Shown here in pieces: positions 1-64,000 of a stretch of 64,000 nucleotides of DNA; position 1 is the first letter of the stretch, and the number at the start of each line of letters is the position of its first letter. Both the position numbers and the translations under genes were made by a program. The notes under the pieces were generated by a model. It was not told where the DNA came from and ran no database searches. It was given only the letters and a program-made list of their open reading frames with translations. The stretch is from a virus, in the IMG/VR virus record IMGVR_UViG_3300035034_000924, positions 21,399-85,398 of that record; one strand, written 5' to 3'.

Positions 1-1
1 G

Positions 2-3000
2 TTCGAATCTGCCCTTAGCGACATCCAGAAGACTACTGGGTTCACAGATACATCCATCAAGGCCCTAGGCCAATCCTTACGAGACCTATCTATTGAGATA
101 GGTGTGAGCGCCACTGAGCTTGCCTCTATCGCCGCAGCAGCGGGCCAGTTAGGTCTAGGCAACCAAGGTAGGCAGGCTATCCTAGCGTTTACTGATACGG
201 TCGCCCGTTTCGCTACCGTAGCTGACCTTTCTGTTGACGCAGCGGGTACGTCTATCGCCAAGATTAGTAACCTGTTCCAGATACCAATTAACCAAGCTGA
301 GCGAGTCTCTTCTGCGTTTAACGAACTATCCAACACCACGGTCGCTACGGCTGACCAACTAGTAGACATCGTTCGCCGTATCGGTTCAGCGGGTGGTCTC
401 CTTGAGTTCGCAGAAACTGCAGCAATCGCAGCGACGTCACTAGAACTTGGCCAGACAGTGGAAGTAGCAGGCACTGCTGTAACCAAAGCATTCGCCAACA
501 TGCGGGTAGCTGCTGCAGACTTCGCGGAGCTTCAAGAGCTGTCCACAGATCAGTGGGTAGAGAATCTACAAACTAGTGGCATACAGGCGCTTAAGGATGT
601 CATTTCGACTATTGGCGAACTGGAGGGCGTGGCGCAAGGCGCGGAGATTCGTAACTTGTTTGGCGGGGGTAGGCAGTTTGCTTTCATCTCTAGGCTGGTT
701 GAGGACGCACAGAACGACTTCAAGATACTAGACGCTACTCTGGCAAACTCAAGAAACCAGTTCGATCTAGCTACCAGCTCTATCGAAGAGTTCGCTAATA
801 AACAACGAAGCACCCAGAGACAGATAGGCCTTACTACCGTGGCATTTACCGACCTGTCTATCGTAGCGGGCCAGAGGTTCCTTCCAGCATTCAGGGACGT
901 ACTGGGTAGCCTGAGAGACTTCGCTACCTCGGAGGAGACTATAAATAGGGTCGAGGCATTCGCTGATAATTTGCTTGCAGCTGCTCAGGCTTCTTCCAGC
1001 TTCCTTGCGTCGTTTGGCCCGATACTGCCGAGCTTAGAAACATTCGTATCTATACTAACCATACTGAGTGGGCTAGTAGTACTCAGATCTATTATAGGTT
1101 TGTTCGCTGGGTTAGCTACCCCTATAGGCGTTGCGTCCAATCTGATAGGAGGGTTCGGTAAGTTAGTGACACTTGCCGTTACTCAGGTTGCTATATTAGT
1201 ACCTGCGTTGACGGGATTAGGTAATGCCTTCTTGTTGTTCTCTGGTAAGATCGCAGCAGCCGCGACCGCAGCCAGAGCTGTGCTGTTAGGTCCGGCAGGT
1301 ATTGTCATCGCCATAGCTGCAGGTATTGCACTACTTATACCACAGGTGCGCGAGGCGTTAGGTGACTTCGTTGATCTATTCCGTGACGGGACTGATGAAC
1401 TAGCCGCGAGTAACCGGGCCACGCTGCGAGAGGTCGAGCGGGACATAGCCGCATTCCAAGAAGCACTGGAGTCCAATAACGGCAGAGGCATTGAAGCAGT
1501 TAATCTCGACTCTAAAAATGTCGATGACCTGATTGCGAAAATATCCAAGCAGATAGGTATCGTTGGCCAACTGCAGGGAGCCATAAGAGGCGCTACTTCG
1601 GAGCAGCAAAGATTGCGGGAGGAAGGGGAGCGTACCCTAGGGGCCTACGATGACGTGACAGCGTCAATCTCCAACCTAGAGAGACAACAGCTATCGTTCC
1701 AAGAAAAGGCCTCCACGGCCTCTCAGGGAGCTGCAGCGTCGGCTCAGGAATCCTTAAGGCGGGTAACAGCCGAGCTTGACACACAAAGGCAGCGGGCTTC
1801 CCTGCTAGAAAGACAGATTGCAAACGTCCAGAGGCAATACTCGCAAGTAGGCGATGCTGGGGCAAGGTTCTCTGCTGAGTTCCAAACAGCGGTGGTTAGC
1901 CTAACTCAGGTACTAAGTAATAGTGAGTTCCGTGCGATACAGGCAAACCTCCAGCTCGATGAGCAGAGACGGTCACTTATTGCCCTGCGTAAAGAAATCA
2001 GAGAGCTAGGTTCTTTGGATGCGAGTGCGCTGGACGAAGAAGCAGTATCTTCAAACAACGCCAGACTGTTAGAGCTTGAACAGCAATCTACCAGTACGGA
2101 AATAGCCGTAGCAGATCTTACGGAAGTAGTTGACGAGCTAGCCCCTGCATTGAAAGGCGCGATACCAGAATCAGTACTGGCTACGCTCAGGGGTTTCGAC
2201 AACGAAGTACAGGACGGGCTAGTCAAGTCGTTAGGTGATGTACGTAATAACTTGGAGACTGTAGTATTCAGCACGAGCGGTGCGGTAAGAGAACTGACTT
2301 CGCTGGTCGCTACCTTGATACAGGCGGAAGCCCAAGCCCCTGCGCTTAAACTTTTGTCAGACAGAGCTACAGAGACAGCCAAGTCTGTATCGGGTATCTT
2401 CGACAACTTGCCCAGTGTCATAGCAGCAACACGCCAGCAGTTGGCCGATTTCGTATCTCGTATTGACGATATCCCTGCGCAACGAAGACTTACGATCAGG
2501 CTATCCACGGAGCGGGAAGATATCACGGACCTGTTCGATAAAGAGCAAGCACGGATAACTAAACGATTTGAAGATGCTGTTGCCAGAATTCAGGACATAG
2601 ATTCGGGGGCAGGCCAAAGAAGACTCACTCAGTTAACCAGACAGCGTGATCGTTCGATAGAGATAGCGGAGAGCACCAGAGACACCTCACAGGCTCAGCT
2701 GGAGCTTCAAGGCGCTACAGAGAAGTTCAACAACCTTCTGGAGCGGTCTGCGCAGTTACGGTCTCAGGCAGGCATTCTGCAGAAGCAGATTAACGACCTT
2801 AGTGCGGATGGGCGAACCTTAGACGCAGAAGGCGTTAGGCAGCAGACCCAGCTTCTAGAAAGAATGAAGCTTGTTCAATCCCAGATCCGTTCTATCAACC
2901 CAGACATTCTGGCTAGTGCAGAGTCCTTTGGTTCCATCACTTCTGAAGTAGGTGAGATTGATCGGGCGCTCGGCAAAGAGCTAATACCGGACGCTCTGTT

Positions 3001-4033
3001 TGACGAATTCGCCACCCAAGCCAAAGAGTCAATACAAGCTAACGTCACTGCACTAGGCTCTCTGGTCGAGGCAGGCGGGCAAGCCGCAATAGAACTTAAG
3101 GCAGCTGCCCAAGAAATCGGCGGGATCGACTCGGTAACCAAGTCAGCTAACGAAAGGATCGAACAGCTGCTTAAAGGCCTAGGCGCTACCCAAAGTTTGG
3201 TGAAAGGGATCAGAGAGAATCTGGAGCAAGGGTTTAACAGCGAAACTGGCCTTGTTGGTCTACTGGACAGGATCACCAAGTTTGGCCAGAGCGGCTTCGA
3301 CATCCCAGTGCGGTTTAATGACACCGAAGAGGTACGTCGGTTGTCGAGTGCTATCCAAGACGCCGCGTTATCTGTTCCTATAAGTTTCGAGACCCAGCAG
3401 GCCATTAACCAACTGCAAGAAGAAGGCGTTAACGACGTCGCTATTACCGTACCTGTTAAGGTCACTCCAGAAAAGTCAGTCACTGAGGTGATAGACGAAG
3501 GCCCGAGAGATGTGGCGGATGTAGACCTATCTGTTGATGATAGCAACCTTCGCAGGATCGTAGATAAGGAATACACGGCCAAGCTGAAACTTGAGGTAGA
3601 CGTCGTAGGCGGTAACTTACAGGGCGAAGGTGTTTTACAGGACCTTATCCCCGCGTTTGCCAGCGGCGGTGGTGTTCGAGGACCGGGCACAGGCACGTCA
3701 GATTCAATACTCGCTAGGCTTTCCAATGGCGAGTACGTAATGGATGCACTTACCACGAGCAGGTTCGGCTCTGGGTTCTTTGCCAGCTTGCAGAAGCTAG
3801 CTAGGAGGGGCGTATCCGTGCCTAAGTTCGCCAACGGTGGGCCAGTAGGTAGCGTAAACTCGCCTAGAGGCGTCCAAGGTATCGCATCTGCTGCAGGCGG
3901 TCTAGCATCCGATGTAGTCAGACTAGTACTGGACATGGGGGACGAATCGGTCGAGCTAACAGGCGATAGGGCTGACGTCGAGAGATTGCAGCGAAGGCTG
4001 AAGAACGTCACTAAGAGAGGCGGGATAAGATAA
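2..4033 (+). CDS. Tail tape measure protein (TP901-type core), 5'-truncated by window edge
   Basis: Frame is open from base 2 (FESALSDIQKTTG...). Ala/Leu-rich helical N-terminal core, hydrophobic segment, long coiled coil, and C-terminal FASGGGVRGPGTGTSDSILARLSNGEYV motif typical of TMP C-termini. Confidence 0.92.
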   Translation, partial: FESALSDIQKTTGFTDTSIKALGQSLRDLSIEIGVSATELASIAAAAGQLGLGNQGRQAILAFTDTVARFATVADLSVDAAGTSIAKISNLFQIPINQAERVSSAFNELSNTTVATADQLVDIVRRIGSAGGLLEFAETAAIAATSLELGQTVEVAGTAVTKAFANMRVAAADFAELQELSTDQWVENLQTSGIQALKDVISTIGELEGVAQGAEIRNLFGGGRQFAFISRLVEDAQNDFKILDATLANSRNQFDLATSSIEEFANKQRSTQRQIGLTTVAFTDLSIVAGQRFLPAFRDVLGSLRDFATSEETINRVEAFADNLLAAAQASSSFLASFGPILPSLETFVSILTILSGLVVLRSIIGLFAGLATPIGVASNLIGGFGKLVTLAVTQVAILVPALTGLGNAFLLFSGKIAAAATAARAVLLGPAGIVIAIAAGIALLIPQVREALGDFVDLFRDGTDELAASNRATLREVERDIAAFQEALESNNGRGIEAVNLDSKNVDDLIAKISKQIGIVGQLQGAIRGATSEQQRLREEGERTLGAYDDVTASISNLERQQLSFQEKASTASQGAAASAQESLRRVTAELDTQRQRASLLERQIANVQRQYSQVGDAGARFSAEFQTAVVSLTQVLSNSEFRAIQANLQLDEQRRSLIALRKEIRELGSLDASALDEEAVSSNNARLLELEQQSTSTEIAVADLTEVVDELAPALKGAIPESVLATLRGFDNEVQDGLVKSLGDVRNNLETVVFSTSGAVRELTSLVATLIQAEAQAPALKLLSDRATETAKSVSGIFDNLPSVIAATRQQLADFVSRIDDIPAQRRLTIRLSTEREDITDLFDKEQARITKRFEDAVARIQDIDSGAGQRRLTQLTRQRDRSIEIAESTRDTSQAQLELQGATEKFNNLLERSAQLRSQAGILQKQINDLSADGRTLDAEGVRQQTQLLERMKLVQSQIRSINPDILASAESFGSITSEVGEIDRALGKELIPDALFDEFATQAKESIQANVTALGSLVEAGGQAAIELKAAAQEIGGIDSVTKSANERIEQLLKGLGATQSLVKGIRENLEQGFNSETGLVGLLDRITKFGQSGFDIPVRFNDTEEVRRLSSAIQDAALSVPISFETQQAINQLQEEGVNDVAITVPVKVTPEKSVTEVIDEGPRDVADVDLSVDDSNLRRIVDKEYTAKLKLEVDVVGGNLQGEGVLQDLIPAFASGGGVRGPGTGTSDSILARLSNGEYVMDALTTSRFGSGFFASLQKLARRGVSVPKFANGGPVGSVNSPRGVQGIASAAGGLASDVVRLVLDMGDESVELTGDRADVERLQRRLKNVTKRGGIR

Positions 4034-4431
4034 TGCCTGAAGTAGGAAGTATCTCATTAGGCGGGGTAGATCTTAACAACAGCCTGCAATGGAATAACCG
4101 ATACCAATGGAGTCCGGCGCAGCAGAATGTAAGATCGACTCTGCTAGGTAACCAAGTGATATACCAGCAGGTAGTCACTGTAGGCAGGCCAATCGACTTG
4201 GAGGCCACCGACACCACAGGATGGCTGACCAAGGCCATGGTAGACAGTCTGCTTGCGTTAGCAGAAGAGCCTTCGGTAACTCGAACTCTGGTATTCCACG
4301 GAGAGAGCTACCAAGTGAAGTTCAAATACGAAGAGAATCAGTCCCCTGTAGCGTTTGTCCCTATACGAACGAAGCAGGTTCTATCCCCAGAAGATTGGAT
4401 GGTCGGGACAATTAAATTGTTTACGGTGTAG
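4033..4431 (+). CDS. Putative distal tail protein
   Basis: Immediately follows TMP (TAATG overlap); 132 aa with RSTLLGNQVI...GRPIDL...GWLT pattern seen in post-TMP tail proteins. Confidence 0.6.
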   Translation: MPEVGSISLGGVDLNNSLQWNNRYQWSPAQQNVRSTLLGNQVIYQQVVTVGRPIDLEATDTTGWLTKAMVDSLLALAEEPSVTRTLVFHGESYQVKFKYEENQSPVAFVPIRTKQVLSPEDWMVGTIKLFTV

Positions 4432-4455
4432 GTTACACCTATAATCTAATAAACT

Positions 4456-4469
4456 TGCAAACGTTTGCA
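4456..4469. repeat. Dispersed palindrome, perfect copy
   Basis: TGCAAACGTTTGCA, intergenic. Confidence 0.9.
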
Positions 4470-4488
4470 TTAACACGAGGATTTTGTA

Positions 4489-5484
4489 ATGACCATCTTA
4501 GCCGCCGAAGTTAAATTCTATAAGTCAGCCGAAGTGTCTGACGCAATCACCAATGGCGGGCTAATGTCTGCCATACAGTCAGTAAGTAACGTATCGGAAA
4601 ACGTCTTCCCTAGCGTACCTCTTGCTGAGCGGACTGCGGGATCGACCAAGTACCGAAAGCTGTTCGCTAAAATTGCAAGCGTCAGTAACGAGACGCTGCA
4701 GAACTCCAAGATCTATCTTACGCAGCCTAGCCCCGGCGATGATGTTGTCACGATCTTTGCTGCAACCCAGACGGATGTACAGGATGACATTACGGGATCT
4801 GAAGACCACTTCGGTTCTGGCAGTCTCAATGCTTCTGTACTTGCTGGAGTAACCAGCATCGACGTTCTGGTAGAAGATGATTCACTGGATCGTATATTCC
4901 GTATCGGGGAGACCATACGCATATCTGACCAAGCGACGGTCGGTGGTGCGGGCAACGAAGAGTACAGAGAACTCACAGGCGTAAGTTACGTCGGTGATGT
5001 TGCCAGTTTGTCTTTCGCATCCGGCCTAGCCAACCCATACGATAGCAGTGACTCATATGTCAGCTCAGGTGTAGACGCAGGCAATATCGTAGGTAGCTTC
5101 GACGGTTTCGTTGTTACCTCGTCTGCAGGCGCTTACGATGACTCTGGTTCTCCTGTAGCGGTAGATTCCATCGCGGGCATCGAAGACACGATCACCCTGA
5201 CGTTTACCTCCGCTACGGCATTCACTGCAGTCGGTGCGAACGCTGGCGCTCTGGGGTCGGGTACATTAGGTTCTGACTTCTCCCCTAACAACGCAGACTT
5301 TGGCGAACCATACTTTACGCTTCTGTCTGCAGGTTTCTCGGGTACATTTGCCGCGTCGGATACTATTGTATTCAACACCCACCCAGCTTCGTTCGGTATA
5401 TGGTACAAGCGTACGGTTCCTTCAGGGGCTGCTGCGTTAAGCGGTAATACAGTCCGTACCATGGTATATGGCGAGAATGTCTAA
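4489..5484 (+). CDS. Virion tail-tip/baseplate structural protein
   Basis: 331 aa, Gly/Ser/Thr beta-rich; NGG-x-M...NVFP-x-V...ER-x-AG...YRK N-terminal pattern of phage tail proteins; GAGG RBS. Confidence 0.6.
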   Translation: MTILAAEVKFYKSAEVSDAITNGGLMSAIQSVSNVSENVFPSVPLAERTAGSTKYRKLFAKIASVSNETLQNSKIYLTQPSPGDDVVTIFAATQTDVQDDITGSEDHFGSGSLNASVLAGVTSIDVLVEDDSLDRIFRIGETIRISDQATVGGAGNEEYRELTGVSYVGDVASLSFASGLANPYDSSDSYVSSGVDAGNIVGSFDGFVVTSSAGAYDDSGSPVAVDSIAGIEDTITLTFTSATAFTAVGANAGALGSGTLGSDFSPNNADFGEPYFTLLSAGFSGTFAASDTIVFNTHPASFGIWYKRTVPSGAAALSGNTVRTMVYGENV

Positions 5485-5486
5485 AC

Positions 5487-6476
5487 GTGGTCACGAAGAG
5501 AGTAGACGCAAGCCAGAGAGTACCGTTCGACTCTGGGTCCCGTGAGCCGATAGCAGAAGACAAGCTTGCATTAGAGCTTGTCCCTAGCTTCGACGATCCG
5601 GGTGCGTCTAGGCCTCCTTGGCAGACCGTGCGGCTGTTCCCTGCATTGAACGGGGTGAATGTAGAAGCTTCCAGAGGTGATGTCGAATACACCGGAACTT
5701 CCGGTCAGCTAAGCCGATCAGAGTTCGTGGAGTTTAACGGCAGCCGGACTTCTTCTGTTCAGTACCCCATCGACGGCGGGAGCATACAGCCAGTAGTAAA
5801 GTTCGCCTACGATCTGGACGGTAACGAGATAGGTGCGAATTTCCTTAGCTTCGTCGCATACAACAACCAAAAAGAGATTGTCTGTAATAGGGAGTTTGTC
5901 GGGGCAGTACAGATAGACTACGTGTCGTCTTACAAGATCTACCGATACCAGCCAGAAGACGGCGTCATCTACAGCCCCACGGGCCAACTACTGTTCGCTA
6001 ACTACGGGACGATACTCGCCTTCAAGGATCAGCAATTTGCTACGCTGGAGATACAGCCACCTACCTTGAACTTCGATCAGTCGTCTTTCAAGAAAGAGCT
6101 GTATCGCGTGGTCTCCGTGATTCAAGTCAACGAAAACGGGCCATGGGAAAAGATAGAAGATTTCGATACAGGATCTTCATGGCCTGACGGGAATGCTCCT
6201 GCAGATGGGGATAGCCTTTTTGAGTACGAGCGGGTGCATGAGATAGGCTACGTGTCCACTTTCCACAGGGGATTCGTAAACTACGAAACAAGGTCTATTG
6301 CTTTCGAGCAAGGGCCTGCTAGTGGCGACTACGTACCCGACACGCTGGAAGCACAATTCAAGTCACCTTCTGATTTCCAATCGGACTTCCTCGACGCTTA
6401 CAACCAGATCAGTATCGACAGTGCTATAGCGGGCATTAGAGATAGGTGGGGATCTGGCATAACCATAACGGAATAG
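5487..6476 (+). CDS. Putative tail structural protein
   Basis: 329-aa ORF tightly packed in the tail operon. Confidence 0.55.
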   Translation: MVTKRVDASQRVPFDSGSREPIAEDKLALELVPSFDDPGASRPPWQTVRLFPALNGVNVEASRGDVEYTGTSGQLSRSEFVEFNGSRTSSVQYPIDGGSIQPVVKFAYDLDGNEIGANFLSFVAYNNQKEIVCNREFVGAVQIDYVSSYKIYRYQPEDGVIYSPTGQLLFANYGTILAFKDQQFATLEIQPPTLNFDQSSFKKELYRVVSVIQVNENGPWEKIEDFDTGSSWPDGNAPADGDSLFEYERVHEIGYVSTFHRGFVNYETRSIAFEQGPASGDYVPDTLEAQFKSPSDFQSDFLDAYNQISIDSAIAGIRDRWGSGITITE

Positions 6477-6480
6477 TGTC

Positions 6481-8304
6481 ATGGCTATCGCCAAAAGCAC
6501 ACCTAACCATCAGTTTGGTCGAGTACTTAAATTCATACTGGGTACAGTCACAGGGCTATTCAACTGCACGACAGAAGACTCAGGCGGGCCGTATAAGATC
6601 GTGTACGACGCAGCCGAAGATGAGTACCTAGTCACAGAGTCATCACCTCCTGATGCTTCTCTAGGGGAGTACGAGAACGCCACCCAGACTAACCCACCAC
6701 CCTACAACGCTTACTGGCAGGGTGCGTATGTAGAAGGGCAGCCGACTAAGTATGTAGGTTACAACGGTCCGATCACTGGGCACTTCCACTCAAGGGAGTT
6801 ACCCAACAACGCCAAGCAGTCTGTGGTGCTAAACGGCAAAGCCTACGACGTAGGGGTCACTGTCAATGGCGCGGGTATCTGTACGGTAAGTGAAGAGACC
6901 GCACCATCCTCCGGCGAGTTCGTTGATGTAGACTACCTGATCGTCGCTACGCACTCCGCAGGAGATGACGATATCGCCCTGCAGTTTTCTAAGAAAAAAG
7001 TATCCGAGGTAAAAGCAGCCAGCTTCTCTGGGCTGACGAGCGGGGATGTATTCTACGAACACTACGCGCCTAACGTCACAACCTCGCAGAGCGCCATTAA
7101 CTTCTACTGGAGAGCGGCAGAGAATATGCACCCCGTATCCATTAGCGGGGATGGGCTTAAAGCAGTGTACTACGACGGAAACGGGCAAGGGTCTAACTTC
7201 CACACCTACCACGAGTATACTTTTGATGCGGACCTAGGTGGCGGGTCTGTAGTGACGACTACCTCTTCTCAGCCAGGCAAAACAACCACCGGAACAAACA
7301 CCACTAGCGGCGGTGGATCGAGCAAGACAAAATCCAACGTGGAAACAGAAGACGTTACGGTAAACGACGTGGTTATCGCTGCAGCGTACGTTAACGACAC
7401 GATTAAGTTCATGAAGTACAGCATCACAATGGAGTCTAGCTATTCCTCTGTCACAACAGTTACTGACGCCACTGCAAACGGCAGCGGGTCTTTCACTTAC
7501 GACCTAGAGTACCCTACCGAAACCGACAGTTTCTCTGGTTCGTACTCCTTTAACACTATGGATACGCCGACAAACCCGCCCACAGGTACTACCACCATAA
7601 ACAGCGACCACTTTGCGCTGGCAGGTAACAACCTAGGCAGGGTGCCGATAAACACATACATAGTGTTTATAGATTTCTATGCAGACGTCTACCTTCGCAA
7701 CTACCGGTTCTCGGAAGGGGGCACTGCAAGCCCCGGCGTAGTTGGCGGGTCCATGACTTTCTATCTGGAACCAAAATACTCCTTCAGCAGAAAGGACGGT
7801 ACGCCTGTCACTAACCAAGGGGTCCAGAGATTCGCTGGAGGTACTAGCCTATCCGAAGGCACAAACGTAACTGGACAAGATGGCTACTTAACCGACAATC
7901 TGCTACCCGCATTTTCGATTAAATGGGTATCCCCCAGTGGGATAAACGGAACCACGCCTTATAGCTTTACGCAAAGCTATGCGTCCGGCCCTAGATTTGC
8001 GACCATGGAGGAGTTCTACGGTGCAAACGAAGAGGCTAACAGAAAGTACCTAATGAACCACAGAAACCCCGTAGACGGTGCTGTACTTTCTAGATGGAAG
8101 CCACAGTTCTTAGCGGGGAACTACCGGACGCCCCGAGGTAGGTTTGTGCAAAGGAATACTTTCCCCGTGGGGGCGGTAGGTATGAGTCAGTACTTTGTAT
8201 CTGACGGGTTATGGAACGACGTACTTACGCCTCCCCTGCTCAGCACTGTAGACGAAGAGACGGATATCATCGACAATAGCAATATATCATTAGTGGTGCC
8301 CTAA
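6481..8304 (+). CDS. Putative tail/virion protein (Thr/Ser/Gly-rich)
   Basis: 607-aa beta-rich ORF in the tail operon. Confidence 0.55.
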   Translation: MAIAKSTPNHQFGRVLKFILGTVTGLFNCTTEDSGGPYKIVYDAAEDEYLVTESSPPDASLGEYENATQTNPPPYNAYWQGAYVEGQPTKYVGYNGPITGHFHSRELPNNAKQSVVLNGKAYDVGVTVNGAGICTVSEETAPSSGEFVDVDYLIVATHSAGDDDIALQFSKKKVSEVKAASFSGLTSGDVFYEHYAPNVTTSQSAINFYWRAAENMHPVSISGDGLKAVYYDGNGQGSNFHTYHEYTFDADLGGGSVVTTTSSQPGKTTTGTNTTSGGGSSKTKSNVETEDVTVNDVVIAAAYVNDTIKFMKYSITMESSYSSVTTVTDATANGSGSFTYDLEYPTETDSFSGSYSFNTMDTPTNPPTGTTTINSDHFALAGNNLGRVPINTYIVFIDFYADVYLRNYRFSEGGTASPGVVGGSMTFYLEPKYSFSRKDGTPVTNQGVQRFAGGTSLSEGTNVTGQDGYLTDNLLPAFSIKWVSPSGINGTTPYSFTQSYASGPRFATMEEFYGANEEANRKYLMNHRNPVDGAVLSRWKPQFLAGNYRTPRGRFVQRNTFPVGAVGMSQYFVSDGLWNDVLTPPLLSTVDEETDIIDNSNISLVVP

Positions 8305-8305
8305 G

Positions 8306-10042
8306 ATGGCGATAGTACAACAAGAACACATAGCCGTACTGCCGTACTCTGTTCATAGGGAGTTTATAGCGCCGTACGATATCAAGGCAGCCAAAGCGTT
8401 CTCTTTCGACATTGTGTATGCGTTCCTAGCTTATGACGTTGTACAGAAAGAGCACGTTGCCCTGTTCAAAAACGATTCATCTGAATTCAGCCACGACAGC
8501 GTTTGGTCACTGCAGGACAGCGTGTCTTTCGAGCATGTCATAGAATACAACCTGCTAGAAGCAGACCTTATCAAGACAGAGCACGTTGCAACATATCGAA
8601 TGGATACTTCCGCGTTCGAGCACGTATCGACTTGGAGCATTTTGCAAACGCTTGCAAAAGAGCACGTTAGTGAATGGTCTCTAGAAAACTTTGAAAAAAT
8701 CCGACAGGAGCACGAGGCTGTTTACGGGATGGCGGGCTCTGCGTTCGAACACGTATCGGCTTGGGATCTACTGGGTTCCTTATCTAAAGAGCATGTATCG
8801 GTTTACTCGCTAACGTCTCCGTTGGCAGTAGAGTTTGTTGCAGTGTACGAAATGAAGGATCACGATGTAATCAGCAGGGAGCATGGCGCGGTATACAACA
8901 TCTATGATCCGATAGTGATCGACGTCACCGGACAGCCTGTGATTACTTTGGGGGACGGCACAATAGTCGATATCATAGATGCTGACGTGTCTAAGTCAGA
9001 AGACCAGATACACTGGACTTGCACTATTACGCTAGGTGACGTATCAGACTACCAGCTGTTCGAGCAAGATACTCCGTTCGAGTTAGATCTGTTTGGCGAG
9101 AAGTACGATTTCATCGTTGACTCTAAAGAGCTGAACCGAGGCGAAGGTACAGTTAATCGCAACGCTCTAGTAAACGGGGTCTCACCTACTGCCTTAGCTG
9201 ACTCGCCCAGAGCCAGCCAGAGAGAGTACACGTTCGCTACCAGCAAGACTTTGATTACTATGATGCAGGAAATCCTGTCAGGGGTTGGTATTACCCTTAA
9301 TCAGGTAGGTACGATCACTGATGGTCTTATTCCGTTCGAGAGGGCAGGGGTACGTGCTGCTAGTCCGTTGGAAGTTGTATTCAACATGGCAACCAAAGCG
9401 GGCCTAGTGATCTACGCACCCAAGCAAGACCCCGGTGTCCTTAATATCCGAAGGAAGTATCTGTACGATACGCACACGGGGTACACCGCAGGCAACACCT
9501 CAAGCTCAGTGACCGACATGGATAACATCATGCGTTTGGTCGAGCAATTCGTGCCTTCTCGCCTAGTTGATCGGGTCAGGATCTTCGATAGCCAAGGCAC
9601 GTTCAAGGACAAGATAACATTCGAACTGGACACTGATAACGCAGGCAATAGATTAGCCAAGCAGGGCACTGCAAGGATCTACCCGTCCCCAGCAAGAGAG
9701 GCGCTAGACAACCCCGTACTGGACAACGTGAATAAACCAGAAATAAAGCTGGAGTTTTTGGGTCAAGAGACGGAGACTATCGAGGGCGAAGAGCTGACGT
9801 TTAACGCAGGCATAGCCTCGGTAGACTTCCCTATAAACAGTATGGTGTCCATAGATTGGCAAGGAGTCTCGCTGGTAGGGGTGACGTATGAGCCCGGTTC
9901 GTCTACAATCCGAGGAACGGACACAAGCACTAACGGCGGGTACGCGGTAGCCATAGTGAGCTACACAACCATTTCAAGAAAGTACAGGGTAATAGCGAAC
10001 ACGGAAGAGGCCATAGACCTGCTTCTGAGCTATCAGGATTAG
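8306..10042 (+). CDS. Tail-tip hub-like protein with N-terminal EH-x3-[YW] repeats
   Basis: 578 aa; about 14 tandem 14-17-aa repeats (e.g. AFEHVSTWSIL, AKEHVSEWSLE) followed by a hub-like beta region. Confidence 0.55.
   Translation: MAIVQQEHIAVLPYSVHREFIAPYDIKAAKAFSFDIVYAFLAYDVVQKEHVALFKNDSSEFSHDSVWSLQDSVSFEHVIEYNLLEADLIKTEHVATYRMDTSAFEHVSTWSILQTLAKEHVSEWSLENFEKIRQEHEAVYGMAGSAFEHVSAWDLLGSLSKEHVSVYSLTSPLAVEFVAVYEMKDHDVISREHGAVYNIYDPIVIDVTGQPVITLGDGTIVDIIDADVSKSEDQIHWTCTITLGDVSDYQLFEQDTPFELDLFGEKYDFIVDSKELNRGEGTVNRNALVNGVSPTALADSPRASQREYTFATSKTLITMMQEILSGVGITLNQVGTITDGLIPFERAGVRAASPLEVVFNMATKAGLVIYAPKQDPGVLNIRRKYLYDTHTGYTAGNTSSSVTDMDNIMRLVEQFVPSRLVDRVRIFDSQGTFKDKITFELDTDNAGNRLAKQGTARIYPSPAREALDNPVLDNVNKPEIKLEFLGQETETIEGEELTFNAGIASVDFPINSMVSIDWQGVSLVGVTYEPGSSTIRGTDTSTNGGYAVAIVSYTTISRKYRVIANTEEAIDLLLSYQD
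8643..8656. repeat. Dispersed palindrome, 1 mismatch
   Basis: TGCAAACGCTTGCA, in CDS (LQTLA). Confidence 0.85.
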
Positions 10043-10062
10043 CGAAATTCGGGAGAATAAAT

Positions 10063-10593
10063 ATGGCTAGGCAAGTCACAGCAACGCTGAGTATTGGTTT
10101 TGGTAACGTAACCTCTGAGTCGGACGGCGCAGATACGTTAATCGCAGAAATAGATACCAGAGTGGACGGCCTGAATAAAGGCAAGCGGAGCTTCCTGCCG
10201 GGGGACGATGTATTCATTCTGGTATACAGAGGATCTAACGTAACAATTGATGATGCGATCATTAGTCTAGGTTCGATCAACTACAGGCCCGGCAACTCCC
10301 CACAGATCGTGGAACTAGAAGAGGATATAGTTTTTGCTAATGAATCCGACGCTAGCCTGACTCGTCCGATACTCAGCATCCAATCCGATCAATGGCTGGG
10401 TACGGACCTAGGTAATGTAGTCAAGACAGGGGAGTTGCAGGTCAGCCTATCGAACCCTCCGGTGAATAACTATGCGGGCGTAAACAGGGTAGGGTACACG
10501 GCCAATGCGGATGTGTATCAGCTATCAGGTACGCTTCTCAACGGCACCAGTGAATACGAGATTGTGGTTGTCTTTATCGGTACAGCGGTATAA
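10063..10593 (+). CDS. Putative tail protein
   Basis: 176 aa, GGAG RBS, within the tail operon. Confidence 0.55.
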   Translation: MARQVTATLSIGFGNVTSESDGADTLIAEIDTRVDGLNKGKRSFLPGDDVFILVYRGSNVTIDDAIISLGSINYRPGNSPQIVELEEDIVFANESDASLTRPILSIQSDQWLGTDLGNVVKTGELQVSLSNPPVNNYAGVNRVGYTANADVYQLSGTLLNGTSEYEIVVVFIGTAV

Positions 10594-10595
10594 AC

Positions 10596-10922
10596 ATGGA
10601 AGCAGTAGATATCACTGTAGTCAGGGGGGTAGGTAGCAAGGAAGGCGAAGATATCTTCGAACCTATCTTAGCCACCGAAGGACTTGCACTGCAGAGAGGC
10701 AAAGCTGAGATAAACGAACGATCCCAGCCCATGTCCGAGAAAGAGATTACGCTGCCGTTCACGTCAGGTATAGAGGCGGGCCAGCTAATGCTCGTCACAG
10801 ACTCCCTACAAGGCGCTGTGTACGTCGGTAAGGTAACAGCTACCAGACATAGCGTAAGGATCAATCCGCCTGAGAGCGCCACTGTGGTGACTCTGGAGGT
10901 GCCTTTACTAGGCAGGTACTAG
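10596..10922 (+). CDS. Putative tail protein
   Basis: 108 aa, tight packing in the tail operon. Confidence 0.5.
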   Translation: MEAVDITVVRGVGSKEGEDIFEPILATEGLALQRGKAEINERSQPMSEKEITLPFTSGIEAGQLMLVTDSLQGAVYVGKVTATRHSVRINPPESATVVTLEVPLLGRY

Positions 10923-11117
10923 ATGAACTTTGAAACAGGTGTAGTAACAGAGGTAAGCGACAGCCGTTATACGGTCAGGGTACGCTCAGAGACGCGGACG
11001 GTGGACAGGTCTGCATTCCCTGTAGACTTACCCGAAGGAACCAGTATCCTTATGCAAGGTGGCGCTATCGTAGGCCAGATCAGACAACAGCCTGCGGGCA
11101 AAAAATTCCAAGTATAG
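10923..11117 (+). CDS. Small beta-rich (OB-fold-like) tail protein
   Basis: 64 aa, GVVTEV...YTVRV pattern; abuts the previous gene. Confidence 0.45.
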   Translation: MNFETGVVTEVSDSRYTVRVRSETRTVDRSAFPVDLPEGTSILMQGGAIVGQIRQQPAGKKFQV

Positions 11118-11126
11118 GTAAAGACG

Positions 11127-11813
11127 ATGCCCATTTCTGATTTCTACAGAGGAAACACCAGAGACTTCACATTCAGTTTTTTGCAGCCGAACCCTTTGTA
11201 CACGGGCGAACCTCCTGCAGTAACTGTAACAGCTGTTAGCGAAGCCGTCTTCGATGACGTCACCTATCCGGTAGACATATCATCGTCCGGTGTAATAACA
11301 GAAAACTGGACACTAACTTTTGACAGTGCCACCGAATACGAAATCGTAGGCGATACAGCAGGCTTGGTAGGCCGGGGCAACATCAGCGTCGATGCGCACC
11401 CAGTAAACCCTGCCAAGGGGACTCCGTATTTCACACTACCCAAAGGCGGCTGGGACACGAAGAAGAAATTCGCTTCAGGAGACGCACTGGTATTCAGCAC
11501 CATAGTGCGGAATGTACCGGAAGACATAACAGATCTGGTCGTCACTTTGACTTTTATTGATGAAGACGATGGAACCGTAACTTTGCAAACGTCTGCAACG
11601 GCAGGGGACAGCGCGGGCGATAGCCCAGCGAACGGGATTATGAACCTACGTCTCAACTCAGGCGAATCAGCTCTGTTGGTTAAAGAGTCTTACAAATATG
11701 GATTCGAGCGAAGAACTCCTGACGGTGCGGATGAAGCCCTCGATATTGTCAGGACTATCGAAGAGGGGAAGGTCAAGATACTGACTCCTGCGAAAGCTGT
11801 AACAGCCAGCTAA
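11127..11813 (+). CDS. Baseplate upper protein (BppU-like)
   Basis: YRGNTRDFTFSF...DIT...NGIMNLRL...YKYGFE...RTIEEGKVKI pattern; the insert resembles the C-terminal part of 4489..5484 (TLTF-x-SAT...P-x-NP...PYFTL). Confidence 0.5.
   Translation: MPISDFYRGNTRDFTFSFLQPNPLYTGEPPAVTVTAVSEAVFDDVTYPVDISSSGVITENWTLTFDSATEYEIVGDTAGLVGRGNISVDAHPVNPAKGTPYFTLPKGGWDTKKKFASGDALVFSTIVRNVPEDITDLVVTLTFIDEDDGTVTLQTSATAGDSAGDSPANGIMNLRLNSGESALLVKESYKYGFERRTPDGADEALDIVRTIEEGKVKILTPAKAVTAS
11584..11597. repeat. Dispersed palindrome, 1 mismatch
   Basis: TGCAAACGTCTGCA, in CDS (LQTSA). Confidence 0.85.
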
Positions 11814-11822
11814 GGCGACAAA

Positions 11823-12464
11823 GTGCCACAAGACTACATACAGGTTATAACGGACGAAGACTCAACGGGCGCTTACCTGCTGAACAGAGAGCAGCCCGTC
11901 GTATCTATTGCTGAAGAGAGCTTCGCAGCATTGCTATCGGAAGAACGCAATGAAGTCCTGTCCTCGCTAGGCGACAGTAACCAAGTGTCTTCCGTCTCTG
12001 AGACTATCCTTGTCACGCCGTTGGAAGTAGTAGATAATGCCGAAATATTGACAGGAGTTGAATATCTGTCAGTAGAGTTTGTAGAAGAGATTTACGAAGT
12101 CCACCTAGCGGATGCTTTTGTAGGAACGGGTGGCGGGGAAGCGGGAGAAGCCGAGCTTCCAAAAATCTCGGAACTTATACCTGATGGCCAGAACGCTGTA
12201 GTAGACAGTATTCCGGTCGAGCAGTTGAACGGAGTCAAGTGGCTAGTTACCTTGACAACCGCAGTCAACGACAAAAGGGTATTCGAAGTAAGCGCCTCAT
12301 GGAAGGGCACTGAAGCAAACTACACGGTGTACGGTATCAATGGAGATGCCATCGGATATAGCGTATCAGTGGATATTGCTATCGCCAGCAATAATATTGA
12401 GCTTGCCATATCGAACACTAACGGAAGTGCACTAACGGCAGACGTGGTTCGTATCTCGATGTAG
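11823..12464 (+). CDS. Putative virion structural protein
   Basis: 213 aa, acidic N-half and beta-sandwich-like C-half. Confidence 0.5.
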   Translation: MPQDYIQVITDEDSTGAYLLNREQPVVSIAEESFAALLSEERNEVLSSLGDSNQVSSVSETILVTPLEVVDNAEILTGVEYLSVEFVEEIYEVHLADAFVGTGGGEAGEAELPKISELIPDGQNAVVDSIPVEQLNGVKWLVTLTTAVNDKRVFEVSASWKGTEANYTVYGINGDAIGYSVSVDIAIASNNIELAISNTNGSALTADVVRISM

Positions 12465-12486
12465 CAGGCCGTACACAGGAAGGGTA

Positions 12487-12837
12487 ATGGCCAAGCAATT
12501 GTTCTCTGCCGAAGGCGGGTTCCGAATAGATGAAAATGGTGTCGCGTATATTACGGGCACAGGCGAACCCGACAACGCATACTCCAACCTAGCACCTAAA
12601 GGCAGTGTCTATACCGCAGACGATACTGGGCATGTCTATCGCAAGCACACAGTAGGCACAGGTACGGATAAGTGGCGCAGACTGTTAGACACGGAAGACA
12701 TCGCAGATCTGTCAGGCGCTCTACTGTTTTACTTCCGAAATGGCGATCTTAGCAAAATAGCTTTAACCAGAAATTCAGGCCTGCCGTTTACTTTCCGAGA
12801 CGGCAGCTCCGACCCCATTGACCTAGTAAGCGTGTAG
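12487..12837 (+). CDS. Putative tail-fibre-associated protein
   Basis: GTGEP...APKGSVY...GHVYRK...W motif common in fibre/adaptor proteins. Confidence 0.5.
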   Translation: MAKQLFSAEGGFRIDENGVAYITGTGEPDNAYSNLAPKGSVYTADDTGHVYRKHTVGTGTDKWRRLLDTEDIADLSGALLFYFRNGDLSKIALTRNSGLPFTFRDGSSDPIDLVSV

Positions 12838-12844
12838 GTGATCC

Positions 12845-15800
12845 ATGGCTGATAAGTACCCAATAAAAGCAGTAAGTGCTAGCGGAGACGCTACAGGCCT
12901 ATCTGAGTTTGAAGAAGGGGATGCGGTCCCTATTGATGCTGGAGGTACAGGCGCGGTAACTGCCGAAAGCGGGCTAGCTAACCTAGGGGGCGCTACCGAG
13001 AGCTTTGTTGATGCCGCCGTAGCCGCTGCAGTCGCTATGCTAGTGGGTTCTGCCCCGGCTGACCTAAACACTATCGAAGAGATTGCTAGTGCCTTGGGTA
13101 ATGACCCGGACATACTGACGAATTTTTTAAGCACAGCGAATGTCGTAAACAACCTGACGTCAAGCGACACCGAGGCACCGCTTAGTGCAGCGATGGGTAA
13201 GGCGTTAAAGGACCAGCTCGACACATTCAACCCGCTGCCTAACTTCACCACGAATGGCTCCTTCTCTACGTTGAATCCGACGCTGCTATTTCACGAGACA
13301 GACGCTACGACGGACAACGGCAAGTGGCGTATTGCGATAGACAACGAGCAATTCAACCTAGATGTAGTCAGTGATGATGGATTCACTTCCGAGTACTTTT
13401 TGCGGGCCGAAAGATCTTCTGCGAACGTAACGGACGTCACGACTAACGGAGAATGGTACTTCAACGAAGACATCACGGCCTTGTCCAACATCTCTGCTTC
13501 GTCTCTGGAAATTACCAACCTTGCGCTATTCAAGAGCACTGTCCAACTGGACGAGAACGCCTACGGTACTATGGTGGGTAGTAGCACTGCAGGTTTTGTT
13601 ATCGAGGGCGCGGGTAGTGTCACCGACTTCGTTCTACGAAACTCCCTTAGCCAAGACGTGTTATGGGTGCCGGAAGGCGGGCTGCAGATAAACGTTAAGT
13701 CAGATATCTTCTCAGAAGGTTCCGTGATATTCGGTGACGTGTTCAACACCTATGCGACCTTCGAAGGGGACGGCATAGAAGGCGTTCTGCTACAAGGTTT
13801 CGGTGACACCAATGACTTCATGGTCAGGAACCGATCCGGGGTAGACACTCTTTGGCTGGATTCAGACACTACAGAGTTCACCTTTGCTGGGGACCTATCA
13901 TTTTCCGCCATGAACCTTAAAGTAGGCGGGGTCAGTGTTTTATCTTCCTCTAGTTCCGAGGCGTCATTCTTCTCTGGTGTTCTAGAGGTTACGCCCACGA
14001 GCGTACAGATAAATGAAGGCGTTGGCCTAGACTTCTACAATGGTAACGGCGTGATTGAGTGGTCTGATGCCTTTGATACCTATGGCAGTATCTCTGGCGG
14101 CAGCGCCGGCATGGTTATTCAAGGCTTTGGTTTCTTGGGTGACATTATCCTTAGGAACTCTGCAGCAACCGACGTAATGTTAGTACCTACCGGAACTACT
14201 GACGTTGAGTTCAAAGGCGATGTATATCTGGAAAGTGCGTTATACCATGATAGCGCTGAGGCCATCGTCTACGGTAATGGCAACGAGGTATATCGAGTAA
14301 ACAACTCGGGTCTGGTAATTACCAGCCAGATCCAATTAAACGATAGCAGGTTTATAAGGTTTGAGAACCAAGATGGATTCACTATAAGCGGCTACATTGG
14401 TCTGATTAACGCGTCTAATGAGCTAGCCATACAGCACGACACGGAACTGTCAGTGACTATAGGAGCAGCCGAGACTTTTACAGTAAACGGCAGTCTGGTG
14501 ACTTCGCAAGTAGATGTTTCTATTGATACAGGGGATTTGTACCTCAATAGCCCTGACGGGCACATATGGTTTACTGAAACCGACGCAGCGGCAGATAACG
14601 GAAAATGGGACTTCAGATACTATGGCGGGAAATTCGAATTTAGGACAGTAAACGATGCTGTTACTGGTGCTAGCACCATTATGGATGTTAGCCGCACGGG
14701 TATCGGCGTAGACCTGATAAGCTTTTTTGCTGAAACTACTTTCTCTGACCATATTACGCTTGGTAATAATAAAGCCATCTTCATTAAAAATTCAGAATCT
14801 CAAAGCTACCCAGTTATCCAAAGGTTTGGCGACGAGGTCTACATAGACTCCTACGGCAACTCTGCCGGTAATGGTGCGATTATACTTAGGACAAGAAATG
14901 GGTCAGGCGCTGTGGCAACTGCCTTGCAGCTAAATGCAGAGAGTCAACAAGCCTTTTTTGGTGGAATTATATCTTCCTCAATCAACAACGCTGGAGCGGT
15001 AACCTTAGGTGCAGCATCCGACATCCAGCCGGGTATGAGAATATTCAATGCAGCTACGAACTTTTACATGGGGCTAAACACTAGCGCAGGTACTGCGTTT
15101 TCGGGCTCTACTGCCAATTACGCTTATGTTGGGACTAGTTCTAACGGTTTAGAGTTTGCCACAGCAAATGTGGTCCGTGCAAAGTTCGACACTTTAGCTA
15201 GGCTGCACCTCTTTACTGAACTTAGTTTAGACTCGAATAAAGTTATTGCCCTTGAGGGGCAAGGCTCGGACACGTACTTCTATGGTGCAGGCACAAACAA
15301 CATCTATTTTGTTACGGGTGGTGCAAACGTACTTCGTCTTGATAATAACCAAGACATCGCAGCGTATGGCCGGATTACTATACCCCATACTGACGGATAC
15401 TATTTCGGTAACGGGTATATTGGCGAGCCAGACGTTAACTGGGGTTGGTTACTTAAACCAGATACCGCATCAGGGGGCGCAGCCAACGGAGGTATCCTAA
15501 ATACAGCTGGTGTAGCCATAATGCTATTTTATGACGCTAATAAAAGCGTCACTCTCAGTACCAGCAGCACATTACACTCCGGCTTTAGGGTTGATAATGG
15601 CACAAATCTGCTCTGCGAGATCTTAGGCTTTTCAGGTGCAAACGACAGCGGGGGTGTCAGGCTGTATTCTGGCGGGGTTCCTCGAACCGATTTGTACTCT
15701 GACCAACCTTCTTACTTCTACCACGGTATTAGAATCCCTGTCACATCTAAGGTGTTTCTGGATAGTGACGCTGGGATGGATTCCTATATTTACGCTTCTG

Positions 15801-16921
15801 GTAATGACCAAATAGACATAGTGGCTGGCGGCATTGTTAAGTCAAGGTGGTCCTCGGGAATCAGCACTATTTATGGCTACACCCAATTCAACAGATCGGC
15901 TGGCGTCAACGACGCTCAGATAGAGCTATTCGGCGGGGATGCCGATAGCGGCGCGGCGCTGACGTTTCACAGAACGAGTGTTAAGATCTGGTATCTAGGT
16001 ATGCGAGGGGACTCCGCAGCGTTTACCCTCAGAAACGATAGTGCAGGTGGCAGTTTAGTTTTTGGTGTAAACAGTGCAGGTTCTTTTGATTTCCATACTG
16101 GCGTTAAACTTAGTGACGGGGTGCCAACAACTTCCGGTGACCTTGCCATGGGTAACTCCTATGTTTCCTCCTCTATACGTATCGGTTCGTTCGGCTCTTA
16201 CATAGGCCGGGACGCGGGCACTGGTGCTATCCGCTACCGCTCAGCACAGAACTCCCACCACTTCACTGGTACAAATGTAATATTGGACGAACATTTAATA
16301 GTACAGGGCGGGAAGTTCATTTACTTGGACGGAGGAAGCGATACATACATAAGCCAGCTTAGTGGCAATGAAACCAGCGTAGTTTCTGGCGGGACAGAGG
16401 GGCTTAGGGTGGGAAACAACTTCACCTATACAAGAAACTTCCGGCCTTTCGTTAATAATCTGTATGCCATGGGTGATGCTTCCTTCGCGTGGACGGTAGT
16501 TTACGCAACTAACGGAGCCATACAGCCTTCCGACCTGCGCCTAAAGAACGTAACTAAAAGGTTAACGCCAGAGGAAGCACTTTCCTTTGTCAGAGACACA
16601 GAGTCGATAGAGTACTACTGGAAGGACGATGCAAGTAAGGTGTATAGGCACGGTTTCGGTGCGCAGGAAATCTACGTCTTGCTTAAAAAGCACGGTATGA
16701 ACCCCGACAAAAACGGCCTAGTAAGCCACGATGTATCGTCAGACAAGTGGTCCATGGGCTACTCGGAAATGGTGTCTATAAATTCTGCAGCTATCCGAGG
16801 AGTGGCTTCTATGGTTGACAAAGTGGTGGTGTCTATCGGTTCGCATAACAAAAAAATAAAAGCTCTGGAAGAAAAAGTCGATACGTTAGAAGAAGAAGTT
16901 CGTATACTTAAGGCGGCGTAA
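12845..16921 (+). CDS. Long tail fibre / receptor-binding protein with C-terminal peptidase S74 intramolecular chaperone
   Basis: 1358 aa; LVGSAPADLNTIEEIASALGND motif; internal repeats; C-terminal PSDLRLKN...HGFGAQE...Y plus coiled coil (autocleaving chaperone). Confidence 0.88.
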   Translation: MADKYPIKAVSASGDATGLSEFEEGDAVPIDAGGTGAVTAESGLANLGGATESFVDAAVAAAVAMLVGSAPADLNTIEEIASALGNDPDILTNFLSTANVVNNLTSSDTEAPLSAAMGKALKDQLDTFNPLPNFTTNGSFSTLNPTLLFHETDATTDNGKWRIAIDNEQFNLDVVSDDGFTSEYFLRAERSSANVTDVTTNGEWYFNEDITALSNISASSLEITNLALFKSTVQLDENAYGTMVGSSTAGFVIEGAGSVTDFVLRNSLSQDVLWVPEGGLQINVKSDIFSEGSVIFGDVFNTYATFEGDGIEGVLLQGFGDTNDFMVRNRSGVDTLWLDSDTTEFTFAGDLSFSAMNLKVGGVSVLSSSSSEASFFSGVLEVTPTSVQINEGVGLDFYNGNGVIEWSDAFDTYGSISGGSAGMVIQGFGFLGDIILRNSAATDVMLVPTGTTDVEFKGDVYLESALYHDSAEAIVYGNGNEVYRVNNSGLVITSQIQLNDSRFIRFENQDGFTISGYIGLINASNELAIQHDTELSVTIGAAETFTVNGSLVTSQVDVSIDTGDLYLNSPDGHIWFTETDAAADNGKWDFRYYGGKFEFRTVNDAVTGASTIMDVSRTGIGVDLISFFAETTFSDHITLGNNKAIFIKNSESQSYPVIQRFGDEVYIDSYGNSAGNGAIILRTRNGSGAVATALQLNAESQQAFFGGIISSSINNAGAVTLGAASDIQPGMRIFNAATNFYMGLNTSAGTAFSGSTANYAYVGTSSNGLEFATANVVRAKFDTLARLHLFTELSLDSNKVIALEGQGSDTYFYGAGTNNIYFVTGGANVLRLDNNQDIAAYGRITIPHTDGYYFGNGYIGEPDVNWGWLLKPDTASGGAANGGILNTAGVAIMLFYDANKSVTLSTSSTLHSGFRVDNGTNLLCEILGFSGANDSGGVRLYSGGVPRTDLYSDQPSYFYHGIRIPVTSKVFLDSDAGMDSYIYASGNDQIDIVAGGIVKSRWSSGISTIYGYTQFNRSAGVNDAQIELFGGDADSGAALTFHRTSVKIWYLGMRGDSAAFTLRNDSAGGSLVFGVNSAGSFDFHTGVKLSDGVPTTSGDLAMGNSYVSSSIRIGSFGSYIGRDAGTGAIRYRSAQNSHHFTGTNVILDEHLIVQGGKFIYLDGGSDTYISQLSGNETSVVSGGTEGLRVGNNFTYTRNFRPFVNNLYAMGDASFAWTVVYATNGAIQPSDLRLKNVTKRLTPEEALSFVRDTESIEYYWKDDASKVYRHGFGAQEIYVLLKKHGMNPDKNGLVSHDVSSDKWSMGYSEMVSINSAAIRGVASMVDKVVVSIGSHNKKIKALEEKVDTLEEEVRILKAA

Positions 16922-17490
16922 TGGAGATTAACTTAGGCACCCTCTTTAAACAGATTGGACCCGTCGCTGCGGTACTACTGGGCATGCTGTTCATGTACTT
17001 TAACCCGACGCAAGAAAGCCAGTTCAATGAAAATCTGATAAGCAGGCTGAGCAACGCAGAGAATAAAGCGGATCAATGCTTGAACGAAAGCATAGTAATA
17101 AAAAACCAGCTGAAGGATATGCAGTTCCGGTTCACTATCATGCGCGGGTCACAGGAATCACTACCATGGCCTAGCTGGATGAAAGACGGCAGCGGTAAGG
17201 TCCTGTTTGCTAACAGCGCCTACGAAAAAACTTACTTAAAACCTTTGGGGTACGAGTTAAGTGACTACGTAGGATTCAGGGACGAAGCTGTGTTTTCCGA
17301 TATTACTGCACAGTCGTTCAGGGCCAACGACCTGCTAGTGTTCGAGTCAGGGATTATCATTGAGGTCACTGAAATGGTGGACTCTCCGGGGGGAGAAGCC
17401 CAGCCAGTACAGGTCTACAAGTACCCCATTAAGGTAAGAGACGTGGTTGTAGCAGTAGGCGGGATGACCATACCAGCGAAGGTTCTATAG
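16921..17490 (+). CDS. Membrane-anchored PAS-domain protein
   Basis: N-terminal TM helix, coiled coil, then LPWPSWMKDGSGKVLFANSAY...YVG...D...F...AQSFRANDLLV...VYKYPI...VVAVGGM (PAS_4/PAC-type pattern). Confidence 0.8.
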   Translation: MEINLGTLFKQIGPVAAVLLGMLFMYFNPTQESQFNENLISRLSNAENKADQCLNESIVIKNQLKDMQFRFTIMRGSQESLPWPSWMKDGSGKVLFANSAYEKTYLKPLGYELSDYVGFRDEAVFSDITAQSFRANDLLVFESGIIIEVTEMVDSPGGEAQPVQVYKYPIKVRDVVVAVGGMTIPAKVL

Positions 17491-17492
17491 TT

Positions 17493-17810
17493 ATGATGGG
17501 AATGTGGCCAGTTGAGCAAGCGATTTGGGTAATTGCAAACGTTTGCATAGGTGTATCGTACACTTTGGTGTTGGCCCACTACAGCATCCACACTGTACCT
17601 ATCTTACTAAACCAAGGTTTCGTATATTTTTGCGGGATGGGACACTTCGGTATGGTCATATGGATGGCGCTACTACCACATAACTACCTCGTGTTTCTGA
17701 CGGTTTGTATCTTGGACAGTATGACTGCATTAGTCAGTGTAGCTTCTGCGTGGTACGCTTGGCGAAGACGAGAACGAAAAGGGGAAGCCAATGCTGTGCA
17801 TAGAAATTAA
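17493..17810 (+). CDS. Three-TM protein resembling the ethylene-receptor (ETR1-type) ligand-binding domain
   Basis: ANVCIGVSY / GFVYFCGMGHF / DSMTALVSVASA align by eye to ETR1 SDFFIAIAY / AFIVLCGATHL / KVLTAVVSCATA. Confidence 0.65.
   Translation: MMGMWPVEQAIWVIANVCIGVSYTLVLAHYSIHTVPILLNQGFVYFCGMGHFGMVIWMALLPHNYLVFLTVCILDSMTALVSVASAWYAWRRRERKGEANAVHRN
17534..17547. repeat. Dispersed palindrome, perfect copy
   Basis: TGCAAACGTTTGCA, in CDS (ANVC). Confidence 0.9.
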
Positions 17811-18192
17811 ATCGAAACGTAAGATCTTTGGTAACAACGGTATTGCATGGCTTTGGCCTTTCATATTCGTCTGGGGGAGTCACCCGCAATACATTCGGGT
17901 AAGAGAGAACGAGACGGGCCACAACCTTCAAGCACCAGAGACGTGGGTAATAGGGTTCCCGTTCGCGGCATACGCAACCTATGTGCTGGATTACCCCATA
18001 TGGTGGATGTTTTTGTTGACCTACTGCTCGTTTGCTATAATCTACGGGATCATGTCTTTAGTGGCTAAACTGCAGGGCGGGGACAGCTACATAGATAACG
18101 TAATGGAACAGGATTCTAGGCAGTGGGACGATGGCAACCTAGGCAGACGTCCTAGGTTCTACTGGCTCAAACTTTTATTTAGAGGAAAATAG
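17791..18192 (+). CDS. Hypothetical membrane protein (degenerate HExxH-like segment NETGH)
   Basis: 133 aa with hydrophobic helices; overlaps the previous gene; GGGG RBS. Confidence 0.5.
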   Translation: MLCIEIKSKRKIFGNNGIAWLWPFIFVWGSHPQYIRVRENETGHNLQAPETWVIGFPFAAYATYVLDYPIWWMFLLTYCSFAIIYGIMSLVAKLQGGDSYIDNVMEQDSRQWDDGNLGRRPRFYWLKLLFRGK

Positions 18193-18193
18193 C

Positions 18194-18532
18194 ATGGACA
18201 ACTATCCTAAACTCAAGCAAGCGGGTAACGCGACACTGAGTAAAGTACCGGAAAGTAAGCGCCTCCGTAGCGGGGAAGTACGTGACCCTGAGACAAAAGA
18301 GATACTACAAAAAGCGGAGTACGATATTATACCTGCCCGAGTGGTACTCTCAGTCCCTGCTATCGCAGACGACGGCTCTGTCACTACCAAAGAGCATCCT
18401 GTTGACGAAGGTAGGCTTCGTGCTGAACTAACAAGGATTGCTTCCCAGATCGAAGCTTTAAACGCCCAGAAGGCATCCCACGAACTAATGCTGGCCGACA
18501 TCGCTGCCTTAGAAGAAGAACAACCAGAGTAA
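18194..18532 (+). CDS. Hypothetical protein with C-terminal coiled coil
   Basis: 112 aa, GAGG RBS. Confidence 0.6.
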   Translation: MDNYPKLKQAGNATLSKVPESKRLRSGEVRDPETKEILQKAEYDIIPARVVLSVPAIADDGSVTTKEHPVDEGRLRAELTRIASQIEALNAQKASHELMLADIAALEEEQPE

Positions 18533-18560
18533 TACAACCACGGTGTACTAGGAGAAATAC

Positions 18561-18944
18561 ATGAAACGAGTGATGTTAAAGAAGTTCCCTTCAGGGAGAG
18601 AGAACGATGACTACAAAGCCCTGATGATAAGCATACTGCAATTCCCTAAAAACGGGGAAAAGACAGACGTTGCTGAGATGCGGAAGGTCATACCTATTAT
18701 CGACAAGTTCGAGGCTATTAAATCAGTACCTATCCAAGGTACGAAGATCGACCTTGAAGATGCCGAGTGGGAAGAACTCAAAGAGCGGGTAAAACCGGAC
18801 TGCAAGTTCCCTTTCCCTAACAACAACAGGGAGCTGCTGAAGTTCATCGAGGCAATCGAAGACGCTGAAGAACTCGAAGTCAAGAAGACCGAAGTGAAAG
18901 GCGCAGCCAGAAGCAAGCGACCAAAGCCCGAACCCAAGAAGTAG
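18561..18944 (+). CDS. Hypothetical protein
   Basis: 127 aa, AGGAG RBS. Confidence 0.6.
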   Translation: MKRVMLKKFPSGRENDDYKALMISILQFPKNGEKTDVAEMRKVIPIIDKFEAIKSVPIQGTKIDLEDAEWEELKERVKPDCKFPFPNNNRELLKFIEAIEDAEELEVKKTEVKGAARSKRPKPEPKK

Positions 18945-19095
18945 CCTGTTCGAACTTACCTTGCCCTTCCCTCTGCGGTTAGGTAAGATGGGAGCTGTTC
19001 AGTTGGTAGCTGGACTCTTTCATGCGAAGCGAACCCAAGTCCTGTCCTTTACGCCAACCAAGGGGCGGGGCTTGGCAAGCTACTAGGAGGCGACA

Positions 19096-19557
19096 GTGGA
19101 TATCACGTACTCGATGTATCGTTACAACTCAGGCGATGATTCGACCCTAGGTTTTCTTACTCTCTACAGACAGCTGCTTTGCTATACTTGTGAAGACGAG
19201 TATCGAGAGCACAAGGTCATGCACGAAACCCGCATCCCTGCGGGCAGATACGAAATCAAGCTAAGGCCTGCCGGAGGTATACACCCCCGATACGCCAAAA
19301 AATTCCCAGATATTCATAAAGGCATGTTGTGGCTACAAGACGTGCCAAACTTCACATGGGTTTATATCCATGTAGGTAACACGGACGATCATTCGTCTGG
19401 TTGCATTCTACTAGGTGCCAGCCCTGTTCCCGACAAAAAGGATGGCGGCGGGTCAGTAGCCAACTCAGTAGATGCGTACGAAAAGGTGTACCCCATGATG
19501 GCCGATGCGATAGAGAATGGTGATCGCGTATACATCGAGATAGTGGATGTTGCATGA
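19096..19557 (+). CDS. Putative endolysin (DUF5675-type, YkuD/L,D-transpeptidase-like)
   Basis: STLG-x-L...CYTCED...TRIPAGRYEI...L-x-DVPNF-x-x-VYIHVGNT...S-x-GCILLG motif; AGGAGG RBS; precedes holin and spanins. Confidence 0.8.
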   Translation: MDITYSMYRYNSGDDSTLGFLTLYRQLLCYTCEDEYREHKVMHETRIPAGRYEIKLRPAGGIHPRYAKKFPDIHKGMLWLQDVPNFTWVYIHVGNTDDHSSGCILLGASPVPDKKDGGGSVANSVDAYEKVYPMMADAIENGDRVYIEIVDVA

Positions 19558-19567
19558 TGGAGTACGT

Positions 19568-19849
19568 ATGGCTGACGATGGGTATAACGACGGGGTCATT
19601 GACCTAAAAGACGTGGAAAGAATAGGGACTAAAGTATCTAACTTCATGGTAGAGCACAGGGTACTCCCTAGGCTCTTTGTCTGCGTATTCGGGGCCATAT
19701 TCATAGACATGAATTTTTGGCTGCAAGAGATGGTGGAAACAAGCAAGCTAGAAGGCGGTTACTTTGTCGAGGTTTACGTAGGAGCCATGGTAGGTGGTTT
19801 TGTAGCCATGGTAACCGGATACGCCAATAGCGGCGAGAGGAAGGAATAG
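19568..19849 (+). CDS. Putative holin
   Basis: Two hydrophobic helices, charged C-terminus, located between endolysin and spanins. Confidence 0.6.
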   Translation: MADDGYNDGVIDLKDVERIGTKVSNFMVEHRVLPRLFVCVFGAIFIDMNFWLQEMVETSKLEGGYFVEVYVGAMVGGFVAMVTGYANSGERKE

Positions 19850-19850
19850 C

Positions 19851-20297
19851 ATGGTACGCATTTTAGCAGGAATTTCTGTCACTCTACTTTTGTGTTCACT
19901 GGCTCTAGCCACGGTACTCAATCGCAGCATAGAACGGGCCGCAGATGTAGAAGGTAAGCTCGAAGTCGCGGAGGCTATTAGTAAAGAAAATAAGCGTACT
20001 ATGAACATGATGCAAAGTGCCCGGATCGACGCAATCCAGTTACTAAAAGAGACCGAGCATAGGAACGAGAACATTCGCCAGATATCGGAAACGAGATTGC
20101 TGGAGATACAAAAGCTAAGGGAGACCGAAGACCGTGAAGCACGTAAACTACCTTTTGCGCGTGGCAACGCTAGCCATGATCGTATTGTTGAGTACCTCAT
20201 GCGCTTCGAGGGAAGTGCAGATGGATATCCACTTCATACCAGTGATGCCGGAGCCAGTAATACTGGAACGCCCAACCCCACCCAAGGTGGCGAGTAG
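19851..20297 (+). CDS. Inner-membrane spanin (Rz-like)
   Basis: N-terminal TM anchor followed by coiled coil; overlapped by a lipoprotein gene. Confidence 0.7.
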   Translation: MVRILAGISVTLLLCSLALATVLNRSIERAADVEGKLEVAEAISKENKRTMNMMQSARIDAIQLLKETEHRNENIRQISETRLLEIQKLRETEDREARKLPFARGNASHDRIVEYLMRFEGSADGYPLHTSDAGASNTGTPNPTQGGE

Positions 20298-20649
20298 CTA
20301 CCCCGCCCCGATAGGCATCACCAGCACAGAGGTCCGATACTACCTCGACGTCTGTGATCGCTACAACGACCCGCAGGAAGATCCTGAGTCCATACTAGAA
20401 GAAACCCAGCTGGCGTATTACGATGCATGCGATTGGCTTATATACGGCCATCCGGTACAGCAGAGGCTGACTATCGAAACCATACTCAGCAAGATGGCTG
20501 ACTACAGCGAACGTATGCGGGCTCACGTAGACCACCTAGAAAAGGTTATACGCATCCAATACGAGAACAGCCTAGAGACACGCAAAGCTGTTGAAGGAGC
20601 GGAAATGTCTAAAACTGAAGAAAATAGAAAGTTCTTAGGTTTGTTCTAG
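20134..20649 (+). CDS. Outer-membrane spanin lipoprotein (Rz1-like)
   Basis: Signal peptide with lipobox-like LLSTSC, Pro-rich segment, overlapping the i-spanin in another frame. Confidence 0.65.
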   Translation: MKHVNYLLRVATLAMIVLLSTSCASREVQMDIHFIPVMPEPVILERPTPPKVASSYPAPIGITSTEVRYYLDVCDRYNDPQEDPESILEETQLAYYDACDWLIYGHPVQQRLTIETILSKMADYSERMRAHVDHLEKVIRIQYENSLETRKAVEGAEMSKTEENRKFLGLF

Positions 20650-20726
20650 TCGCATAAATTCAGTTATTTGTGTAGAAATTCTGTAGCGAGTATGGTTAAC
20701 CCCATGCTCGTTTTGCGTTATGGACT

Positions 20727-20740
20727 TGCAAAAGTTTGCA
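20727..20740. repeat. Dispersed palindrome, 1 mismatch
   Basis: TGCAAAAGTTTGCA, intergenic. Confidence 0.85.
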
Positions 20741-20771
20741 AAACTAGGGGGTGGCATGGGCGTCACCCTAT

Positions 20772-20794
20772 AGTAGGTCACTAAACAACCCACT
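20772..20794. promoter_or_regulatory. Iteron-related operator AGTAGGTC-N7-AACCCACT
   Basis: Identical 23-mer at 31982; related to 49339 and to the 25195-25257 repeats. Confidence 0.7.
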
Positions 20795-20862
20795 AACGGA
20801 GGTCTAGCTCTGTCAAGCTTATTTTATTAGAAAGCTGAAAAGGGTAACGTCTCTGGTAAAGG

Positions 20863-20891
20863 TTGCAATGAAAGTTTTACAAGCATATAGT
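20863..20891 (+). promoter_or_regulatory. Sigma70-like promoter for the AAA operon
   Basis: TTGCAA-N17-TATAGT upstream of AAGGAG RBS. Confidence 0.5.
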
Positions 20892-20932
20892 TGCCTTCCC
20901 ATGTCGGGAAATGCTTAAGGAGAAATAAACGC

Positions 20933-22702
20933 ATGCTAAAGAATTTAATAACAGACGCCGATTCGGAGCGCAGCTTTCGCACACGGTTGCTCAACACTCT
21001 GGCCTCAGGGGCGGGGCTTATACACGTACGTAGCTCGGAGGTAATGAGAACGTTGGCCAGTATCCGCCGTAACATTATCTTAGAGGGGCACGAATACAAC
21101 GAGTGGGATATCTGCAACGGCACTTGCCCTTACAGCACGGAAGACCTTCACACTCTTAATAAGGATGGAGACAAGAATCCGCAGATACCAGTTCTGCTCG
21201 ACACCATTTGGGCTAAACACATTTGGTGGATCAAAGAAGCCAGTGACAGCCAGCGCGACTCGTACTATGTATACGTAATCACGCAAGCCGCCAGCATGGT
21301 CAACAACAACCCTTATGCTACGCAGCGTTTTCTGGAGCTAAACAACGGGCTGCCAGAATCTACGGTCAGGGTAATAATGTTGACGGAAGACATCCCGTTG
21401 CCTGAGAGTTGCGCCAGTAACTTCATTACACTCGACTTCGACAGACCCGGCCATGGAGAGCTTCTGCATCGGTTAGAAACCAACCTGCATGATTACGCTA
21501 CGCCGGAATCGTTAGATGTAGAAGAAGAAGACTACGAGCGAATCGCAGTAGCTGCCTCTGGTATGACGATTGGCGAATTCGACTTCGCGGTATCCAGCGC
21601 CATCGTTAACAAGTTGTACGAAGAGTCTGAAGGCGATGAAAGCCCAGTGGTTACTACTAAGGATCTTATTGAAGGCGTTCATATGGGTAAGACCGAGGCC
21701 ATCAAAAAGAACGACATCCTAGAGCTGCTACACGTCGGGGAGATGAACGAGGTCGGCGGTATGCACAACGCGAAGAAATGGGTGGAGATGCGTTCGTACA
21801 CCTACACTCCTGAGTTCTTGAAGTTCGGCGGGCAACCACCAAAAGGTATGGTATCGGTCGGTGTCCCCGGCACAGGTAAATCTTTGCTGGCTAAAGCCGT
21901 CGCAAGCGAGTTCGGTATCCCCTGCGTACGTATGGACTTCGGCTCAATCTTCAATGCCTTGATCGGTTCATCCGAAGAGCGGATACGCAAAGCTTTGAAG
22001 TTAACGGAAGCAATGTCTCCCTGCGTTTTGTTCGTAGACGAAATTGACAAGGCCTTGGGTGGCCTAGGCGGGTCAGGAGACTCCGGTACATCTATGCGGG
22101 TATTCGGGACCTTCTTGACATGGTTACAGGAACACAAGTCTCCGGTGTTCACTATCGTTACTGCCAACAATGTAACGGGCCTTCCCCCTGAGCTATTACG
22201 GCGCGGTCGCTTCGATGCGATCTTTGCCACCGTTTTACCAAACCAGTACGAGCGCGAAGATGTGCTAGCCATCCACCTGCAAAAGCGGGGTCATAGCATC
22301 GAAGACTTCAGCGATTATGAAATTGCCGTGTTCCTTAAGCAGACCGATAAGTTCGTCCCTGCGGAAATCGAAGCGATTGTTCAGGATGGTCTCGTACTGG
22401 CCTTTAACCGAGCGGTAGCCGATGAGCAGGAACCCGAGCTGCTTATGGATGACCTACTCGAAGCCATCGCTGCAGTAGTACCGCTGTCCAAGTCACATAA
22501 GAGCGCTATTCAAGCCATGGTCACATGGGCAGAGGATAATGCTATGCCCGCTTCCCTTAGTGAGAAACAGTACGAAGAGCTGAGGGGCGCTCCTAAGGGC
22601 ACTAAACCTAGGGGACAGGCAAAGGCCCGCCCCCGTCGCAAAACCACCCGTACGAGCAATATAACGAGCATCAAGCGGACACGTAAAAAGGAAGAGGAGT
22701 AG
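20933..22702 (+). CDS. AAA+ ATPase, Ycf46-like
   Basis: Walker A GVPGTGKS, Walker B LFVDEIDK, TANN...LPPELLRRGRFD arginine finger; degenerate N-terminal AAA module; AAGGAG RBS before ATG 20933. Confidence 0.9.
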   Translation: MLKNLITDADSERSFRTRLLNTLASGAGLIHVRSSEVMRTLASIRRNIILEGHEYNEWDICNGTCPYSTEDLHTLNKDGDKNPQIPVLLDTIWAKHIWWIKEASDSQRDSYYVYVITQAASMVNNNPYATQRFLELNNGLPESTVRVIMLTEDIPLPESCASNFITLDFDRPGHGELLHRLETNLHDYATPESLDVEEEDYERIAVAASGMTIGEFDFAVSSAIVNKLYEESEGDESPVVTTKDLIEGVHMGKTEAIKKNDILELLHVGEMNEVGGMHNAKKWVEMRSYTYTPEFLKFGGQPPKGMVSVGVPGTGKSLLAKAVASEFGIPCVRMDFGSIFNALIGSSEERIRKALKLTEAMSPCVLFVDEIDKALGGLGGSGDSGTSMRVFGTFLTWLQEHKSPVFTIVTANNVTGLPPELLRRGRFDAIFATVLPNQYEREDVLAIHLQKRGHSIEDFSDYEIAVFLKQTDKFVPAEIEAIVQDGLVLAFNRAVADEQEPELLMDDLLEAIAAVVPLSKSHKSAIQAMVTWAEDNAMPASLSEKQYEELRGAPKGTKPRGQAKARPRRKTTRTSNITSIKRTRKKEEE

Positions 22703-22706
22703 GACC

Positions 22707-23420
22707 TTGTCTAGCGCACCAGTATCACTAATGTACGGCTCTCAGGCGTTCCCTACGTCGTCGGCCCGAGCGGTCTGCAATATGATAGACGTAGCCGCAA
22801 GTTCGGCTAAGCAGAGGATGGTAGCTCGAAGTGCCGTCAAAGCGCTTAACAGGGAGGTGGAGATTACTTCTCTGCCTTCCACGTACAGGGTAGGCGGGCA
22901 GGACAAAGCCATGATAGGGCGCTCTGATAAAATACTAGCGGAAGCCAACGGCACGACGGATAAGTTCGGTTTCTGGAACTATGAGGTCGGCGGGCTACCG
23001 AACGGGACAATACTATCTTTCACGGTGTACTCGAATAACACTGTAACTAACACCGCTCTGTTAGTAGCAGAAGGTGCGCCCGAGATCAGACTATTGACAG
23101 ACTTCCCCTACGAACCCATGCAAGTATCGTCATGCCTGCAGTTGTTCGCGGGTAACGCATGGCCATTGTCGTTGTCGGATATAGGGGAGTATGTGCCTTT
23201 TCTCAGCGCCAATTATGTGATGGACTACAGCGATCTATTTGTGTGGCACTCGACAGGCGAGTTCCCAGAATCAGCTATCCTCTACCTAGAATTCGAAGAC
23301 GGTGCAGACCTTGTACCGGATGTCGATATTGCGGTAGTGTCGGAAGAAGCTGCTCCGGTAGTTGTGCCGAGGGGCAGACGTAACAAGCGCCAAATACGGG
23401 TGCCAAGAAAAGGTAGATAG
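22707..23420 (+). CDS. Hypothetical protein
   Basis: 237 aa, GAGGAG RBS before TTG, Arg-rich C-terminal tail. Confidence 0.55.
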   Translation: MSSAPVSLMYGSQAFPTSSARAVCNMIDVAASSAKQRMVARSAVKALNREVEITSLPSTYRVGGQDKAMIGRSDKILAEANGTTDKFGFWNYEVGGLPNGTILSFTVYSNNTVTNTALLVAEGAPEIRLLTDFPYEPMQVSSCLQLFAGNAWPLSLSDIGEYVPFLSANYVMDYSDLFVWHSTGEFPESAILYLEFEDGADLVPDVDIAVVSEEAAPVVVPRGRRNKRQIRVPRKGR

Positions 23421-23431
23421 TCTGGCAAGAG

Positions 23432-23460
23432 TTGCGCCAGAAAGTCTATAAAGGTAATAT
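23432..23460 (+). promoter_or_regulatory. Sigma70-like promoter
   Basis: TTGCGC-N17-TAATAT in the intergenic gap before the DUF1257 gene. Confidence 0.45.
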
Positions 23461-23507
23461 AGTTTTGTCCTTAGGGATTGTCATAAACGTTAACAGGAGA
23501 AGTACCT

Positions 23508-23990
23508 ATGAGCCACACTAGCTCTATTTCAGCAATCAAGATTGTTGATATCAATGCCCTTAAGCAGGCTGTCCAAGACCTTAATGGTATGGGCATCACG
23601 GTAACTCTGGTAGAAAACAAAAAGCCAGTAGCTTACTCGCACGACCAGCCCGGTATGTCGGAAGTTGCGCCGTATTGTCTGGAAATCAAAGAGGCCACGT
23701 ACGACGTCGGCATCTACGACATTGGCGCAGGTCAGTTTGAAGCCCGCACCGATTTCTATAACGGCTCGGTTGCTGCAGCGCTGGGCGCGGATCGAAACGC
23801 TATGAACGCTATCGACCGCAGCACGGCGGAAGGCAAGGCTGAGATGGAATACGCGCAGCTGGGTAAGCTTTACCAGCGGTACTCTATCAACGCTACCAAG
23901 AATCAGGCCGCACGACAGGGTGGGAACATCCAAGAAATTGTCCAAGCGGATGGTTCGGTTCAGTTGGTAATCACGGGGATGGCTGCGTAA
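23508..23990 (+). CDS. DUF1257 (Ycf35-like) protein
   Basis: MSH-x-S-x-I...D-x-x-AL-x-x-A...YDVG...D-x-Y...L-x-QRY...A-x-x-QG...DGSVQLVI pattern. Confidence 0.75.
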   Translation: MSHTSSISAIKIVDINALKQAVQDLNGMGITVTLVENKKPVAYSHDQPGMSEVAPYCLEIKEATYDVGIYDIGAGQFEARTDFYNGSVAAALGADRNAMNAIDRSTAEGKAEMEYAQLGKLYQRYSINATKNQAARQGGNIQEIVQADGSVQLVITGMAA

Positions 23991-24007
23991 GCGTCCCCTA
24001 AATTCAT

Positions 24008-24021
24008 TGCAAACGTTTGCA
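24008..24021. repeat. Dispersed palindrome, perfect copy
   Basis: TGCAAACGTTTGCA, intergenic, abutting RBS. Confidence 0.9.
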
Positions 24022-24031
24022 GGAGAAAGTA

Positions 24032-24250
24032 ATGGAAAACAGAATGACAGATGACCAATCAGTGGTTGTCGTTTGTCACCCAACGGGTAGGGTATCGGTC
24101 GAGGCCAATGGCTTCCAAGGCGTAGGTTGCACAGAAGCAACTGAGCAGATTGAGATTGTTCTGGGTAGCAAAACAAAGCGGGAGCCAAAGCCTGAGTACT
24201 ATCAGTCGCCAGCGGCCAATATCGCAAACTCGGTAAAACAGGACTTCTAA
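24032..24250 (+). CDS. DUF2997-family small protein
   Basis: P-x-G-x-V-x-VEANGF-x-G-x-x-C-x-EAT-x-x-IE-x-x-LG...KPEYYQ signature; AGGAG RBS. Confidence 0.8.
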   Translation: MENRMTDDQSVVVVCHPTGRVSVEANGFQGVGCTEATEQIEIVLGSKTKREPKPEYYQSPAANIANSVKQDF

Positions 24251-24290
24251 CGAGGTCCTTTACCACCAATCGCATAAGGAGTTCACTGCC

Positions 24291-24647
24291 ATGAACCAGC
24301 CAAAGCAAAAAGAGATAGTAGTCAGTTTCGAGCCTACAGGGCACGTACACGGACTGCACCACGATTCCTTCGACCTAGGCTTCCTAGGTAACAAAAAGAT
24401 TGCACGGGCTTCAACAATCGAGTTTGACGAAGAGCAGCAATCTTTCTACGTACTGGTAGACGGCGAGGACTCACCGCCTGCCGTAGCGACAGGGTTTAGC
24501 GGGTACGACGTAGCCCGTGACTTTGAGGTCCGTTGGCTACAGGAATGTATGCTTGCGCGGGTACATCCTCATTCGACAAAGGGTCTGGAACTTGCCAAGA
24601 ATACTCGGTCAGAGCATTTCTCGGATGAACCGGATCTAACGTTTTAA
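24291..24647 (+). CDS. Hypothetical protein associated with AAA/DUF1257/DUF2997 module
   Basis: F-x-P-x-G-x-V-x-GL...DL-x-x-LG...I-x-RAS-x-IEFD...F...A-x-x-x-EV-x-WL pattern; AAGGAG RBS. Confidence 0.6.
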   Translation: MNQPKQKEIVVSFEPTGHVHGLHHDSFDLGFLGNKKIARASTIEFDEEQQSFYVLVDGEDSPPAVATGFSGYDVARDFEVRWLQECMLARVHPHSTKGLELAKNTRSEHFSDEPDLTF

Positions 24648-24738
24648 GGCGTTCATGGCAGAGGTGCGGGCGGGGGTAGCTCCCCGTCCAATCCTATTAC
24701 CACCATCCAATAACTACACTAAGGAACGGTGCATAGCC

Positions 24739-25161
24739 ATGGCGGCAGAGAACCAATCAATAGCCCGCCTATACTTTCCCGTACTCAGGACAATAGTAAG
24801 GCACTGGGTAGGACGGGTTACACCAACAGAACACCAGATACTGCTTTTCATTAACGAGAGGACACTGCGCTATGGCAAGGCAGCAGAGTACATTCGCCTA
24901 TCCCATATGACCGAAGGCATTGTCGGATCGAACGATCAAGTAATCGTGTCAAAGCTGGGTTTCAAACGATCAGCTATTAAGAAAGCGGTAGTAGATCTAG
25001 ACAGGAACAACCTAATCAACACCTACTACGAAGGCAGGGGGCACTGGCAAGGTGTCAAAATGTCGTTGAATGTAGAGCTGCTTCTGAGCGTAGCGAACGA
25101 CGTAGATGTCCATGTAGGCGCGAGAAGAAGGGTACGTACTAGGACAAAAAGCGAGGATTAG
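24739..25161 (+). CDS. Replication initiator N-terminal winged-helix protein (lambda O-like)
   Basis: E-x-x-ILLFI-x-ERT-x-x-YGK...I-x-LS...G...LG-x-x-R-x-x-I-x-KA...L...LI pattern; precedes loader and DnaB. Alternative start at 24655. Confidence 0.65.
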   Translation: MAAENQSIARLYFPVLRTIVRHWVGRVTPTEHQILLFINERTLRYGKAAEYIRLSHMTEGIVGSNDQVIVSKLGFKRSAIKKAVVDLDRNNLINTYYEGRGHWQGVKMSLNVELLLSVANDVDVHVGARRRVRTRTKSED

Positions 25162-26019
25162 ATGGCCAAATTACCTGTACCAAAGTCCCGTAAAGTGGGT
25201 CACCAGACGGCAGAAGTGGGTCACGAGACGACCGGGGGTGGGTCACCAAACGACCCCATAAAACATACTCATAATAACAAGCGGATAGTAACAAGCAGAA
25301 GGTTGCGTCCCGAAGAGGAACGCGACTCTGTGAAACTTGAGAATATCGAGGCTACACTTACTAGACGTTCGGAAGAACGGATCAGCAAAAAGCTGAAGTC
25401 TGCGAAAGGCAAAAAGTTCCCCTCCTACGATGAAGCACTTACGATGTGGCTAGTGGCTTACCGGGATGCTACTGATTGCATACCTACCACAGGCGTGACT
25501 ACCAAAGAGTGGGGTATGTTCCGCCAAGTTTCTATTAAACGACCTGACTTTGACGTCCGAGAATTCTTTGCAGACATTTGCAATAACTGGGACTACATCG
25601 GCACCTCTACGCTGAAGTTTGTGGATGACTACCCAGAGCTGCCCTCGCTGTCTTTGGTATTCCGTATGTCGAATTACTTTGCAGAGGCAGTCGCAAGCTT
25701 ACGCGGGTTCAGCGGCAAGCAGGAGACGTTCAAGAAGCGCATGATTGAAGCCAGTACTAAGCAGCGGGTTAAGGAAAACGCCCCCACAGCCACCTCTGAG
25801 CGTCACAGAGGACTCTTTCTTGACACGGAGCTGTCTAATCTACAAGATACGAACTTCGCTCTAGGTGATTACTTACTAGCAGCGAAGAAGGACCACGCCG
25901 ACATATACATCTGGGCCGGAATACAAACAGGATGGATTCGCACCATGGAAACTGTCCCCGCTTCCGAACTGGATAAAGACAGGCAACAGATTATAGATTT
26001 CATTGAGGCAATAAAGTGA
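25162..26019 (+). CDS. Replication-associated protein carrying putative origin iterons
   Basis: 285 aa, in frame directly after the O-like gene (TAG-ATG); three 21-22-bp repeats at its 5' end. Confidence 0.55.
   Translation: MAKLPVPKSRKVGHQTAEVGHETTGGGSPNDPIKHTHNNKRIVTSRRLRPEEERDSVKLENIEATLTRRSEERISKKLKSAKGKKFPSYDEALTMWLVAYRDATDCIPTTGVTTKEWGMFRQVSIKRPDFDVREFFADICNNWDYIGTSTLKFVDDYPELPSLSLVFRMSNYFAEAVASLRGFSGKQETFKKRMIEASTKQRVKENAPTATSERHRGLFLDTELSNLQDTNFALGDYLLAAKKDHADIYIWAGIQTGWIRTMETVPASELDKDRQQIIDFIEAIK
25195..25257. repeat. Three tandem iteron-like repeats GTGGGTCAC(C/G)A(G/A)ACG, putative replication origin
   Basis: Copies start at 25195, 25216 and 25238 (21-22 bp period), within the initiator region. 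Confidence 0.65.
25569..25582. repeat. Dispersed palindrome, 2 mismatches
   Basis: TGCAGACATTTGCA, in CDS (ADIC). Confidence 0.6.
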
Positions 26020-26612
26020 GCGACGAAGACAAAATTATCACATCAATCGCAGAAGGCGCAGAGCGGGTCAACAGTGACCGCATCGCCAAGATGATGGATG
26101 AGTCTCATGTCGCTATCCACGCACAGAAAATGTCTTTGCCTGAAATAGGCATGGATGATCTTCGGGCTTACATCACTGCCAAAGGGTTCCATGAAAAAGA
26201 TGTGATGCTGGCCACTAACTTTGGGTCTAAAGCAAAAGCAAGAGAACTGCGGTTGGCAATCCACGTTCTCGCAAAAGAATTGCTGCTTGCCAAACAGGCA
26301 GTTTACGTTACTAATTTGTCCGCCTTGATTGCTGCAGTAGGCAGAGCGAGTCAGTGGGACGAGGGAGTATGGCTTGACGAGTATTCACACATACTTGTTT
26401 GTAACTTTTTCAGCAAAGGTGCCGAGTCACCTATGAGCGCTTCGCAACGGCAACAAGTCACCGACTATCTTCTTGAAAGATATGACTCTGGGCTCCACAC
26501 ACATGTGCAAATTCTTGACTGCACAGAGACAGAGGTTCAGAAGATCCAAGATTGGTACGGCTCTGCGTTCTGGAAAATGTACAAAGGACACCAATCCATA
26601 TTCTCCTACTAA
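26016..26612 (+). CDS. Degenerate DnaC/IstB-like helicase loader
   Basis: LAKELL...VYVTNLS-x-LI...LL-ERY-x-x-GL-x-T pattern; no intact Walker A; lies before DnaB. Confidence 0.45.
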   Translation: MSDEDKIITSIAEGAERVNSDRIAKMMDESHVAIHAQKMSLPEIGMDDLRAYITAKGFHEKDVMLATNFGSKAKARELRLAIHVLAKELLLAKQAVYVTNLSALIAAVGRASQWDEGVWLDEYSHILVCNFFSKGAESPMSASQRQQVTDYLLERYDSGLHTHVQILDCTETEVQKIQDWYGSAFWKMYKGHQSIFSY

Positions 26613-26624
26613 TCAGGAGATACA

Positions 26625-27899
26625 GTGAGCAAAGGCTTAGATTTTTTATCTGCTATTTGCATTAACGGCAATGCAAGTGAACTCAGAAGATTTGGTGAAG
26701 AGTATTACGTTGACGAAGACGAACTCACCGCATGGAGATACTGCCTAAGGCACGTTCAGCGATTCGGCGTCTTACCTACGCTGGAGACTTTGGAGGAAGA
26801 GACAGGGGTAGCGTTCGCTTACTGCGAGGATTCCGTTGAGTACTACAGCCAAGAGGTACTGGACCGTAAATTCTACAACGATGCCCGCACTAACTATAAC
26901 GAACTCCGTGTAGCACTCAGCCACCAAGACGTAGACGCCAGTAGAACAGCAATCCAATCATTGGCTGCCGTATCCAGACAGACAGACCAAACCCGAGACC
27001 TAGTGTCGATCAGAGAAGCGGGCGCAATGGCGCTGGAACGCTACGACGTCAACCATAGAATCGACGGACTGATCGGGATACCGACAGGCTGGCACAGCCT
27101 AGACCAAGACAGCTCAGGGTATCAGCCGGGCGACTTGAATCTCTGGGCGGCGAGACCGGGTGAAGGTAAAACATGGCTGTTAGTCAAACAGGCGCGGGCA
27201 GCGTACAGCGCAGGAGCAAACCTTGTGATGGCGACTATGGAGATGCCGATCAACGCCATGGCAGCTAGGTACTTCTCTCTGGCAGCAGGAGTTAACCCCA
27301 CCCAACTCAGACGAGGCACTCTGTCCACTTACGATGAGCAGAGGCTGCGGGAGACCATACGAGAGTATGACCGTGACGAAAGGTTCTTTATGTATCAGGG
27401 CAATATGGGTCAGGGGGTGGAAGGGCTAGAAGCTATCATCGCAGAGCGGAGACCCGACATAGTTTTTATTGACGGTGTCTACCTCATGCGATCCGGCAGG
27501 ACCAGAAACAACGCACAGAAAAACGATATAGTATCTGACGTCCTTGACGATCTTAAGCAGACTGCTTTGCACAGAAACACCTCGATTGTATGCACCAGCC
27601 AGTTCAACCGCGAGGCTGGGGCGAAAGGCAGGAGAGGCGGGCTAGAGACACTAGGCTTCACGGACGCATTCTCTCAGCACTGTTCTTTGATATACGCGAT
27701 CAAGAACCCCACAGGCCGAATGGTGGACAGGCAAACTAAAATAATCGAAACCATAAAAGGTCGAGAGGGCGAAAGTGTTAGATGCGCCATTAACTACAAA
27801 TTCAACCCCCTGCGTTTCGATGAGATACCACTGCACCTAATAGATACAGAAGACGCACAATCAGACGAACCCCTGAACCTCGATTGGATGAGAGACTAA
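26625..27899 (+). CDS. dnaB: Replicative DNA helicase, DnaB family
   Basis: GIPTGW-x-x-LD...G-x-x-PGDL...AARPGEGKT, MEM, DIVFIDGVYL, SQFNRE, K-x-REG motifs. Confidence 0.92.
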   Translation: MSKGLDFLSAICINGNASELRRFGEEYYVDEDELTAWRYCLRHVQRFGVLPTLETLEEETGVAFAYCEDSVEYYSQEVLDRKFYNDARTNYNELRVALSHQDVDASRTAIQSLAAVSRQTDQTRDLVSIREAGAMALERYDVNHRIDGLIGIPTGWHSLDQDSSGYQPGDLNLWAARPGEGKTWLLVKQARAAYSAGANLVMATMEMPINAMAARYFSLAAGVNPTQLRRGTLSTYDEQRLRETIREYDRDERFFMYQGNMGQGVEGLEAIIAERRPDIVFIDGVYLMRSGRTRNNAQKNDIVSDVLDDLKQTALHRNTSIVCTSQFNREAGAKGRRGGLETLGFTDAFSQHCSLIYAIKNPTGRMVDRQTKIIETIKGREGESVRCAINYKFNPLRFDEIPLHLIDTEDAQSDEPLNLDWMRD

Positions 27900-30800
27900 A
27901 TGGCCAAGCTGCCTAAATTTAGAGAAGAGTTCCCTTGTCTGGCATGTCCGCTAGGTGAGCAAGGCTGCGCCAAGATCAAGGCCAGCGGTTCCCGAAGAGC
28001 CAAGATCCTAGTCGTTACTCACGGGCCTCACGACGGAAACGCTGCCCACTACAAAGAGCATATGACCAGAGACGCTCTAGCGGTGTTCAAGAGAGCCATG
28101 CACGAGAACGGTTTTACCGATTCAGACTTCGTGTTCGTATCTTCGGTACGGTGCTACTACGACAGAGACCTCAGGCCTACGAAAGAAAAGACGCACATAG
28201 CTGAGCAGTGCCGAGAATACTTGCTACGCACCATTGACCAGATGAAGCCAGACATAATTGTACCGTTAGGTGTCGAGGCGGCTAGGTCGGTTTACGGCAA
28301 AGCAAAAAAGATAACCAAGATACGCGGGGCAGTGGAATGGGATGCCGACTACAACGCGCACATATTCCCTATGATTGACCCGCAGATGGTATCCAACTAT
28401 CCACAGAACTGGGGGACATTCAAAGCAGACGCCAGAAGCTTGCGTAGGCTGATGGACAACGGTTTCAACGAAGCAGATGTTGCTAGGCAGGGTCTGGGCG
28501 AATACGAAATAGTCGATGACCTACAATTCCTGATTGATAAAAACCCAGAAGTATTGGTGCTCGATACGGAGACCGAGGGCAAACGTTGGTCAGAGCGAGA
28601 TAAACGGTTATTGACCATTCAGCTAACTGACGAGGCGGGCAAGGGGTATATGGTCGTGTGGGACCACCCAGAAGCACCCGCCAATAGGCAGACAAAGCGT
28701 AGGCTGAGAAGACAATTCAAAGAGCTACTCGAAAGGGAAGAACTCACCGTAGTCGGGCAGAACCTGAAGTACGACGCGCTTTGGATGTATACCAGAGTCG
28801 GGGTCCGGTTCCGAATAGGTGATGACACGCTCATGCTGGCAGCAATCCTAGATGAGAATAACCTGAACAAAGACCTATCCTCACTGACAAAAATGTTTGT
28901 GCCGGAGATGGCGGGCTACGATGATCTGTTCAACAGGACGTACGACAAGTCTAGGATGCAAGACGTACCGATAGCCGAGATACTGAACTATGGTTGCGGG
29001 GACTCGGATGCTTGCAAACGTTTGCACGAATATTTCTGGGGACAGATAGAGACAGACCCGCAACTGGTTACGCACTATGACGAAGTATCTTTGCCGGGAC
29101 TGAACGCGTTCGTCTCTACTGAGATGCGGGGGCTCAAGGTTAACTTAGCGGGGCTGGATGATCTTAGGACTACCTTGGCAGAGTATGTCGATGAGCTGGA
29201 AGAGAGCCTGCTCACACAAATACCTAGAAGAATAAAGCGTGACCACCTAGAAGCGGGCAAAGAGATAAAACTATCAAGGCCTGACCTACTAAGAGACATA
29301 CTGTTCCATCATCCAGCAGGGTTTAACCTAAGACCCAGAGTGTTCACCAAGACCACGGCTAAGCTAGCGCCAGAACTGCAAGTACCTTCCACCAGTAGTA
29401 AAGACCACCTACCGTTTTTCTTTGACGATTGCCCGTTCACAGAAGAGCTGGCCGAGTACCAAAAACTTAGCAGGTTGCTGGGTACAAACATTGAGAAGTT
29501 TCAAGAGAACTACATGATCGGGGATATGGTTTACCCGTCCTATCAACTGCACGTCACGGTAACGGGGCGAACATCGTGCCTCAGAGAAGATCAGTTGGTG
29601 GATACACGCCACGGTAAGAAGCGTGCAGACAACATTGAAGTAGGGGACGAAGTATTCACACACATGGGTAGGTTCCGCCCCGTTACAAAGCTGTTCCGAA
29701 AACCAGTTACGCCTATGGTGGATGTAAGGTTTAGTAACGGGGAAGTCTTGCATGTCACACTAGATCATATTGTCTTGCTTAACTCTGGTGAGTTTGTTAC
29801 CGTTAGGTCAATCATCCAGCAAGGGATAGACTATGCCCAGTGTCAGCAAGAAGCATATGCAGGACGAAGAGCTAGTTTTGCAGGTAGCAGAAACATACCG
29901 CACATCTATGATGACTGTGCAGGAAGTAGCGGACAGGTATCATGTGAACCACGTAACAGCGCGAGCCATGATTCGGAAGCACATATCAGACGAGGACTTC
30001 AAGAAGTTCGCGCACTACAGATATCACGACAGCAAGCTGGGGAAAAAGAACCATCAGTTTGGCAATCAGCGGGCATCAGATTGCGAGGATGGCAGGGGCT
30101 ACCTTACGAGACTAGTAGAGGGCAAGAGATACTTTGTGCATCGGATAGTATTCGCGGGGGGTATGGGCATGAAGCCTCACGAATTGCCAGAGTCGATGAT
30201 TGTACATCACATAGACGGGAACCCGAAGAACAACAGTCTCGACAACCTTGCACTGACAACGCGGAGGGGGTATTCGGGTATACACGACCGATACCTGTTT
30301 CCTTCCGAAGAGTTTCAATTGAGAGCATTGACTATTCGGGAAGCTATCGAGTTTATGACTTCGAGGTAGAGGAAGATCACTCGTATCTGGCGGGTGGCGT
30401 ATTCTCCCATAACTCACAAGACCCTAATGGCCAGAACTTCCCCAAACGTGGCAGGTTCGCTAAAGCGTACCGAAAGCTCTTTGTACCGAACGAAGGTTAC
30501 TTCATGCTGGAGGCTGACTTGTCTCAGGCAGAGCTGCGTATATCCGCAGACATGTCGAACGACCAAGAGATGATACGCATCTACAATAGTCCGGGCGGGG
30601 ACATCCACAAAACAACTGCCCTGATCGTAACAGGGCTATCGGCAGAGCAGTTTGCGCAACTTGATAGGACAGAACAATCACTGGCTAGGTTTAAAGCCAA
30701 GGCCGTGAACTTCGGGTTCATCTACGGTATGGGCTGGAGAAAGTTCATCACGTACGCGAAGACCCAATACGGCGTAGAGTTTACTGACAGAGAAGCGCAG

Positions 30801-31412
30801 CGGATACGGGACCAGTTCTTCCAGAGATACCCTGCACTAGTACGATGGCACAAAGCTATGCGTGAGTATGCAAGGACGCATGGTTATGTGCGGTCTTACA
30901 GCGGGCGAGTACGCCACCTACCTATGATCTACTCGCGGGAAGAGTACATCCGAAACGAAGCTGAGAGACAGGCAATCAATAGCCCCGTTCAGGAGTTCGC
31001 CTCGTCTATCGGGGTCATGGCGCTGAGTAACATTGACCAAGATGTAAACCCTGATTACCTAGCAATTACTGGTTTCGTGCACGATGCTATCTACGCCCTT
31101 GTCCCGTACCAATACGCGGAGTGGGGAGCGAAGACGCTCAAGCATTATATGGAGACTGTAGATATCGAAGGTATATTTAACCGCAGACTCAAAGTACCTA
31201 TTCTGGCGGACGTATCTATCGGTTTGAATGGTGGTGAGCAATTCGAGATGGCGGGCCTAGATCTAGATACAGAATACAACTGGGAGTCTCAGCTTGAATA
31301 TGAACCGGAAGATGGCTTCCCGTTCGAGATGACAGAGCAGCTGACCCCACCAGACGATGGCTTGATAGAGCTGCCTAGGCACTTAGTAAGACCATCGCTA
31401 CTAGCCCCGTGA
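27900..31412 (+). CDS. polA: Family A DNA polymerase with N-terminal UDG-family-4-like domain, 3'-5' exonuclease and an intein
   Basis: Exo motifs LDTET, GQNLKYD, YGCGD; pol motifs TVTGRTS/SQDPNGQN (split by intein), EADLSQAELR, AKAVNFGFIYG, VHDAI. Confidence 0.93.
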   Translation: MAKLPKFREEFPCLACPLGEQGCAKIKASGSRRAKILVVTHGPHDGNAAHYKEHMTRDALAVFKRAMHENGFTDSDFVFVSSVRCYYDRDLRPTKEKTHIAEQCREYLLRTIDQMKPDIIVPLGVEAARSVYGKAKKITKIRGAVEWDADYNAHIFPMIDPQMVSNYPQNWGTFKADARSLRRLMDNGFNEADVARQGLGEYEIVDDLQFLIDKNPEVLVLDTETEGKRWSERDKRLLTIQLTDEAGKGYMVVWDHPEAPANRQTKRRLRRQFKELLEREELTVVGQNLKYDALWMYTRVGVRFRIGDDTLMLAAILDENNLNKDLSSLTKMFVPEMAGYDDLFNRTYDKSRMQDVPIAEILNYGCGDSDACKRLHEYFWGQIETDPQLVTHYDEVSLPGLNAFVSTEMRGLKVNLAGLDDLRTTLAEYVDELEESLLTQIPRRIKRDHLEAGKEIKLSRPDLLRDILFHHPAGFNLRPRVFTKTTAKLAPELQVPSTSSKDHLPFFFDDCPFTEELAEYQKLSRLLGTNIEKFQENYMIGDMVYPSYQLHVTVTGRTSCLREDQLVDTRHGKKRADNIEVGDEVFTHMGRFRPVTKLFRKPVTPMVDVRFSNGEVLHVTLDHIVLLNSGEFVTVRSIIQQGIDYAQCQQEAYAGRRASFAGSRNIPHIYDDCAGSSGQVSCEPRNSASHDSEAHIRRGLQEVRALQISRQQAGEKEPSVWQSAGIRLRGWQGLPYETSRGQEILCASDSIRGGYGHEASRIARVDDCTSHRREPEEQQSRQPCTDNAEGVFGYTRPIPVSFRRVSIESIDYSGSYRVYDFEVEEDHSYLAGGVFSHNSQDPNGQNFPKRGRFAKAYRKLFVPNEGYFMLEADLSQAELRISADMSNDQEMIRIYNSPGGDIHKTTALIVTGLSAEQFAQLDRTEQSLARFKAKAVNFGFIYGMGWRKFITYAKTQYGVEFTDREAQRIRDQFFQRYPALVRWHKAMREYARTHGYVRSYSGRVRHLPMIYSREEYIRNEAERQAINSPVQEFASSIGVMALSNIDQDVNPDYLAITGFVHDAIYALVPYQYAEWGAKTLKHYMETVDIEGIFNRRLKVPILADVSIGLNGGEQFEMAGLDLDTEYNWESQLEYEPEDGFPFEMTEQLTPPDDGLIELPRHLVRPSLLAP
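29013..29026. repeat. Dispersed palindrome, perfect copy
   Basis: TGCAAACGTTTGCA, in polymerase (CKRLH). Confidence 0.9.
29577..30413 (+). mobile_element. Intein (279 aa) in DNA polymerase
   Basis: Starts CLREDQLV, block B VTLDH, ends VYDFEVEEDHSYLAGGVFSHN followed by Ser; removal restores TGRTS-SQDPNGQN. Confidence 0.92.
29833..30369 (+). CDS. HNH homing endonuclease nested in the +1 frame of the polymerase intein
   Basis: GY...VHRIV...VHHIDGNPKNNSLDNL...H HNH motif, N-terminal HTH-like segment; AAGGGA RBS-like sequence 6 nt before ATG. Confidence 0.85.
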   Translation: MPSVSKKHMQDEELVLQVAETYRTSMMTVQEVADRYHVNHVTARAMIRKHISDEDFKKFAHYRYHDSKLGKKNHQFGNQRASDCEDGRGYLTRLVEGKRYFVHRIVFAGGMGMKPHELPESMIVHHIDGNPKNNSLDNLALTTRRGYSGIHDRYLFPSEEFQLRALTIREAIEFMTSR

Positions 31413-31429
31413 GTATTTTTTAATAAGAG

Positions 31430-31458
31430 TAGACAATAAAAGCGTATAATAGTATTAT
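31430..31458 (+). promoter_or_regulatory. Sigma70-like promoter
   Basis: TAGACA-N17-TATTAT in an AT-rich intergenic gap. Confidence 0.5.
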
Positions 31459-31491
31459 AGCTGCACCAATAAACAATCGCAGGAAAGAAAC

Positions 31492-31986
31492 ATGGCTGAG
31501 ACAAGAAAACGACAGGTTGGCAGACGGGCAAGCAGATCTAGTGATCGAGAGGCCGTTACACCAAAAGGCAGTAAGCCTAGCTCTAGTTCCGCCAAGCGGG
31601 TAAAAGAACAACGGCTGGAAGAACTCGCCCGAGGCATCGACACTAGACTAGTGGAGATTGAGCTTCGTAACAAAGAGATGGCTGGCATGCACACCGAAGC
31701 CGCCGAACTGATGGCCGAACTTAAGCTTGAGAAGTTTGATGTGCCTAGGGTAGGCGAACACCTCTTCGTTAAGAAAAAAGCTTCAGACAAATCTACCATA
31801 GATCCACGGGCTTACTACGGGAAGGTAGGTAAGGACGATTTCTATGCGTCCGTTTCGGTCACTAAGAAAAATGCCAAAGAGCACCTACCTGAAAAAGTCA
31901 TCGACCAGATCAGCACCAAGGTAGTCGGTGAATGGACAGGACCCCATTATTCCTTCAAGGCGGCAGGCTCTAAAAAAGGTAAGTAG
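31492..31986 (+). CDS. Hypothetical basic protein
   Basis: 164 aa, AGGA RBS, Arg/Ser-rich N-terminal tail. Confidence 0.65.
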   Translation: MAETRKRQVGRRASRSSDREAVTPKGSKPSSSSAKRVKEQRLEELARGIDTRLVEIELRNKEMAGMHTEAAELMAELKLEKFDVPRVGEHLFVKKKASDKSTIDPRAYYGKVGKDDFYASVSVTKKNAKEHLPEKVIDQISTKVVGEWTGPHYSFKAAGSKKGK

Positions 31987-32004
31987 GTCACTAAACAACC
32001 CACT
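31982..32004. promoter_or_regulatory. Iteron-related operator AGTAGGTC-N7-AACCCACT
   Basis: AGTAGGTCACTAAACAACCCACT, identical to 20772-20794. Confidence 0.7.
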
Positions 32005-32010
32005 GTTAAC

Positions 32011-32045
32011 AGCGCCTCTGGTTCGATGGACTAGGGGCGTTTTAG
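32011..32045 (+). terminator. Probable intrinsic terminator
   Basis: GCGCCTCTGGTTC-gatg-GACTAGGGGCGT hairpin followed by TTTT. Confidence 0.5.
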
Positions 32046-32062
32046 TCTTCGGAGTCAGATAG

Positions 32063-33040
32063 TTGGATGCCAAAGGAATAGAAGAGCTGCTAAAAGAAGC
32101 AGACGCACAGGACATAAAAAAAGAAGGCCAATGGGTCATGTCTCGCTGCCCGTTCTCTCCGTATGAGAGGGCGCACAGGTTCCGCATGGAACGCAACAGA
32201 TCCTTTGGTGTTTCGGTGCACGATAACGATGGCAAGTTCTCCGTGTACAACTGCTTCACTTGCAAGGCGCAGGGGACACTCAAGAACCTGTTCGAGAGAT
32301 TGGCTTCATTGCAAGGCGAGGACTATGACGAAATCATAGAAGGCCTAGACGTTAGTGAGGAACTAGGCGGACCACTGGGTAAGTTCAAGGAAGCGGGTAA
32401 AAGGGTAGAGGAACAGGCACCAGAACCGATCAGCAAAATGCACGAGGACCTGTACGACCCTTGCCCAGAAGACCACCCGTACCTAGAGACACGCGGGATC
32501 ACTGCAGAGACATGCAAACGTTTGCAACTTAAGATTGACGAGTCAGACAAGGATGGCGACGAAAGAATACTGTTCCCTGTATGGGATGACCTCGGTAACT
32601 TTTTTGGGTACAGCGGCAGAGCAGTGCATGAAGACCACGTAGGGCCTAAAGTGCGGGACTACTTCGGGTTAGCAAAGAGAGCATGCTTACTGGGGTCACA
32701 TCTACACGAGGGGGAGGGAGTTGTGTTATTGACCGAAGGCCTTCTCGACTACGCTAGGGGACAGGAACTAGGCTACTTTACGGTAGCCACGATGCACTCA
32801 GGCTTGACTGACTACCAAGCCAAGATACTGATAAGGATGAGCCTGCCCGTCTACGGTTTCCTAGACAACGATGCAGCGGGCAGGGAGGGTAATCTGATGG
32901 CGGCTAAAAAGATATCACCGCACCTACCCTTCATGGCGGTACGCTGGCCGAAAGGCATAGAAGATCTAGGAGACACAGCAATAACTGAACGCATGATCGA
33001 CCGAATGGTGGACAAAGCACAAATTTACCGAATCCAATAG
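32063..33040 (+). CDS. DNA primase (Zn-finger + TOPRIM)
   Basis: CP...H...CFTC zinc finger, YLETRGI, RILFP...G-x-SGR, EGLLD, LDNDAAG, KGIEDLGD. Confidence 0.88.
   Translation: MDAKGIEELLKEADAQDIKKEGQWVMSRCPFSPYERAHRFRMERNRSFGVSVHDNDGKFSVYNCFTCKAQGTLKNLFERLASLQGEDYDEIIEGLDVSEELGGPLGKFKEAGKRVEEQAPEPISKMHEDLYDPCPEDHPYLETRGITAETCKRLQLKIDESDKDGDERILFPVWDDLGNFFGYSGRAVHEDHVGPKVRDYFGLAKRACLLGSHLHEGEGVVLLTEGLLDYARGQELGYFTVATMHSGLTDYQAKILIRMSLPVYGFLDNDAAGREGNLMAAKKISPHLPFMAVRWPKGIEDLGDTAITERMIDRMVDKAQIYRIQ
32513..32526. repeat. Dispersed palindrome, perfect copy
   Basis: TGCAAACGTTTGCA, in primase (CKRLQ). Confidence 0.9.
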
Positions 33041-33051
33041 TAGGTGCTATA

Positions 33052-33393
33052 ATGAACGAGTTGATTACTCAACAAAAAGAAAGATCAAAATCACTGGCTC
33101 CGGCCATTGTTGATCTAATTGAAAAGGGAAAACCTGCCGCATTGGCACTCACAGCAGTACATGTGAAGAAAAGCAGATACCCGAAGCCAGTTATGTTTAT
33201 AGTGCCCATGGACCACTTCGGTGGTTCTAGGAAAGAAGCTCTATTCGCCCTTCAAGGCGGGTTCAGCGAGGTACTAGATATGCACAACCCTGACCCGGTC
33301 AGGTTATGGAAAGTGGGACTGACAACCAACGCGGCCAAGGCCTTAATTAAAATGATCCGCGAAGTCGTGGATAGTAAAACGGAGATAGTTTAA
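33052..33393 (+). CDS. Hypothetical protein
   Basis: 113 aa, AGGT RBS, operon packing. Confidence 0.55.
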   Translation: MNELITQQKERSKSLAPAIVDLIEKGKPAALALTAVHVKKSRYPKPVMFIVPMDHFGGSRKEALFALQGGFSEVLDMHNPDPVRLWKVGLTTNAAKALIKMIREVVDSKTEIV

Positions 33394-34628
33394 TGAGTAG
33401 AAGAGCAGGACGTTCATCTGGTTCAAGCAGCAGAGGTTCAAGCAGCAGAGGTCGCGGTGCATCCAGAGTAGGCGGGGGCGGTAGCAGAGGCCCAGCTGAA
33501 AGTTCAAGAGGGAGTGGTGCTTCGCAATCCAGAGGTCAGGGCCGCCCGCAGAATCGAGCGGTATATACTGGCGAGGAAGGACGCCGTCAGGCGGAGCGGG
33601 AAAAGGAATCTATCAGTAAGCGCAGAGAGGAATCAAAGAACAGAACATTCGAGCCTTTCCGTTTCTACATGCTGCCTGAGACTGAACGCGAAATTGTCGT
33701 GCTCGATGATGACTTCGGTTTCTTCCGGTACGAACACGCCGTTATGAATCCAGACACTGGGCGGGCAGACAGGTACTTTCCTTGCCTCGATCACAAAAAT
33801 GGCTGTCAGATTTGTAAGCAGCTGGATAAGAACTACCCCTACTACGCGATGTACGCCAGCGTCATTGATCTTGAAGGCTACGAAAGCAAGAGCCAAGGCT
33901 GGGTCGAGTGGTCACGTAAGATGTTCTTGGTTAAGTCGGGTATGCAACAGCGCTGGTTCAGAGAGGTTGATCGACTCAAGCGGGACAGCCCTGACGCGCC
34001 ATTGCGGGGTGCAGTATTCCGTCTATTCAGGGATGGAACTTCTGACCCTAAGACAGGCAGCGATATCGAGTTCATCGAATACATGGACGAAGACGAACTG
34101 AAGACCTACGAAAGGGAGTACGAGGACAGGGACCGTAAAGTTCAGGTAGAAGATTGTTCAGTGCCGTTTGACTACATGGCAATCTACCCAGAGCTTACCG
34201 AGCAAGACATTGGTTCTGCCTTAAACCTCCGACCGTCCGAGCCAGTGGCAGGCTCCCGCCGTTCGCAGTCACAGGAACCGGACTATGACGATGGTGCCGA
34301 AGCGTACGAGGACGAAGATCCTGAGTACGAAGAAGACGGTGATCTTGACGAACAGTGGAACGAAGACGAAGCTTACGAGGGTGAGGAAGAGGCCGAGGGT
34401 GAGGAAGAAGAGCCCCCTTTCGACGTAGACGATCCTGTTGACGATGAGCCTAAAGGCAGATCACGCAGGACTGCGGGCAAGCCTCGTACGCGTTCCACAG
34501 CAGCTGAAGAGAATGATGAGTCAGGCCGAAGGGCTACCTCGGGTTCTAGACGATCTGCAGGCGGAGCCGCTCGACCTAGGGCGAAAGCAGCACCTCGCGG
34601 GAATGCCCGGAATACGCGGCGCAGATAG
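33393..34628 (+). CDS. Putative single-stranded DNA-binding protein (Zn-binding, gp32-like) with RG-rich and acidic disordered tails
   Basis: H...C...CQIC putative Zn site, aromatic OB-like core, long Asp/Glu tract, location in the replication block. Confidence 0.6.
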   Translation: MSRRAGRSSGSSSRGSSSRGRGASRVGGGGSRGPAESSRGSGASQSRGQGRPQNRAVYTGEEGRRQAEREKESISKRREESKNRTFEPFRFYMLPETEREIVVLDDDFGFFRYEHAVMNPDTGRADRYFPCLDHKNGCQICKQLDKNYPYYAMYASVIDLEGYESKSQGWVEWSRKMFLVKSGMQQRWFREVDRLKRDSPDAPLRGAVFRLFRDGTSDPKTGSDIEFIEYMDEDELKTYEREYEDRDRKVQVEDCSVPFDYMAIYPELTEQDIGSALNLRPSEPVAGSRRSQSQEPDYDDGAEAYEDEDPEYEEDGDLDEQWNEDEAYEGEEEAEGEEEEPPFDVDDPVDDEPKGRSRRTAGKPRTRSTAAEENDESGRRATSGSRRSAGGAARPRAKAAPRGNARNTRRR

Positions 34629-34629
34629 T

Positions 34630-36297
34630 ATGAGTGAGTTACCCAAACAAGGGTTGCGTGGGATGGCGGCTGTCGAGGGCAGCCGTCGTTCCTTAAGCGC
34701 AATAGCCGAGCAGCTACACTGGATAGACTACGATCCTGTGGAAGATGTAAGCGAAGAGAAAGACGAATGCGTTGCAGATGGAGACACTCTGTACGTGCCT
34801 AGGGGTTTTGCCAGATCTAGCTTGGGCGCGTACAAAGTTTCTTGTCTTTATGATCTAGAGTATGGCTGGGAGATACAGACACCTTTCTTCCCAGAGCTGC
34901 GGGAGTACCAAGAAGATCCAGTAGAGGCAGCAACACAAGCCCTGCTCTCATACCACGATGTAATCCTAAAAGCATACACGGGTTCCGGTAAGACAGTTAT
35001 GGCCACAAGTGTAGCCGCTCAGTTAGGCGTTACTACTCTGATAATCGTGGACCAGAACAAGTTGGCTAGGCAATGGGAAGAGACCCTGATAAACCACTTC
35101 GGTTACAAGAAGGAAAGGATCGGCAGGATACAGGGGCCGCAAGATAAGTGGGACTACGAAGACAAAGACTTCACCATAGCGATGGTCCAATCTATCTACG
35201 ACAAGGAACTGGATGATGATCTGCTAGAGTACTTTGGTATGCTTATCGTTGACGAGTACCATTCGGTAGGGGCAGAGCAATACAGCAACGTGTTCCAGAT
35301 GTTCCCTACGGCCTACCGATTATCTGTGTCGGCTACGGACAGAAACGATAGTCGTAAGAAGGTGGTCCGTTGGCACCTATGCGCCCAAGAAGTTGCACTT
35401 GATAAGCAGCACCAAAAGTCTACGGTGCGGGTTATCGAATACAAAGGGCCACCACCAAGCTACTACAGCCAGCTATCCAAGAAAGACGGCAGGTACATCT
35501 CTGAGCTTGTCGAGGACGGCGATAGAAACCTTTTCATAGCAGAGCACATAGTTAAGCTTTACGAGGCGGGCAGGACACTGCTAGTGATAGGGGCTAGAAT
35601 CCATCACCTAGAATGCCTACATGCTTTGTGCCGCATGTTAGGTATTCCTTACGAAGACATGCTGATGTACACAGGCAGCACCAATTCTTGGAGGTACGTT
35701 AAGGACAAAAACCCGGCACGTACTCCGAGCGGGTGGGAAGACGGCACAGAGTTCACGCCAATTAAGAAAGAGCTTAAACTGAAGAAAACCAAGCTCCATG
35801 AGCTGGACGCCTTCTTAAACATAACACCTATAATTTTCTCGACCTACTCAGCATTCTCTAAGGGCGTAGACGTACCAGAGCTGGACACGGGGATAGACGT
35901 CACACCCAAGGCTACGTTCGTGCAGATCCACGGTAGAATCCTACGTTTGTATAGTGGCAAGAAAAAGCCTATATGGGTTACAATAAGAGACTATAACTCC
36001 TTCCGCGCCGAGTACCAGCTGAGCGGAAGGCTAAAAGAATTCAGTAAATCAAACGTGGAGGTCGTAAAATGGCATCGGCACAAAGGTCTCGCAGACCAAA
36101 AAATAGACGAACTGCGGCAAGCAACCCTGCGGCGGAGCGAGAGGATAAAAGACGCAAGGATCATAACCGGAGAAGACGGGAGAAATTTGCTTCTAGCCCC
36201 GCCTACAGGGAGCACATCAACAGCGAACAGAAGCGCAGGTACTGGGAGAGTAAGGAAGAAGCAGAAGCAACCGAACTCACAGAGGGACTTATTCTAG
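34630..36297 (+). CDS. Superfamily 2 DNA helicase
   Basis: LREYQ, YTGSGKT, IVDEYH, SAT, KGVDVPELD, QIHGRILR motifs. Confidence 0.9.
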   Translation: MSELPKQGLRGMAAVEGSRRSLSAIAEQLHWIDYDPVEDVSEEKDECVADGDTLYVPRGFARSSLGAYKVSCLYDLEYGWEIQTPFFPELREYQEDPVEAATQALLSYHDVILKAYTGSGKTVMATSVAAQLGVTTLIIVDQNKLARQWEETLINHFGYKKERIGRIQGPQDKWDYEDKDFTIAMVQSIYDKELDDDLLEYFGMLIVDEYHSVGAEQYSNVFQMFPTAYRLSVSATDRNDSRKKVVRWHLCAQEVALDKQHQKSTVRVIEYKGPPPSYYSQLSKKDGRYISELVEDGDRNLFIAEHIVKLYEAGRTLLVIGARIHHLECLHALCRMLGIPYEDMLMYTGSTNSWRYVKDKNPARTPSGWEDGTEFTPIKKELKLKKTKLHELDAFLNITPIIFSTYSAFSKGVDVPELDTGIDVTPKATFVQIHGRILRLYSGKKKPIWVTIRDYNSFRAEYQLSGRLKEFSKSNVEVVKWHRHKGLADQKIDELRQATLRRSERIKDARIITGEDGRNLLLAPPTGSTSTANRSAGTGRVRKKQKQPNSQRDLF

Positions 36298-36623
36298 ATG
36301 GCGAACTGAAAGAAGTAGTTTGCCCAGAGGACCCAGACATAGAACCTACAACGGTGAACGCTTACACGTTACGGGAAGCAGCTGATGCACTGGGCAAGTC
36401 TTATCTTACCGTAAGGGCGTGGGCCAAGAACGGGCTGTTCCCTAAGTCAATACTGACAGACACCACATACAACTACGATCAGTACAGCCAAGGTGAGCTT
36501 GAAGCCATTGTCGGGATACTCGATGAGCATTTCAGAAAGCATAGCCAGCTGCAAAAGAACCACACTGAAGTTTGCGAACGTTTGCAAACCGCGATGGATG
36601 AGTACCGCGAAGAGTACATCTAA
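36069..36623 (+). CDS. HTH (MerR/excisionase-like) DNA-binding protein
   Basis: YTLREAADALGKSYLTVRAWAKNGLFP HTH; GGAGG RBS; overlaps the helicase 3' end by 229 nt. Confidence 0.7.
   Translation: MASAQRSRRPKNRRTAASNPAAEREDKRRKDHNRRRREKFASSPAYREHINSEQKRRYWESKEEAEATELTEGLILDGELKEVVCPEDPDIEPTTVNAYTLREAADALGKSYLTVRAWAKNGLFPKSILTDTTYNYDQYSQGELEAIVGILDEHFRKHSQLQKNHTEVCERLQTAMDEYREEYI
36573..36586. repeat. Dispersed palindrome, 1 mismatch
   Basis: TGCGAACGTTTGCA, in CDS (CERLQ). Confidence 0.85.
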
Positions 36624-36651
36624 CTTTTATAACTGAGTGAAGGGAATAAGA

Positions 36652-37008
36652 ATGGCCGCAAAGCGAAGAAGTAGAACTAAACAAGAAGCAGAAGCAACCG
36701 AAGAAAGTGTGCAAGGCAAGATCACTAAAGACGTTGTATTGGTTTCCTCCAGCAGGATAGTGGATGGCCACAAGGAAGAGTACGATCTGGAGGTACAGAA
36801 GTTTGTTACCGACCCGGCTTTCGTACGCGTATCTGCAGGCCAGACACGGCAGATCGTGGAGTTTGAATCAGTGCGGGTAGACATCGCCGTCACGATCCCC
36901 TGCTACAAAGAGGAGGTTGAAGACGTCATTGCCGAGGCCACAGAGATGGTTGCTGACAGGCTTGAAAAAGAACTCGACTTCTACCTAGGTGCCGAAGAAG
37001 ATGAGTAG
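36652..37008 (+). CDS. Hypothetical protein
   Basis: G-x-T-x-x-I-x-x-FESVRVDI pattern common in phage replication blocks. Confidence 0.6.
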   Translation: MAAKRRSRTKQEAEATEESVQGKITKDVVLVSSSRIVDGHKEEYDLEVQKFVTDPAFVRVSAGQTRQIVEFESVRVDIAVTIPCYKEEVEDVIAEATEMVADRLEKELDFYLGAEEDE

Positions 37009-38206
37009 ACGTTCTCGCCCCCGTGACACGTCAGACATACCGGAACCCGAAGAAGTCTTTGACGAAGCTGACATAGACGAAGAAGAGCTGGATGACGAGC
37101 TACCAGAAGAGGACGCTTACGATTTCATGGAAGACCCTGAGTCCGAACTTCGCAACACTGTTGAGGCTATCCAGAAGCAGTACGGGGCGGTAGTCGCTGC
37201 AGGTAACAGTGTCAAACAGCCGCTTCGTATATCCACCGGAGTCTTCTTACTGGACCTTGCTCTTATGGGGGGTATCCCAGAGGGGCGGGTAACTCACCTA
37301 GTCGGTGAAGGTAGCGCAGGTAAATCAATGCTCATGGCAAAGATCATGGCTTGTGCTCAGATGGAGTACCCTGACCAGCAGGTTGCATTGATTGACGTGG
37401 AGAACACGTTCGATCCAGTATGGGCTGAGAAGCTGGGAGTAAACCTAGACCAGCTAGTTATCTTTACGGTAGAGACAGGGGAGATGGCTGTTGACGTAGC
37501 GGACGCAGTCCTAAGCTCTAGAGAAACCTCTCTGATGGCGATAGATTCTCTGGCGGAGATGATCCCGTACAAAGAAGCCAAAGCCAGTGCGGAGGACCAG
37601 CACATGGGCCTACAAGCAAGGATGTTCAATGAGCTGGCTCGAAAGATAACCAACACCACGAATCACGAAAAGGTCAGGGGCCACTACCCTACTTGCCTAT
37701 TGCTGAACCAGTACCGCACAGACATCGGTAAGATGTTTGGTGACAATAGAACTATCCCCGGAGGTCGTGCAATCCGCCATATATCTTCTCTGATGTTGGA
37801 TATCAAAAACAAAGAGACGATAGGTAAGGATTCCAACGACGTTGAGGTTGTGATTGAAAACGAGCACACCTTTAACATTACCAAGTGGAAGGTAAACAAC
37901 GGGCCTAGGACAGGATCGTTTCAGCTTATGCGTACTGACGATTCTTCAGTAGGACTAGAGGAAGGTGATGTAGATAACGCAGCGACCATGGTTACCTACG
38001 CTAAGAAGTTCGGATTTTGGTCAGGTGCGGGCAAGAACCAGAAGCTGGAGTTTGACGACTACAGCATCAAGTTCAACACCCAAGCAGAAGGGAAGCTGGC
38101 TATAAACGAAGACGTCGATCTTTACTATAGTCTGTACAATGCGTTGCTGCGCGAACAAGCTATCGCTAGACGTATGCCCGCAGACTTTATTGCTAGGTTC
38201 GTGTAA
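37001..38206 (+). CDS. recA: RecA-family recombinase
   Basis: ISTG-x-x-x-LDLAL-x-GGIP-x-GRV...GEGSAGKS, IDVEN, IDSLA, MGLQARM, LNQYR, PGGRA motifs. Confidence 0.9.
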   Translation: MSRRSRPRDTSDIPEPEEVFDEADIDEEELDDELPEEDAYDFMEDPESELRNTVEAIQKQYGAVVAAGNSVKQPLRISTGVFLLDLALMGGIPEGRVTHLVGEGSAGKSMLMAKIMACAQMEYPDQQVALIDVENTFDPVWAEKLGVNLDQLVIFTVETGEMAVDVADAVLSSRETSLMAIDSLAEMIPYKEAKASAEDQHMGLQARMFNELARKITNTTNHEKVRGHYPTCLLLNQYRTDIGKMFGDNRTIPGGRAIRHISSLMLDIKNKETIGKDSNDVEVVIENEHTFNITKWKVNNGPRTGSFQLMRTDDSSVGLEEGDVDNAATMVTYAKKFGFWSGAGKNQKLEFDDYSIKFNTQAEGKLAINEDVDLYYSLYNALLREQAIARRMPADFIARFV

Positions 38207-38601
38207 TGAGTAGGCAGCACTTTTTGGATAGGATGGAGCAGCGGGACAAGAAAAATAAAACAAAGCAATCCCCTGCTCACCAGCGGTCTATAAAACAAGA
38301 GGCCGAGCTGGCCCAGAGAGGTGCGGGCAAACTTACCGTAGGCAGCGGGAACAAAAGAGAGAAAGGCGATATCAAGAAGTACCATGGGGTTTTCCGAGTG
38401 GAAGCTAAAACCACGACTAAGAAGTCGTTCTCCATAACCCAAGCTATGCTGGATAAGATAGAGGATGCCAGCATACCGCACGGTGAAGCCCCCGCCTTTA
38501 TAATTGAATTCATAAACGAAGACCAGACACCTCTTCGAGAAGTGGCCGTTATCCCCAGCTACTTACTCGAAGTACTGGCAGACAGGTTGCGGGATGAGTA
38601 G
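38206..38601 (+). CDS. PD-(D/E)xK nuclease, Holliday-junction-resolvase-like
   Basis: QE...GSG...KGD...VEAKTT...SFSI motif. Confidence 0.7.
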   Translation: MSRQHFLDRMEQRDKKNKTKQSPAHQRSIKQEAELAQRGAGKLTVGSGNKREKGDIKKYHGVFRVEAKTTTKKSFSITQAMLDKIEDASIPHGEAPAFIIEFINEDQTPLREVAVIPSYLLEVLADRLRDE

Positions 38602-39541
38602 AGAGGTAATATCCACAAGACGGGTTAAGAAGTCCGGTATAGATCTGCCTAGGAAAACGAAGAAGCGTATCCGCGATGTCCCCAGTACGCCACGCGCACA
38701 GGCAGTTAGTAGTTCGGTGAACAACCAGCACACCCCACTAAACCGAGACAACCCAATCGCGTCTACTCTTTGGCGGGGTCCTCAGCTAAGAGCTGCGCGT
38801 AACGGTACTCGACTGCATGTATCGGATCTAATCGGTAAGTGCATGCGCATGAAGGCGCTATCCCATCTAAGAAAAGTACCTTTGCCTGCCCAGCAGCTCT
38901 GGGATGCGCAGAGGATTACTTTCGATATCGGTGAGACAATCGGCAACTTTGTGGTTAACAAGGCCATGGAGAATGACGGTAGGATCTTCGGGTCTTGGGG
39001 TTGCCACTGCGCGGAGCAGAAGACTACCGCTAACTGCACGAGAGCGGAGGCACTAGACAGCCCTGCTTGCCCAGACTGCGGGCACAAGTACGACAGATAC
39101 TTAGAGGTAGATCTGTATCACGAAGAGCTTATGCTAGCAGGACACGCCGACCTAGGCATGATGTGGGACGAATATGTATACCTGACAGAAGTAAAGTCGG
39201 CTAACGCCAACACAATGCAGGACTACGAAAACCGACCCAACAGAGAGCACGTCCTGCAGCTAATCTTCTACTACTGGCTAGCGCTTCAACAAGGTATACG
39301 AGTGCATACGACGGGGTCAGTACTGTACGTTAGAAAAGAATGGATGATAGGCTCTCCGTATGTAGAGCACCAGATAAACCTAGAAGAAGAAGTACATCTA
39401 TTGGAGCCGTATCTGGAAGAAGCGCGGCAATACACGGAAGCAATGAAGGGCGGGGCGTTACCTACTAGAACAGTATGTGACACCCCTTACGAAACCAGAG
39501 CAACCAAGTGCATGCTTTGCATGGAATGTTTTAAGGACTAA
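38594..39541 (+). CDS. Cas4/RecB-like exonuclease
   Basis: C...GHAD...EVKS...QL-x-x-Y and C-terminal C-x9-C-x2-C-x2-C cluster. Confidence 0.7.
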   Translation: MSREVISTRRVKKSGIDLPRKTKKRIRDVPSTPRAQAVSSSVNNQHTPLNRDNPIASTLWRGPQLRAARNGTRLHVSDLIGKCMRMKALSHLRKVPLPAQQLWDAQRITFDIGETIGNFVVNKAMENDGRIFGSWGCHCAEQKTTANCTRAEALDSPACPDCGHKYDRYLEVDLYHEELMLAGHADLGMMWDEYVYLTEVKSANANTMQDYENRPNREHVLQLIFYYWLALQQGIRVHTTGSVLYVRKEWMIGSPYVEHQINLEEEVHLLEPYLEEARQYTEAMKGGALPTRTVCDTPYETRATKCMLCMECFKD

Positions 39542-39543
39542 AA

Positions 39544-40119
39544 ATGCCACGAGCGAGAAGACAAAGAACAGAACCAGAGATGGAAGTTTCCGTGCTAGGA
39601 GTAGACCCGTCATCCAACGGTACAGGTATTGCTTTCCCCTCCGGTGTTACCGCTAGCTTGCCGCTTAACACGAACACGAAAAACGTGGCTAAAGGAAGTA
39701 ACCGGATTGTTAAAATAATGAACTGGTTAGACGGCTACGACTACTCCGACATTACACACGTCTGTATAGAAGGGTACGCGTTCGGCATGAAAGCACAGGC
39801 GGGTAACTACGATAGAGCGGAGCTGGTAGGTACGATGAAATTGTTCTTCCTGAAGAAAGGCAAGCCACTTATTATCTGCCCCCCCAGCACCCTGAAGAAG
39901 TTCGTCACAGGCAAAGGCAACGCAGATAAAGAAGAGATGGTTGACGCGGTATTCCAGAGGTGGGGTTACGATATACCCTGCCACGATGAGGCTGACGCCT
40001 TTGGACTTTCTATGTTTGGTGAGGCATGCTTAGGTTCCAAGGGTAGTAGCGAGCTTTTCGATAAAGCAGAGTACGTAGCTATAACAAGGCCCTTGCAAAC
40101 ATTTGCATTTTTTGACTGA
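39544..40119 (+). CDS. ruvC: RuvC-like Holliday junction resolvase
   Basis: LGVDPS...TG, IEG, ELVG, P-x-TLKKFVTGKGNADKEEM, DEADA. Confidence 0.88.
   Translation: MPRARRQRTEPEMEVSVLGVDPSSNGTGIAFPSGVTASLPLNTNTKNVAKGSNRIVKIMNWLDGYDYSDITHVCIEGYAFGMKAQAGNYDRAELVGTMKLFFLKKGKPLIICPPSTLKKFVTGKGNADKEEMVDAVFQRWGYDIPCHDEADAFGLSMFGEACLGSKGSSELFDKAEYVAITRPLQTFAFFD
40094..40107. repeat. Dispersed palindrome, 1 mismatch
   Basis: TGCAAACATTTGCA, at the RuvC 3' end (LQTFA). Confidence 0.85.
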
Positions 40120-40125
40120 GTAACG

Positions 40126-40154
40126 TTGACAGTTATGTTTATAAGGGCAATAAT
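40126..40154 (+). promoter_or_regulatory. Sigma70-like promoter for the histone-like gene
   Basis: TTGACA-N17-AATAAT; AAGGAG RBS downstream. Confidence 0.5.
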
Positions 40155-40220
40155 TGCCATCCCCAAATCGGGAATCGAAAAAAATCCAATATTGGAATCG
40201 GTGCACAAAGGAGCATACGT

Positions 40221-41444
40221 ATGAAAGCAGGTGATAGAGTAAAGTTCTTGAAGTTCCAATCGGCAGACGACCTGCCCGAAAACTCGGAGCTTCTGGTTGA
40301 AGGCGAAAAGTACACGGTCAGCAGCATTACTAAAGGTAAAGGCGAAGACCTAGACCTCTACCATGTGATTGCCGAAGATGAGAACGGCGACACCTACGAA
40401 GTCGAAGTTTTCGAAGACGAAGTAGAAGCGGTAGCCAAAGGCAAGGCTGCAGCGAAATCGAAGGCCGCGCCAAAAGCAAAAGCAAAAGCCGCACCCAAGG
40501 CAAAGGCCGCCCCTAAGTCTAAGGCCAAAGCGAAAGCCAAAGCCGAGACGGAAGAAGAAGAAACCGAAGAAGAAGAAACCGAAGACGAAGAAACCCAAAC
40601 CGAGCATGTCGAGCCGGAACTGAAAGGCATCACTGTACTTAGTGATGAACAGCAGGACGCAGACATCGCCAGTGCCGTAGCCGACACCGATGACCTTGTC
40701 GGGCTTACCATTGAATACGCCGAAGATGCAGCACAGTCTCAGTGGGCGTTGGGCGGGTTGCTTTACTACTGCCAAGCAGAGAAAGTTCACCGAGCGTACG
40801 ATGAAGGCCAGTACGATAAAGTCGGTGGATGGCGCGAGTTCTGCGAAGAAGTCCTTTCGGTTAACTACCGCACCGCGATGGACCTTGTTAACGTCTACTC
40901 TCGTTACTGTGCAGTTGGCTGGGGTATTGAAGAATACAAGCGCACCAGTGCGACGGCAGCAGTAGAGCTTCAAAGAATGCTTCCAGATCTGGATAGCGAT
41001 GCTGCAGATGATCTGCTTCATGCAGCAGAAGAACAGAGCTTTGCCGAGTTCAAGGAAACTCTTAAAGCCACGAAGGCGACAGGCGACGGTGGAACCAAAC
41101 CGATCACTGCAGTCAACATGATGCGGTTCGCTTTCAAGGCGAAAGAATCCGAAGGCAAGAAGATCGCCAACATCATCGAGCTGGCCAAAGAGCACACTGG
41201 AATCAGTAACACCGATGAGCTGTTTGCTACCATCTTCCTTGAGTGGGCGAACAACGAGCTGGACCGCGATGCTCTGAGCAAGATGACCCGCAGTAAGGCT
41301 AAGGCGTCCAACACCAAAGCCGCCGCGAAAGCTAAGGCAGCACCGAAGGCCAAAGCTAAAGCAGCACCGAAAGCTAAAGCGAACGCTGCACCGAAGGCGA
41401 AAGCTAAGGCCACTCCAAAGGCCAAAGCCAAAGCTAAGAAGTAG
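40221..41444 (+). CDS. Histone H1-like Lys/Ala/Pro-repeat protein with globular domains
   Basis: Two KAKAAP repeat tracts, an EEETE acidic tract, SH3-like N-terminus; own promoter and terminator. Confidence 0.75.
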   Translation: MKAGDRVKFLKFQSADDLPENSELLVEGEKYTVSSITKGKGEDLDLYHVIAEDENGDTYEVEVFEDEVEAVAKGKAAAKSKAAPKAKAKAAPKAKAAPKSKAKAKAKAETEEEETEEEETEDEETQTEHVEPELKGITVLSDEQQDADIASAVADTDDLVGLTIEYAEDAAQSQWALGGLLYYCQAEKVHRAYDEGQYDKVGGWREFCEEVLSVNYRTAMDLVNVYSRYCAVGWGIEEYKRTSATAAVELQRMLPDLDSDAADDLLHAAEEQSFAEFKETLKATKATGDGGTKPITAVNMMRFAFKAKESEGKKIANIIELAKEHTGISNTDELFATIFLEWANNELDRDALSKMTRSKAKASNTKAAAKAKAAPKAKAKAAPKAKANAAPKAKAKATPKAKAKAKK

Positions 41445-41466
41445 AAATACTTCTGGTCTCGACAAG

Positions 41467-41499
41467 AGCCTCTCTGGTAAAACAGGGGGGCTTTTTATT
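41467..41499 (+). terminator. Intrinsic terminator
   Basis: AGCCTCTCTG-gtaaaa-CAGGGGGGCT followed by TTTTATT. Confidence 0.7.
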
Positions 41500-41553
41500 A
41501 TCTGCAGTTAGAGGGTACAATGAGCCTCCGGTGTAAAAGATAAGAGACGAAAC

Positions 41554-42252
41554 ATGGCAGCACGTAGACGCAGACGGCAGACGGCAGAACCAGCAACACA
41601 GGCACCCACAGAGCCGCTGCTACCGACTATCGACGTACGGATAGATGACATAGTCCCGTACGAATTCAACCCCAGAGACAATGCTAAGGCCGTACAGGGC
41701 GTAGCCAATTCACTAGCCGAGTTCGGATGGATGGTTCCTTGTGTTATCGACGGGGACAACGTCTTAGTTACTGGCCACACACGGATAGAGGCAGCCAAGG
41801 TTCTAGGGCTGGAGTACGCTCCCTGCTACCGAGTAGAGCATCTCACTCCTGAACAAATCAAAGCCTATAGATTGGTGGACAATAAGCTAAACGAATTAGC
41901 GGATTGGAATCAGACATTGCTGTCCGAAGAGATGGCCTCGCTGGGCAGCCTCATGGACTTCACCGATTTTGGCTGGACACAAGAAGCCATTGACTGTTTG
42001 CAGGAAGAAGTAGCGGACGATTGTTTGTCAGGCGGAATAGTGGATGATATGACGCGGGGCGAAGCAGCATCCAGAACGAACAACGGCCAAGGACCACAAA
42101 GGAGCAGAGTGGTTATCGGTGAGTTCGTGTTCTTCGTACCTATCGAGGTATACACCCTATGGTCGAGAGACCTTAAGGAAGGTAATGACTTCGTGGATCG
42201 AGAGATTATAAACGACCTGAAAGCACGTCTCGGTATAACGGAGTACGAGTAA
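41554..42252 (+). CDS. ParB/Srx N-terminal domain protein
   Basis: PYEFNPR...SLAEFGW-x-x-P-x-VID...GHTR-x-x-AA...AYRLVDNKL-x-ELADW. Confidence 0.88.
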   Translation: MAARRRRRQTAEPATQAPTEPLLPTIDVRIDDIVPYEFNPRDNAKAVQGVANSLAEFGWMVPCVIDGDNVLVTGHTRIEAAKVLGLEYAPCYRVEHLTPEQIKAYRLVDNKLNELADWNQTLLSEEMASLGSLMDFTDFGWTQEAIDCLQEEVADDCLSGGIVDDMTRGEAASRTNNGQGPQRSRVVIGEFVFFVPIEVYTLWSRDLKEGNDFVDREIINDLKARLGITEYE

Positions 42253-43733
42253 TGATAGAGGAAGTTGCAGCGGATCAGATCTACCCTGACGAGACCAACC
42301 CTCGAAAGAGTGACCCTACACGGATGCACCTACTGCAGCTTTCCATATCCAAGCTGGGGTTTATCCAACCGATATACTGTGCAAAGAACGGCATGATTCT
42401 TTCGGGCCACCAACGGTACAAAACCGGGAAGGCCCTAGGCTATGAAGCATTCCCTGTTGAGTATGTTGACCTGACCGAGAAAGATATCAAAGGCATAAAC
42501 GTGATGTTCAACAGGGCGACCAACGACTTCACTGCTTTTGAGACCGGAGCAAGCTCTGCAGAAAAACTCGACATAGCTTCCCTCATGTCTATGGCAGACG
42601 AGTTCCCTGATGCCGAGTACGACTACGCATACAACTGCGAAGAGACAGAGATTACGGGTATGGGTAAAGGCATTGGCGATAGACACAATCGTAAGTCACT
42701 ACTGACAGCCTCGTCTATGCGCCGTAAGGGCATCAAGATACCTATCGTAGTATCAGAGTCAGGCCAGATCGTAAACGGCGTACACAGGCTGTTTGAGGCC
42801 CGACACGAGGGCATAGAAACATGGCCAGTGATAACGATACCGGATGAGACGGCAGACATGGCGCTCAACATGCTGAACTACCTTTCCATGGACTATGAAG
42901 TGGACGGGGACTTCGCAAAGATGCTCAGGTATTCTGCCTACCGCAGACCACAGAACAACAGAGGTAATCTGCCCAAAGCTTTCCGGTTCTGGGCTAACGG
43001 TAACAAGACAGTGTCCGATAAGGATGCGTACTCAGCAGAGTACTGGAGAGAGTTCAGGGAAATGCACGGCAGCTTTGTCTGCGATTTTGGTGCTGGGTTA
43101 TGCAAGGCCAAGAGTTTCCTAGAGGACAAAGGCATCGAGTGTTTAGAGTTCGAGCCATTCAGGATACGCCCAGACTCTGAGAGGAGATCACCGGACCCTG
43201 ACTACAGCAGGCACATGGCCAGAGAATTCTTGCAAACGTTTGCAGACACCGACAAAACACTGGGGACTATCTTCCTCGCTAGCGTGATGAACTCCATACC
43301 CTTCGCAAGAGACAGGCAGTGCGTACTCGCTATCGTGCATGCTATGTCGGGGGTACAGACCATGGTTTGCGGGACATGCCGAGACTACAGTGACTTCGAG
43401 TACGAGTACGGAGGGGTGCGTAACGCCGCCTACTTCAAGTTCGATAGCGAACCGGGGGTAAGGCTGGGCGACACCATTAGCAATCCCAAAATACAGAAGT
43501 TCCACACTCAGGCAGAGTTCAGGGCAATAGCTAAGTTCTTCTGGGGCGAAGTAGAGACATGGTCAGGGGGCAATGTATTCTATTGGAGATGTACGGCACC
43601 TAAGCGGATCAACAAGAAAGTGCTAACAGAGGCCCTACTGTTTGAGTTTGACGATCTTCCGTTCAACGACGGATCAACTATGGGATTAGGTGACGAAGCC
43701 ATAGAGGCATTCACCAAGAGAGGCGCACTATGA
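42252..43733 (+). CDS. Tandem ParB-like domains fused to a SAM-dependent methyltransferase-like domain
   Basis: NPR...LGFIQPI...GHQR and PIVV...NGVHRL ParB motifs; C-terminal CDFGAG...FEPF...SVMNS Rossmann MTase-like motifs. Confidence 0.75.
   Translation: MIEEVAADQIYPDETNPRKSDPTRMHLLQLSISKLGFIQPIYCAKNGMILSGHQRYKTGKALGYEAFPVEYVDLTEKDIKGINVMFNRATNDFTAFETGASSAEKLDIASLMSMADEFPDAEYDYAYNCEETEITGMGKGIGDRHNRKSLLTASSMRRKGIKIPIVVSESGQIVNGVHRLFEARHEGIETWPVITIPDETADMALNMLNYLSMDYEVDGDFAKMLRYSAYRRPQNNRGNLPKAFRFWANGNKTVSDKDAYSAEYWREFREMHGSFVCDFGAGLCKAKSFLEDKGIECLEFEPFRIRPDSERRSPDPDYSRHMAREFLQTFADTDKTLGTIFLASVMNSIPFARDRQCVLAIVHAMSGVQTMVCGTCRDYSDFEYEYGGVRNAAYFKFDSEPGVRLGDTISNPKIQKFHTQAEFRAIAKFFWGEVETWSGGNVFYWRCTAPKRINKKVLTEALLFEFDDLPFNDGSTMGLGDEAIEAFTKRGAL
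43231..43244. repeat. Dispersed palindrome, perfect copy
   Basis: TGCAAACGTTTGCA, in CDS (LQTFA). Confidence 0.9.
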
Positions 43734-44533
43734 GTTTAGATAACAAAGAAGACGGCACACCACTTCACATGCCTGAAGGTGACTTTGAATTTGATGAAGA
43801 GGTCACCCAGATATTTCCTGACATGGCCAAGCGTAGCATTCCGTTCTACGAAGAGATGCACGACTGCCACTCGGACATGGCTTTGCAGCATATACTCGAT
43901 CAAGGCTTGAAGTACCCTGCCATAGTGGACGTGGGAGCTAGCCGAGGCAGGTTTGCTATGATGCTAGCACAGAAGATCCGTAAGGCTTGTATCTTAAAGA
44001 ACCTTGACATCAGGCCCCGATTTCTACTGATAGACTCATCTAAACCGATGTGCGATAAGATGCAGGCAGCCACACAAAAACAGCTGATGGATGCCACGGT
44101 AGTCTGTGCAAAGTTCGATCACAATAGGGCGGGCCTGTACGCTAGCGGTAACGCAGATATCGTGGTATGCCATTACGTGCACCAGTTTGTACCTGATAAA
44201 GATGAGATATCTTTCATGAAGGGCATCGAGTTAGTTGGCGCTCCGGGCAGCCTGCTTTTATGGGGAGAGAAGGAGAGGCAGACAGGCGGGCATGCACACA
44301 ACGCAGCGTCTATGGTGGCTGTTAACCAAAAGAGATACAGAGGCTTCCGACTGAAGAACGGGTACACGGAGCAGGAGATAGACGCCAAGAGCATAGCACT
44401 GGAAGGCTCTATGTTCCCCAGACCAGCACAACATACGGTTGGATTACTTGGCGCTATAGGTTATTCTGCGCCTATAGGCACCTATCGCATGGGTGAATTC
44501 CATAGTTTTGCAATGCTGAAAGGTACACAATGA
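43730..44533 (+). CDS. cmoA: CmoA-like SAM-dependent enzyme (carboxy-SAM synthase family)
   Basis: FEFDEEVTQIFPDMAKRSIPFY, DVGASRG, IDSS-x-PM, QF, EK, NGYTEQEI-x-x-K-x-x-ALE motifs match the CmoA pattern. Confidence 0.72.
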   Translation: MSLDNKEDGTPLHMPEGDFEFDEEVTQIFPDMAKRSIPFYEEMHDCHSDMALQHILDQGLKYPAIVDVGASRGRFAMMLAQKIRKACILKNLDIRPRFLLIDSSKPMCDKMQAATQKQLMDATVVCAKFDHNRAGLYASGNADIVVCHYVHQFVPDKDEISFMKGIELVGAPGSLLLWGEKERQTGGHAHNAASMVAVNQKRYRGFRLKNGYTEQEIDAKSIALEGSMFPRPAQHTVGLLGAIGYSAPIGTYRMGEFHSFAMLKGTQ

Positions 44534-45318
44534 GTCGCAGATTAGGCAGCAACCCAAGACGAGCCAGAAGACGCAGGAGCCCTGTATCTACTGGACAGAA
44601 CTCCGGCAGGAATCCAGAACACTATGATGGTTTGGATGACGAGGACGGGTCTGATGTAGTCAGTGATGCCGATGAACCGAACAACGTCGTGCGCAATATG
44701 CTGGAAGGGGCCAACTCCCTGACCAGCCAAGAAGGGCTAGATACCGCAGCGGGTGACGATAGCGATTCAGCTTCCGAACTATCACCTACCTCCAGACTAC
44801 AGCAGGTAACTGCACGAGCACCCACCTATGACAGGGAGTACCGCCTAGGCCTGCTTAACCGCTTACTACTCAGGAAGATCCCCCTAGACGAAATATCCCA
44901 GCAGTTGAATGTCTCGGTGCGTACGATCCAGAGAGACAGGGAAGAGCTGTATCGCAGGATGCGGGAAGAAGCCGCCGAGATGGACCTCAACGAATACGTA
45001 GGTGACAGCGTAGCTTTCTTTAAGGAAGTGCGATCAATGTCTCTGCGTATAGGCACGGCATCCAAGAATCCACTGTCCTCAAGGCTTGCGGCAATGAGCA
45101 GGGCACTTCAGTCCCAGAAAGATATGACCGCAGTGCTACAGGCAGCGGGCGTCTTCGATGTGCTCAAGTTCAAGGCACAGGATGATATGGGCAACAAGGA
45201 ACTCAACAAACTTATTGAAGCCACTGAGAACGTGTTGCTCGATGAAGATGAGCTTGAAGCACAGTTCGGTGACCTCATGGGCGATGAGAAAGAAGAACAG
45301 TATGTGCGGGTAATCTAA
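44530..45318 (+). CDS. Probable terminase small subunit (HTH)
   Basis: LDEISQQLNVSVRTIQRD HTH; directly upstream of TerL with TAATG overlap. Confidence 0.65.
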   Translation: MSRRLGSNPRRARRRRSPVSTGQNSGRNPEHYDGLDDEDGSDVVSDADEPNNVVRNMLEGANSLTSQEGLDTAAGDDSDSASELSPTSRLQQVTARAPTYDREYRLGLLNRLLLRKIPLDEISQQLNVSVRTIQRDREELYRRMREEAAEMDLNEYVGDSVAFFKEVRSMSLRIGTASKNPLSSRLAAMSRALQSQKDMTAVLQAAGVFDVLKFKAQDDMGNKELNKLIEATENVLLDEDELEAQFGDLMGDEKEEQYVRVI

Positions 45319-48158
45319 TGCCCAGCATGGACTCGCCTAAGATACAGCGCCTTATTGCAAACTTTCGCAAAATGGCAGAGGTGTCGGACAACCCTTCATT
45401 TATCGAGAACTATATCTTCGCTATCGAGCAGATGGTGGAGCACGGCAACAGTGCCTACTTCGATTTCGTTAAGCAACTCCGTATTGTGCCCGTTGACATA
45501 GAGACCTTCATTGACAGTGAAGAGTTCATGGGCGCTACCGACCTTATGCTATGGCCAGAGGTTCGCAAGGCCATCATAGAGCTGAACAAAGATTGGTTTC
45601 GCGGGGTTAGCAATGGTGCCAAGACAGAGTTCCTAGGTAAAGGTGCGACGGGTTGCGTCGATAAAGACACGGAGTTTCTAACACCTACAGGTTGGAAATT
45701 TATATCCGAATGGGATAACGATCTTGTAGGCCAGTATAACGAGGACGGTACTGTATATTTCGTGAAGCCCGAAGAGTACGTCAAGATGGAGTACGACAGC
45801 TTCATAAAATTCAAGACCTCCACCTTCGATCAGATGCTCACTGCTGGGCATAGGGTTATATACAAGAGCAGGAAGAGTGGGGAGCTACAGGAAAAGCCCG
45901 CAGAAGAAATAGCTGTGATGCACAACGGGTCTAGGCACGGATGGAAGTCAGGTACTTTCATAGGCCACTACCGTACTGGCGGGGAAGGTATAGATCTAAC
46001 CGATGACGAGATTCGCTTGATGGTTGCGGTAATGGCTGACGGCTCTTTCTACAAAAGAGCAGGGCATAGGCCGCAGTACTGTGTTCACCATGTCAAAAAA
46101 GAAAATAAAAAAATACGATTGCGTATGCTTCTAGATAAGTGCGGGATTAAGTACAACGAATACAAAAGAAGTAGTGGGTATTCTGACATTGCGTTCTTAG
46201 CACCAGAACGAAATAAGACCTACGAAGGTTGGTGGTCGGCAAGCAACTCTCAATTGCAAACGATTGCAGATGAATGCTTAAGGTGGGACGGAACAGAAGT
46301 AAGAGGCGAGTTTTATACCAGAGACAAGAATACATCTGATTTCATACAGCATTGCTTTACCGCTACAGATAGACGCGCCACTATAGCCCCGTTCGTTAGG
46401 GGTGACGGTGCAGTTGACTACGTTGTTCATGTTGTTAAATCCCAGAGTTGGGGGTTAGCTAGTAGTAGCAAAAGCAATTTTGCGATGGTGCCTTCAGAGG
46501 ATGGGTATTGTTATTGCTTCCGTATGCCTTCGTCTATGTGGGTGTCTAGGAGAAATGGCAAAGTGGTCGTCACAGGCAATACTGGCAAATCTGAGATAGC
46601 AAAGGTCACAGCAGCCTATAGCCTGTACTTGGCAGGCTGTATGAAGAAGCCGCAGGCATACTGGGGGATACCAAGCGCAACCCAACTAGTGCTGCCGATC
46701 TTTGCCGCCAAACCAAAGGTAACTAAGAACGTACTCTATGAACCACTGCGGGCATACATATCGACCATGCCATGGTTCGTGAAGAATATGCCTTTTGATA
46801 AGTATGTCGAGTCGGAGATGATATTTGAGACTCACAATATCCGGGTCACTCCAGTAGGGGCTGACGTTGACTCGATACTTGGTGAAGCCGTATTCGCTGC
46901 GATGATTGACGAGATCAACTTCATGCAAGTGGTAGAGAACTCACGTAAGGCAGAAGTTAAGGGTGGCAGATCCGCAGTCTACGACCAAGCGTCAGACATA
47001 TACCGTAAGGTCACCCGTCGTAAGTCTGGCCGTTTCACAAGACCCGGCCCTAACGTAGGTGTTATCACCACCATGTCTTCTACTCTGTACCCCGGAGAGT
47101 TTACCGAGAAGCTAGAAAAGAGGATCGTCAACGAGGGCCTTAAGCATATCTATGTGTACAATAAGGCACAGTACGAAGTGCGGCCTCAGGATAACTACTC
47201 AGGCGAGAAGTTCTACGTATGTGTGCATGATGATGCGGCGGGCACGATAGACCTGAAGATGGAAGGCGAAGACCTACCTAAGACAGCCACGATCTACGAA
47301 GTCCCTATCGAACTGCACACCCAGTTTGCTGAAGACAAGGAAGGTTCGACGCGAGACATTATAGGAAGGTCGGTAAGGCCACTGTCCCCATTCTTTACGC
47401 GGGTCAGCAAGATACGTGACGCATTCGAACTTGGACAGATGGTAGAGATACCCACCATAGTAGAAAGAATGAACGTCAAGCTATCAGAGGACGGCATGCC
47501 TAGGGTAGTAGCTGGACATTACTGTAAAGACCCTTCGCGTCCACGCTACGTACACATAGACTTGTCACACATATCAGACAGGTGCGGGATAGGCATGGTC
47601 AGGTACGATGGTATGTTCGAAGTATCTCGTGACGGGGGCAGATCCGAACTATTACCTTGCGCCACCGTAGAGCTGGCTATCAGCATACAACCAGATGAGA
47701 ACACCGGAATAGATCTGGCAGAAGTAAGGAACTGGGTCAGTGCGCTAAAGACTGTCTACGGCTACCCGATAAAGATCGTCAGCTACGATGGCTGGAATTC
47801 ATTGGAGTCGAGGCAGCAGTTGAAGAACTCGGGATTCAAAAGCAAGCTGATTTCCGTAGACAAAACCACGACACCCTACAAGCAGTTTCGTGACGCCATG
47901 TACGATGACCGTATAGCACTATGCGAATCAGAGGTATTGTACGATGAGCTTCGTGAGCTGGAGTACGACAAGAAAAAAGACAAGGTAGACCACCCAGCAA
48001 CAGGCACGAAGGATTGTGCTGACGGGGTAGTAGGCGCGTACACCACTATGATCGAGCGGGCTAACAGCTGGATTGACGTCGATAGCGGGGGCAAGAGAGC
48101 CAGAGTATCCTCGGATAGATTCAGACAACAACGTGTAGACTTAGGTGAACGACGGTGA
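45318..48158 (+). CDS. terL: Terminase large subunit with intein
   Basis: Walker A GATG/TGKS split by intein, Walker B AMIDE, RNase-H-like HIDLS...D, SYDGW, KVDHP...KD-x-ADG. Confidence 0.88.
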   Translation: MPSMDSPKIQRLIANFRKMAEVSDNPSFIENYIFAIEQMVEHGNSAYFDFVKQLRIVPVDIETFIDSEEFMGATDLMLWPEVRKAIIELNKDWFRGVSNGAKTEFLGKGATGCVDKDTEFLTPTGWKFISEWDNDLVGQYNEDGTVYFVKPEEYVKMEYDSFIKFKTSTFDQMLTAGHRVIYKSRKSGELQEKPAEEIAVMHNGSRHGWKSGTFIGHYRTGGEGIDLTDDEIRLMVAVMADGSFYKRAGHRPQYCVHHVKKENKKIRLRMLLDKCGIKYNEYKRSSGYSDIAFLAPERNKTYEGWWSASNSQLQTIADECLRWDGTEVRGEFYTRDKNTSDFIQHCFTATDRRATIAPFVRGDGAVDYVVHVVKSQSWGLASSSKSNFAMVPSEDGYCYCFRMPSSMWVSRRNGKVVVTGNTGKSEIAKVTAAYSLYLAGCMKKPQAYWGIPSATQLVLPIFAAKPKVTKNVLYEPLRAYISTMPWFVKNMPFDKYVESEMIFETHNIRVTPVGADVDSILGEAVFAAMIDEINFMQVVENSRKAEVKGGRSAVYDQASDIYRKVTRRKSGRFTRPGPNVGVITTMSSTLYPGEFTEKLEKRIVNEGLKHIYVYNKAQYEVRPQDNYSGEKFYVCVHDDAAGTIDLKMEGEDLPKTATIYEVPIELHTQFAEDKEGSTRDIIGRSVRPLSPFFTRVSKIRDAFELGQMVEIPTIVERMNVKLSEDGMPRVVAGHYCKDPSRPRYVHIDLSHISDRCGIGMVRYDGMFEVSRDGGRSELLPCATVELAISIQPDENTGIDLAEVRNWVSALKTVYGYPIKIVSYDGWNSLESRQQLKNSGFKSKLISVDKTTTPYKQFRDAMYDDRIALCESEVLYDELRELEYDKKKDKVDHPATGTKDCADGVVGAYTTMIERANSWIDVDSGGKRARVSSDRFRQQRVDLGERR
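45654..46580 (+). mobile_element. Intein (309 aa) with LAGLIDADG-type endonuclease in TerL Walker A
   Basis: Starts CVDKDTEFLTPTGWK, block B LTAGH, LMVAVMADGS and CLRWDG blocks, ends VVVTGN followed by Thr. Confidence 0.9.
46255..46268. repeat. Dispersed palindrome, 1 mismatch
   Basis: TGCAAACGATTGCA, inside the TerL intein (LQTIA). Confidence 0.85.
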
Positions 48159-48234
48159 TAAATTACCGTCCTGAACGCGGGGATATCTCCGTGAATAGGT
48201 TGCAACCCTTTCTTAATTTAACGGAGACACCATC

Positions 48235-48549
48235 ATGAGCTTAGAACAAAACACAAATCTGGGGCAAGGCGGGGCAGGATTCCAAGGTGACGGAGCAGGT
48301 TCCGCCGCCAAGATGATCCGAGAACTGCAAGGCCTACAGTTTACCGTGGTAACTGGCGGGGCAGCAGCAGCAGGCCTTACCCTTACAGGTATTGATGTTG
48401 GCGATACCATCGCTGCAGTCATTAACTTGGCGGACAGCGTCAATCAAGACGTGGATGACATCACAATTGCTGAAGACGAAATCACTTTCGCCACAGAAAC
48501 AACAACAGGTGATGCGTTGCTTGTTATCTGGTATCCGAAGCCTGCGTAG
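48235..48549 (+). CDS. Putative virion decoration/structural protein
   Basis: 104 aa Gly/Ala/Thr-rich; GGAG RBS; followed by terminator. Confidence 0.5.
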   Translation: MSLEQNTNLGQGGAGFQGDGAGSAAKMIRELQGLQFTVVTGGAAAAGLTLTGIDVGDTIAAVINLADSVNQDVDDITIAEDEITFATETTTGDALLVIWYPKPA

Positions 48550-48569
48550 GGCTTAACGGTACTACACAA

Positions 48570-48594
48570 GAGCCTCCATTATGGGGGCTTTTTT
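48570..48594 (+). terminator. Intrinsic terminator
   Basis: GAGCCTCC-attat-GGGGGCTT followed by TTTT. Confidence 0.7.
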
Positions 48595-48684
48595 GTATGT
48601 GTAACCATTTGCATTATCTTACTTGGGCGGGTACATTGGTACTTCCTTAATTGGAACAACAACCGTTTAACCATGGAGGTATCT

Positions 48685-48990
48685 ATGATTGATAAGTTTC
48701 GAGCAAGACTAGTCTTGATCGTTGCTGCGATGTTGTTGTCTGCCCCGTCTTTTGCGGGCAATGAGCTAGTGATGTTAGACAGTTTCGGGCAAGTACCGAT
48801 CACTGTTCTAAGCACAGACCCCATCACTGTTGAAGCTCCGTTGTCTTATCAAGTTCGGGAGCAGGTCGGGTACGGCTCGTTTATCACCGAGTCACCACCT
48901 CGACTATCGTTATTCCTTTGGGATACTGATAACAACCCTTCGAGCGGCGTCGTCCCACCCCTGCCCTTTACAGTTAATGGCTTTGGCTGA
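48685..48990 (+). CDS. Secreted/periplasmic protein with signal peptide (moron-like)
   Basis: MIDKFRARLVLIVAAMLLSAPSFA signal peptide; GGAGG RBS; flanked by terminators. Confidence 0.6.
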   Translation: MIDKFRARLVLIVAAMLLSAPSFAGNELVMLDSFGQVPITVLSTDPITVEAPLSYQVREQVGYGSFITESPPRLSLFLWDTDNNPSSGVVPPLPFTVNGFG

Positions 48991-49027
48991 TAGGCGCAGG
49001 TAGCAAAACAAAAGGACGAAGACAGAG

Positions 49028-49054
49028 AACCCGCCAATGTGCGGGTTTTCTTTT
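49028..49054 (+). terminator. Intrinsic terminator
   Basis: AACCCGC-caatgt-GCGGGTT followed by TTCTTTT. Confidence 0.7.
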
Positions 49055-49338
49055 AACTAGACACCTACCCTATCCCACCGGCTGGCAAATCCCATAATAA
49101 GAGTAACCCTATCTCCCCGGCTGGTGTTTTGTATAACTAGGCCCTGACGCTGGCCTGCCTCCTGCCATCCCTGAGCCTGTTACGTGCTTTACCCTGTACA
49201 CTGACCTACCCTGACCTGAAAACGCTCCTGAAGTGCCTCTGAGGGCCTCTGAGACGCCCCTATTCTGTACTGCGCTGTGCCTGCATTACGTGGGGCTGAA
49301 ATTGATGTGCGTGTATATCGACAGATTTTCGCTGCTAT

Positions 49339-49361
49339 AGTAGGTCACCAAACGACCCACT
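49339..49361. promoter_or_regulatory. Iteron-related operator AGTAGGTC-N7-GACCCACT
   Basis: AGTAGGTCACCAAACGACCCACT, near-perfect inverted repeat. Confidence 0.7.
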
Positions 49362-49422
49362 TGGTATGGTGCGGGGCGGTATAGAATTTGCCTGCTTATT
49401 CTTGGTACTTATATAGGTAAAT

Positions 49423-49436
49423 TGCAAACGCTTGCA
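49423..49436. repeat. Dispersed palindrome, 1 mismatch
   Basis: TGCAAACGCTTGCA, intergenic. Confidence 0.85.
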
Positions 49437-49457
49437 AAAATTAGTTTGTGTTGGATG

Positions 49458-49485
49458 TTGCATAAGTACACTGAAAGACTATTAT
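49458..49485 (+). promoter_or_regulatory. Sigma70-like early promoter
   Basis: TTGCAT-N16-TATTAT, followed by ACACAAGAGGA leader/RBS. Confidence 0.55.
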
Positions 49486-49539
49486 ACCAATTCGGCGGGC
49501 AGAACCCGCGCACATCACTCACACAAGAGGATCTGAAGA

Positions 49540-50175
49540 ATGGAAATGCACACTGATATTGAACTCTACTCCATCATGGGAGAGAACAGGGAAGCGCTCC
49601 GTGGAAACGAGGTTAACTTTCTTGCTAGTTGCGAGAAGCGGCTGGTGGTACAGAAGCGGGGCCTATCATATGGCATGCGTAAGTGGGCCAACTCAATCGT
49701 TGCCCGCCTTATACGGGTAGAGACGAACGCTGCGGCAGTTGAGGCAGCCCAGCTTCCTGATCTAAAAGGTATCTACGGCCTATTCGAAAACGTAGGGGAT
49801 AAACTGAAGTACCCCAAGATCACCTTCGAAACCGAGTCGCTCGGTAAGGTGCGTATCCAACGGGCGGGCGAACGCTCCAAGTATACGGGCACCCTGAACA
49901 TAACCGACGGTGGACCATTCGGTTCTAACAAATGGTACGGTCGGGTCAATCTGGATGGTACGTTCACGGCGGGCAGGGAGCTGTTGACTGACGGGATGGC
50001 CAAGTTCCTGAAAGACTTCTCCAAAGATCCGGTACGCATGGCGAAGCAGTACGGTGAGGAGAGCGGGAATTGTTGTTTCTGCCACCGTAAGCTTACCGAC
50101 AAGCGCAGCACCGATGCGGGCTATGGCCCAGTGTGCGCAGACAACTACGAACTACCATGGGGAGCAGACAAGTGA
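49540..50175 (+). CDS. Hypothetical protein with C-terminal Zn finger (DUF6011-like)
   Basis: C-x2-C-x-RKLTD-x-x-S-x-x-x-GYGPVCA motif. Confidence 0.7.
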   Translation: MEMHTDIELYSIMGENREALRGNEVNFLASCEKRLVVQKRGLSYGMRKWANSIVARLIRVETNAAAVEAAQLPDLKGIYGLFENVGDKLKYPKITFETESLGKVRIQRAGERSKYTGTLNITDGGPFGSNKWYGRVNLDGTFTAGRELLTDGMAKFLKDFSKDPVRMAKQYGEESGNCCFCHRKLTDKRSTDAGYGPVCADNYELPWGADK

Positions 50176-50291
50176 AGCTAGTCATTACAGTTGAGACCGA
50201 ACAGGGATACCAGAAGCTACTGGAACTTATCACCGAGCACGAAGACGAACTGGACTTCGCCTTCGTCTGCCATAAAGAAGAGGAGTAAACA

Positions 50292-50768
50292 GTGAGCTAC
50301 GAATTATCAGTAGTACGAGACCCAGAACCCGTAAACCCGCGTGAGGAGTACGAGCAAGTATCCATACTGTACTGCGAACACGGTCGCTACCAGCTAGGCG
50401 ACGTAGGTGCAGAGGAACCAGAAGCGAAAGACGTTCTGGCCAGCCTCCCGCTCTACCTGTATGACCATAGCGGTATCACCATATCCACGACACCATTCTC
50501 GTGCCAATGGGATAGCGGGCAGGTAGGCAGAGCATACATCACCCACGAATCTGCCAAGGCCTATGGGATCACTGAGGAAGAGGCGGAGAATGTCATTCGC
50601 GGGGAAGTAGAGGAATACGATTGCTACCTGAGAGGCGACATATGGGGCTACGAAATCGTGGACACAGAGACAGAAGACGGGGATGTGGTAGCCAGTTGCT
50701 ATGGCTTTACTGACGAAGAAGAATGCCGCATGGAGGGCGAACAAGAAGCCCAAGCATTCGAGGAGTGA
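50292..50768 (+). CDS. Conserved acidic phage hypothetical protein
   Basis: LPLYLYDHSG...FSCQWDSGQVG motif; GAGGAG RBS. Confidence 0.7.
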   Translation: MSYELSVVRDPEPVNPREEYEQVSILYCEHGRYQLGDVGAEEPEAKDVLASLPLYLYDHSGITISTTPFSCQWDSGQVGRAYITHESAKAYGITEEEAENVIRGEVEEYDCYLRGDIWGYEIVDTETEDGDVVASCYGFTDEEECRMEGEQEAQAFEE

Positions 50769-50772
50769 GGCA

Positions 50773-51006
50773 ATGAAAAACAGAAAACTGCAAACCGATT
50801 TTTATGAAACCGGACAGGTCAGTGTCACGCAGGCTGGGTACGGCCCATGCGTGTCGATACCAATTGACAACGGGGAAGGCCCAAGCGTGGTGTACTTGTA
50901 TACCGACACGCACGAGGACGCAGAAAAGTTGCGCAGCCTGCTCGGCGATACACTAGGGCGGGTGCAGTTGTATGATGGGCCTTTATATGAAGAGGAAGAA
51001 ACATGA
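50773..51006 (+). CDS. Hypothetical protein
   Basis: GAGG RBS before ATG 50773; operon packing. Confidence 0.5.
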   Translation: MKNRKLQTDFYETGQVSVTQAGYGPCVSIPIDNGEGPSVVYLYTDTHEDAEKLRSLLGDTLGRVQLYDGPLYEEEET

Positions 51007-51275
51007 GCAGGCACCTGCATAACCCAGACATAATCGCAGTCACTCTGAAGGTGGACATCACACCTGAAGACTTGGCACTTCTGAAGGAGCGGGACAAAGC
51101 CACAGATTCCCCGTTCTGGCTACAAGTGGAAGAAGCGGAGCCGACGATCACAGACGTGGAGTACAGCCGAGAAGATTCAGACTCCTGCTACATACTGATA
51201 ACGACCTCGCAGATTCTAGACCACCAACGGGTGGTTTGGCTTGCAGATGTCACACTGCAAGATTATCTTTCCTAA
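51003..51275 (+). CDS. Hypothetical protein
   Basis: GAGG RBS; ATGA overlap. Confidence 0.5.
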   Translation: MSRHLHNPDIIAVTLKVDITPEDLALLKERDKATDSPFWLQVEEAEPTITDVEYSREDSDSCYILITTSQILDHQRVVWLADVTLQDYLS

Positions 51276-51300
51276 CTCAACACACAACCGGATAGCAGAT

Positions 51301-51591
51301 ATGCACCGATTAACAAGACCAATCAAAATATACTGAGCAGTCATCGTACGGTACGGTCGTACCGTGGAAGATGGCGCGTTGCCAGTGTTTTCCGTTGATA
51401 CGGAAGAGCAGGCAGAGCAGTTGCTGTCGTTGACTTGCCCCAAGGTAAGCAGCGGCGAGATGGCTGGCGAATACTTCTCTAGGGAGTTAGCCAGAGAGCA
51501 GTCGTTGGATGTGTTAGATGAGTTCAGCGACAAATTGACAATGGCGTGGAACCGATGGTTGAAACCCAAAGACGAAGAGGATGTGGAATGA
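51301..51591 (+). pseudogene. Small gene apparently interrupted by an in-frame TGA (or starting at GTG 51364)
   Basis: ATG 51301 reads MHRLTRPIKIY, TGA at 51334-51336, then the same frame continues into DGALPVFSVDTEEQA. Confidence 0.35.
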
Positions 51592-51893
51592 GACATGAAT
51601 ATTGGGCAGGGGCGCTTGAAGAGATCATAGATACTGTAGCAATGGATGGGGGATACGACTCCAGAATGCTTATGGCATCCGAAGTAGTGCCTATAGGTAC
51701 GTACTCCAATTCGATTGAACAGGCAACCCGACAGGTGGAAGTGGGGCATATCGAAATAGGTAGGGTCGTAGGCTATGCTCTAGTTTATCCGGTAATAACC
51801 AAGCTGAGTGGCGGGCCTATAATAGAAATACACTGGGCAGTTAGCGGTATACAGTTGGTGGACAAACCAGACCCAGAAACAGCCCCCTACTAG
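51588..51893 (+). CDS. Hypothetical protein
   Basis: GAGG RBS; ATGA overlap with the previous ORF. Confidence 0.5.
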   Translation: MRHEYWAGALEEIIDTVAMDGGYDSRMLMASEVVPIGTYSNSIEQATRQVEVGHIEIGRVVGYALVYPVITKLSGGPIIEIHWAVSGIQLVDKPDPETAPY

Positions 51894-51967
51894 TTCAGTG
51901 ACAGCGCTTGCCCCCGCTTAACTGAGGGTACAATATCAACACCTATCTCACATAAGAGGAAAGGAAA

Positions 51968-52426
51968 ATGGAAGACATAGTCGAGCGGGCGATCCAGCAC
52001 ATTGAAGAGAAGGCGCGTGAGTACAGGATTGATAATGCACCCGCATTCCTTGACCCGCACACCGTGTCTAATTACGCCAAGCTACAGCTTGGTCAGGAAA
52101 AGCACGAGGTGTTCATGGTCCTCTACTTGAATAACCAGCACGAGCTGATTCGTTGTGTCAAAGAGTTTCGCGGCACTATCGACGGGGCTAGTGTGTACCC
52201 GCGAGTCATTGCAGCACACGCTCTGGAGTATAACGCAGCAGCAGTGGTATTCGCCCATAACCACCCGTCAGGAGTCGCCACCCCGAGTACGGCAGACCAG
52301 CGTATCACTGAAAGGCTTAAGTCGGCACTGTCGTTATTGGATATACGAGTCCTCGACCACGTCATCGTATGTTTAGAAGGCGGGCACCTGTCCACGGTGT
52401 CCTTCGCGGAGCAGGGGCTTATATAG
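51968..52426 (+). CDS. radC: RadC-like JAB-domain protein
   Basis: E-x-F-x-VLYL...GTIDGASVYPR...HNHPSG...PS-x-AD...T...DIRVLDH motif. Confidence 0.92.
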   Translation: MEDIVERAIQHIEEKAREYRIDNAPAFLDPHTVSNYAKLQLGQEKHEVFMVLYLNNQHELIRCVKEFRGTIDGASVYPRVIAAHALEYNAAAVVFAHNHPSGVATPSTADQRITERLKSALSLLDIRVLDHVIVCLEGGHLSTVSFAEQGLI

Positions 52427-52429
52427 CCC

Positions 52430-52443
52430 TGCAAACGTTTGCA
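52430..52443. repeat. Dispersed palindrome, perfect copy
   Basis: TGCAAACGTTTGCA, intergenic after radC. Confidence 0.9.
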
Positions 52444-52500
52444 ATAGTCGGGCTGAATGGGCAGAGTAATTACTCGACACAACCAACAGGGAGACAACCC

Positions 52501-52671
52501 GTGAGACAGTTAGAGAAAGAGCTGGCCGAACAAGGCTACGACCGCATTTCAATCGAGGCACTTCAGGCCTACCAAGATGGCGAGGTGAAGCTGTCACTCG
52601 CTGCACATATCGAGTACGAGGATTTCATGGCCAAAGGCCGTAAACTGTTCGGTATCTCGGGAGGGAACTAA
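52501..52671 (+). CDS. Hypothetical protein
   Basis: GGGAG RBS before GTG 52501. Confidence 0.45.
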   Translation: MRQLEKELAEQGYDRISIEALQAYQDGEVKLSLAAHIEYEDFMAKGRKLFGISGGN

Positions 52672-52672
52672 G

Positions 52673-53221
52673 ATGGGTGTAGATTACAAATACTTGGCAT
52701 CACAGAAGAGCGCCTTATGGGCAGTGCTTTCCATGATCTGTACCCCGCCTGAGCTAAAGCCAAAACCGCTTACCAGCGAACAAATAAGCGAACTCGTGGA
52801 TTTGGATGCTTTCCTTCAGTATCTGAGCCTAAACGGCACCAGCTCTAACCTGAATCCGTGCTATAGCGATCCGGGCCGAGGAGCCCATATCGCTAACAAA
52901 CGTGACAACGAGTACAACCCGCACGAAGGGGCACTTGCTATGATCGAGAGCATGCAGGAGGTTCTCGTGTCCGAGATATATCGGCCCACGCTGTTTGACG
53001 CATTAGCAGCGGCAGTCGTTGCTTTATCTGACCGGACCGGAATAGACGCAGGATGTATTGAACTGGATGGCTCTGTCAAGATAAACGATAAATCCAGCAG
53101 ATATATTCTGTCCGATTTCAGCCCCGATCAAACTGGCAGGGAGATAGCCAAAGTTACGGTCCACAAAGAAGATAAAGGCGACGTATGTATGTGGGTTATT
53201 GTCAGCGTCGTACTTGTGTAG
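52673..53221 (+). CDS. Hypothetical protein
   Basis: 182 aa, GGAGG RBS. Confidence 0.55.
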   Translation: MGVDYKYLASQKSALWAVLSMICTPPELKPKPLTSEQISELVDLDAFLQYLSLNGTSSNLNPCYSDPGRGAHIANKRDNEYNPHEGALAMIESMQEVLVSEIYRPTLFDALAAAVVALSDRTGIDAGCIELDGSVKINDKSSRYILSDFSPDQTGREIAKVTVHKEDKGDVCMWVIVSVVLV

Positions 53222-53225
53222 CCAC

Positions 53226-53253
53226 TTGCATTACCCCAGTGGTAAAGCATAAT
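53226..53253 (+). promoter_or_regulatory. Sigma70-like early promoter
   Basis: TTGCAT-N16-CATAAT followed by CAGATAAGGGG leader. Confidence 0.55.
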
Positions 53254-53288
53254 AGCCACTCAACCAATTAACCCAGATAAGGGGAAAC

Positions 53289-53654
53289 GTGATGAGAAAA
53301 GGAATGTTAGTGTCTGTTCTACGCCAGCCCGAAAGAGGCGGTGATTGCACGAACGGCGGGATAACCACCCGATACTACAAGTTCGTCGTAACAGGACCTG
53401 AGATGCCTGAGATTTTCGCTCCATCATCCGATGCGCCGGAGTTACGCATTGATATGTATCAGGACTATGCGAGGCTGAAGGTGGTTCACGACCCAGACAA
53501 AAACACGGACGGGCTAGTCGGTGGTATGGCGGGCGGTAACTTCGTCACCACGTCAGACTCTCGCTGGAGAACCAGCTACAACCCTAACGGGTATCCACTA
53601 CCTGTGCACGACCGCTACGAAACCCAAGAACTGTACGACATACTTTCACGGTAG
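53289..53654 (+). CDS. Conserved phage hypothetical protein
   Basis: DCTNGGIT...MAGGNF-x-x-TSDSR...PVHDR-x-E motif. Confidence 0.7.
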   Translation: MMRKGMLVSVLRQPERGGDCTNGGITTRYYKFVVTGPEMPEIFAPSSDAPELRIDMYQDYARLKVVHDPDKNTDGLVGGMAGGNFVTTSDSRWRTSYNPNGYPLPVHDRYETQELYDILSR

Positions 53655-53662
53655 GGGCAGAT

Positions 53663-53893
53663 ATGTCTGGTATAAACAACAGGATTATTATCTTGCTGGG
53701 TTCTTTCACCGCAAGGGACGTCGAGGCAGTAAATGCTGCCCGCGAACGCATGCACGAAATGGACCTGTCCGACATAGAGACTCGGATCTTGGCGCACCAT
53801 AACAGCATAGAGGACCTACCTGTTCCTGAGCTAGTCACCCACACCAAAGGCCCTGTCAAACGGCGGGGCAAAGGCAAGAATAAACGATGGTGA
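53663..53893 (+). CDS. Hypothetical protein
   Basis: 76 aa, GGGG RBS, basic C-terminal tail. Confidence 0.45.
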   Translation: MSGINNRIIILLGSFTARDVEAVNAARERMHEMDLSDIETRILAHHNSIEDLPVPELVTHTKGPVKRRGKGKNKRW

Positions 53894-53911
53894 TGCAGTT
53901 GTGCAGGATAG

Positions 53912-53939
53912 TTGCACACCCCCGCTGCTATGCCATAAT
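53912..53939 (+). promoter_or_regulatory. Sigma70-like early promoter
   Basis: TTGCAC-N16-CATAAT followed by CAGATAAGGAG leader. Confidence 0.55.
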
Positions 53940-53981
53940 GAAATCTCAAATCAACGTTCGAACCAGATAAGGAGAACGAAC

Positions 53982-54356
53982 ATGGCTGCAAAAAAGAAAA
54001 CCGCAAGACCGTCTAACTTGCTTGACCCGAGGATCGCCAAGCTGGCATCTAAGATAGTCAAGGAAAGCGCAGATACATTCGTGGTAACTTTCGAGATACC
54101 ACAGACAAAGATCGGTCACAAGGAGGAGGAGCTGGTAGTGACATTCACCCGACGCTTGCATAATTGGAAGCCGACGCTAGACGTGGATGTCAATGGCATT
54201 GCATTCCAGCGAAACTGTACCATCGAAGACCCTGCCGAACTTGAAGCCACGATTGAACTGTGGATGGCTTTGAACGACGTAGCGTTCGAGATGCTCGATG
54301 CTGAACACGATGCCAAGCGAGAGAAGAATCTGGAACTCTTGGGACGGTTGTTGTAA
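53982..54356 (+). CDS. Hypothetical protein
   Basis: AAGGAG RBS before ATG 53982. Confidence 0.6.
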   Translation: MAAKKKTARPSNLLDPRIAKLASKIVKESADTFVVTFEIPQTKIGHKEEELVVTFTRRLHNWKPTLDVDVNGIAFQRNCTIEDPAELEATIELWMALNDVAFEMLDAEHDAKREKNLELLGRLL

Positions 54357-54402
54357 TCGACACGGGCGGCACCACTGTCGCCCATTCTTTTGAGGATGAG
54401 AA

Positions 54403-55266
54403 ATGTCTGACTTTTATAACGAGATAATGGCTGAGCTAGGTAACCCAGATGGCAAGCTACCCCAGAACCTGTTAGCACAAGTACAAGAAAAAATGCGACT
54501 GCTATTCGGTCAGCCGGAGATTAGTGCCAGCATCTTCCCTTACCCATGCGTTATACCGGAATACCGAGAATTCACCAAAGGTCCGTGGCAGCTACGCCAC
54601 GTCCCAGACTTCCCACATAAATCCTACTTCAGTGGCCTGATGAGGATGGGTATGGAACCACCAGTGCTAATGAAGAACGGCGCTCCATGGATGGGCGTCA
54701 CTGCCAGAGAATGCGAGAGCCACCTGTTTCATGTATGGGCGGCAGAGGAATCATACAACACGGCAGTCGTGGGCCTAGGCATGGGGTACTATCCGTACCA
54801 GCTAGTGCACAATGGAGTCGGCGGGGAAATCACCGTATTCGAGATAGACCAGAACGTGACAGACCTGTTCTATGAGTCCACCAAAGGGAATGCTCGATGG
54901 GACGAGGTGCATGAGTGTCTCAAGGTAGAGCACCACAACCTGCTAACTACGCCATACACGAAGGCGCAGTACGACCACTGCTATGTAGATATCTGGGAGA
55001 CACTCGCAGAGACATCGGCGGAAGAGGACACTGCAAACGTTTGCAAGAACCTTGCTGCCGGGACATATTCGTTTTGGACTCAGGAGGTCTGCTACATCAG
55101 CTGGTTAGCCGATCACAATAAGGACATGGAGCCACACACACTGGAGGAATACTTCGCTACCATACTGCCCAGCAGGCCCAGTGCATTCGGTTTGCCTCAC
55201 GACATGGAAGTGGACGATTACATCGCCTTATGCAAGGAAGCCGCTGTCCGGGCTTTCCTAGATTAA
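54403..55266 (+). CDS. SAM-dependent methyltransferase / spermidine-synthase-like fold protein
   Basis: WM...E, VVGLGMGY, TVFEID, YD-x-x-x-VDIW Rossmann motifs. Confidence 0.7.
   Translation: MSDFYNEIMAELGNPDGKLPQNLLAQVQEKMRLLFGQPEISASIFPYPCVIPEYREFTKGPWQLRHVPDFPHKSYFSGLMRMGMEPPVLMKNGAPWMGVTARECESHLFHVWAAEESYNTAVVGLGMGYYPYQLVHNGVGGEITVFEIDQNVTDLFYESTKGNARWDEVHECLKVEHHNLLTTPYTKAQYDHCYVDIWETLAETSAEEDTANVCKNLAAGTYSFWTQEVCYISWLADHNKDMEPHTLEEYFATILPSRPSAFGLPHDMEVDDYIALCKEAAVRAFLD
55032..55045. repeat. Dispersed palindrome, perfect copy
   Basis: TGCAAACGTTTGCA, in CDS (ANVC). Confidence 0.9.
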
Positions 55267-55319
55267 CCTGAGCGGGTACAGTACCTACTCAACACGTATT
55301 CCTTACAAGGAGCAACTGC

Positions 55320-56036
55320 ATGAACCCGAAAATATTCAGCCACATCTTCGTGGTAATGGAAGACCCAGAAAAAGGCGAAGAGGGTTTGGTATCTGTAGCC
55401 CAAAGGCGGGCAGGCAATAGCCACGATGGGGATGTAACCGTGATGTCGGACGCACTCGGAGTAACCCACGATCTGGTAGAGCACGTCAATGGCCTATCCC
55501 AGATTGGCACAGTGCATGACGAGCTGGAGGCGCTTGGCGCTATCTGGGTAACGAGAGGTGTGCATGCCGATTTAAGACGGGACGGCATAGGTAGGACGCA
55601 ATCACCGGAGAATTACCTGTCTTCCGACGTCTCAAGAATGTATAGGTACTGGCTCGATGAGTACTTCGAGTTTGAAGACCAGCCTGAGTCAGACCACGAC
55701 GAGTCTTTCGAAGAGGTGCTAAGGCTGGCTAGGACAGACATTCTCTACTACATTGAGGATGGCGGGGACGAAGCAGACACTGAGTCCATAGATGAGTACC
55801 TAGCGCACTGCTTGAATGGCATGCGACTCGGGGCCGCTAAGCAGGAAGAGAGATTCCCTGACCAATTCGATGCGAACAACTTCTTCTGGGAAGTTGTCGA
55901 GGAAATCACAGGGATATTCCAGTGCGACTACTACAGCCAAGGCATAGAGTATGTCATAGAATCGGACGGCGAACGGGTAAGCTGGTACAATAAGACCCTG
56001 CAAGACGAGTACGAATATTATGATGAGGAAGAATAG
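55320..56036 (+). CDS. Highly acidic hypothetical protein
   Basis: 238 aa, Asp/Glu-rich; AAGGAG RBS. Confidence 0.65.
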   Translation: MNPKIFSHIFVVMEDPEKGEEGLVSVAQRRAGNSHDGDVTVMSDALGVTHDLVEHVNGLSQIGTVHDELEALGAIWVTRGVHADLRRDGIGRTQSPENYLSSDVSRMYRYWLDEYFEFEDQPESDHDESFEEVLRLARTDILYYIEDGGDEADTESIDEYLAHCLNGMRLGAAKQEERFPDQFDANNFFWEVVEEITGIFQCDYYSQGIEYVIESDGERVSWYNKTLQDEYEYYDEEE

Positions 56037-56554
56037 TGAGAGTAACGCAACGGTTCAAATGTGTGGTCTGCTTCAAGGAAACCATATACAACGTGGAGTC
56101 TAAAGAAGGCAGCAACGCTGTCCCTACAGGCTTCGCCCTCCATGGGGGCAGGCATAAGGTCTGCTACAATTGCGATGCCGGGATGCTGGCTAGTTCTATG
56201 GCGGCAACAGGCAAGGCCAATATGGTTCTAGATTTAGACCCTGATTTTGGATGGCTGGTAGTCTCTGTAGCAGGTACGCTACGTTTCCACACCTACGGGC
56301 AGAGCCCAGAAGATCAGATGCTGATAGAGACTGTAGGCGCTGATAAATATTCCCAGATCCGAAGGCTATCTTTTCGCGGGCCGGACAACGCACTCTGGCA
56401 GGCATATGGCCACCACGATATACAAGGATTCAACACCAAGCTACACTGCCAAAGGGTTGTGCCTTACGTAAAGTTACCGCAGGATAGGAATCCACATGCG
56501 TTAGCAAGCGAGTTTGTGATGTTTAAACCTTTCACGGAGTATGAGTATGGATGA
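56036..56554 (+). CDS. Hypothetical protein with CxxC...CxxC
   Basis: 172 aa; CVVC and CYNC. Confidence 0.55.
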   Translation: MRVTQRFKCVVCFKETIYNVESKEGSNAVPTGFALHGGRHKVCYNCDAGMLASSMAATGKANMVLDLDPDFGWLVVSVAGTLRFHTYGQSPEDQMLIETVGADKYSQIRRLSFRGPDNALWQAYGHHDIQGFNTKLHCQRVVPYVKLPQDRNPHALASEFVMFKPFTEYEYG

Positions 56555-56888
56555 TGCGCTGGCCAGAGTAGTCTGGTTAATTGTTTTTATAATATTGTTC
56601 GGCTTCCTATGGTCAGCTGGGCGGGCGATGAACCAAACAGACGAAGGAGTACCTGACCTTGACTATCTTAACGACAGACGACAACTACCCTTGTGTATTC
56701 GATCACCCTTTGTGGAGATGGAATCTGGCCAAACAGAACCAGACCTACGGTATTGTGAACTCGTCCGCCAAGATAATGAAGCCAGACAGGCAGAGCGGAA
56801 AGCTGGTATGTACAGGGCGGCAGGAGTTTGTGATACCGACCGAGTACATCTTTTACCTGTGCAATACGAGAGATATTGCGCAGATTGA
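56541..56888 (+). CDS. Hypothetical membrane-anchored protein
   Basis: N-terminal TM helix; GGAG RBS. Confidence 0.4.
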   Translation: MSMDDALARVVWLIVFIILFGFLWSAGRAMNQTDEGVPDLDYLNDRRQLPLCIRSPFVEMESGQTEPDLRYCELVRQDNEARQAERKAGMYRAAGVCDTDRVHLLPVQYERYCAD

Positions 56889-57036
56889 ATCAGTCGAGGT
56901 GGTGCTATTAGGTACAGGTAGGAGGCTGTACCTCGGCCACCAGCTGACAGTAGCAGGAAATGTACGTGAAATTGATTGGCTGTTTTATTGGCCAGCGGGT
57001 AAAGTACCCGAACACCTAAAAAGTTATCTCAGATAA
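56659..57036 (+). CDS. Hypothetical protein overlapping the previous ORF
   Basis: AAGGAG 9 nt before TTG 56659; fills the gap to the next gene. Confidence 0.4.
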   Translation: MTILTTDDNYPCVFDHPLWRWNLAKQNQTYGIVNSSAKIMKPDRQSGKLVCTGRQEFVIPTEYIFYLCNTRDIAQIESVEVVLLGTGRRLYLGHQLTVAGNVREIDWLFYWPAGKVPEHLKSYLR

Positions 57037-57047
57037 GGAGAACTGCA

Positions 57048-57377
57048 ATGAAAGCAAGAGTATTCACCAAAGAACGTCCCTGCAATAAAGTAGACATCTG
57101 GAACTGCTTCCGTAGCGGGCGACGGTTTACATCTGTCCCCGTCCTCGAAGCCAAGCAGTGCATCGGGGAGCACGTACCGAACCACCTTGTCCGTGCAGGG
57201 CGGGCGGAGATTGTCGAGTCCAGAGGGGCGGACGTTATCCGACTTACTCCTGAGGGCGCTGAGTTTCTCAAGGAAGGCACTGAGCGGTACATTCGGAACC
57301 AGATCAAAGCGGGCAACGTAGAGATTCTGGACGAAGTATCAAACCCATTATCCAGCTGGAAAAAGCTGGCCAACTAA
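57048..57377 (+). CDS. Hypothetical protein, winged-helix-like
   Basis: LVRAGRAE...IRLTPEG wing motif; AAGGAG RBS. Confidence 0.6.
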   Translation: MKARVFTKERPCNKVDIWNCFRSGRRFTSVPVLEAKQCIGEHVPNHLVRAGRAEIVESRGADVIRLTPEGAEFLKEGTERYIRNQIKAGNVEILDEVSNPLSSWKKLAN

Positions 57378-57467
57378 ACCTTTGCGACATCCGGCAGCTT
57401 CCTGCTTTCTCCCTATACACTCGGAAAGGGTAGGAAACTGTCGTTTGTGTCGTAAATAAGGACATTT

Positions 57468-57812
57468 ATGCGAGTAATGACAGAAGACGAATTGGCTGAC
57501 ATTTTGGCGGCTAGACCACAGGACCTAGTTGCTGCCCTCGGGGGCGTGAGCCTACGGGACACGATCAAGGTAGTACTGGCTTTGCAATTGTTTGCAAAAG
57601 CGTCGGAGAACCTCGATCTGGAGACGGAAGCGGCTGAGTTTTTGGAGGCATGCCGAGAGGCAGACAAGAGCAAGATGCTGAGCCTACCAGACGAAATGGA
57701 CAGGCAGAATTGCGAGGTGGCACTGTACGTCGTAAACCAGAACATAGAGTTTCTGGGGATGTCGCCTAAGGAAATCAAACAGAAATGGAAGGGGGGCGGG
57801 GATGGCTACTAG
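57468..57812 (+). CDS. Hypothetical protein
   Basis: 114 aa, AAGGA RBS. Confidence 0.55.
   Translation: MRVMTEDELADILAARPQDLVAALGGVSLRDTIKVVLALQLFAKASENLDLETEAAEFLEACREADKSKMLSLPDEMDRQNCEVALYVVNQNIEFLGMSPKEIKQKWKGGGDGY
57583..57596. repeat. Dispersed palindrome, 2 mismatches
   Basis: TGCAATTGTTTGCA, in CDS (LQLFA). Confidence 0.65.
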
Positions 57813-58017
57813 AGCGGAACTATCGAGACTGAAGAGGCTGGAGGACAAGTTGTACGCCATGGATGCGTTGGAGTCTTCCCTACAGTACTTCAAGCAAGTG
57901 ATAGACACAGAGAACGTATCGAAGCTGTGCGAGCAGGTCCAAGAGCCTCTACTGCGGGAGCGATCCGAGATAAATAATGCGTATCTGGACTTGTATGATG
58001 ATATCCATAGTGGGTAA
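57802..58017 (+). CDS. Hypothetical protein
   Basis: 71 aa, overlapping start. Confidence 0.45.
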   Translation: MATRAELSRLKRLEDKLYAMDALESSLQYFKQVIDTENVSKLCEQVQEPLLRERSEINNAYLDLYDDIHSG

Positions 58018-58054
58018 AGTACGGTAGAATAACCACAAATAACTAAAGGAAATC

Positions 58055-58330
58055 ATGGTGGCAGACAAAAAGATTGTGACGTTTTTCTCAGTGCGGCTTC
58101 ACACAGAGGACGCGCCGGAGACAAGATCTAACGAAACTGTCTTCAGCGCCAGAGGCACTAACCTGCAGGCCATGTCCAATACATTGGTTGCTGCAGCAGG
58201 TAACGCGGGGTTCGACACTGAATCCCTGAAAGAAGCGGGGTACGAGGACTCTTTGGCTAAGCTGATAGAACACGTCGGTTCAACCAAGGGAGAAAAAGTT
58301 TGGTTGGTGCTAGGAATACTCGAAGGATGA
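58055..58330 (+). CDS. Hypothetical protein
   Basis: 91 aa, AAGGA RBS. Confidence 0.55.
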   Translation: MVADKKIVTFFSVRLHTEDAPETRSNETVFSARGTNLQAMSNTLVAAAGNAGFDTESLKEAGYEDSLAKLIEHVGSTKGEKVWLVLGILEG

Positions 58331-58333
58331 GTC

Positions 58334-58642
58334 ATGCACAAGTGCAACTGGCCGACTTGCGCCAAGCAAGTATGCGACTCCGTATGGGGCTGCAAAGAAC
58401 ACTTCTTTACCCTACCTAGCAAGTTTAGGGAGCCGATCCTGCGGGCACTGTCTCGCGGGCGGCACTCCCCCTCCACTGTACATATCGACAAGACAGATCC
58501 ATTCGCCCAAGCAGAGCACTGGGCGTATACCTATATCCTCAGCGAATCTGGCCTAGAAGAGCGGGAGACCGCTTTGATGTCCGCTAGACTGCAGCAGAGC
58601 AGGGTACATAGGGCACTGGACGTAATAAGAGAACCGTTGTAA
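58334..58642 (+). CDS. Hypothetical Zn-finger protein
   Basis: H-x-C-x4-C...C-x2-H...LP motif. Confidence 0.55.
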   Translation: MHKCNWPTCAKQVCDSVWGCKEHFFTLPSKFREPILRALSRGRHSPSTVHIDKTDPFAQAEHWAYTYILSESGLEERETALMSARLQQSRVHRALDVIREPL

Positions 58643-58685
58643 AGTGGGCCTTTAACATACCGAACCACCCCAAGGAGATATACCC

Positions 58686-59030
58686 GTGAACCAAAGCATT
58701 AAAAAACCCCAGCTAACTGTACGACGTGGCATGTACTTCCTACCGAATGACGACACGCCATATGGATCACGAGCACTGGCATACGTGGCAGCAGGACGCA
58801 TGCCTTCTGGTATGCCAATTGTGCCAGCAGAACGCAGAGCCGAAGGTGACTTTGCCGAGGCAGTACCCGAAGCAACCCCGGAACCTGAACTGGGCCTAGA
58901 GGAAGATGGCGGAGACGAACCCAACGGCGTAACAGTCGTTGCTGACAGTTTCGGGGATAGCGATCCCTTCAAAAGTGCGGGAGACGGAGCAGGCAGCATT
59001 GGCTTAGATTCTGCCCCATTAGGCGACTAG
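58686..59030 (+). CDS. Hypothetical protein with acidic tail
   Basis: AAGGAG RBS; followed by terminator. Confidence 0.5.
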   Translation: MNQSIKKPQLTVRRGMYFLPNDDTPYGSRALAYVAAGRMPSGMPIVPAERRAEGDFAEAVPEATPEPELGLEEDGGDEPNGVTVVADSFGDSDPFKSAGDGAGSIGLDSAPLGD

Positions 59031-59070
59031 GCGACAGCCCAAGTTAACCTAGTTCCTAGTGCGCTCCATT

Positions 59071-59099
59071 GAGCCCTGCAAATGTGGGGCTTTTTTTTT
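59071..59099 (+). terminator. Intrinsic terminator
   Basis: AGCCCTGCA-aa-TGTGGGGCT followed by a T run. Confidence 0.7.
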
Positions 59100-59264
59100 G
59101 CCTGCAGAAAACTACACGGTTGGTGTAAAGTTTATAAAGGTAGTATAATGGCCCCATGGATAACCCCTACACAATGCTGCATTGGCAAGTAACGCACGAA
59201 ATCTCTGCACTAGAGGAGAAGCTGCGTAAGTTGCGGGCACAAGAAAAAGAGCTGGAGGAGCTAC

Positions 59265-59651
59265 GTGAGCAATACAGGGAACAAAATAACGTTTCAGGCA
59301 CTGACCATAACATGCGATATTGAAAGGGATATAAGAGAAAGAAATATTACCCTGCACTTGGGTCTGCGCTGCGGGATCGAAGACCGCAACGGTATACTAG
59401 GTCCGTCAGAGCTGCCGGTAGACCAAGAACGCAGTAAACTCCTGCTAGGGGAGCTTCTGTATAGCGGGAGGCCAATTAAAATTACTCTGGAAAAGATAGA
59501 GGCAGAGCCAGAAAATAACCAGACAGGCATACACGCACTGGATAACGAAAAGTCACTCGTCGAACAAGTCAAACTGCTACAGCAGCAGGTAGCTGAGCTT
59601 CAACGCAATAGCAAAAGGCCACGCCAACTAGTGAAGCCTACCAAGCTATGA
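59265..59651 (+). CDS. Hypothetical protein
   Basis: GGAGG RBS; C-terminal coiled coil. Confidence 0.5.
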   Translation: MSNTGNKITFQALTITCDIERDIRERNITLHLGLRCGIEDRNGILGPSELPVDQERSKLLLGELLYSGRPIKITLEKIEAEPENNQTGIHALDNEKSLVEQVKLLQQQVAELQRNSKRPRQLVKPTKL

Positions 59652-60163
59652 CAGTGTCTAGATTACACATCGGGCTAGCGTACGTGGTCTTTGCCGCCTT
59701 TCTGATATATGTCGCCTACTTCGTAGATTTTGTGGACGCATACATGGACAGAGGGAATTTCGTTTGGATGGTGTCTATGGTTTTGTGTTTCGCATCAGCT
59801 GCAGCAATTTTACAAGAAAAGGAACGCAAACTTACTGCAAAAAGGCAACGTGAGGCCATTGCGCAAACCCAAAGACAAAGCGAGGCACAAAGGTTGCATG
59901 AGGCATTTAGGTCTATGAGCCAAGTGCCTCAGCCAGCTCCAGCAGCTGCCGCCTTACGAAATTTGGACATGGGGCTACGCAACCGCCATGTATATTCGAC
60001 TGAAGAGCTGGAAGATAGAGGGCTATGCGTGCATAGAAGTAACTTAGATGACGAGAATAGTGGTTGTTTGACATTCAGGATTGACGGGAACGGAAAGCCT
60101 GACACCCTAGTCAGTCCTACAGGCAAGCGGGTAGTTAAGACACCTGACAGGCGTTTGCAATAG
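59648..60163 (+). CDS. Hypothetical two-TM membrane protein
   Basis: Two hydrophobic helices then coiled coil; ATGA overlap. Confidence 0.55.
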   Translation: MTVSRLHIGLAYVVFAAFLIYVAYFVDFVDAYMDRGNFVWMVSMVLCFASAAAILQEKERKLTAKRQREAIAQTQRQSEAQRLHEAFRSMSQVPQPAPAAAALRNLDMGLRNRHVYSTEELEDRGLCVHRSNLDDENSGCLTFRIDGNGKPDTLVSPTGKRVVKTPDRRLQ

Positions 60164-60182
60164 AAGCGTGAAGGTTTACTAT
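60155..60182 (+). promoter_or_regulatory. Sigma70-like early promoter
   Basis: TTGCAA-N16-TACTAT followed by CACACAAGGGA leader. Confidence 0.55.
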
Positions 60183-60211
60183 TAACGGGTTACTCACACA
60201 AGGGAACTATC

Positions 60212-60463
60212 ATGAACGATACACTGGTGAACTTCGCCAAGCTAGCGATAGCAGCACCCCGAAGCAAGAAAGCAAAACGCTTTGAGGTAGTGTTAACCAA
60301 TTACATCCGCCCCAACAAGATCTTGGGTGAGCGACACGACCTGACATCCGCACTTAACCTAGTTGATACCGAAACCAAACGACTCAGTGCAGAAGGTAAA
60401 ACAGGTCACGGCAGCCTTGTGTATGCGAGAGACAGACTAACCGGACGCTACCATGGTGCTTGA
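60212..60463 (+). CDS. Hypothetical protein
   Basis: 83 aa downstream of promoter and RBS. Confidence 0.55.
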   Translation: MNDTLVNFAKLAIAAPRSKKAKRFEVVLTNYIRPNKILGERHDLTSALNLVDTETKRLSAEGKTGHGSLVYARDRLTGRYHGA

Positions 60464-60684
60464 GGATATCGAGCTGGCAAGACACAACGGAGAAGATCTA
60501 TGAATAAGATAAAAGTGAGGAAAGGGCACGGCGACCTTGTACGGCGCACTGCACAGCACGTACCCAAGAAGCAACGTGCATTGTCTCGGAAGGTAAAGCA
60601 CAAGAAGGGCTGGGCGTAGCTTGCGCCCGAGGCACTGCATAGACATGATGGCCTAAGTCAACCAACCCATACAAGGGAGGAACC

Positions 60685-60966
60685 GTGAACTATATCAAGC
60701 AACTCCAAACCAACGTGTTAGTCGAGCAGAGCGGGGTAGCCGCATACGAAGCTGGGCTACAGGAAATCCGCAAGTACTTGTCCAGTGACAAATTCGCCTA
60801 CGACACCACCGTACAAGTGTCGGACGTACTCCGTATGTTGGAGGACACGAAGCGGGGTGTGCGGGACGCCATGGAAATGACAGAGATACAGCTGTCTGAT
60901 GCCTTCGAGCACGAAGAGCAGGAACGGCTACGTGCCAAAAAGGCCAAGATAGATAGCAGCTACTAA
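60685..60966 (+). CDS. Hypothetical protein
   Basis: MNYIKQLQ...YLSSDKF...V-x-DVL motif; GGAGG RBS. Confidence 0.6.
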   Translation: MNYIKQLQTNVLVEQSGVAAYEAGLQEIRKYLSSDKFAYDTTVQVSDVLRMLEDTKRGVRDAMEMTEIQLSDAFEHEEQERLRAKKAKIDSSY

Positions 60967-60978
60967 ACTGTTAAGATA

Positions 60979-60992
60979 TGCAAACGTTTGCA
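60979..60992. repeat. Dispersed palindrome, perfect copy
   Basis: TGCAAACGTTTGCA, intergenic. Confidence 0.9.
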
Positions 60993-61005
60993 AAGAGGCA
61001 GCCGC

Positions 61006-61269
61006 ATGACTGATGACACGGATAAGAAAGCCGTTACCCTGAACATATTCGATCCTAAGTTCATGGAGAACGTGGACGAAAGAAAACCCAGCATTCTGTT
61101 TGGCGGGCCAGACACCATGGTCCCGATAAAGCACCTGACAGTCATGCCGAAGGATGACAGACAGATTGCCGTCCCTGTTAGGTTAGCTAATGAAAAGGTG
61201 TTCTTGATATACCGCAGGCTTCTGCCCGGATACTATTCCTATCGAATGACAGTAAAGGAGATTGTCTGA
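61006..61269 (+). CDS. Hypothetical protein
   Basis: GAGG RBS before ATG 61006. Confidence 0.5.
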   Translation: MTDDTDKKAVTLNIFDPKFMENVDERKPSILFGGPDTMVPIKHLTVMPKDDRQIAVPVRLANEKVFLIYRRLLPGYYSYRMTVKEIV

Positions 61270-61457
61270 TGCAGGAACCACCATTCAAGGACAAGACTAC
61301 CCGAGACCTATGGCAGATGGGTGGCGAAGGCAGGGGCGAGAACAAAGAGCCCAAAGCAACTGCAGCCATGGAACGGCATGCAGCTAAGATGCGGGGTATA
61401 ACCGTCGCTGAGTACAGAAAACTAAAACGAGGTGCAATCAATGGATATAGATCCTAG
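61269..61457 (+). CDS. Hypothetical protein
   Basis: AAGGAG RBS; TGATG overlap. Confidence 0.5.
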   Translation: MQEPPFKDKTTRDLWQMGGEGRGENKEPKATAAMERHAAKMRGITVAEYRKLKRGAINGYRS

Positions 61458-61617
61458 AGTATCAATACTGTTCATCGTTATCGTATGGGCAATCAGCGTG
61501 GCCGTGCTTGAGTGGATACTACGGCGGGTTGAGCCCCCACTAAAGAACCCTGCAATAATCGCAGCGTTCACCAGTGCTACTATTCTTAGTGTCTCAGTAT
61601 TATGGATGTGGAGCTAG
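61441..61617 (+). CDS. Small two-TM membrane protein
   Basis: GAGG RBS; two hydrophobic helices. Confidence 0.5.
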   Translation: MDIDPRVSILFIVIVWAISVAVLEWILRRVEPPLKNPAIIAAFTSATILSVSVLWMWS

Positions 61618-61808
61618 TTTGACCCACCACCACTGCGCGCATATAGTTAACCCATCCAATACATCAGACAAGATCCTCAAGCACATGCTGGAACAGAACC
61701 AGAAAAGCCTAGGCGTGTATAAAGGTAGCCTAGCTAGGAAGCGCACGACGAATGCAGCGTAGAAAGCTGGCCAGAGAAGATGGCGATCACCAACACAGGA
61801 GAGCTGAC

Positions 61809-62069
61809 ATGCACGAAGTAACCACAGGAAGACTGCCTACGGAAGCAGGACATCGTTCACTCGTTGTCGTACCACGCTGGGCTATCAACTCGTTGTACAT
61901 GGGTGACGAAAGCGGGCTCACCGATGATGAGCAGAAGATGTGTAACGAATTCGAACGAGACTACTGTGTGATCGAAGTCAACGAACCTGTAGATTTTTGC
62001 ACCGAGTACGAACTAGCGTTCGGTCCAGCATGCGAAGGCATCGAGGTACTCGTGGAGCGGGTGGAGTAA
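61809..62069 (+). CDS. Hypothetical acidic protein
   Basis: P-x-WA-x-x-x-L-x-x-GD-x-SGLTDDE motif; AGGAG RBS. Confidence 0.55.
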   Translation: MHEVTTGRLPTEAGHRSLVVVPRWAINSLYMGDESGLTDDEQKMCNEFERDYCVIEVNEPVDFCTEYELAFGPACEGIEVLVERVE

Positions 62070-62072
62070 CCC

Positions 62073-62273
62073 ATGACATACCTACTAGTACTATCGACCA
62101 CACTACTATGTCTAGCACTGGGCTACGTGATGTACCACGACACCAAACTGAATTTGCAAATGCTTGCAGATGAACCATGGTACGTGCGCATATTCTGGGC
62201 AGTACTTCTCTCTTCCCCCGTGTTCGCTATTGCGTACGGCATCGTGTCACTGGTTCGTCTCCTTCAGAGATAA
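62073..62273 (+). CDS. Small two-TM membrane protein
   Basis: GGAG RBS; hydrophobic. Confidence 0.45.
   Translation: MTYLLVLSTTLLCLALGYVMYHDTKLNLQMLADEPWYVRIFWAVLLSSPVFAIAYGIVSLVRLLQR
62155..62168. repeat. Dispersed palindrome, 2 mismatches
   Basis: TGCAAATGCTTGCA, in CDS (LQMLA). Confidence 0.6.
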
Positions 62274-62843
62274 TTCGGCGGGCCAATACCTCCATACCAT
62301 ATATAAGCAAGTGAGTAACTCTGTAAAGCTTATAAAGGTAATACCCCTACCCAGATGTCTATAAGGGCAGCCGTACGCCCCATAGTACGTGCCTTGCGTG
62401 GCTAATGTGGATTTTTCGGCGGGCCAAAGACATAAGAGAACATAATAAGAATACAATGAGAAAGTGTATATAGGTAAAGTCTATAAGGGTGATGTATTGA
62501 TGGATCTTTCTACTGATATGTAAATCTCTCTTCACACATACTGTAACCTGCTTTGTAAAGTCCCCGTTTGCGGCAAAAATATTTCTGACATGCAAATTTT
62601 TTTCTGAGCATTATAAACTTTCGTGCCGTGCCGTGGTTCCTGCGGTGACCTCTGCATTACTGTCTACTGATCGTGGCCCGCGTCGTGTACTGGACTGGCG
62701 TGTATCGTGTTGCGACCATTACTGCATTGTGATCGTGATTGTGGACGTGCTTGCGACCATTACTGCAACATGGATGTATTTGTGCCCGCACTTGCGACCA
62801 TATATCTGCGGGATTACATTATTGTTTTCACAGGAGACAACCT

Positions 62844-63047
62844 ATGGCCGATACGATGGAAGAAACAGGCATCACCAAGGCGCTCGATGCTGCACAGCAC
62901 GAGTTGGAATACGCAACGAAAGATGACGTGCTTACTGCCTACAAAACTATGAAAGCACGTACTGCAGATCTGTCCTTATCTTTTAGCGTTCGGGAAGCTG
63001 CATTTAGAAACCTGCTAATGCTGCGGGGAATGCTGAAGGAATATTAG
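62844..63047 (+). CDS. Hypothetical protein
   Basis: AGGAG RBS before ATG 62844. Confidence 0.5.
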   Translation: MADTMEETGITKALDAAQHELEYATKDDVLTAYKTMKARTADLSLSFSVREAAFRNLLMLRGMLKEY

Positions 63048-63264
63048 GCCCACCCTATTACCCCGGCTGACATCCTGTATAACAGTATCGTGTAACGTGG
63101 GCTGACTGCCCCCCCTTCTTCCCGGCTGGTGTTTACATTAACAGTAACGTGTATCGTGGCGTGGCCTGACGTGGTCCTGCATTGTGGCCCGCAACCTGAC
63201 GTGTCGTGAACGTGGGAAGTGTACTGGCGTGACGTGGCGGGTGATGTGATCGTGGAAAGGTTTC

Positions 63265-63278
63265 TGCAAACGTTTGTA
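63265..63278. repeat. Dispersed palindrome, 1 mismatch
   Basis: TGCAAACGTTTGTA, intergenic. Confidence 0.8.
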
Positions 63279-63339
63279 TCCCGCCTCGTGCGGGGGCATT
63301 CTAATACCTCAACCAATCACCCACATAAGGGGAAGCAAG

Positions 63340-63513
63340 ATGAGTGAAGTTACAGAAGCGATTGAAGTGCAGATGGAGAAGACCAAAGAGACCAAGCGAA
63401 TGGTGCGTTACGACTGTGTGCGGGACGACGTACCTGTGAATAACATCTACATCATGAAGTCCGATCTTCCTGACGAGCACCCCAAACAGGTCACTGTTAC
63501 GGTAACCTTCTAA
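63340..63513 (+). CDS. Hypothetical protein
   Basis: CACATAAGGGG leader; KETK-x-x-VRY...IYI-x-K...P-x-x-V-x-VT motif. Confidence 0.55.
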   Translation: MSEVTEAIEVQMEKTKETKRMVRYDCVRDDVPVNNIYIMKSDLPDEHPKQVTVTVTF

Positions 63514-63553
63514 CCCATCGCGCCCTTCGGGGCGCATAACCATCACCACAAGA

Positions 63554-63832
63554 GTGAGACACCTGATGGAACGTGATGAAATGGTAAATTACCATGCGAT
63601 AGCCGTATTCTCCGCTACACTGGAGCGCGGGGGCCTGACCATAGACGGCGCGAAGATGAATGCACTGGAAAGCCTGCTAGACGTATGTATCGGAGACGCA
63701 CTATTAGAGGCAGAGATGCAAAATGCAGCGGGCATAGATTACTGCTTGAACTACGAAGCCATTGACCAGCAAGGCAAAGAGAACGTATCAATGGGCCTAC
63801 TGCCTACGATACTAGAAAAGATGCTGGAGTAA
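63554..63832 (+). CDS. Hypothetical protein
   Basis: 92-aa ORF between non-coding blocks. Confidence 0.45.
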   Translation: MRHLMERDEMVNYHAIAVFSATLERGGLTIDGAKMNALESLLDVCIGDALLEAEMQNAAGIDYCLNYEAIDQQGKENVSMGLLPTILEKMLE

Positions 63833-64000
63833 CCACCCTATCCCACCGGCAGGTAATCTATATAACAGTATCGTGGAACGTGGGGTCGTGGGTGTACTGT
63901 ACAGATGTCCGTGGACTGACGTGGAACTGAACTGACGTGGATGTGCGTATATCGTGAAAGGAGTTGCGCCTATGACGGTGGCGGGCCATTATACGAACTC

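Follow-up and report, generated by a model that had tools for sequence, protein, structure and literature searches.

Evenly dispersed palindromes in a siphophage lineage as candidate docking sites for a phage-encoded ParB/KorB-like protein

Why would a phage carry one short palindrome all along its chromosome, and what might read it? The window, that is, the whole stretch of DNA analysed here, is 64 kb long and comprises bases 21399-85398 of an 85,398-bp viral contig (G000). The phage occurs in lake-water metagenomes. With up to two mismatches, the 14-bp word TGCAAACGTTTGCA was found 21 times in the window, against 0.13 copies expected (Table 1). Dinucleotide shuffles of the window contained 0.13 sites on average and two at most, and none of 100 shuffles reached 21. 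A first-pass annotation had listed 20 of these sites, and all were recovered where it had placed them, as nine perfect, eight one-mismatch and three two-mismatch copies. Recalculated from the coordinates, 15 of the 19 intervals between them measure 2.5-4.2 kb. Across the whole contig there are 29 sites with at most two mismatches, 14 of which are perfect.

The array had been described as roughly 3-kb-periodic, a description that holds for its evenness and fails for its periodicity. The CV of the gaps on the contig is 0.47 against 0.97 under the null, none of 20,000 random placements was equally even, and the smallest gap is 899 bp where the null median for the minimum is 72. This evenness persists under a null that preserves the split between intergenic and coding sequence. 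Rayleigh power at the best period (3125 bp) was not above that of gap-shuffled controls (P = 0.44), so the sites are evenly dispersed rather than placed on a lattice.

Putative coding sequences, a count that takes in some doubtful small ORFs, hold 20 of the 29 contig sites. All three frames are used, as first proposed (4, 11 and 5 sites in frames 0, 1 and 2), with the readings CKRLQ/H, LQTFA and ANVC. When codons were shuffled synonymously within ORFs, sites with at most one mismatch numbered 10.5 on average instead of 25, close to the count of intergenic ones. Short intergenic gaps hold 67 of 177 sites where 19.4 were expected (about 3.5-fold enrichment), and despite this enrichment genes contain the majority, in all three frames. 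Our best reading is that the constraint on the sites works at the level of DNA, not of protein. The sites are generally not at promoters, in line with the earlier description: a sigma70-like promoter was found near 5% of sites and near 4% of random positions. No conserved flanks were found around the sites, and sites and flanks together are symmetric.

Table 1. Palindromic sites in the window and genes considered as possible readers.
Feature	Coordinates	Strand	Context
Perfect site	4456..4469		intergenic
1-mismatch site	8643..8656		within CDS 8306-10042
1-mismatch site	11584..11597		within CDS 11127-11813
Perfect site	17534..17547		41 nt into ORF 17493-17810
1-mismatch site	20727..20740		intergenic
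Perfect site	24008..24021		gene boundary, immediately ahead of ORF 24017-24250
2-mismatch site	25569..25582		within CDS 25162-26019
Perfect site	29013..29026		within DNA polymerase A gene (27900-31412)
Perfect site	32513..32526		within primase gene (32063-33040)
P0004, MerR/excisionase-type HTH protein	36069..36623	+	rival reader
1-mismatch site	36573..36586		3' end of MerR-like HTH gene P0004
P0005, universal 123-aa protein	36637-37008		rival reader
1-mismatch site	40094..40107		final codons of RuvC-like gene, 127 bp upstream of P0002 start
P0002 upstream region	40108..40220	+	TTGACA / -10-like pair between site and start codon, by eye
P0002, 407 aa, 'H1-like'	40221..41444	+	proposed reader of sites
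P0001, 232 aa, stand-alone ParB_N-type	41554..42252	+	adjoins P0002
P0003, 493 aa, ParB_N domain(s) and methyltransferase-like C-terminal part	42252..43733	+	lesser candidate
Perfect site	43231..43244		within ParB_N-ParB_N-methyltransferase gene
2-mismatch site TGCAAACTTTCGCA	45356..45369		within CDS 45318-48158; absent from first-pass list
1-mismatch site	46255..46268		within CDS 45318-48158
1-mismatch site	49423..49436		intergenic, or in doubtful 44-aa ORF
Perfect site	52430..52443		gene boundary, directly after stop of 51968-52426
Perfect site	55032..55045		within CDS 54403-55266
2-mismatch site	57583..57596		no + strand ORF there
Perfect site	60979..60992		between ORFs 60685-60966 and 60988-61269
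2-mismatch site	62155..62168		within 66-aa ORF
1-mismatch site	63265..63278		intergenic

The array is lineage-wide, being present in this phage and in relatives that include cultured Pseudomonas and Aeromonas phages. In Pseudomonas phage SM1 and in each of G000-G004, the word that ranks first among repeats consists of two T(G/C)(C/A)AA half-sites with a 4-bp spacer, and the same architecture was found with other spelling in Aeromonas phage HJ05 and in G010, G009, G006 and G008. The exact word of G000 is common to the distant uncultured relatives G001, G002 and G003/G004, which have only a few core proteins in common with it, at 23-44% identity. SM1 is closer to G000 yet has a different spelling (TGCAARCGYTTGCA, 30 copies). 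The word is TGCAAC-YR-GTTGCA in HJ05, and further relatives have TCCAA-N4-TTGGA (63 copies; TCCAA is the spelling of G009), TGAAA-N4-TTTCA or a 15-bp form. Half-sites are constant and the centre is variable, with an invariant outer T...A. The central CG is retained in G000-G004 and SM1; elsewhere, the centre is CTGG/CCAG in 9 of the 16 HJ05 sites and mostly of the TCAA/TTGA type in G009. The asymmetric centre of SM1 occurs in both orientations about equally (11 and 10). Site spacing is about 3 kb in this phage and 1.6-9 kb in relatives, and we conclude that its evenness is actively maintained in nine or more genomes or contigs, evenness not being significant in HJ05 (P = 0.24) and G010 (P = 0.13). 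A PF00589 search of five genomes found no tyrosine integrase, and the Samunavirus UF_RH6 is described as lytic (PMC10281142).

We propose P0002 as the reader of the sites. It comprises a small N-terminal domain, a basic tract rich in Lys, Ala and Pro, an acidic tract, a central all-helical domain and a C-terminal Lys/Ala/Pro tail, the repeats in Lys, Ala and Pro being evident directly from the sequence. Its family occurs in 10 of 12 genomes, the remaining two being contigs estimated to be 64% and 38% complete, and closes the recombination module in all relatives. The site ahead of the P0002 gene is the only one whose position is conserved across relatives. Five of nine genomes, including G009 with its TCCAA spelling, have a perfect site in the 400 bp ahead of the P0002-family gene, and the same count gave 0/12 for P0005, 1/8 for the MerR-like family, 0/9 for ParB_N, 1/12 for a 411-aa protein and 0/6 for RecA. 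In the other four genomes (G002, G006, G007 and G008) a perfect upstream site is absent; G006 has a one-mismatch site at -133, and no clear motif was found within the 40 kb of G007 examined, though it encodes a P0002-family protein. G003 has no site within 200 bp upstream of this gene. When the genomes and 24 further loci were counted together, a site lay 30-200 bp upstream of 10 of the 15 P0002-family genes (five loci had none) and of 50 of 750 other ORFs, with a Fisher P of 9 × 10−9 that overstates independence because some loci are close kin (L238/L239, L261/L262). The upstream site ties the regulation of the P0002-family gene to the sites, not its product to binding them.

Comparisons of structure suggest what the central domain may be. 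It is ParB/KorB-DBD-like and DUF3102-related, a match that is only suggestive. The AlphaFold model of this domain has a pLDDT of 89. VIA-align placed KorB, VirB, SopB and P1 ParB among its top rows, and the KorB, Spo0J and ParB DNA-binding domains scored Z 7.4-8.7 with good coverage, a range (Z below about 13) in which similarity between helical models may reflect a mere common arrangement. Also below 13 are the operator-bound DNA-binding domain of KorB (Z 7.4, with 109 of 114 residues aligned at rmsd 3.3), Spo0J (Z 8.0, rmsd 3.1 over 105 residues) and the best row, the unrelated Raf1 (Z 9.1). Foldseek against the PDB returned no match at E ≤ 0.001, with ParB, Spo0J, Noc, KorB and SopB chains recurring at E of at least 1.2. 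Matches in BFVD were to SM1 gp050, DUF3102 proteins (E 0.05-0.16) and ParB-like proteins. Pfam DUF3102 (PF11300) matched two of 40 family members (best E-value 7.4 × 10−6), P0002 itself not being among them, and the family profile found no solved relative by sequence. P0002 showed no match to a ParB_N domain. In the putative recognition helix, L245 (TGAAA) and HJ05 (TGCAA) have the same YRKAMYLIKIY; half-site spelling does not follow this helix in any simple way. The H1-like tails are absent in G001, G003 and G009, which have the densest arrays.

The explanation we prefer, to which we give a probability of about one in two, is that the palindromes serve to dock a two-fold symmetric protein encoded by the phage, most likely P0002, and that local nucleation from them organises, silences or shields the DNA. 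The central helical domain, with its resemblance to the ParB/KorB helix-turn-helix DNA-binding domain, would recognise the palindromes, and the flanking histone-H1-like tails would bind DNA without sequence preference. One site lies just upstream of P0002's own putative promoter, which suggests autoregulation. The remaining sites float along the genome and are kept even, intergenic if possible and otherwise within genes irrespective of frame. Such evenness implies that a site acts for its own surroundings and that no part of the chromosome can go without. From this combination we infer that a nucleoprotein coat, bridge or slide zone is nucleated locally, which may organise, silence or shield phage DNA in lytic infection. 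The first-pass interpretation is supported in part: its central idea, a dimeric protein docking genome-wide, is our best reading as well, whereas strict periodicity is not supported and the suggested role in segregation is unlikely. A wider proposal is speculative: virulent siphophages of a large, partly cultured group might tile their chromosomes with enforced, even docking sites for a CTPase-less, H1-tailed binder of the ParB/KorB type. Such a binder would nucleate a local, chromatin-like coat that marks and shields the DNA as 'self', or compacts and silences it, and spelling and reader specificity would drift together.

Another phage-encoded dimer could read the sites, which we consider unlikely. 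The first-pass annotation had named the HTH protein P0004 and the ParB proteins P0001 and P0003 beside P0002, and of these candidates the evidence favours P0002. P0004 has a MerR_1/HTH_17 match, a long C-terminal helix and a site inside the 3' end of its gene, but was not found in three of the site-richest lineages (G001, G003/G004 and G009). A ParB_N clamp has precedent, since clamps of the ParB fold are loaded at palindromic sites and then slide about 1.5 kb (PMC11790492), and ParB_N-type proteins were found in 8 of 8 non-fragment relatives tested. Against it, the ParB_N genes, like P0005, have no site within 400 bp upstream in any genome counted, and reading the alignment by eye revealed no HTH in P0001 and its relatives. 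Neither tblastn nor phmmer picked up homologues of P0001, P0003 and a 267-aa methyltransferase in distant relatives with the same motif. An iterated profile connected P0001 and P0003 to one and the same short protein, of a single ParB_N domain, in G001, G002, G008 and G009, and did not find the 267-aa methyltransferase in these four. P0001 is a possible partner of P0002. The remaining candidates are a small unrecognised protein and P0005, which is universal among relatives, as is the 411-aa protein, but has no Pfam match. The sites might also be enzyme targets, for site-specific modification, programmed nicking, or initiation of recombination or replication by the RecA/resolvase/exonuclease module. 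The position of the P0002 family at the end of that module would suit this, as would two genes 1-3 kb downstream of P0002, one for the ParB_N-ParB_N-methyltransferase and the other also SAM-methyltransferase-like; phage fusions of ParB-fold and methyltransferase domains are common, with a role described as unknown (PMC12704722). We nevertheless think it improbable, given that the array-bearing G001, G002, G008 and G009 yielded only the short ParB_N protein and no 267-aa methyltransferase, and that cutting each strand at a palindrome would sever the DNA.

Equally small is the chance we give to a host protein, for example a LacI/PurR-type repressor, that binds the sites and is titrated or recruited by the replicating phage. 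The spelling seems not to follow phage descent, with one exact word in G000 and its distant relatives and another in the closer SM1. The likeness to LacI/PurR operators pointed out in the first-pass annotation holds for this genome: GCAAACGTTTGC is the core of the enterobacterial PurR box, and the inner 12 bp of the G000 word match that core, central CG included. It does not extend to the relatives, where the centre changes (it is not retained in HJ05 or G009), and the outermost bases of the PurR box are C...G where those of the phage sites are an invariant T...A. No candidate for a LacI-type HTH (PF00356) was found in six frames of G000. Irrespective of spelling, one site goes with the P0002-family gene, and titration of a host factor does not require even spacing. 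Least probable of all, and in our view very improbable, is an element that acts in RNA as a hairpin of 5-6 bp with a tetraloop, providing processing or termination marks between genes. Its appeal lies in the intergenic enrichment and in SM1, where many sites begin 1-2 nt past a stop codon. However, the stems are invariant and the loop variable, the reverse of structural RNA; the two orientations are equal in SM1 though nearly all its genes are on one strand; a T-run and flank conservation are both absent; and genes contain more than half of the sites. Fixed half-sites, a variable centre and both orientations in SM1 fit recognition of the duplex by a protein better than an RNA hairpin.

Docking of a phage-encoded protein has partial parallels in known systems. 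The sites of ParB-parS and Noc-NBS are likewise palindromes of 14-16 bp read by HTH domains of the ParB-fold family, and Noc sites are scattered over the whole chromosome. Canonical ParB and Noc readers carry a CTPase domain in the same chain, and ParB works with ParA at clustered sites near the origin, whereas P0002 has no ParB_N domain and the 85 kb carry 29 evenly distributed sites. A search for a ParA-type ATPase (PF13614, E ≤ 0.01) gave no match in G000, G001, G002, G008 (100% complete) or G009, and a role in segregation is therefore unlikely. The KorB-OB system of plasmid RK2 (IncP), with 12 OB sites, also has a short palindrome dispersed over one replicon, some copies far from promoters, and a reader with a ParB-family HTH DNA-binding domain, for which P0002 offers a suggestive fold match only. 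KorB slides up to 1.5 kb and so acts over kilobase distances (PMC11790492). Unlike KorB, P0002 has no ParB_N/CTPase domain, ParB_N being on the separate genes P0001 and P0003; no ParA was found and no KorA-like partner is known for the phage; the replicon is a virulent-looking phage instead of a plasmid; and OB sites are not described as evenly spaced. The stoperators of Cluster A mycobacteriophages (L5 gp71-type repressors) resemble the present array as numerous genome-wide sites for one phage protein, often placed in the small gaps between genes (PMC9283540). Stoperators lack symmetry, follow the direction of transcription and are recognised by the monomeric immunity repressor of temperate phages (PMC9283540, PMC4351075), in contrast to the palindromic sites here, with their equal orientations in SM1 and the lack of a detected tyrosine integrase in five genomes.

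For genome-wide arrays of a single palindrome in non-temperate phages we found one earlier description, that of the Cluster O mycobacteriophages, where they are unexplained. In Corndog, a 17-bp dyad, TGTTCGG-NNN-CCGAACA, has more than 30 copies across a siphophage genome, with 14 of 34 between genes and the others in genes, and its arms are invariant and its centre variable (PMC4351075). The repeats are mostly away from promoters, integrase and parAB are absent from these phages, which form no lysogens, and the authors expect a dimeric protein to bind the repeats without settling on a function (PMC4351075). Both arrays thus place tens of dyad copies throughout the genome of a non-temperate siphophage, intergenic and coding and mostly off promoters; they differ in word, phage lineage and host. 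New here is the even spacing, maintained in nine or more genomes or contigs and indicative of a locally acting function needed chromosome-wide; the word 'spaced' does not occur in the text of PMC4351075 on the Cluster O repeats. Also new are the persistence of the architecture with drifting spelling over phages of Pseudomonas, Aeromonas and unknown lake bacteria, and a concrete candidate reader whose own gene has a conserved site. As Pseudomonas phages SM1, PaMx31 and relatives and Aeromonas phage HJ05 are in culture, the question is open to bench work. If the reader is a stand-alone ParB-type DNA-binding domain with H1-like tails, the ParB/KorB theme would come to include the shielding, or the chromatin-like organisation, of DNA in lytic phages. 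The P0002-family profile found nothing at E ≤ 1 in Corndog 35-69.8 kb, and in the right half of Corndog we counted 26 sites, which are clustered in appearance.

We searched the 64-kb window for the palindrome TGCAAACGTTTGCA, allowing two mismatches, and identified 21 copies (nine perfect, eight with one mismatch and four with two). All 20 coordinates listed in the first-pass annotation were recovered, together with an extra copy at 45356. In 100 dinucleotide-preserving shuffles of the window, the mean number of matches was 0.13 and the maximum was two. The window spans bases 21399-85398 of a viral contig 85,398 bp long (CheckV completeness 89%), and the array extends into the remaining 21 kb, giving a total of 29 sites at up to two mismatches, of which 14 are perfect.

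The sites on this contig are separated by a mean gap of 2976 bp and are far more evenly placed than expected by chance, with a coefficient of variation (CV) of 0.47 versus 0.97 for random placement. None of 20,000 random trials was as even, and the shortest gap was 899 bp versus a null median of 72. This evenness stayed under a null preserving the split between intergenic and coding sites (CV 0.46 versus 0.99 ± 0.19). The roughly 3-kb periodicity proposed earlier did not hold up: the best Rayleigh period, 3125 bp, was not above gap-shuffled controls (P = 0.44). As there is no long-range phase, the sites are evenly dispersed rather than periodic. Nine of the 29 sites lie between genes and 20 within putative coding sequences, where all three reading frames are used (4, 11 and 5 sites), as had been noted. 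Synonymous shuffling of the ORFs reduced the 25 sites with at most one mismatch to a mean of 10.5, so that the coding copies were lost.

Nearly all ORFs of the window phage share one strand. Among cultured phages, it is most closely related to the Samunavirus group infecting Pseudomonas aeruginosa (SM1, PaMx31 and others; ~93 kb), with which it has gene order in common and to which its 493-aa ParB_N protein is ~50% identical. Aeromonas phage HJ05 comes next at 37%. Megablast of window positions 40000-48000 against cultured phages returned zero matches. The stretch is present in lake-water metagenomes from three studies, and the listed sequencing runs containing it include no RNA dataset. Neither a tyrosine integrase nor a ParA-type ATPase was found in the contig and four relatives, one of which is 100% complete.

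Selected features of the window phage and its relatives (window coordinates unless a genome is named; G002 and G003 are uncultured relatives)
Feature	Coordinates	Observation
AAA ATPase, 603 aa	20891-22702	Conserved in SM1, HJ05 and G002
Family A DNA polymerase with N-terminal UDG-superfamily domain	27900-31412	Intein/Hint matches between exonuclease and polymerase parts; SM1 polymerase annotation also carries UDG
MerR/excisionase-type HTH ORF (P0004)	36069-36623	Overlaps 3' end of the SF2 helicase ORF by ~230 nt; N-terminal tail Arg-rich
P0002, 'H1-like', 407 aa	40221-41444 (+)	Proposed site reader
262-aa protein	44530-45318	
946-aa protein	45318-48158	No Pfam match at E ≤ 0.01; kept in SM1, HJ05 and G002
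GC-rich hairpin-like inverted repeat, GGGCT-TATAT-AGCCC	52415-52429	Short; directly before the perfect site at 52430
DnaB-like helicase; primase; SF2 helicase		Recognisable genes of the window phage
RecA; RuvC-like resolvase		Recognisable genes of the window phage
Two ParB_N-type proteins; SAM-methyltransferase-like protein		Recognisable genes of the window phage
P0002 homologue of HJ05 (L136)	HJ05 71796-73586	Three tandem small N-terminal domains ahead of the Lys/Ala/Pro tract
P0002-family member of G003 (L132)	G003 10211-11242 (original coordinates)	On the strand opposite to the replication genes; N-terminal part reads like a winged-helix segment, which replaces the small domain and basic tracts

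Scanning IMG/VR for exact matches to TGCAAACGTTTGCA revealed several contigs with many copies. At up to one mismatch, there were 53 copies in G001 (102 kb), 20 in G002 (98 kb), 21 in G003 (46 kb) and 24 in G004 (66 kb), the last two contigs overlapping and representing an identical or near-identical phage. These four are related only distantly to the window phage, with which they share a few proteins at 23-44% identity (tblastn), with matches to capsid, portal, and replication or recombination proteins. The palindrome word is the most repeated 10- and 12-mer in each of them, in the window phage and in SM1.

Other spellings were found in further relatives. SM1 contains 30 copies of TGCAA-N4-TTGCA with centres ACGC (11), GCGT (10) and GCGC (7), but never ACGT. 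The AACGTT centre that dominates in the window phage and G001-G004 is thus found in none of the SM1 sites, all but two of which have one of these three centres. In Pseudomonas, AACGTT is known as a restriction site, so SM1 may be avoiding it. The 16 copies in HJ05 have CTGG, CCGG or CCAG at the centre. The relatives reached via RecA include G010, in which TGCAAC-NN-GTTGCA occurs 13 times within 42 kb. G006 (75 kb) has eight copies of TGAAA-N4-TTTCA, and the 40 kb of G007 examined lacked a clear array. The densest array was seen in G009 (102 kb; L226-L231), with 63 copies of TCCAA-N4-TTGGA, or one per 1.6 kb (CV 0.63); their centres are mostly non-palindromic, of the TCAA/TTGA type. The complete 90-kb genome G008 (L221-L225) has 18 copies of a 15-bp form, TTGCA-N5-TGCAA, whose half-sites are one base further apart than in the other lineages, implying an altered dimer geometry. 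The spelling TGCAAT-CA-ATTGCA was found in loci L238-L262. Gaps were significantly even in the window phage, G001-G004, SM1, G009, G008 and G006 (CV 0.46-0.65, P from <0.0002 to 0.025), but not in HJ05 (CV 0.79, P = 0.24) or G010 (CV 0.69, P = 0.13). The array is a lineage-wide trait, with a spelling that drifts between lineages.

Individual sites are less stable than their spacing. In the syntenic block from the polymerase to the 946-aa protein, site positions in orthologous genes differ between the window phage and SM1; for example, the ParB_N-methyltransferase gene has a site near codon 327 in the former and near codon 147 in the latter. Sites thus turn over while the spacing is kept, a pattern of gain and loss that the first-pass annotation had proposed looking for. 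Across six contigs, 67 of 177 sites were intergenic versus 19.4 expected (59 of 156 versus ~16 when G003, the duplicate of G004, was omitted), and more than half still lay inside genes. In SM1, many sites start 1-2 nt past a stop codon, as if the site itself served as the intergenic spacer. The earlier claim that most sites are not at promoters stood for the window phage, G001, SM1 and G009, where sigma70-like promoters beside sites were as frequent as at random positions. In HJ05 (P = 0.0035) and G002 (P = 0.016), such promoters were somewhat commoner beside sites.

Conservation outside the 14 bp is limited to a symmetric pair of bases, T to the left and A to the right (G and C in SM1), and comparison of the flanks showed that no -35/-10 pair, ribosome site or T-run travels with the sites. 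A selfish mini-element was rejected because nothing is conserved past 14-18 bp. A sigma-54 promoter was likewise rejected on inspection by eye, since the GC-to-GC distance is 10, as opposed to the 11 of such promoters. If the sites acted as an RNA hairpin signal, the centre should be fixed and the half-sites free to vary. Across lineages we observed the reverse, and the asymmetric centre of SM1 is found either way round even though the genes of this phage point in a single direction. These features argue against a hairpin and are as expected for a dimeric protein on duplex DNA.

Such a protein might be provided by the host. The exact word is common to very distant phages and differs in closer ones, which keeps a host factor alive as an explanation, although we consider it improbable. 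The likeness to LacI/PurR operators, which the first-pass annotation had pointed out, is striking in the spelling of the window phage, but it has no counterpart in the relatives, and the window phage encodes no LacI-type HTH.

Among phage-encoded candidates, iterated profile searches of 12 genomes showed that the MerR-like HTH protein P0004 is missing from G001, G003/G004 and G009. This protein is kept in SM1, whose annotation includes just the final part of it (gp044), and in HJ05, G002, G006, G007, G008 and G010; its single-sequence fold is poor (pLDDT 65.8). Families present in all or nearly all 12 genomes were a 411-aa protein, the SF2 helicase, a 123-aa protein, RecA, an exonuclease and the P0002 family. 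A six-frame search detected P0002 relatives in ten of the 12, and the two contigs without one are an estimated 64% and 38% complete.

The position of the site upstream of the P0002-family gene is the decisive observation for the reader. A perfect site lies 56-144 bp upstream of this gene in the window phage, G001, SM1, HJ05 and G009, in the last case as G009's own TCCAA word. G006 has a one-mismatch copy at -133, and four of nine genomes lack a perfect upstream copy. Within 400 bp upstream, sites were found for none of the genes of the compared family P0005 (0/12), ParB_N (0/9) or RecA (0/6), and for one of eight MerR-like and one of 12 411-aa protein genes. We fetched 26 further loci around P0002-family members, in most of which the commonest inverted repeat was of the TGCAA-, TGAAA- or TTGAA-type. 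When the count was restricted to genomes and loci with three or more perfect sites, some of the loci being close kin, ten of 15 P0002-family genes had a site 30-200 bp upstream, versus 50 of 750 other ORFs of at least 100 aa (odds ratio 28, Fisher P = 9 × 10−9). In G003, which falls outside this count, no site was found within 200 bp upstream of the gene. In several genomes, a putative promoter with a TTGACA-type -35 and a -10 can be read by eye in the stretch separating the site from the start codon. Neither P0002-family proteins nor such repeats were found in 75 RecA-related loci of unrelated ~150-kb phages, a comparison that carries little weight as it is confounded by phylogeny.

A word-based protein search with the P0002 central domain returned zero matches, whereas an exhaustive HMMER search among 1.84 billion sequences identified 1179 family representatives at E ≤ 0.001. 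The aligned central region includes the motifs G-G-L-L-Y and Y-R-K-A-M-Y-L-I...G-W-S-K-A-K-E-L. In the window phage, SM1, HJ05, G006, G007 and G008, it is flanked by variable parts comprising a small N-terminal domain, Lys/Ala/Pro-rich basic tracts and acidic tracts, all of which are absent from the G001 and G009 members. P0002 lacks a ParB_N domain and has only weak, sub-threshold Pfam matches; DUF3102 was matched in two of 40 family members. A family profile search of PDB sequences gave only chance-level rows.

From a 40-sequence alignment, the central 231 residues were confidently modelled as an all-helical domain (pLDDT 89.4, pTM 0.71). Foldseek found no PDB match to this model at E ≤ 0.001, but its weak rows repeatedly included ParB, Spo0J-parS, Noc, SopB-DNA, ParB-DBD-parS and KorB-DBD-operator chains. 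VIA-align, which covered 48,161 chains and cautions that helical models often reach Z values of this size, returned Raf1 (Z 9.1), the ParB DNA-binding domain 6s6h (Z 8.7, rmsd 10.8), Spo0J 1vz0 (Z 8.0, rmsd 3.1 over 105 residues), the KorB DNA-binding domain with operator 1r71 (Z 7.4, rmsd 3.3, 109 of 114 residues), KorB 8qa8 (Z 6.7), VirB (Z 5.4), SopB (Z 5.1) and P1 ParB (Z 4.8). That one superfamily recurs, with near-complete domain coverage, is suggestive but not proof of a ParB/KorB-like central domain. Matches in BFVD were to the SM1 homologue gp050, DUF3102 proteins and ParB-like proteins; ESM Atlas rows, all below 0.9 and used as leads only, were DUF3102 and 'DUF1016/ParB HTH'.

The evenly spaced array, with its turnover at kept spacing, changing spelling across hosts and tie to one gene family, is best read as a dispersed-operator network in a lytic phage lineage. 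The observation made in the first pass was confirmed, and its interpretation, a dimeric protein decorating the genome at regular intervals, is supported in part. We propose that P0002 binds the palindromes as a dimer and regulates the promoter of its own gene. Each site would serve a neighbourhood of a few kilobases, so that redundant close neighbours would be lost and large gaps filled. The Lys/Ala/Pro tails may stretch binding onto flanking DNA, and the result could be a coat, bridge or silenced zone across the whole chromosome. Such a coat might compact the DNA, time its transcription, or protect it against nucleases or defence systems.

In mechanism, the best parallel is the ParB-family protein KorB, whose OB palindromes are dispersed over plasmid RK2 and which is described as acting on promoters as far as 1.5 kb away from them (PMC11790492). 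Among phenomena already described, the 17-bp dyad repeat found in Cluster O mycobacteriophages comes closest. It is reported in more than 30 copies genome-wide, intergenic and coding, and mostly away from promoters, in phages that show no sign of lysogeny, and its function is left unexplained (PMC4351075). The P0002-family profile had no homologue in positions 35-69.8 kb of the Cluster O phage Corndog. Unlike the present sites, stoperators are described as asymmetric, oriented and tied to immunity repressors (PMC9283540, PMC4351075). We found no description of the array in the literature on Samunavirus, PaMx31, SM1 and DUF3102 or on evenly spaced dispersed palindromes in phage genomes (supplementary files lay outside the search). 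What the array brings beyond known networks is an enforced even spacing, a candidate reader that can be named, and cultured members for testing.

Fusions of a ParB fold to a methyltransferase are described as common in phages and unexplained (PMC12704722). The stand-alone ParB_N protein is encoded by the next gene after P0002 in the window phage, SM1, HJ05, G006 and G007. The ParB_N gene of G001 and G009 instead directly precedes the 262-aa protein homologue, and that of G002 is located ~0.7 kb upstream of the 946-aa protein homologue.

Follow-up and report, generated by a model that had tools for sequence, protein, structure and literature searches.

A conserved phage gene pair encoding a PAS protein and a stand-alone membrane protein related to the ETR1 ethylene-binding domain

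Receptor kinases of plants, cyanobacteria, and proteobacteria are known to have the ethylene-binding domain (EBD) as their input module. In a phage from lake water, whose virus record is 85,398 bp in full and of which the 64,000 nucleotides analyzed here are termed the window, the tail fiber gene is followed by two short genes, one for a PAS protein (ORF A) and one for a membrane protein (ORF B) in which the original prediction had recognized an ETR1-like domain (Table 1). This raises the question of whether ORF B is related to the EBD and, if so, what such a domain might do in a phage. The coordinates, plus-strand orientation, and 2-nt spacing first proposed for the two ORFs were confirmed. 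The stop codon of the fiber gene (12845..16921) overlaps the start codon of ORF A, the TAG stop codon of ORF A ends at 17490, and the ATG of ORF B begins at 17493, in a different frame. The motifs IGVSY, FVYFCGMGH, and TALVSVASA are all present in ORF B. Neither HATPase_c nor Response_reg was matched at E ≤ 0.01 across the whole record; ORF B stands alone, as had been claimed, with neither a kinase ATPase nor a receiver domain encoded by the phage. A literature search found no paper on phage ETR1-like proteins.

Table 1. Features of the ORF A-ORF B locus and the downstream lysis genes (positions in the window)
Feature	Coordinates	Strand	Description and basis
Tail fiber/tail spike gene	12845..16921	+	1358 aa; PHROG tail spike/tail fiber families, best E 2.2e-15
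ORF A	16921..17490	+	189 aa; membrane helix, long helix, PAS domain
ORF B	17493..17810	+	105 aa; stand-alone three-helix membrane protein, very probably a diverged phage-type ETR1_N homologue
14-bp palindrome TGCAAACGTTTGCA, exact copy	17534..17547	.	Covers ORF B codons Ile14-Ile19, Asn16 included
133-aa ORF	17791..18192	+	Hydrophobic segment at ~aa 70-91; overlaps ORF B end by 20 nt
Two small soluble ORFs (112 aa, 127 aa)	18194..18944	+	Separate the ORF A-ORF B pair from the lysis genes
DUF5675 protein, candidate peptidoglycan peptidase (endolysin)	19096..19557	+	Pfam DUF5675 E 2.7e-26; weak Tlde1_dom match
Candidate holin	19547..19849	+	100 aa, two hydrophobic segments; hydropathy, position between lysin and spanin candidates
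Spanin-like overlapping pair	19851..20649	+	PHROG Rz-like spanin E 0.0069; hydropathy

By hydropathy, ORF B has three hydrophobic segments (approximately residues 10-28, 43-61, and 66-84) and ends 21 residues past helix 3 in a basic C-terminal tail (net charge, +4), with no Lys or Arg ahead of helix 1; this charge distribution points to an orientation with the N terminus out and the C terminus in. The AF2 model of ORF B likewise contains three helices (mean pLDDT, 73.9). Small three-helix, charged-tail topologies are common to many unrelated proteins.

The best Pfam match of ORF B was ETR1_N (E = 0.025; profile positions 23-89 of 97), which at 15.3 bits is, for ORF B alone, under the curated PF25487 cut-off of 27 bits, and a six-frame search of the virus record with PF25487 returned nothing at E ≤ 1. 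The ORF B family is small, with six relatives among 1.84 billion representatives, four of them on short contigs with unreadable neighbors. Its members are stand-alone proteins of 94 to 112 aa; longer fused relatives were searched for and none was found, which is weak evidence by the tool's own account. At E ≤ 1, ETR1_N was matched by five of the seven family members (best E, 3.1e-6). Alignment of the family profile with 20 bacterial ETR1_N domains by hhalign gave a match of 96.4% (E = 1.4e-9; score, 55.7) spanning 91 columns and all three helices, while among 41 controls the reversed profile scored 9.2 and 40 column shuffles scored no higher than 20.6. In the reciprocal direction, the family profile found matches in 19 of 401 Pseudomonadales genomes, one being the prophage copy described below and 18 lying in frames of 194 to 903 aa; all 10 of the frames translated carry the canonical SD..Y..IP, CGxTH, and KxxTA motifs. 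Moreover, ORF B matched Molly1_65, a protein of Maribacter phage Molly_1, in BLASTP (E = 1e-6), and Molly1_65 itself exceeds the ETR1_N cut-off at 60.9 bits. No solved chain matched the ORF B family by sequence. The predicted likeness to the ETR1-type domain was borne out by the profile comparisons, over three helices, far above the controls and reciprocally. Foldseek and VIA-align returned generic helical bundles only for ORF B. On the strength of the sequence comparisons, we regard ORF B as very probably a diverged but genuine homologue of the ETR1-type EBD. The accompanying statement, that bacterial domains of this type are fused to output domains, agreed with what was found in the 10 bacterial ETR1_N proteins scanned: cytoplasmic domains were fused in all, kinase domains were present in 8 (the other 2 being truncated past PAS/GAF, where the locus ends), and PAS followed the EBD in 3.

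Seven residues of the EBD, namely, Asp25, Tyr32, Ile35, Pro36, Ile62, Cys65, and His69 in ETR1 numbering, are required for ethylene binding. In ORF B, Cys47 and His51 align with the copper ligands Cys65 and His69, Asn16 aligns with Asp25, and Asp75 aligns with Lys91, this helix-3 column being taken as the Lys91 equivalent because it holds the only near-invariant helix-3 Lys. The Cys and His ligands, whose conservation had been set beforehand as the point on which the prediction could fall, were each kept in 7/7 family members, as was the helix-1 Tyr. Other columns have changed. The Asp25 column holds Asn (5/7), Ser (1/7), or Gly (1/7) in the family versus Asp in 19/20 bacterial domains, and the Lys91 column holds Asp (6/7) or Glu (1/7) versus Lys in 19/20 canonical domains; CGxTH has become CGxGH, with Gly in 7/7 against Thr in 20/20, and Pro36, found in 18 of the 20 canonical domains, is retained in none of the seven. 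Ile (5/7) or Val (2/7) occupies the Ile62 column, and Val, Phe, or Ile occupies that of Ile35. The N-terminal Cys of the HGxC motif, which serves covalent dimerization, is present throughout the bacterial set (20/20), while helix 1 opens the phage proteins and no Cys precedes it. Molly1_65 shows the same three changes (Asn, CGxGH, and Asp).

The residues required for ethylene binding are given in papers as seven, by number only. According to PMC10266040, Asp25 helps to bind copper and ethylene, with a bridge to Lys91 proposed, and D25N occurs as a natural variant in 3.67% of 1,221 sequences. Ethylene affinity is given as approximately 100-fold lower in D25N (PMC10266040, PMC11971883), and ETR1 with Asn at this position is described as keeping low-affinity, fast-release ethylene binding (PMC10266040). 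The EBD requires a Cu(I) cofactor, coordinated by Cys65 and His69 (PMC10266040, PMC13261662). The change of Asp to Asn, the loss of the helix-1 Pro, and the change of the helix-3 Lys to Asp or Glu together make classical high-affinity ethylene binding, and hence high-affinity ethylene sensing by ORF B, appear unlikely. Copper binding by ORF B is plausible, and we lean slightly toward the protein binding a metal. The Asn16 codon (17538-17540) lies within an exact copy of a periodic palindrome, of which the window contains 21 sites when ≤2 mismatches are allowed, versus 0.13 expected. The coincidence pointed out earlier between the helix-1 Asn and the palindrome is thus real, but Asn is not peculiar to the palindrome, being present in five of the seven family members.

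Three loci could be read for gene order: the window, IMGVR_UViG_3300032212_000005 (L002), and a prophage integrated in a 4.17-Mb contig of a Pseudomonadales MAG, CAWUFD020000015.1 (L004). ORF A has a single hydrophobic segment at approximately residues 8 to 27 by hydropathy, followed in the AF2 model by a long helix at aa 29 to 76 and a PAS fold at about aa 79 to 180 (pLDDT, 85 to 95 over aa 80 to 180). It exceeded the cut-off of 23.1 for Pfam PAS_4 (PF08448; 26.7 bits; E = 6.8e-6), and its model matched 326 PDB chains at E ≤ 0.001, with PAS, LOV, heme-PAS, and FAD-PAS domains among the matches listed. The description of ORF A as a PAS protein was upheld by this Pfam score and by the modeled fold. 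One homologue (P0003) is 53% identical to ORF A and another (L004:9369-9995) is 35% identical, with a PAS_4 E value of 8.5e-11; among the ORF A homologues compared, no invariant His or Cys marking a heme or LOV-type cofactor was found in the PAS domain.

A survey for the same gene pair had been proposed, and the pair does recur: at all three readable loci the PAS and EBD genes are adjacent, with a start-stop overlap or a 2-nt gap, and sit among tail genes. They lie directly 3' of a fiber gene at two loci, where the 1358-aa fiber of the window and the 639-aa fiber of L002 have a conserved block in common; in the L004 prophage they are flanked by two tail genes. ORF A and ORF B are a conserved two-gene module of the tail/late region. 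The start-stop spacing suggests translational coupling, and the two proteins probably form a functional unit. The pair has the orientation of the late genes, and no convincing promoter or terminator specific to it was found. Immediately downstream, the 133-aa ORF (17791..18192) is not conserved 3' of the pair in L002 or L004, and neither it (in Pfam, PHROG, NCBIfam, and PADLOC) nor the 112-aa and 127-aa ORFs (in the same databases, at the thresholds used) matched any family.

The pair had been placed upstream of the lysis cassette, and this is so only in a loose sense, with three ORFs and about 1.3 kb between ORF B and the DUF5675 lysin candidate. In a 2026 preprint, a DUF5675 lysin is grouped structurally with C82 peptidases. 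The candidate holin matched a PHROG of unknown function (E = 5.1e-4) and is assigned as a putative holin from its hydropathy and position. The first spanin-like member (148 aa; 19851-20297) has an N-terminal membrane helix, and the second (171 aa; 20134-20649), which starts inside the first in another frame, has a hydrophobic N terminus that ends in Cys and may be a lipoprotein. A DUF5675 homologue lies approximately 3 kb 3' of the pair in L002, and no lysin was recognized within the 20 kb of L004, so that the pair adjoins a recognized lysin at 0/3 loci of the ORF B subfamily. In Molly_1, an Amidase_3 endolysin gene follows the gene of the ETR1_N protein at a distance of 4 nt. ORF B had no holin family match in Pfam or PHROG, and one of the seven ORF B relatives matched Phage_holin_3_6 weakly (E = 0.059).

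Since the phage encodes no phosphorelay, the output of ORF B would have to be local to the inner membrane. The explanation that we prefer overall, held tentatively and at somewhat short of even confidence, is a module of diverged EBD and PAS protein with a local membrane output, perhaps setting lysis time. A metal, probably Cu(I), would still be held at Cys47 and His51, the helix-3 carboxylate of Asp75 would replace the lost helix-1 Asp at the metal site, and ORF B would not be a high-affinity ethylene receptor. Its output, as a best guess, would be late-infection control of membrane permeability or energization, with ORF B helping to set lysis time, either by modulating the holin or as a gated cation leak, and with its PAS partner, ORF A, gating or tethering it. 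Permeability is considered because the rice receptors OsERS1/2 (see below) give a precedent for ion conduction by EBD-bearing receptors. A role of the pair in lysis timing is possible but doubtful, the link being one of gene neighborhood and a loose one in the ORF B subfamily. In its favor are the endolysin gene beside the Molly_1 gene, the small three-helix, basic-tailed topology of ORF B, and the cation conduction of OsERS1/2; against it are the separation from any recognized lysin at the three loci, a cassette that already contains a two-helix holin candidate, the lack of a holin family match for ORF B, and the absence from the family of the cysteines that the rice channel needed. It is rather unlikely that these proteins make up a distinct class of minimal copper-dependent EBD cation leaks, with the helix-1 Asp/helix-3 Lys bridge inverted to Asn/Asp, that would depolarize the host membrane and trigger the holin, the PAS domain coupling the gate to energy or redox state as the cell dies.

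The same genes might instead encode a two-piece chemosensor. In this case, ORF B would bind a small unsaturated or gaseous ligand (ethylene or another) or sense copper/redox at its Cu site, and ORF A would relay the signal to a host partner, for instance a histidine kinase or an array of chemoreceptors, letting the phage tune its own development or the physiology of its host. The two domains are of kinds that classically serve as signal inputs, the Cys, His, and Tyr are invariant in the ORF B family, and ETR1 with Asn in place of Asp25 can still bind ethylene with low affinity and fast release (PMC10266040). The EBD-PAS-kinase order is known in AzoEtr1 (PMC11819568), and PAS follows the EBD in three of the bacterial proteins scanned, but the phage order of PAS then EBD, with separate membrane helices, is no simple fission of such a protein. 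Also telling against a chemosensor, the phage encodes neither a kinase ATPase nor a receiver domain, all seven members have lost the helix-1 Pro and have Lys91 inverted to Asp/Glu, and the PAS domain is without an invariant His or Cys for a heme or LOV-type cofactor. Interference with host two-component signaling had been suggested; however, the MAG carrying the L004 prophage, which is the only host genome identified, yielded no above-cut-off ETR1_N match with which the phage protein could pair or interfere. We consider the chemosensor unlikely.

Exclusion genes often lie beside receptor-binding genes, and the pair is found in the tail-gene region at every readable locus, after a fiber gene in two, and once in an integrated prophage. 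It might thus protect the infected cell or lysogen, through superinfection exclusion, a block to DNA entry, or as other cargo, with the EBD fold as a scaffold. A pure scaffold would have no need of the invariant Cys-Gly-x-Gly-His, the pair had no match among the PADLOC defense models, and its shared orientation with the late genes, together with the failure to find a convincing separate promoter or terminator, also argues against protection, which we judge quite improbable. Still less likely is a role in copper handling, in which ORF B would buffer, import, or withhold Cu(I) during infection with no part in sensing or lysis. No residues are better conserved than the copper ligands, and the EBD depends on Cu(I) at Cys65/His69 (PMC10266040, PMC13261662), but a 105-aa protein with a single site buffers poorly, the neighboring ORFs scanned included no copper chaperone, ATPase, or oxidase, and the conserved PAS partner would be left without a reason. 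Finally, it is very improbable that ORF B is no EBD relative but a generic three-helix protein (SemiSWEET/PQ-loop-like or class I holin) with chance motifs. ORF B is under the Pfam ETR1_N cut-off, the second Foldseek row for ORF B was a SemiSWEET (E = 2.4), and its ESM Atlas feature matches were three-helix proteins, including PQ-loop clusters, at a score of 0.89, which, being below 0.9, is a lead only. Set against this are the profile-profile match over three helices far above the 41 controls, the retrieval of canonical EBD kinases in the reciprocal search, the link through Molly1_65 to Pfam ETR1_N at 60.9 bits, and the lack of any PQ-loop or MtN3 Pfam match at E ≤ 1 for ORF B and its family.

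With the preferred reading of a diverged EBD and PAS module, the EBD is here an autonomous phage protein of 105 residues, accompanied by a conserved PAS protein but by no phosphorelay, and either the output of an EBD can be independent of a kinase or phages reuse the copper site for membrane control. The inversion at Asp25/Lys91 offers a natural experiment for the 2023 model, according to which the two residues form a bridge between helix 1 and helix 3 and tune the binding of copper and ethylene (PMC10266040). Full-length ETR1 is described as resistant to crystallization (PMC12643061), and since no solved chain was matched, small stand-alone versions could aid structural work. If the proteins were indeed a distinct class of cation leaks, they would offer the smallest natural proteins on which to solve the copper site of ethylene receptors and would equip phage with a lysis clock that can be tuned chemically. 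If true, a protein with a metal site, encoded among or close to lysis genes, would represent a new kind of lysis regulator.

How, then, does the pair compare with known systems? With the EBD (PF25487) of Arabidopsis ETR1, Synechocystis SynEtr1, and Azospirillum AzoEtr1, the ORF B family has in common three membrane helices, the helix-1 Tyr, the helix-2 F-I/V-x-x-C-G-x-x-H with its copper ligands, and the helix-3 T-A-x-x-S; unlike them, it is phage encoded, has no GAF, PAS, or kinase domain in the same chain, carries Asn/Ser/Gly for Asp25 and Asp/Glu for Lys91, and is without the helix-1 Pro and HGxC. Class I holins such as lambda S105 are proteins of roughly 100 residues that span the membrane with three helices and end in a basic tail in the cytoplasm, and the topology of ORF B, a small, late-gene product with three helices and a charged C terminus, fits this type. 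However, ORF B matches no holin family and lies apart from the lysin, the cassette has its own two-helix candidate, and holins are not known to require an invariant Cys-x3-His site. AzoEtr1 of Azospirillum brasilense (525 aa) has a proven bacterial ethylene-receptor architecture, EBD-PAS-histidine kinase (PMC11819568), and likewise combines an EBD with a PAS domain. Its first 130 residues suffice for ethylene binding (PMC11819568), so the three-helix part is an autonomous unit. AzoEtr1 is a single chain with an adjoining response regulator gene, whereas the phage pair is two chains, PAS then EBD, with separate membrane anchors and neither kinase nor regulator. Rice OsERS1/2 are reported to conduct cations, with ethylene enhancing the current, and the channel needed the N-terminal Cys4/Cys6 and not Cys65 (PMC13261662); these were full-length plant receptors in oocytes, and the ORF B family has no equivalents of Cys4/Cys6. 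Molly1_65 (QQO97550.1, a hypothetical protein of Maribacter phage Molly_1, Mollyvirus, MT732451.1) is longer than ORF B, at 289 aa; its C-terminal extension, some 160 aa in length and of unknown fold, is not similar to ORF A. Molly1_65 also differs in lying directly before the Amidase_3 endolysin gene with no separate PAS gene. It is nevertheless, like ORF B, a phage ETR1_N protein with the Asn/CGxGH/Asp signature, and its gene, too, lies downstream of tail genes.

The two genes predicted at 16921-17810 were confirmed, in different frames and 2 nt apart: ORF A, a membrane-anchored PAS protein, and ORF B, a three-helix protein in which the strings IGVSY, FVYFCGMGH and TALVSVASA are all present. 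By itself ORF B was not a Pfam member, since its best match, to ETR1_N (PF25487; profile positions 23-89 of 97), scored 15.3 bits where the cut-off is 27, and a six-frame search of the virus record with the ETR1_N family gave no match. When 1.84 billion representatives were searched in full with HMMER, 13 matches came back, six of them small proteins of 94-112 aa. Six long proteins among the 13, with 3-16 matched stretches each, were left out before the family was aligned; the four whose sequences were read (P0005, P0007, P0010 and P0015) are repeat proteins whose matches are confined to the tail or the surroundings of a C-G-x-G string, and P0006 and P0012 were set aside on their length and number of matched stretches. 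In the alignment of the seven small proteins (ORF B and its six relatives, here the phage-type family), Trp12, Tyr23, Phe43, Cys47, Gly48, Gly50, His51 and Thr78 were invariant, and five of the seven matched ETR1_N (best E value, 3.1e-6).

Of 401 Pseudomonadota genomes, 26 had PF25487 above cut-off; most of the matches lay in open reading frames of 401-1253 aa, and one was a 28.8-bit fragment in a 48-aa frame. From these, 20 domains were aligned as a canonical comparison set. When the two alignments were compared with hhalign, the phage-type family matched the canonical domains at 96.4% probability (E value, 1.4e-9; score, 55.7) over 91 columns that span all three helices, while the reversed family profile scored 9.2 and 40 column-shuffled profiles scored at most 20.6. 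Conversely, the phage-type profile found 19 matches in 401 Pseudomonadales genomes, namely, one prophage copy and 18 whose frames are 194-903 aa long; each of the 10 matches that were translated carried the canonical motifs, and one fell at the same place as a PF25487 match. A tblastn search of 50,697 phage records with a bacterial ETR1_N domain hit eight, all of Maribacter phages Molly and Colly and some of them filed twice. The 289-aa ETR1_N protein of phage Molly, Molly1_65, scored 60.9 bits on ETR1_N, matched ORF B pairwise at an E value of 1e-6 and matched the phage-type profile at 95.8%, and it is thus a bridge between the ORF B family and ETR1_N. On these grounds the predicted assignment of ORF B was right: it is very probably homologous to the ethylene-binding domain, and we take this as established.

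The structure searches added nothing to this homology, since no solved chain matched ORF B by sequence and fold searches gave generic helical bundles. Foldseek with the ORF B model returned no match at E <= 0.001. Among 48,161 chains, VIA-align placed the plant channel WeiTsing first (Z score, 9.2; rmsd, 3.0; 85 aligned residues), a rank tied with unrelated soluble helical bundles and below the meaningful level for helical bundles. The ESM Atlas gave, as a lead only, PQ-loop-like three-helix clusters (0.89).

The residues of seven phage-type sequences were then set against those of the 20 canonical domains, column by column.

Residues of the phage-type family and of the canonical ETR1_N domains
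Column	Phage-type (7)	Canonical (20)
Copper ligand Cys	7/7	20/20
Copper ligand His	7/7	20/20
Helix-1 Tyr	7/7	20/20
Phe preceding Cys	7/7	20/20
Ile62	Ile 5, Val 2	Ile 20/20
Asp25	Asn 5, Ser 1, Gly 1	Asp 19, Glu 1
Helix-1 Pro	0/7	18/20
Thr of CGxTH	Gly 7/7	Thr 20/20
Helix-3 Lys	Asp 6, Glu 1	Lys 19, Leu 1
N-terminal HGxC motif	absent	Cys 20/20

The Cys and His were conserved in all seven phage-type proteins, and the replacement of the helix-1 Asp by Asn, noted originally in ORF B, recurred in most members. Since Molly1_65 also has the Asn, the CGxGH and the Asp of the phage-type proteins, these changes are a shared phage-type signature and not the noise of one small family. PMC10266040 reports that Asp25 helps to bind copper and ethylene, with a proposed bridge to helix-3 Lys91, that Asn at this position is a natural variant (3.67% of 1,221 sequences) and that ETR1 D25N still signals, at much lower affinity; a 100-fold-lower affinity of D25N is given in PMC11971883. 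From sequence comparison, the helix-1 Asn and helix-3 carboxylate of the phage type may form an inverted bridge, which may still provide an oxygen ligand near the Cys and His. Because of the Asn/carboxylate swap and the lost helix-1 Pro, the phage-type domain is unlikely to bind ethylene with the classical high affinity. The original reading as an ethylene or gas sensor is weakened by the changes at Asp25, Lys and Pro. One bacterial ETR1_N kinase (L026; G004:C21:14776-15063) was the only canonical domain with Glu for the helix-1 Asp and also the only one with Leu for the helix-3 Lys, a paired change that fits the reported Asp25-Lys91 coupling.

ORF A passed the Pfam PAS_4 cut-off (26.7 versus 23.1 bits). 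In its AF2 model, residues 5-27 form a helix and residues 29-76 a long helix, and the PAS core has a pLDDT of 85-95. Foldseek matched this model to 326 PDB chains at E <= 0.001, the matches listed being PAS, LOV, heme-PAS and FAD-PAS domains of the cytoplasmic type. The PAS core of the family (three known members) has no invariant His or Cys and hence gives no indication that a heme or LOV-type cofactor is bound, and the charge distribution of ORF A is compatible with a PAS domain on either side of the membrane. Its sole close relative was P0003 (53% identity). Scans of viral and metagenome data with the PAS alignment found one contig only, already known, and hhalign found no similarity between this alignment and the C-terminal part of Molly1_65.

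P0004, the closest relative of ORF B (36% identity), adjoins P0003 with a 4-nt overlap on IMGVR_UViG_3300032212_000005 (locus L002), directly 3' of a tail-fibre gene. A third family member, P0011, is encoded by a Pseudomonadales metagenome-assembled genome on a contig of 4.17 Mb, where a 208-aa PAS_4 protein (E value, 8.5e-11) precedes it with a 4-nt overlap; since this pair (locus L004) is flanked by two PHROG tail-protein genes, it lies in a prophage, which serves as a lead to Pseudomonadales as hosts of this phage family. In the prophage-like locus (CAWUFD020000015.1, 594993-615328) are genes for two tail proteins, of 1596 aa and of 806 aa (the latter phrog_376; E value, 5e-102), and an internal-virion-protein-like gene. 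The genome with this prophage had no ETR1_N match above cut-off. The gene pair was therefore adjacent in all three readable loci, across 35-53% identity, the other four family members being on contigs of 1-5.6 kb. Complex prediction for ORF A with ORF B from separate alignments gave no answer (score, 0.00), which bears neither way.

The IMG/VR virus record from which the window comes is 85,398 bp long (CheckV completeness, 89), with nearly all long ORFs on the + strand.

Features around the ORF A/ORF B pair (window coordinates)
Feature	Position	Strand	Remarks
Tail-fibre gene, 1358 aa	12845-16921	+	PHROG tail spike/fibre families
ORF A, 189 aa	16921-17490	+	begins on the stop codon of the tail-fibre gene
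ORF B, 105 aa	17493-17810	+	begins 2 nt past the ORF A stop, different frame
Membrane ORF, 133 aa	17791-18192		overlaps ORF B end by 20 nt
Two small soluble ORFs	between 133-aa ORF and 151-nt gap
Gap, 151 nt	18945-19095		before lysin candidate; stem-loop at 18997-19015
DUF5675 protein, lysin candidate	19096-19557		first gene of plausible lysis cassette
100-aa protein, two hydrophobic segments	after DUF5675 gene		in plausible lysis cassette
Rz-like protein			in plausible lysis cassette; PHROG E 0.0069
ORF overlapping Rz-like gene	second frame		in plausible lysis cassette; hydrophobic N terminus ending in Cys

The last four genes plausibly form a lysis cassette. The DUF5675 proteins of the window and of L002 (11941-12417) have weak Tlde1_dom matches and an S-x-G-C string; these matches fit with a 2026 preprint in which a DUF5675 lysin is grouped by its structure among the C82 peptidases, in line with which both are likely L,D-peptidase-type lysins. 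The 133-aa ORF had no family match and was not conserved 3' of the pair in L002 or L004. Searches with Rfam and ARAGORN were empty for the region and its surroundings, with neither a tRNA nor an Rfam family in the 151-nt gap; a scan for promoters did no better than chance, and terminator-like sites were weak. The tail-fibre genes 5' of the pair are very unequal in length in the window (1358 aa) and in L002 (5916-7835, 639 aa) and share a well-conserved block around ...PHT.GYYFGNGY.GEPD.NWGWLLKPDTASGG... A 14-bp palindrome, TGCAAACGTTTGCA, occurs in the window at 21 sites with <=2 mismatches (10 exact) versus 0.13 expected, in coding and intergenic DNA at a spacing of roughly 2-4 kb; exact copies include those at 4456, 17534, 24008, 29013, 32513, 43231, 52430, 55032 and 60979.

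In line with the original observation of no kinase in the window, neither HATPase_c nor a receiver domain was found in the phage record. As the phage lacks a phosphorelay, the output would most simply be local to the membrane. The original prediction linked the pair to the timing of lysis. Three points favor this link: Molly1_65 ends 4 nt before an Amidase_3 endolysin gene, and the position directly before an endolysin gene is the usual one for a holin; by its size and topology, ORF B fits a small inner-membrane protein of three helices that carries a basic tail; and rice ethylene receptors were recently reported to conduct cations, with a current enhanced by ethylene (PMC13261662). Four points count against it, namely, that the pair adjoins a recognized lysin in none of the three loci of the ORF B subfamily, that the cassette of the window has its own holin candidate, that ORF B has no holin family match in Pfam or PHROG, and that the rice channel needed N-terminal cysteines (PMC13261662), which the ORF B family lacks. 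The proposed location upstream of the cassette is a loose one here, with the 133-aa ORF, two further ORFs and the 151-nt gap in between. On balance of these points, a role in lysis timing is tentative, with the odds somewhat against it.

The other readings rank below lysis timing. A sensor directed at the host is improbable, and an exclusion-type cargo function slightly more so; PADLOC and NCBIfam returned nothing for the pair or for neighboring genes. Copper handling, for which the conserved Cys and His would be suited, is quite improbable, and chance resemblance to the ethylene-binding domain, which the low score of ORF B alone might suggest and the hhalign controls argue against, is the least probable of all. 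Lysis timing accordingly heads the candidate functions.

The exact subfamily is rare, with seven members among the 1.84 billion representatives. In a word-indexed protein search ORF B was its own sole match, and in a scan of viral contigs it had none; for the region, ORF B and its relative P0013, blastn and tblastn against the 50,697 phage records returned no match. A scan of viral and metagenome data with a four-sequence alignment of the domain gave 42 stretches, of which two passed a tblastn check against ORF B: the contig already known from the PAS scan and phage Molly. The family alignment was also used to look for longer fused relatives and retrieved none, which is weak evidence. Three metagenome runs of lake water, from three studies, contain the stretch. 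One run may be the source of the DNA itself; of the sampled words, fractions of 0.72 and 0.50 are present in the other two. No RNA runs were listed among the sequencing runs with the stretch.

A literature search found no paper on phage-encoded ethylene-binding domains; the nearest is a 2019 paper in Gene that, by its title, reportedly concerns ethylene-receptor kinases in megaviruses. Bacterial ETR1_N proteins are fused sensors, with a kinase in 8 of 10 scanned (the other two end at the locus edge after PAS/GAF) and PAS after the ethylene-binding domain in 3 of the 10. The proven ethylene receptor AzoEtr1 has the order ethylene-binding domain, PAS, kinase (PMC11819568). ORF B is a new variant of a known ethylene-binding domain family, in an undescribed setting.

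What the first reader, a model, noticed from the sequence alone, without database searches (positions are those of the whole stretch)
29577..30413. Dual-coding intein: HNH homing endonuclease encoded in the +1 frame inside the DNA polymerase intein
Seen: the intein has normal splicing ends (Cys1...His-Asn/Ser). Its central region of about 180 codons in the polymerase frame has no recognisable endonuclease and reads like off-frame sequence (AQCQQEAYAGRRASF...), yet contains no stop. The +1 frame (29833-30369) encodes a convincing HNH protein (VHRIV...HHIDGNPKNNSLDNL) with its own RBS-like AAGGGA. The 3' end of the HNH ORF overlaps codons of the intein C-terminal splicing block. Established: intein endonucleases are normally in-frame LAGLIDADG or HNH domains. 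I recall alternative-frame endonucleases being reported for a few actinobacteriophage inteins, so this is rare rather than unprecedented. Inference: a free-standing HNH gene invaded a mini-intein, and both frames are kept open, one for polymerase splicing and one for homing.
Basis: partly seen in the sequence, partly recalled or inferred. Interest (0 to 1): 0.85.

Follow-up and report, generated by a model that had tools for sequence, protein, structure and literature searches.

The report
Polymerase intein with out-of-frame HNH gene
A self-splicing protein insert (intein) in this lake phage's DNA polymerase gene carries a complete HNH homing-nuclease gene written one base out of step through its middle; the layout is real and under selection, but the general kind was described in 2025-2026 preprints.

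Summary
The family-A polymerase ORF (27900-31412) holds a 279-codon class-1 intein (29577-30413). A 178-codon ORF in the +1 frame (29833-30369) matches Pfam HNH_3 above its cut-off.

It is not an assembly error. Contigs of two other lake-water studies are identical, without indels, over the parts they cover. All 15 full-length relatives from separate assemblies (27-59% intein identity) keep both frames open.

Selection switches frame inside the overlap: diversity peaks at the HNH wobble position there, and at the intein wobble position in the splicing parts. Recoding the HNH ORF with synonymous codons gives about 11 stops in the intein frame.

The nuclease is homologous (hhalign E 8e-41) to HNH genes that split polA 3-8 codons downstream in eight cultured phages.

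Intein presence is scattered on the extein tree. Shorter inteins keep HNH remnants.

Out-of-frame intein endonucleases are already published for other nuclease families, so this is a new variant of a known kind. This scan has noted similar polymerase inteins on other DNA. In this copy a near-invariant His is Tyr, so activity is uncertain.

The parts
27900..31412 (+). Host gene: UDG + 3'-5' exonuclease + family-A DNA polymerase fusion, 1170 aa including the intein
   Evidence: ORF. DNA_pol_A E 5.3e-61, UDG 2.7e-13, DNA_pol_A_exo1 4.9e-11.
29577..30413 (+). Class-1 intein of 279 codons, inserted between TGRTS and SQDPNG of the polymerase
   Evidence: C1, T61, H64, D261, H278 and N279 are invariant in the intein alignments, and Ser follows the intein; the intein profile hits solved mini-inteins (gp41-1 E 4e-8; RecA, DnaE, DnaB, DnaX); 15 of 18 family members hit Intein_splicing.
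29577..29831 (+). N-terminal splicing region (intein codons 1-85), single-coding
   Evidence: diversity peaks at intein codon position 3 (0.61 in clade A); the matches to solved inteins cover profile positions 5-103.
29821..29826 (+). Shine-Dalgarno-like AAGGGA, 6 nt upstream of the HNH start codon
   Evidence: sequence; by my reading of the printed upstream sequences, 11 of 15 relatives have a purine-rich GGAG/GGGA-type motif before the start.
29833..30369 (+). HNH homing-endonuclease ORF in the +1 frame (178 aa, ATG...TAG)
   Evidence: HNH_3 E 6.7e-11; 15 of 15 homologous ORFs hit HNH_3; the start is at the homologous position in 15 of 15 (13 ATG, 2 GTG); purifying selection acts in this frame.
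29908..29982 (+). Possible helix-turn-helix DNA-binding segment of the HNH protein (residues 26-50)
   Evidence: HTH_17 E 0.0046, below the cut-off, so weak; this N-terminal part aligns with the intron-type HNH proteins.
30130..30267 (+). HNH_3 catalytic core (residues 100-145, VHRIV...HHIDGNPKNNSLDNL)
   Evidence: stretch 100-145. H125, H126, D128, N133, N134, N138 and L139 are invariant in 15 sequences.
30271..30273 (+). Codon TAT (Tyr147 of the HNH protein) where the 14 relatives in the alignment have His
   Evidence: alignment; G146 and H147 are near-invariant. (sequence); a contig of run X2 covering this place shows no other letter.
29835..30296 (+). Intein-frame read-through linker (about codons 87-240): open, poorly conserved, rich in G/S/R/Q/E/P/A/D
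   Evidence: window versus 14 relatives, identity 0.25 in the intein frame against 0.49 in the HNH frame. Polar and small residues make up 0.69 and hydrophobic residues 0.18; no Pfam or PDB match in this part.
30297..30413 (+). C-terminal splicing block (codons 241-279). Bases 30297-30369 are doubly constrained because they also encode the HNH tail
   Evidence: diversity in codons 241-263 is low at all three positions (0.35/0.15/0.22). After the HNH stop it returns to a position-3 peak (0.54). TAG lies 44 nt before the intein end in 11 of 15.

Best explanation
This is a mobile class-1 intein at the TGRxS|S site of a phage family-A DNA polymerase. Its homing endonuclease is not an in-frame domain. 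It is a separate 178-aa protein (an HTH-like N-terminal part plus an HNH_3 core) encoded in the +1 frame across the intein's endonuclease slot.

Shown:
- Both frames are open, here and in all 15 full-length relatives.
- The centre evolves under purifying selection in the HNH frame. The polymerase frame is kept only stop-free and reads as a polar linker.
- The HNH tail and the C-terminal splicing block share 73 bases, which are constrained in both frames.
- Intein presence is scattered among closely related polymerases.
- Shortened inteins are deletion derivatives.

Inferred:
- The polymerase precursor is translated through the linker and the intein splices out.
- The HNH protein is made by internal initiation at ATG 29833 on the polymerase mRNA.
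- It nicks or cuts intein-free polA alleles near the TGRxSS..PN codons in co-infecting phages, so that repair copies the intein in (homing).
- The nuclease lineage is shared with intron-type HNH genes at the same polA site. It was therefore probably acquired from such an element that already recognised this target.
For: - Anatomy.
- Conservation: the +1 ORF (178-190 aa from a conserved start) is open in 15 of 15 full-length inteins, with intein identity to the window of 27-59%. All 15 hit HNH_3.
- Frame switch of selection: in clade A, diversity at intein codon positions 1/2/3 is 0.37/0.28/0.61 in the N-terminal splicing part. It is 0.52/0.30/0.23 in the overlap core, where position 1 is the HNH wobble. 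After the HNH stop it is 0.10/0.08/0.54. Clade B and the whole set show the same pattern.
- Amino-acid identity in the centre: 0.49 in the HNH frame against 0.25 in the intein frame.
- The open intein frame is selected: 0 of 3000 synonymous recodings of the window's HNH ORF were stop-free. Over the 15 loci the stop-free share ranged from 0 to 0.026.
- Splicing residues are invariant. The intein profile matches solved mini-inteins only in its N and C parts.
- Independent assemblies are identical.
- Mobility: on a FastTree extein tree of 120 polymerases, the full-length intein (34 rows) needs at least 19 changes forced by starred branches. The window's two nearest exteins (P0042, P0049) lack it, in a clade with support 99. 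P0037 (full) and P0047 (short) have identical exteins.
- Degeneration series: L006, L008 and L029 keep HNH remnants.
- Target logic: all 8 cultured-phage relatives examined have the HNH gene between two polA halves, which break just after TGRLS(S/G)SxP(NL). hhalign of the two HNH groups gives probability 100%, E 8.2e-41, over 141 columns.
- I-PfoP3I, an HNH enzyme from a polA intron, nicks the intron-less allele 4 nt from the insertion site. The same paper names phiL7 gp45 as similar. phiL7 P45 is one of my hits (PMC3428280, passages read).
Against: - There is no direct evidence that the HNH ORF is translated. No RNA or proteome data were available.
- No dedicated promoter was found: 1 promoter-like site against 1.3 expected by chance.
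- By my reading, 4 of the 15 relatives have no obvious Shine-Dalgarno motif.
- The window's copy has Tyr where 14 relatives have His147. From memory of the H-N-H spacing, this is probably the third motif residue, so this copy may be weakened or inactive.
- The window's intein scores below Pfam's gathering cut-off for Intein_splicing (29 against 35.8 bits).
- Neither splicing with a roughly 155-residue unstructured insert nor cleavage of the intein-free allele was tested.
- The tree is FastTree only. The protein set was gathered with a query that contained the intein, which enriches intein-bearing rows.
- Rfam found no group I intron in the 8 cultured-phage loci. Their 'intron' status rests on annotations (2 of 8 records join the CDS) and on PMC3428280.
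Confidence: 0.85

Rival explanations
1. Assembly or sequencing artefact: two compensating frameshift errors displaced an in-frame HNH domain.
For: None was found.
Against: - Contigs from two other studies are identical, with 0 gaps, across both ORF ends.
- 15 of 15 independent, divergent assemblies have the same frame relation, and the start and stop are conserved.
- The codon-position signature switches exactly at the ORF borders.
- No long in-frame version appears among the best 150 profile hits.
Confidence: 0.01
2. The family is a true dual-coding intein, but the copy in this phage is no longer an active homing element. The HNH gene would then be an intact-looking, catalytically impaired passenger at the start of the degeneration phase of the homing cycle.
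For: - Tyr replaces the near-invariant His147; 14 relatives have His.
- Deletion derivatives show that degeneration is common in this family: 13 'short' against 34 'full' among 120 polymerases.
Against: - The ORF is full length, with a conserved start, an SD-like motif and all other invariant residues.
- Some HNH-family homing enzymes tolerate changes at the last motif position. This is recalled (I-HmuI is an H-N-N variant) and was not tested here.
- The window's closest extein relatives lack the intein, which fits a recent gain.
Confidence: 0.2
3. The HNH module is made as part of the intein polypeptide by programmed ribosomal frameshifting, not by separate initiation.
For: Both ORFs are on the same strand and the same mRNA. 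No separate promoter was found.
Against: - The +1 frame has a stop two codons before ATG 29833.
- It ends at a conserved TAG inside the splicing block, so a shifted ribosome would terminate and could never make the C-terminal splicing block or the C-extein.
- A start codon sits at the homologous position in 15 of 15.
- Returning to frame would need a second shift, and no signal for one was seen.
Confidence: 0.03
4. The nested HNH protein is kept for a benefit to the phage other than homing, for example cutting competitor phage genomes at polA (marker exclusion), with the intein only protecting the carrier's own allele.
For: - Conservation is long term across deep divergence.
- Close relatives of the nuclease always sit at this polA site.
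- Intron-endonuclease competition between phages is a known phenomenon (recalled, Goodrich-Blair and Shub 1996; seen only as a reference).
Against: - This is mechanistically the same enzyme act as homing, and nothing here separates the two.
- The scattered presence, near-identical exteins with and without the element, and frequent decay fit a selfish element better than a beneficial gene.
Confidence: 0.1

Closest known systems
Non-canonical actinobacteriophage inteins with the homing endonuclease in another reading frame or on the opposite strand (Gosselin, Arsenault, Gogarten, bioRxiv 10.1101/2025.01.02.630785; abstract, sections 8 and 15 and passages read)
   Same: - An intein with intact splicing blocks.
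- The endonuclease slot is read through in the host frame without a recognisable fold.
- A separate HEN ORF sits in the slot.
- Distribution is scattered.
- The proposed origin is invasion by a free-standing HEN.
   Different: - Their same-strand out-of-frame case is an endonuclease VII-like gene in 'frame 3'.
- Their HNH cases are in frame.
- Their hosts are actinophages and their polymerase host gene is DNA polymerase III alpha.
- Here the nuclease is HNH_3, in the +1 frame, in a family-A polymerase of uncultured lake phages, and its tail overlaps the C-terminal splicing block.
Cyanobacterial dnaX intein with an out-of-frame LAGLIDADG endonuclease (Phillips, DeSimone, Gogarten, bioRxiv 10.64898/2026.09.14.751524; abstract and section 17 read; Gorbalenya 1998 as cited there)
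   Same: - Overlapping ORFs.
- Purifying selection in the HEN frame and relaxed constraint in the intein frame.
- Full, mini and empty alleles coexist.
- A secondary-invasion origin is proposed.
   Different: The HEN is LAGLIDADG, it lies in a +2 ORF, and the gene is cellular (dnaX). No link is drawn there to intron-borne HENs at the same site.
ShiLan-type insertion: an out-of-frame HNH hidden inside a phage N6/N4 DNA methylase (Arsenault et al. 2025, PMC11855218; abstract read)
   Same: An out-of-frame HNH gene whose host frame stays open. I saw two such methylase cases among relatives (L092, L095).
   Different: There is no intein and no splicing domain there, so the read-through stays in the mature protein. 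Here the read-through is removed by protein splicing.
HNH homing endonucleases in phage polA group I introns: I-PfoP3I (Pf-WMP3) and phiL7 gp45 (PMC3428280, passages read), plus the split-polA HNH genes of Dor1, PS3, PhAPEC7, BF25/12, MJW, ABW311 and LLY
   Same: - Homologous protein: hhalign E 8.2e-41 over the HTH-like part and the HNH core.
- Same host gene and practically the same site, within 3-8 codons after TGRxS.
   Different: - Their vehicle is an RNA-level intron or a split gene, with the HEG in its own non-overlapping space.
- Here the vehicle is a protein-level intein and the HEG is overprinted on it.
- The C-terminal tail (profile columns 160-184) is not shared.
Fractured genes: split inteins with a free-standing endonuclease gene between the halves (Dassa et al. 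2009, PMC2677866; abstract from the search listing only)
   Same: A separately translated HEN sits between the intein splicing halves.
   Different: There the host gene is broken in two and spliced in trans. Here the host frame is continuous.

Membership tests
Class-1 intein (Hint fold) | Nucleophile Cys/Ser at intein position 1 | tested here: met
   Cys at 29577. C1 is invariant in 14 and in 18 aligned inteins.
Class-1 intein (Hint fold) | Block B Thr-x-x-His | tested here: met
   T61 and H64 (TLDH) are invariant. The block naming is recalled.
Class-1 intein (Hint fold) | C-terminal His-Asn followed by Ser/Thr/Cys in the C-extein | tested here: met
   ...SHN | S. H278 and N279 are invariant. 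In one search, +1 is Ser in all 40 polymerases listed.
Class-1 intein (Hint fold) | Significant match to intein or Hint profiles | tested here: inconclusive
   The window scores Intein_splicing E 1e-6, but 29 bits is below the 35.8 cut-off. 15 of 18 family members match at E<=0.001. The family profile hits solved mini-inteins, best E 4.1e-8.
Class-1 intein (Hint fold) | Protein splicing demonstrated | not testable with these tools
   It needs expression and a gel or mass spectrometry assay.
HNH_3 homing endonuclease | Pfam HNH_3 match above the gathering score | tested here: met
   42.1 bits against the 24.8 cut-off. 15 of 15 relatives match.
HNH_3 homing endonuclease | Catalytic His, Asn and His/Asn of the beta-beta-alpha-metal motif | tested here: inconclusive
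   H125, H126, N134 and N138 are present and invariant. Position 147 is Tyr in the window and His in the 14 relatives. The assignment of residue roles is recalled, not computed.
HNH_3 homing endonuclease | Cuts or nicks the element-free allele at or near the insertion site | not testable with these tools
   This is only inferred, from homologues at the same polA site and from I-PfoP3I biochemistry (PMC3428280).
[quoted passage not shown] | A HEN ORF lies between the splicing blocks in a frame other than the host's, while the host frame stays open | tested here: met
   and the recoding test.
[quoted passage not shown] | Purifying selection acts on the HEN frame, not on the overlapped intein frame | tested here: met
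   Codon-position diversity switches frame, and identity is 0.49 against 0.25. No formal overlapping-gene dN/dS model was run.
[quoted passage not shown] | Sporadic presence among related exteins, as a signature of mobility | tested here: met
   At least 19 forced changes for 34 carriers on a 120-row FastTree. The window's nearest exteins lack it.
Group I intron with a nested HEG (considered) | Intron RNA structure, with the host reading frame interrupted | tested here: not met
   No Rfam match at E<=1 in 28500-31500. The host frame is open and carries intein splicing residues.

The most novel reading that the evidence does not exclude
One HNH homing-endonuclease lineage specialised on the TGRLSS..PN site of phage family-A polymerases has ridden two different self-splicing vehicles. 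One is an RNA intron or split gene. The other is a protein intein onto which it was overprinted in the +1 frame, down to sharing 73 bases with the C-terminal splicing block.

On this reading the dual-coded form is an old, widespread and evolutionarily stable design. It repeatedly seeds mini-inteins by deletion of the endonuclease gene, and it is not a rare transient accident.
Probability: 0.45. Interest if true: 0.65.

Novelty: new variant of a known kind. Interest (0 to 1): 0.5.

Why it matters
Three reasons:

- It adds a fourth nuclease family (HNH_3) and a new host gene (phage family-A polymerase) to the recently recognised class of inteins whose homing enzyme is a separate, overlapping gene. 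It also shows the layout holding through deep divergence (27% intein identity).
- It ties an intein's endonuclease directly to intron-borne endonucleases at the same target codons. This is concrete support for the 'splicing element first, endonuclease invades later' view of how mobile inteins arise.
- For annotation, gene callers that forbid same-strand nested genes will miss such nucleases and label the intein a mini-intein or 'endonuclease-less'.

Tried and rejected
- **Close relatives in cultured phages:** blastn of the region found only a 165-base extein match.
- **Single-protein locus search with the HNH ORF:** it gave two marginal hits (L001, L002), which I did not use.
- **In-frame HNH inteins at the same site** (P0048, P0050, P0058, P0066, P0067): only their splicing ends resemble this intein, and their HNH domains are a different lineage (best E 2.4e-6 over 35 residues, for P0048 alone). 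I therefore rejected them as ancestors or descendants.
- **PDB sequence search with the HNH profile:** no hit at E<=0.01.
- **Group I intron:** no Rfam hit in the window region at E<=1. None reached the gathering score in 8 cultured-phage and 3 metagenomic split-polA loci.
- **Promoter and terminator scan of 29300-30600:** nothing beyond chance.
- **Sequencing runs:** no RNA holder was listed. The laid contigs show no joined, intein-free form. X3 leaves 5 of 30 bins uncovered and X2's contigs are short.
I did not pursue it.
- **Loci not analysed:** L013-L020 and L033-L039 matched only the C-terminal block or short pieces.
- **Rows left out of the 15-locus statistics:** L010 (identical to L009), L007, L026 and L027 (same 203-aa form as L006), and the short forms L006, L008 and L029.
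- **Supplementary files** of the cited papers were closed. They may list out-of-frame HNH inteins that I could not see.
- **Literature searches behind the claim of 'no published out-of-frame HNH inside an intein':** (full-text word searches). The claim is only as strong as those searches.
Full report
**What is there.** The window is part of an 85,398-base IMG/VR virus record. Near-identical sequence occurs in lake-water metagenomes of three studies.

ORF 27900..31412 (+) encodes a 1170-aa fusion of a uracil-DNA-glycosylase-like domain, a 3'-5' exonuclease and a family-A polymerase. A DnaB-type helicase-like ORF lies upstream and a primase-like ORF downstream (by eye).

Between TGRTS and SQDPNG the protein carries 279 extra residues. 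They begin with Cys and end with His-Asn, and Ser follows. In this frame only the two ends look like an intein (Intein_splicing E 1e-6, Hint_2 E 9e-4). The middle matches no family.

The +1 frame has an ATG...TAG ORF at 29833..30369 (178 aa). It matches Pfam HNH_3 above the gathering score (E 6.7e-11) and 13 PHROG families annotated as HNH endonuclease. AAGGGA lies 6 nt before the ATG. The ORF stops 44 nt before the intein end, inside the C-terminal splicing block.

**Not chance, not error.**
- The third frame of the intein has 27 stops. The +1 frame has 4 stops in the first 84 codons and none in the next 179.
- I redrew the HNH ORF's codons synonymously, using the polymerase's own codon usage. 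The intein frame then acquired on average 10.9 stops, and none of 3000 draws was stop-free. Over all 15 loci the stop-free share was 0 to 0.026.
- Contigs of two further studies are letter-identical, with no gaps, across 29388-30132 and 30099-30783. These stretches contain both intein junctions and both ends of the HNH ORF.

**Relatives.**
- A search with polymerase residues 480-920 returned 437 proteins.
- Among the 120 listed, an intein-profile search found a full-length homologous intein at the same site in 34 and a shortened one in 13. Five have another, only distantly similar intein, and 68 have none.
I therefore fetched DNA with an alignment of 14 inteins (A1) from viral contigs (17 loci) and from metagenome contigs (19 loci).
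- Fourteen distinct loci carry a full-length intein (267-279 aa, 27-59% identical to the window's).
- In all 14, as in the window, the +1 frame holds an open ORF of 178-190 codons. It begins at a homologous M/V-[PS]-x-x-x-K start (13 ATG and 2 GTG in the 15). It ends within the C-terminal block, at TAG 44 nt before the intein end in 11 of 15.
- All 15 translated ORFs hit HNH_3.
- By my reading of the printed upstream sequences, 11 of 15 have a GGAG/GGGA-type motif before the start.

**Which frame is under selection.** In the single-coding splicing parts, nucleotide diversity peaks at intein codon position 3 (0.61 and 0.54 in clade A). In the overlap core it peaks at intein position 1, which is the HNH wobble position (0.52). 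It is lowest at intein position 3, which is HNH position 2 (0.23). Where the HNH tail overlaps the C-terminal block, all three positions are low. Clade B and the pooled set behave the same way.

Amino-acid identity of the centre between the window and the 14 relatives is 0.49 in the HNH frame and 0.25 in the intein frame. The intein-frame centre is 69% G/S/R/Q/E/P/A/D and 18% hydrophobic. The intein family profile matches solved mini-inteins (gp41-1, RecA, DnaE, DnaB, DnaX) only through profile positions 5-103 and 234-278.

So the centre is an HNH gene, and the polymerase frame is merely kept open across it. Splicing residues C1, T61, H64, D261, H278 and N279 are invariant.

**Breadth.**
- The HNH profile (A2) found 19,239 representatives at E<=0.001, 496 at E<=1e-10 and 66 at E<=1e-30 in a library of 1.84 billion cluster representatives.
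- Nearly all of the best 150 are proteins of under 300 aa. None is a long polymerase with an in-frame copy.
- A second subgroup with a different tail (A4) was traced in viral contigs. Of 80 loci kept, 11 (L040-L048, L051, L052) are again embedded one base out of step in long ORFs. Two of these, L046 and L048, lie on the contigs of L004 and L008.
- The seven of these ORFs that I scanned are family-A polymerases with intein matches.
- Four (L040, L041, L043, L052) have clear boundaries of the form TGR(L/T/A)x | C...HN | (S/C), followed by xxPN in the first three, with frame offset +1.

**Link to intron-borne nucleases.** tblastn of the window's HNH protein against 50,697 phage records hit 27 records. 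I examined eight distinct phages: Dor1, PS3, PhAPEC7, phiL7, BF25/12, MJW, ABW311 and LLY. In all eight the gene lies between two halves of a family-A polymerase gene. The upstream half breaks just after TG(R)LS(S/G)SxP(NL), 3-8 codons downstream of the intein site.

Two records annotate a joined CDS, and one notes 'located in intron'. The I-PfoP3I paper describes polA group I introns in Pf-WMP3 and phiL7. It shows that I-PfoP3I nicks the intron-less allele 4 nt from the insertion site (PMC3428280, passages). Rfam did not detect introns in these loci.

Profile-profile comparison of the intein-embedded and the split-polA nucleases gives probability 100% and E 8.2e-41 over 141 columns. The match covers the HTH-like N-terminal part and the HNH core, but not the tail that overlaps the intein. 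Three metagenomic free-standing relatives (L049, L050, L054) also follow TGRxSSxxPR in a broken polA.

**Mobility and decay.**
- On a FastTree extein tree (120 rows, inteins removed, 873 columns) the full-length intein needs at least 19 changes forced by well-supported branches.
- The window's nearest exteins, P0042 (69% identity) and P0049, lack the intein. The three form a clade with support 99.
- Several near-identical exteins differ in intein state: P0037 is full and P0047 short, with identical rows. P0006 and P0021 are full, while P0083 and P0121 have none.
- Shortened inteins keep HNH remnants in the +1 frame. L006 (203 aa) matches at E 3e-24, with internal deletion and stops. L008 (220 aa) has a truncated ORF. 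L029 (147 aa) matches at E 1.7e-7 to the N-terminus of L025's nuclease.
- This is the pattern expected of a homing cycle of gain, endonuclease decay and loss. It also shows that these mini-inteins are descendants, not ancestors.

**Mechanism proposed.** The polymerase precursor is translated straight through the polar linker, and the intein then excises itself. Ribosomes that initiate at ATG 29833 make a 20-kDa protein with an HTH-like part and an HNH core. In mixed infections this protein nicks or cuts intein-free polA near the TGRxSS..PN codons, and recombinational repair copies the intein in.

The frame anatomy, selection, distribution and homology are shown. Translation, splicing, cleavage and target are inferred.

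One caution for this particular copy: residue 147 is Tyr where the 14 relatives have His. By recalled H-N-H spacing this is probably the last motif residue.

**Comparison with the literature.**
- Out-of-frame or antisense homing endonucleases in inteins are in print. Actinophage inteins carry a frame-3 endonuclease VII-like gene, or antisense LAGLIDADG or VSR-like genes (bioRxiv 10.1101/2025.01.02.630785).
- The cyanobacterial dnaX intein carries a +2-frame LAGLIDADG gene (bioRxiv 10.64898/2026.09.14.751524).
- An out-of-frame HNH is published only inside a methylase without an intein (PMC11855218, abstract).
- My three full-text searches found no report of an out-of-frame HNH inside an intein, nor of one in a phage family-A polymerase. 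Supplements were closed.
- This scan's own notes list 48 findings, in at least 41 genomes, that hold the searched words. The eight shown all describe such polymerase inteins.

**Verdict.** The finding is real, well supported and mechanistically coherent. It is a new variant of a recently described kind, and it adds a link between intein-borne and intron-borne nucleases at one target site.

Noticed in passing
L092:1617-3875 and L095:1252-2913 (IMG/VR contigs): Two N6/N4 DNA methylase ORFs (Pfam N6_N4_Mtase E 8e-33 and 4e-45) each have an HNH_3-related ORF of 158-164 open codons embedded in another frame of the same strand. They show no intein match. They resemble the published 'ShiLan' insertion.
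   Followed up: partly
L108:756-5150 (the L109 locus shows the same coordinates and ORF): A 1465-codon ORF with PolyA_pol and Topoisom_I domains carries an HNH_3-related open frame of 225 codons in a different frame of the same strand. I did not check whether an intein is present.
   Followed up: no
L044:1093-4758: One polymerase ORF has an Intein_splicing match with two stretches (best 424-659), within which the out-of-frame HNH ORF lies, and further downstream an in-frame HNH_3 domain (residues 807-850). This suggests two differently built elements in one gene.
   Followed up: no
P0048, P0050, P0058, P0066, P0067 (polymerases): Related polymerases carry a different intein lineage. For P0048 I showed the same TGRxx|C site and an in-frame HNH_3 domain. 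So this codon position is a hot spot for at least three kinds of element: intron-type, an intein with an in-frame HNH, and an intein with an out-of-frame HNH.
   Followed up: partly
   Followed up: partly
P0014 (1994 aa), P0015 (1516 aa), P0023 (1578 aa), P0045 (1577 aa): Some relatives of the polymerase are 350-800 residues longer than the window's. P0045 shows a second weak N-terminal intein-profile match at residues 1126-1152, so additional inteins at other sites are likely.
   Followed up: no
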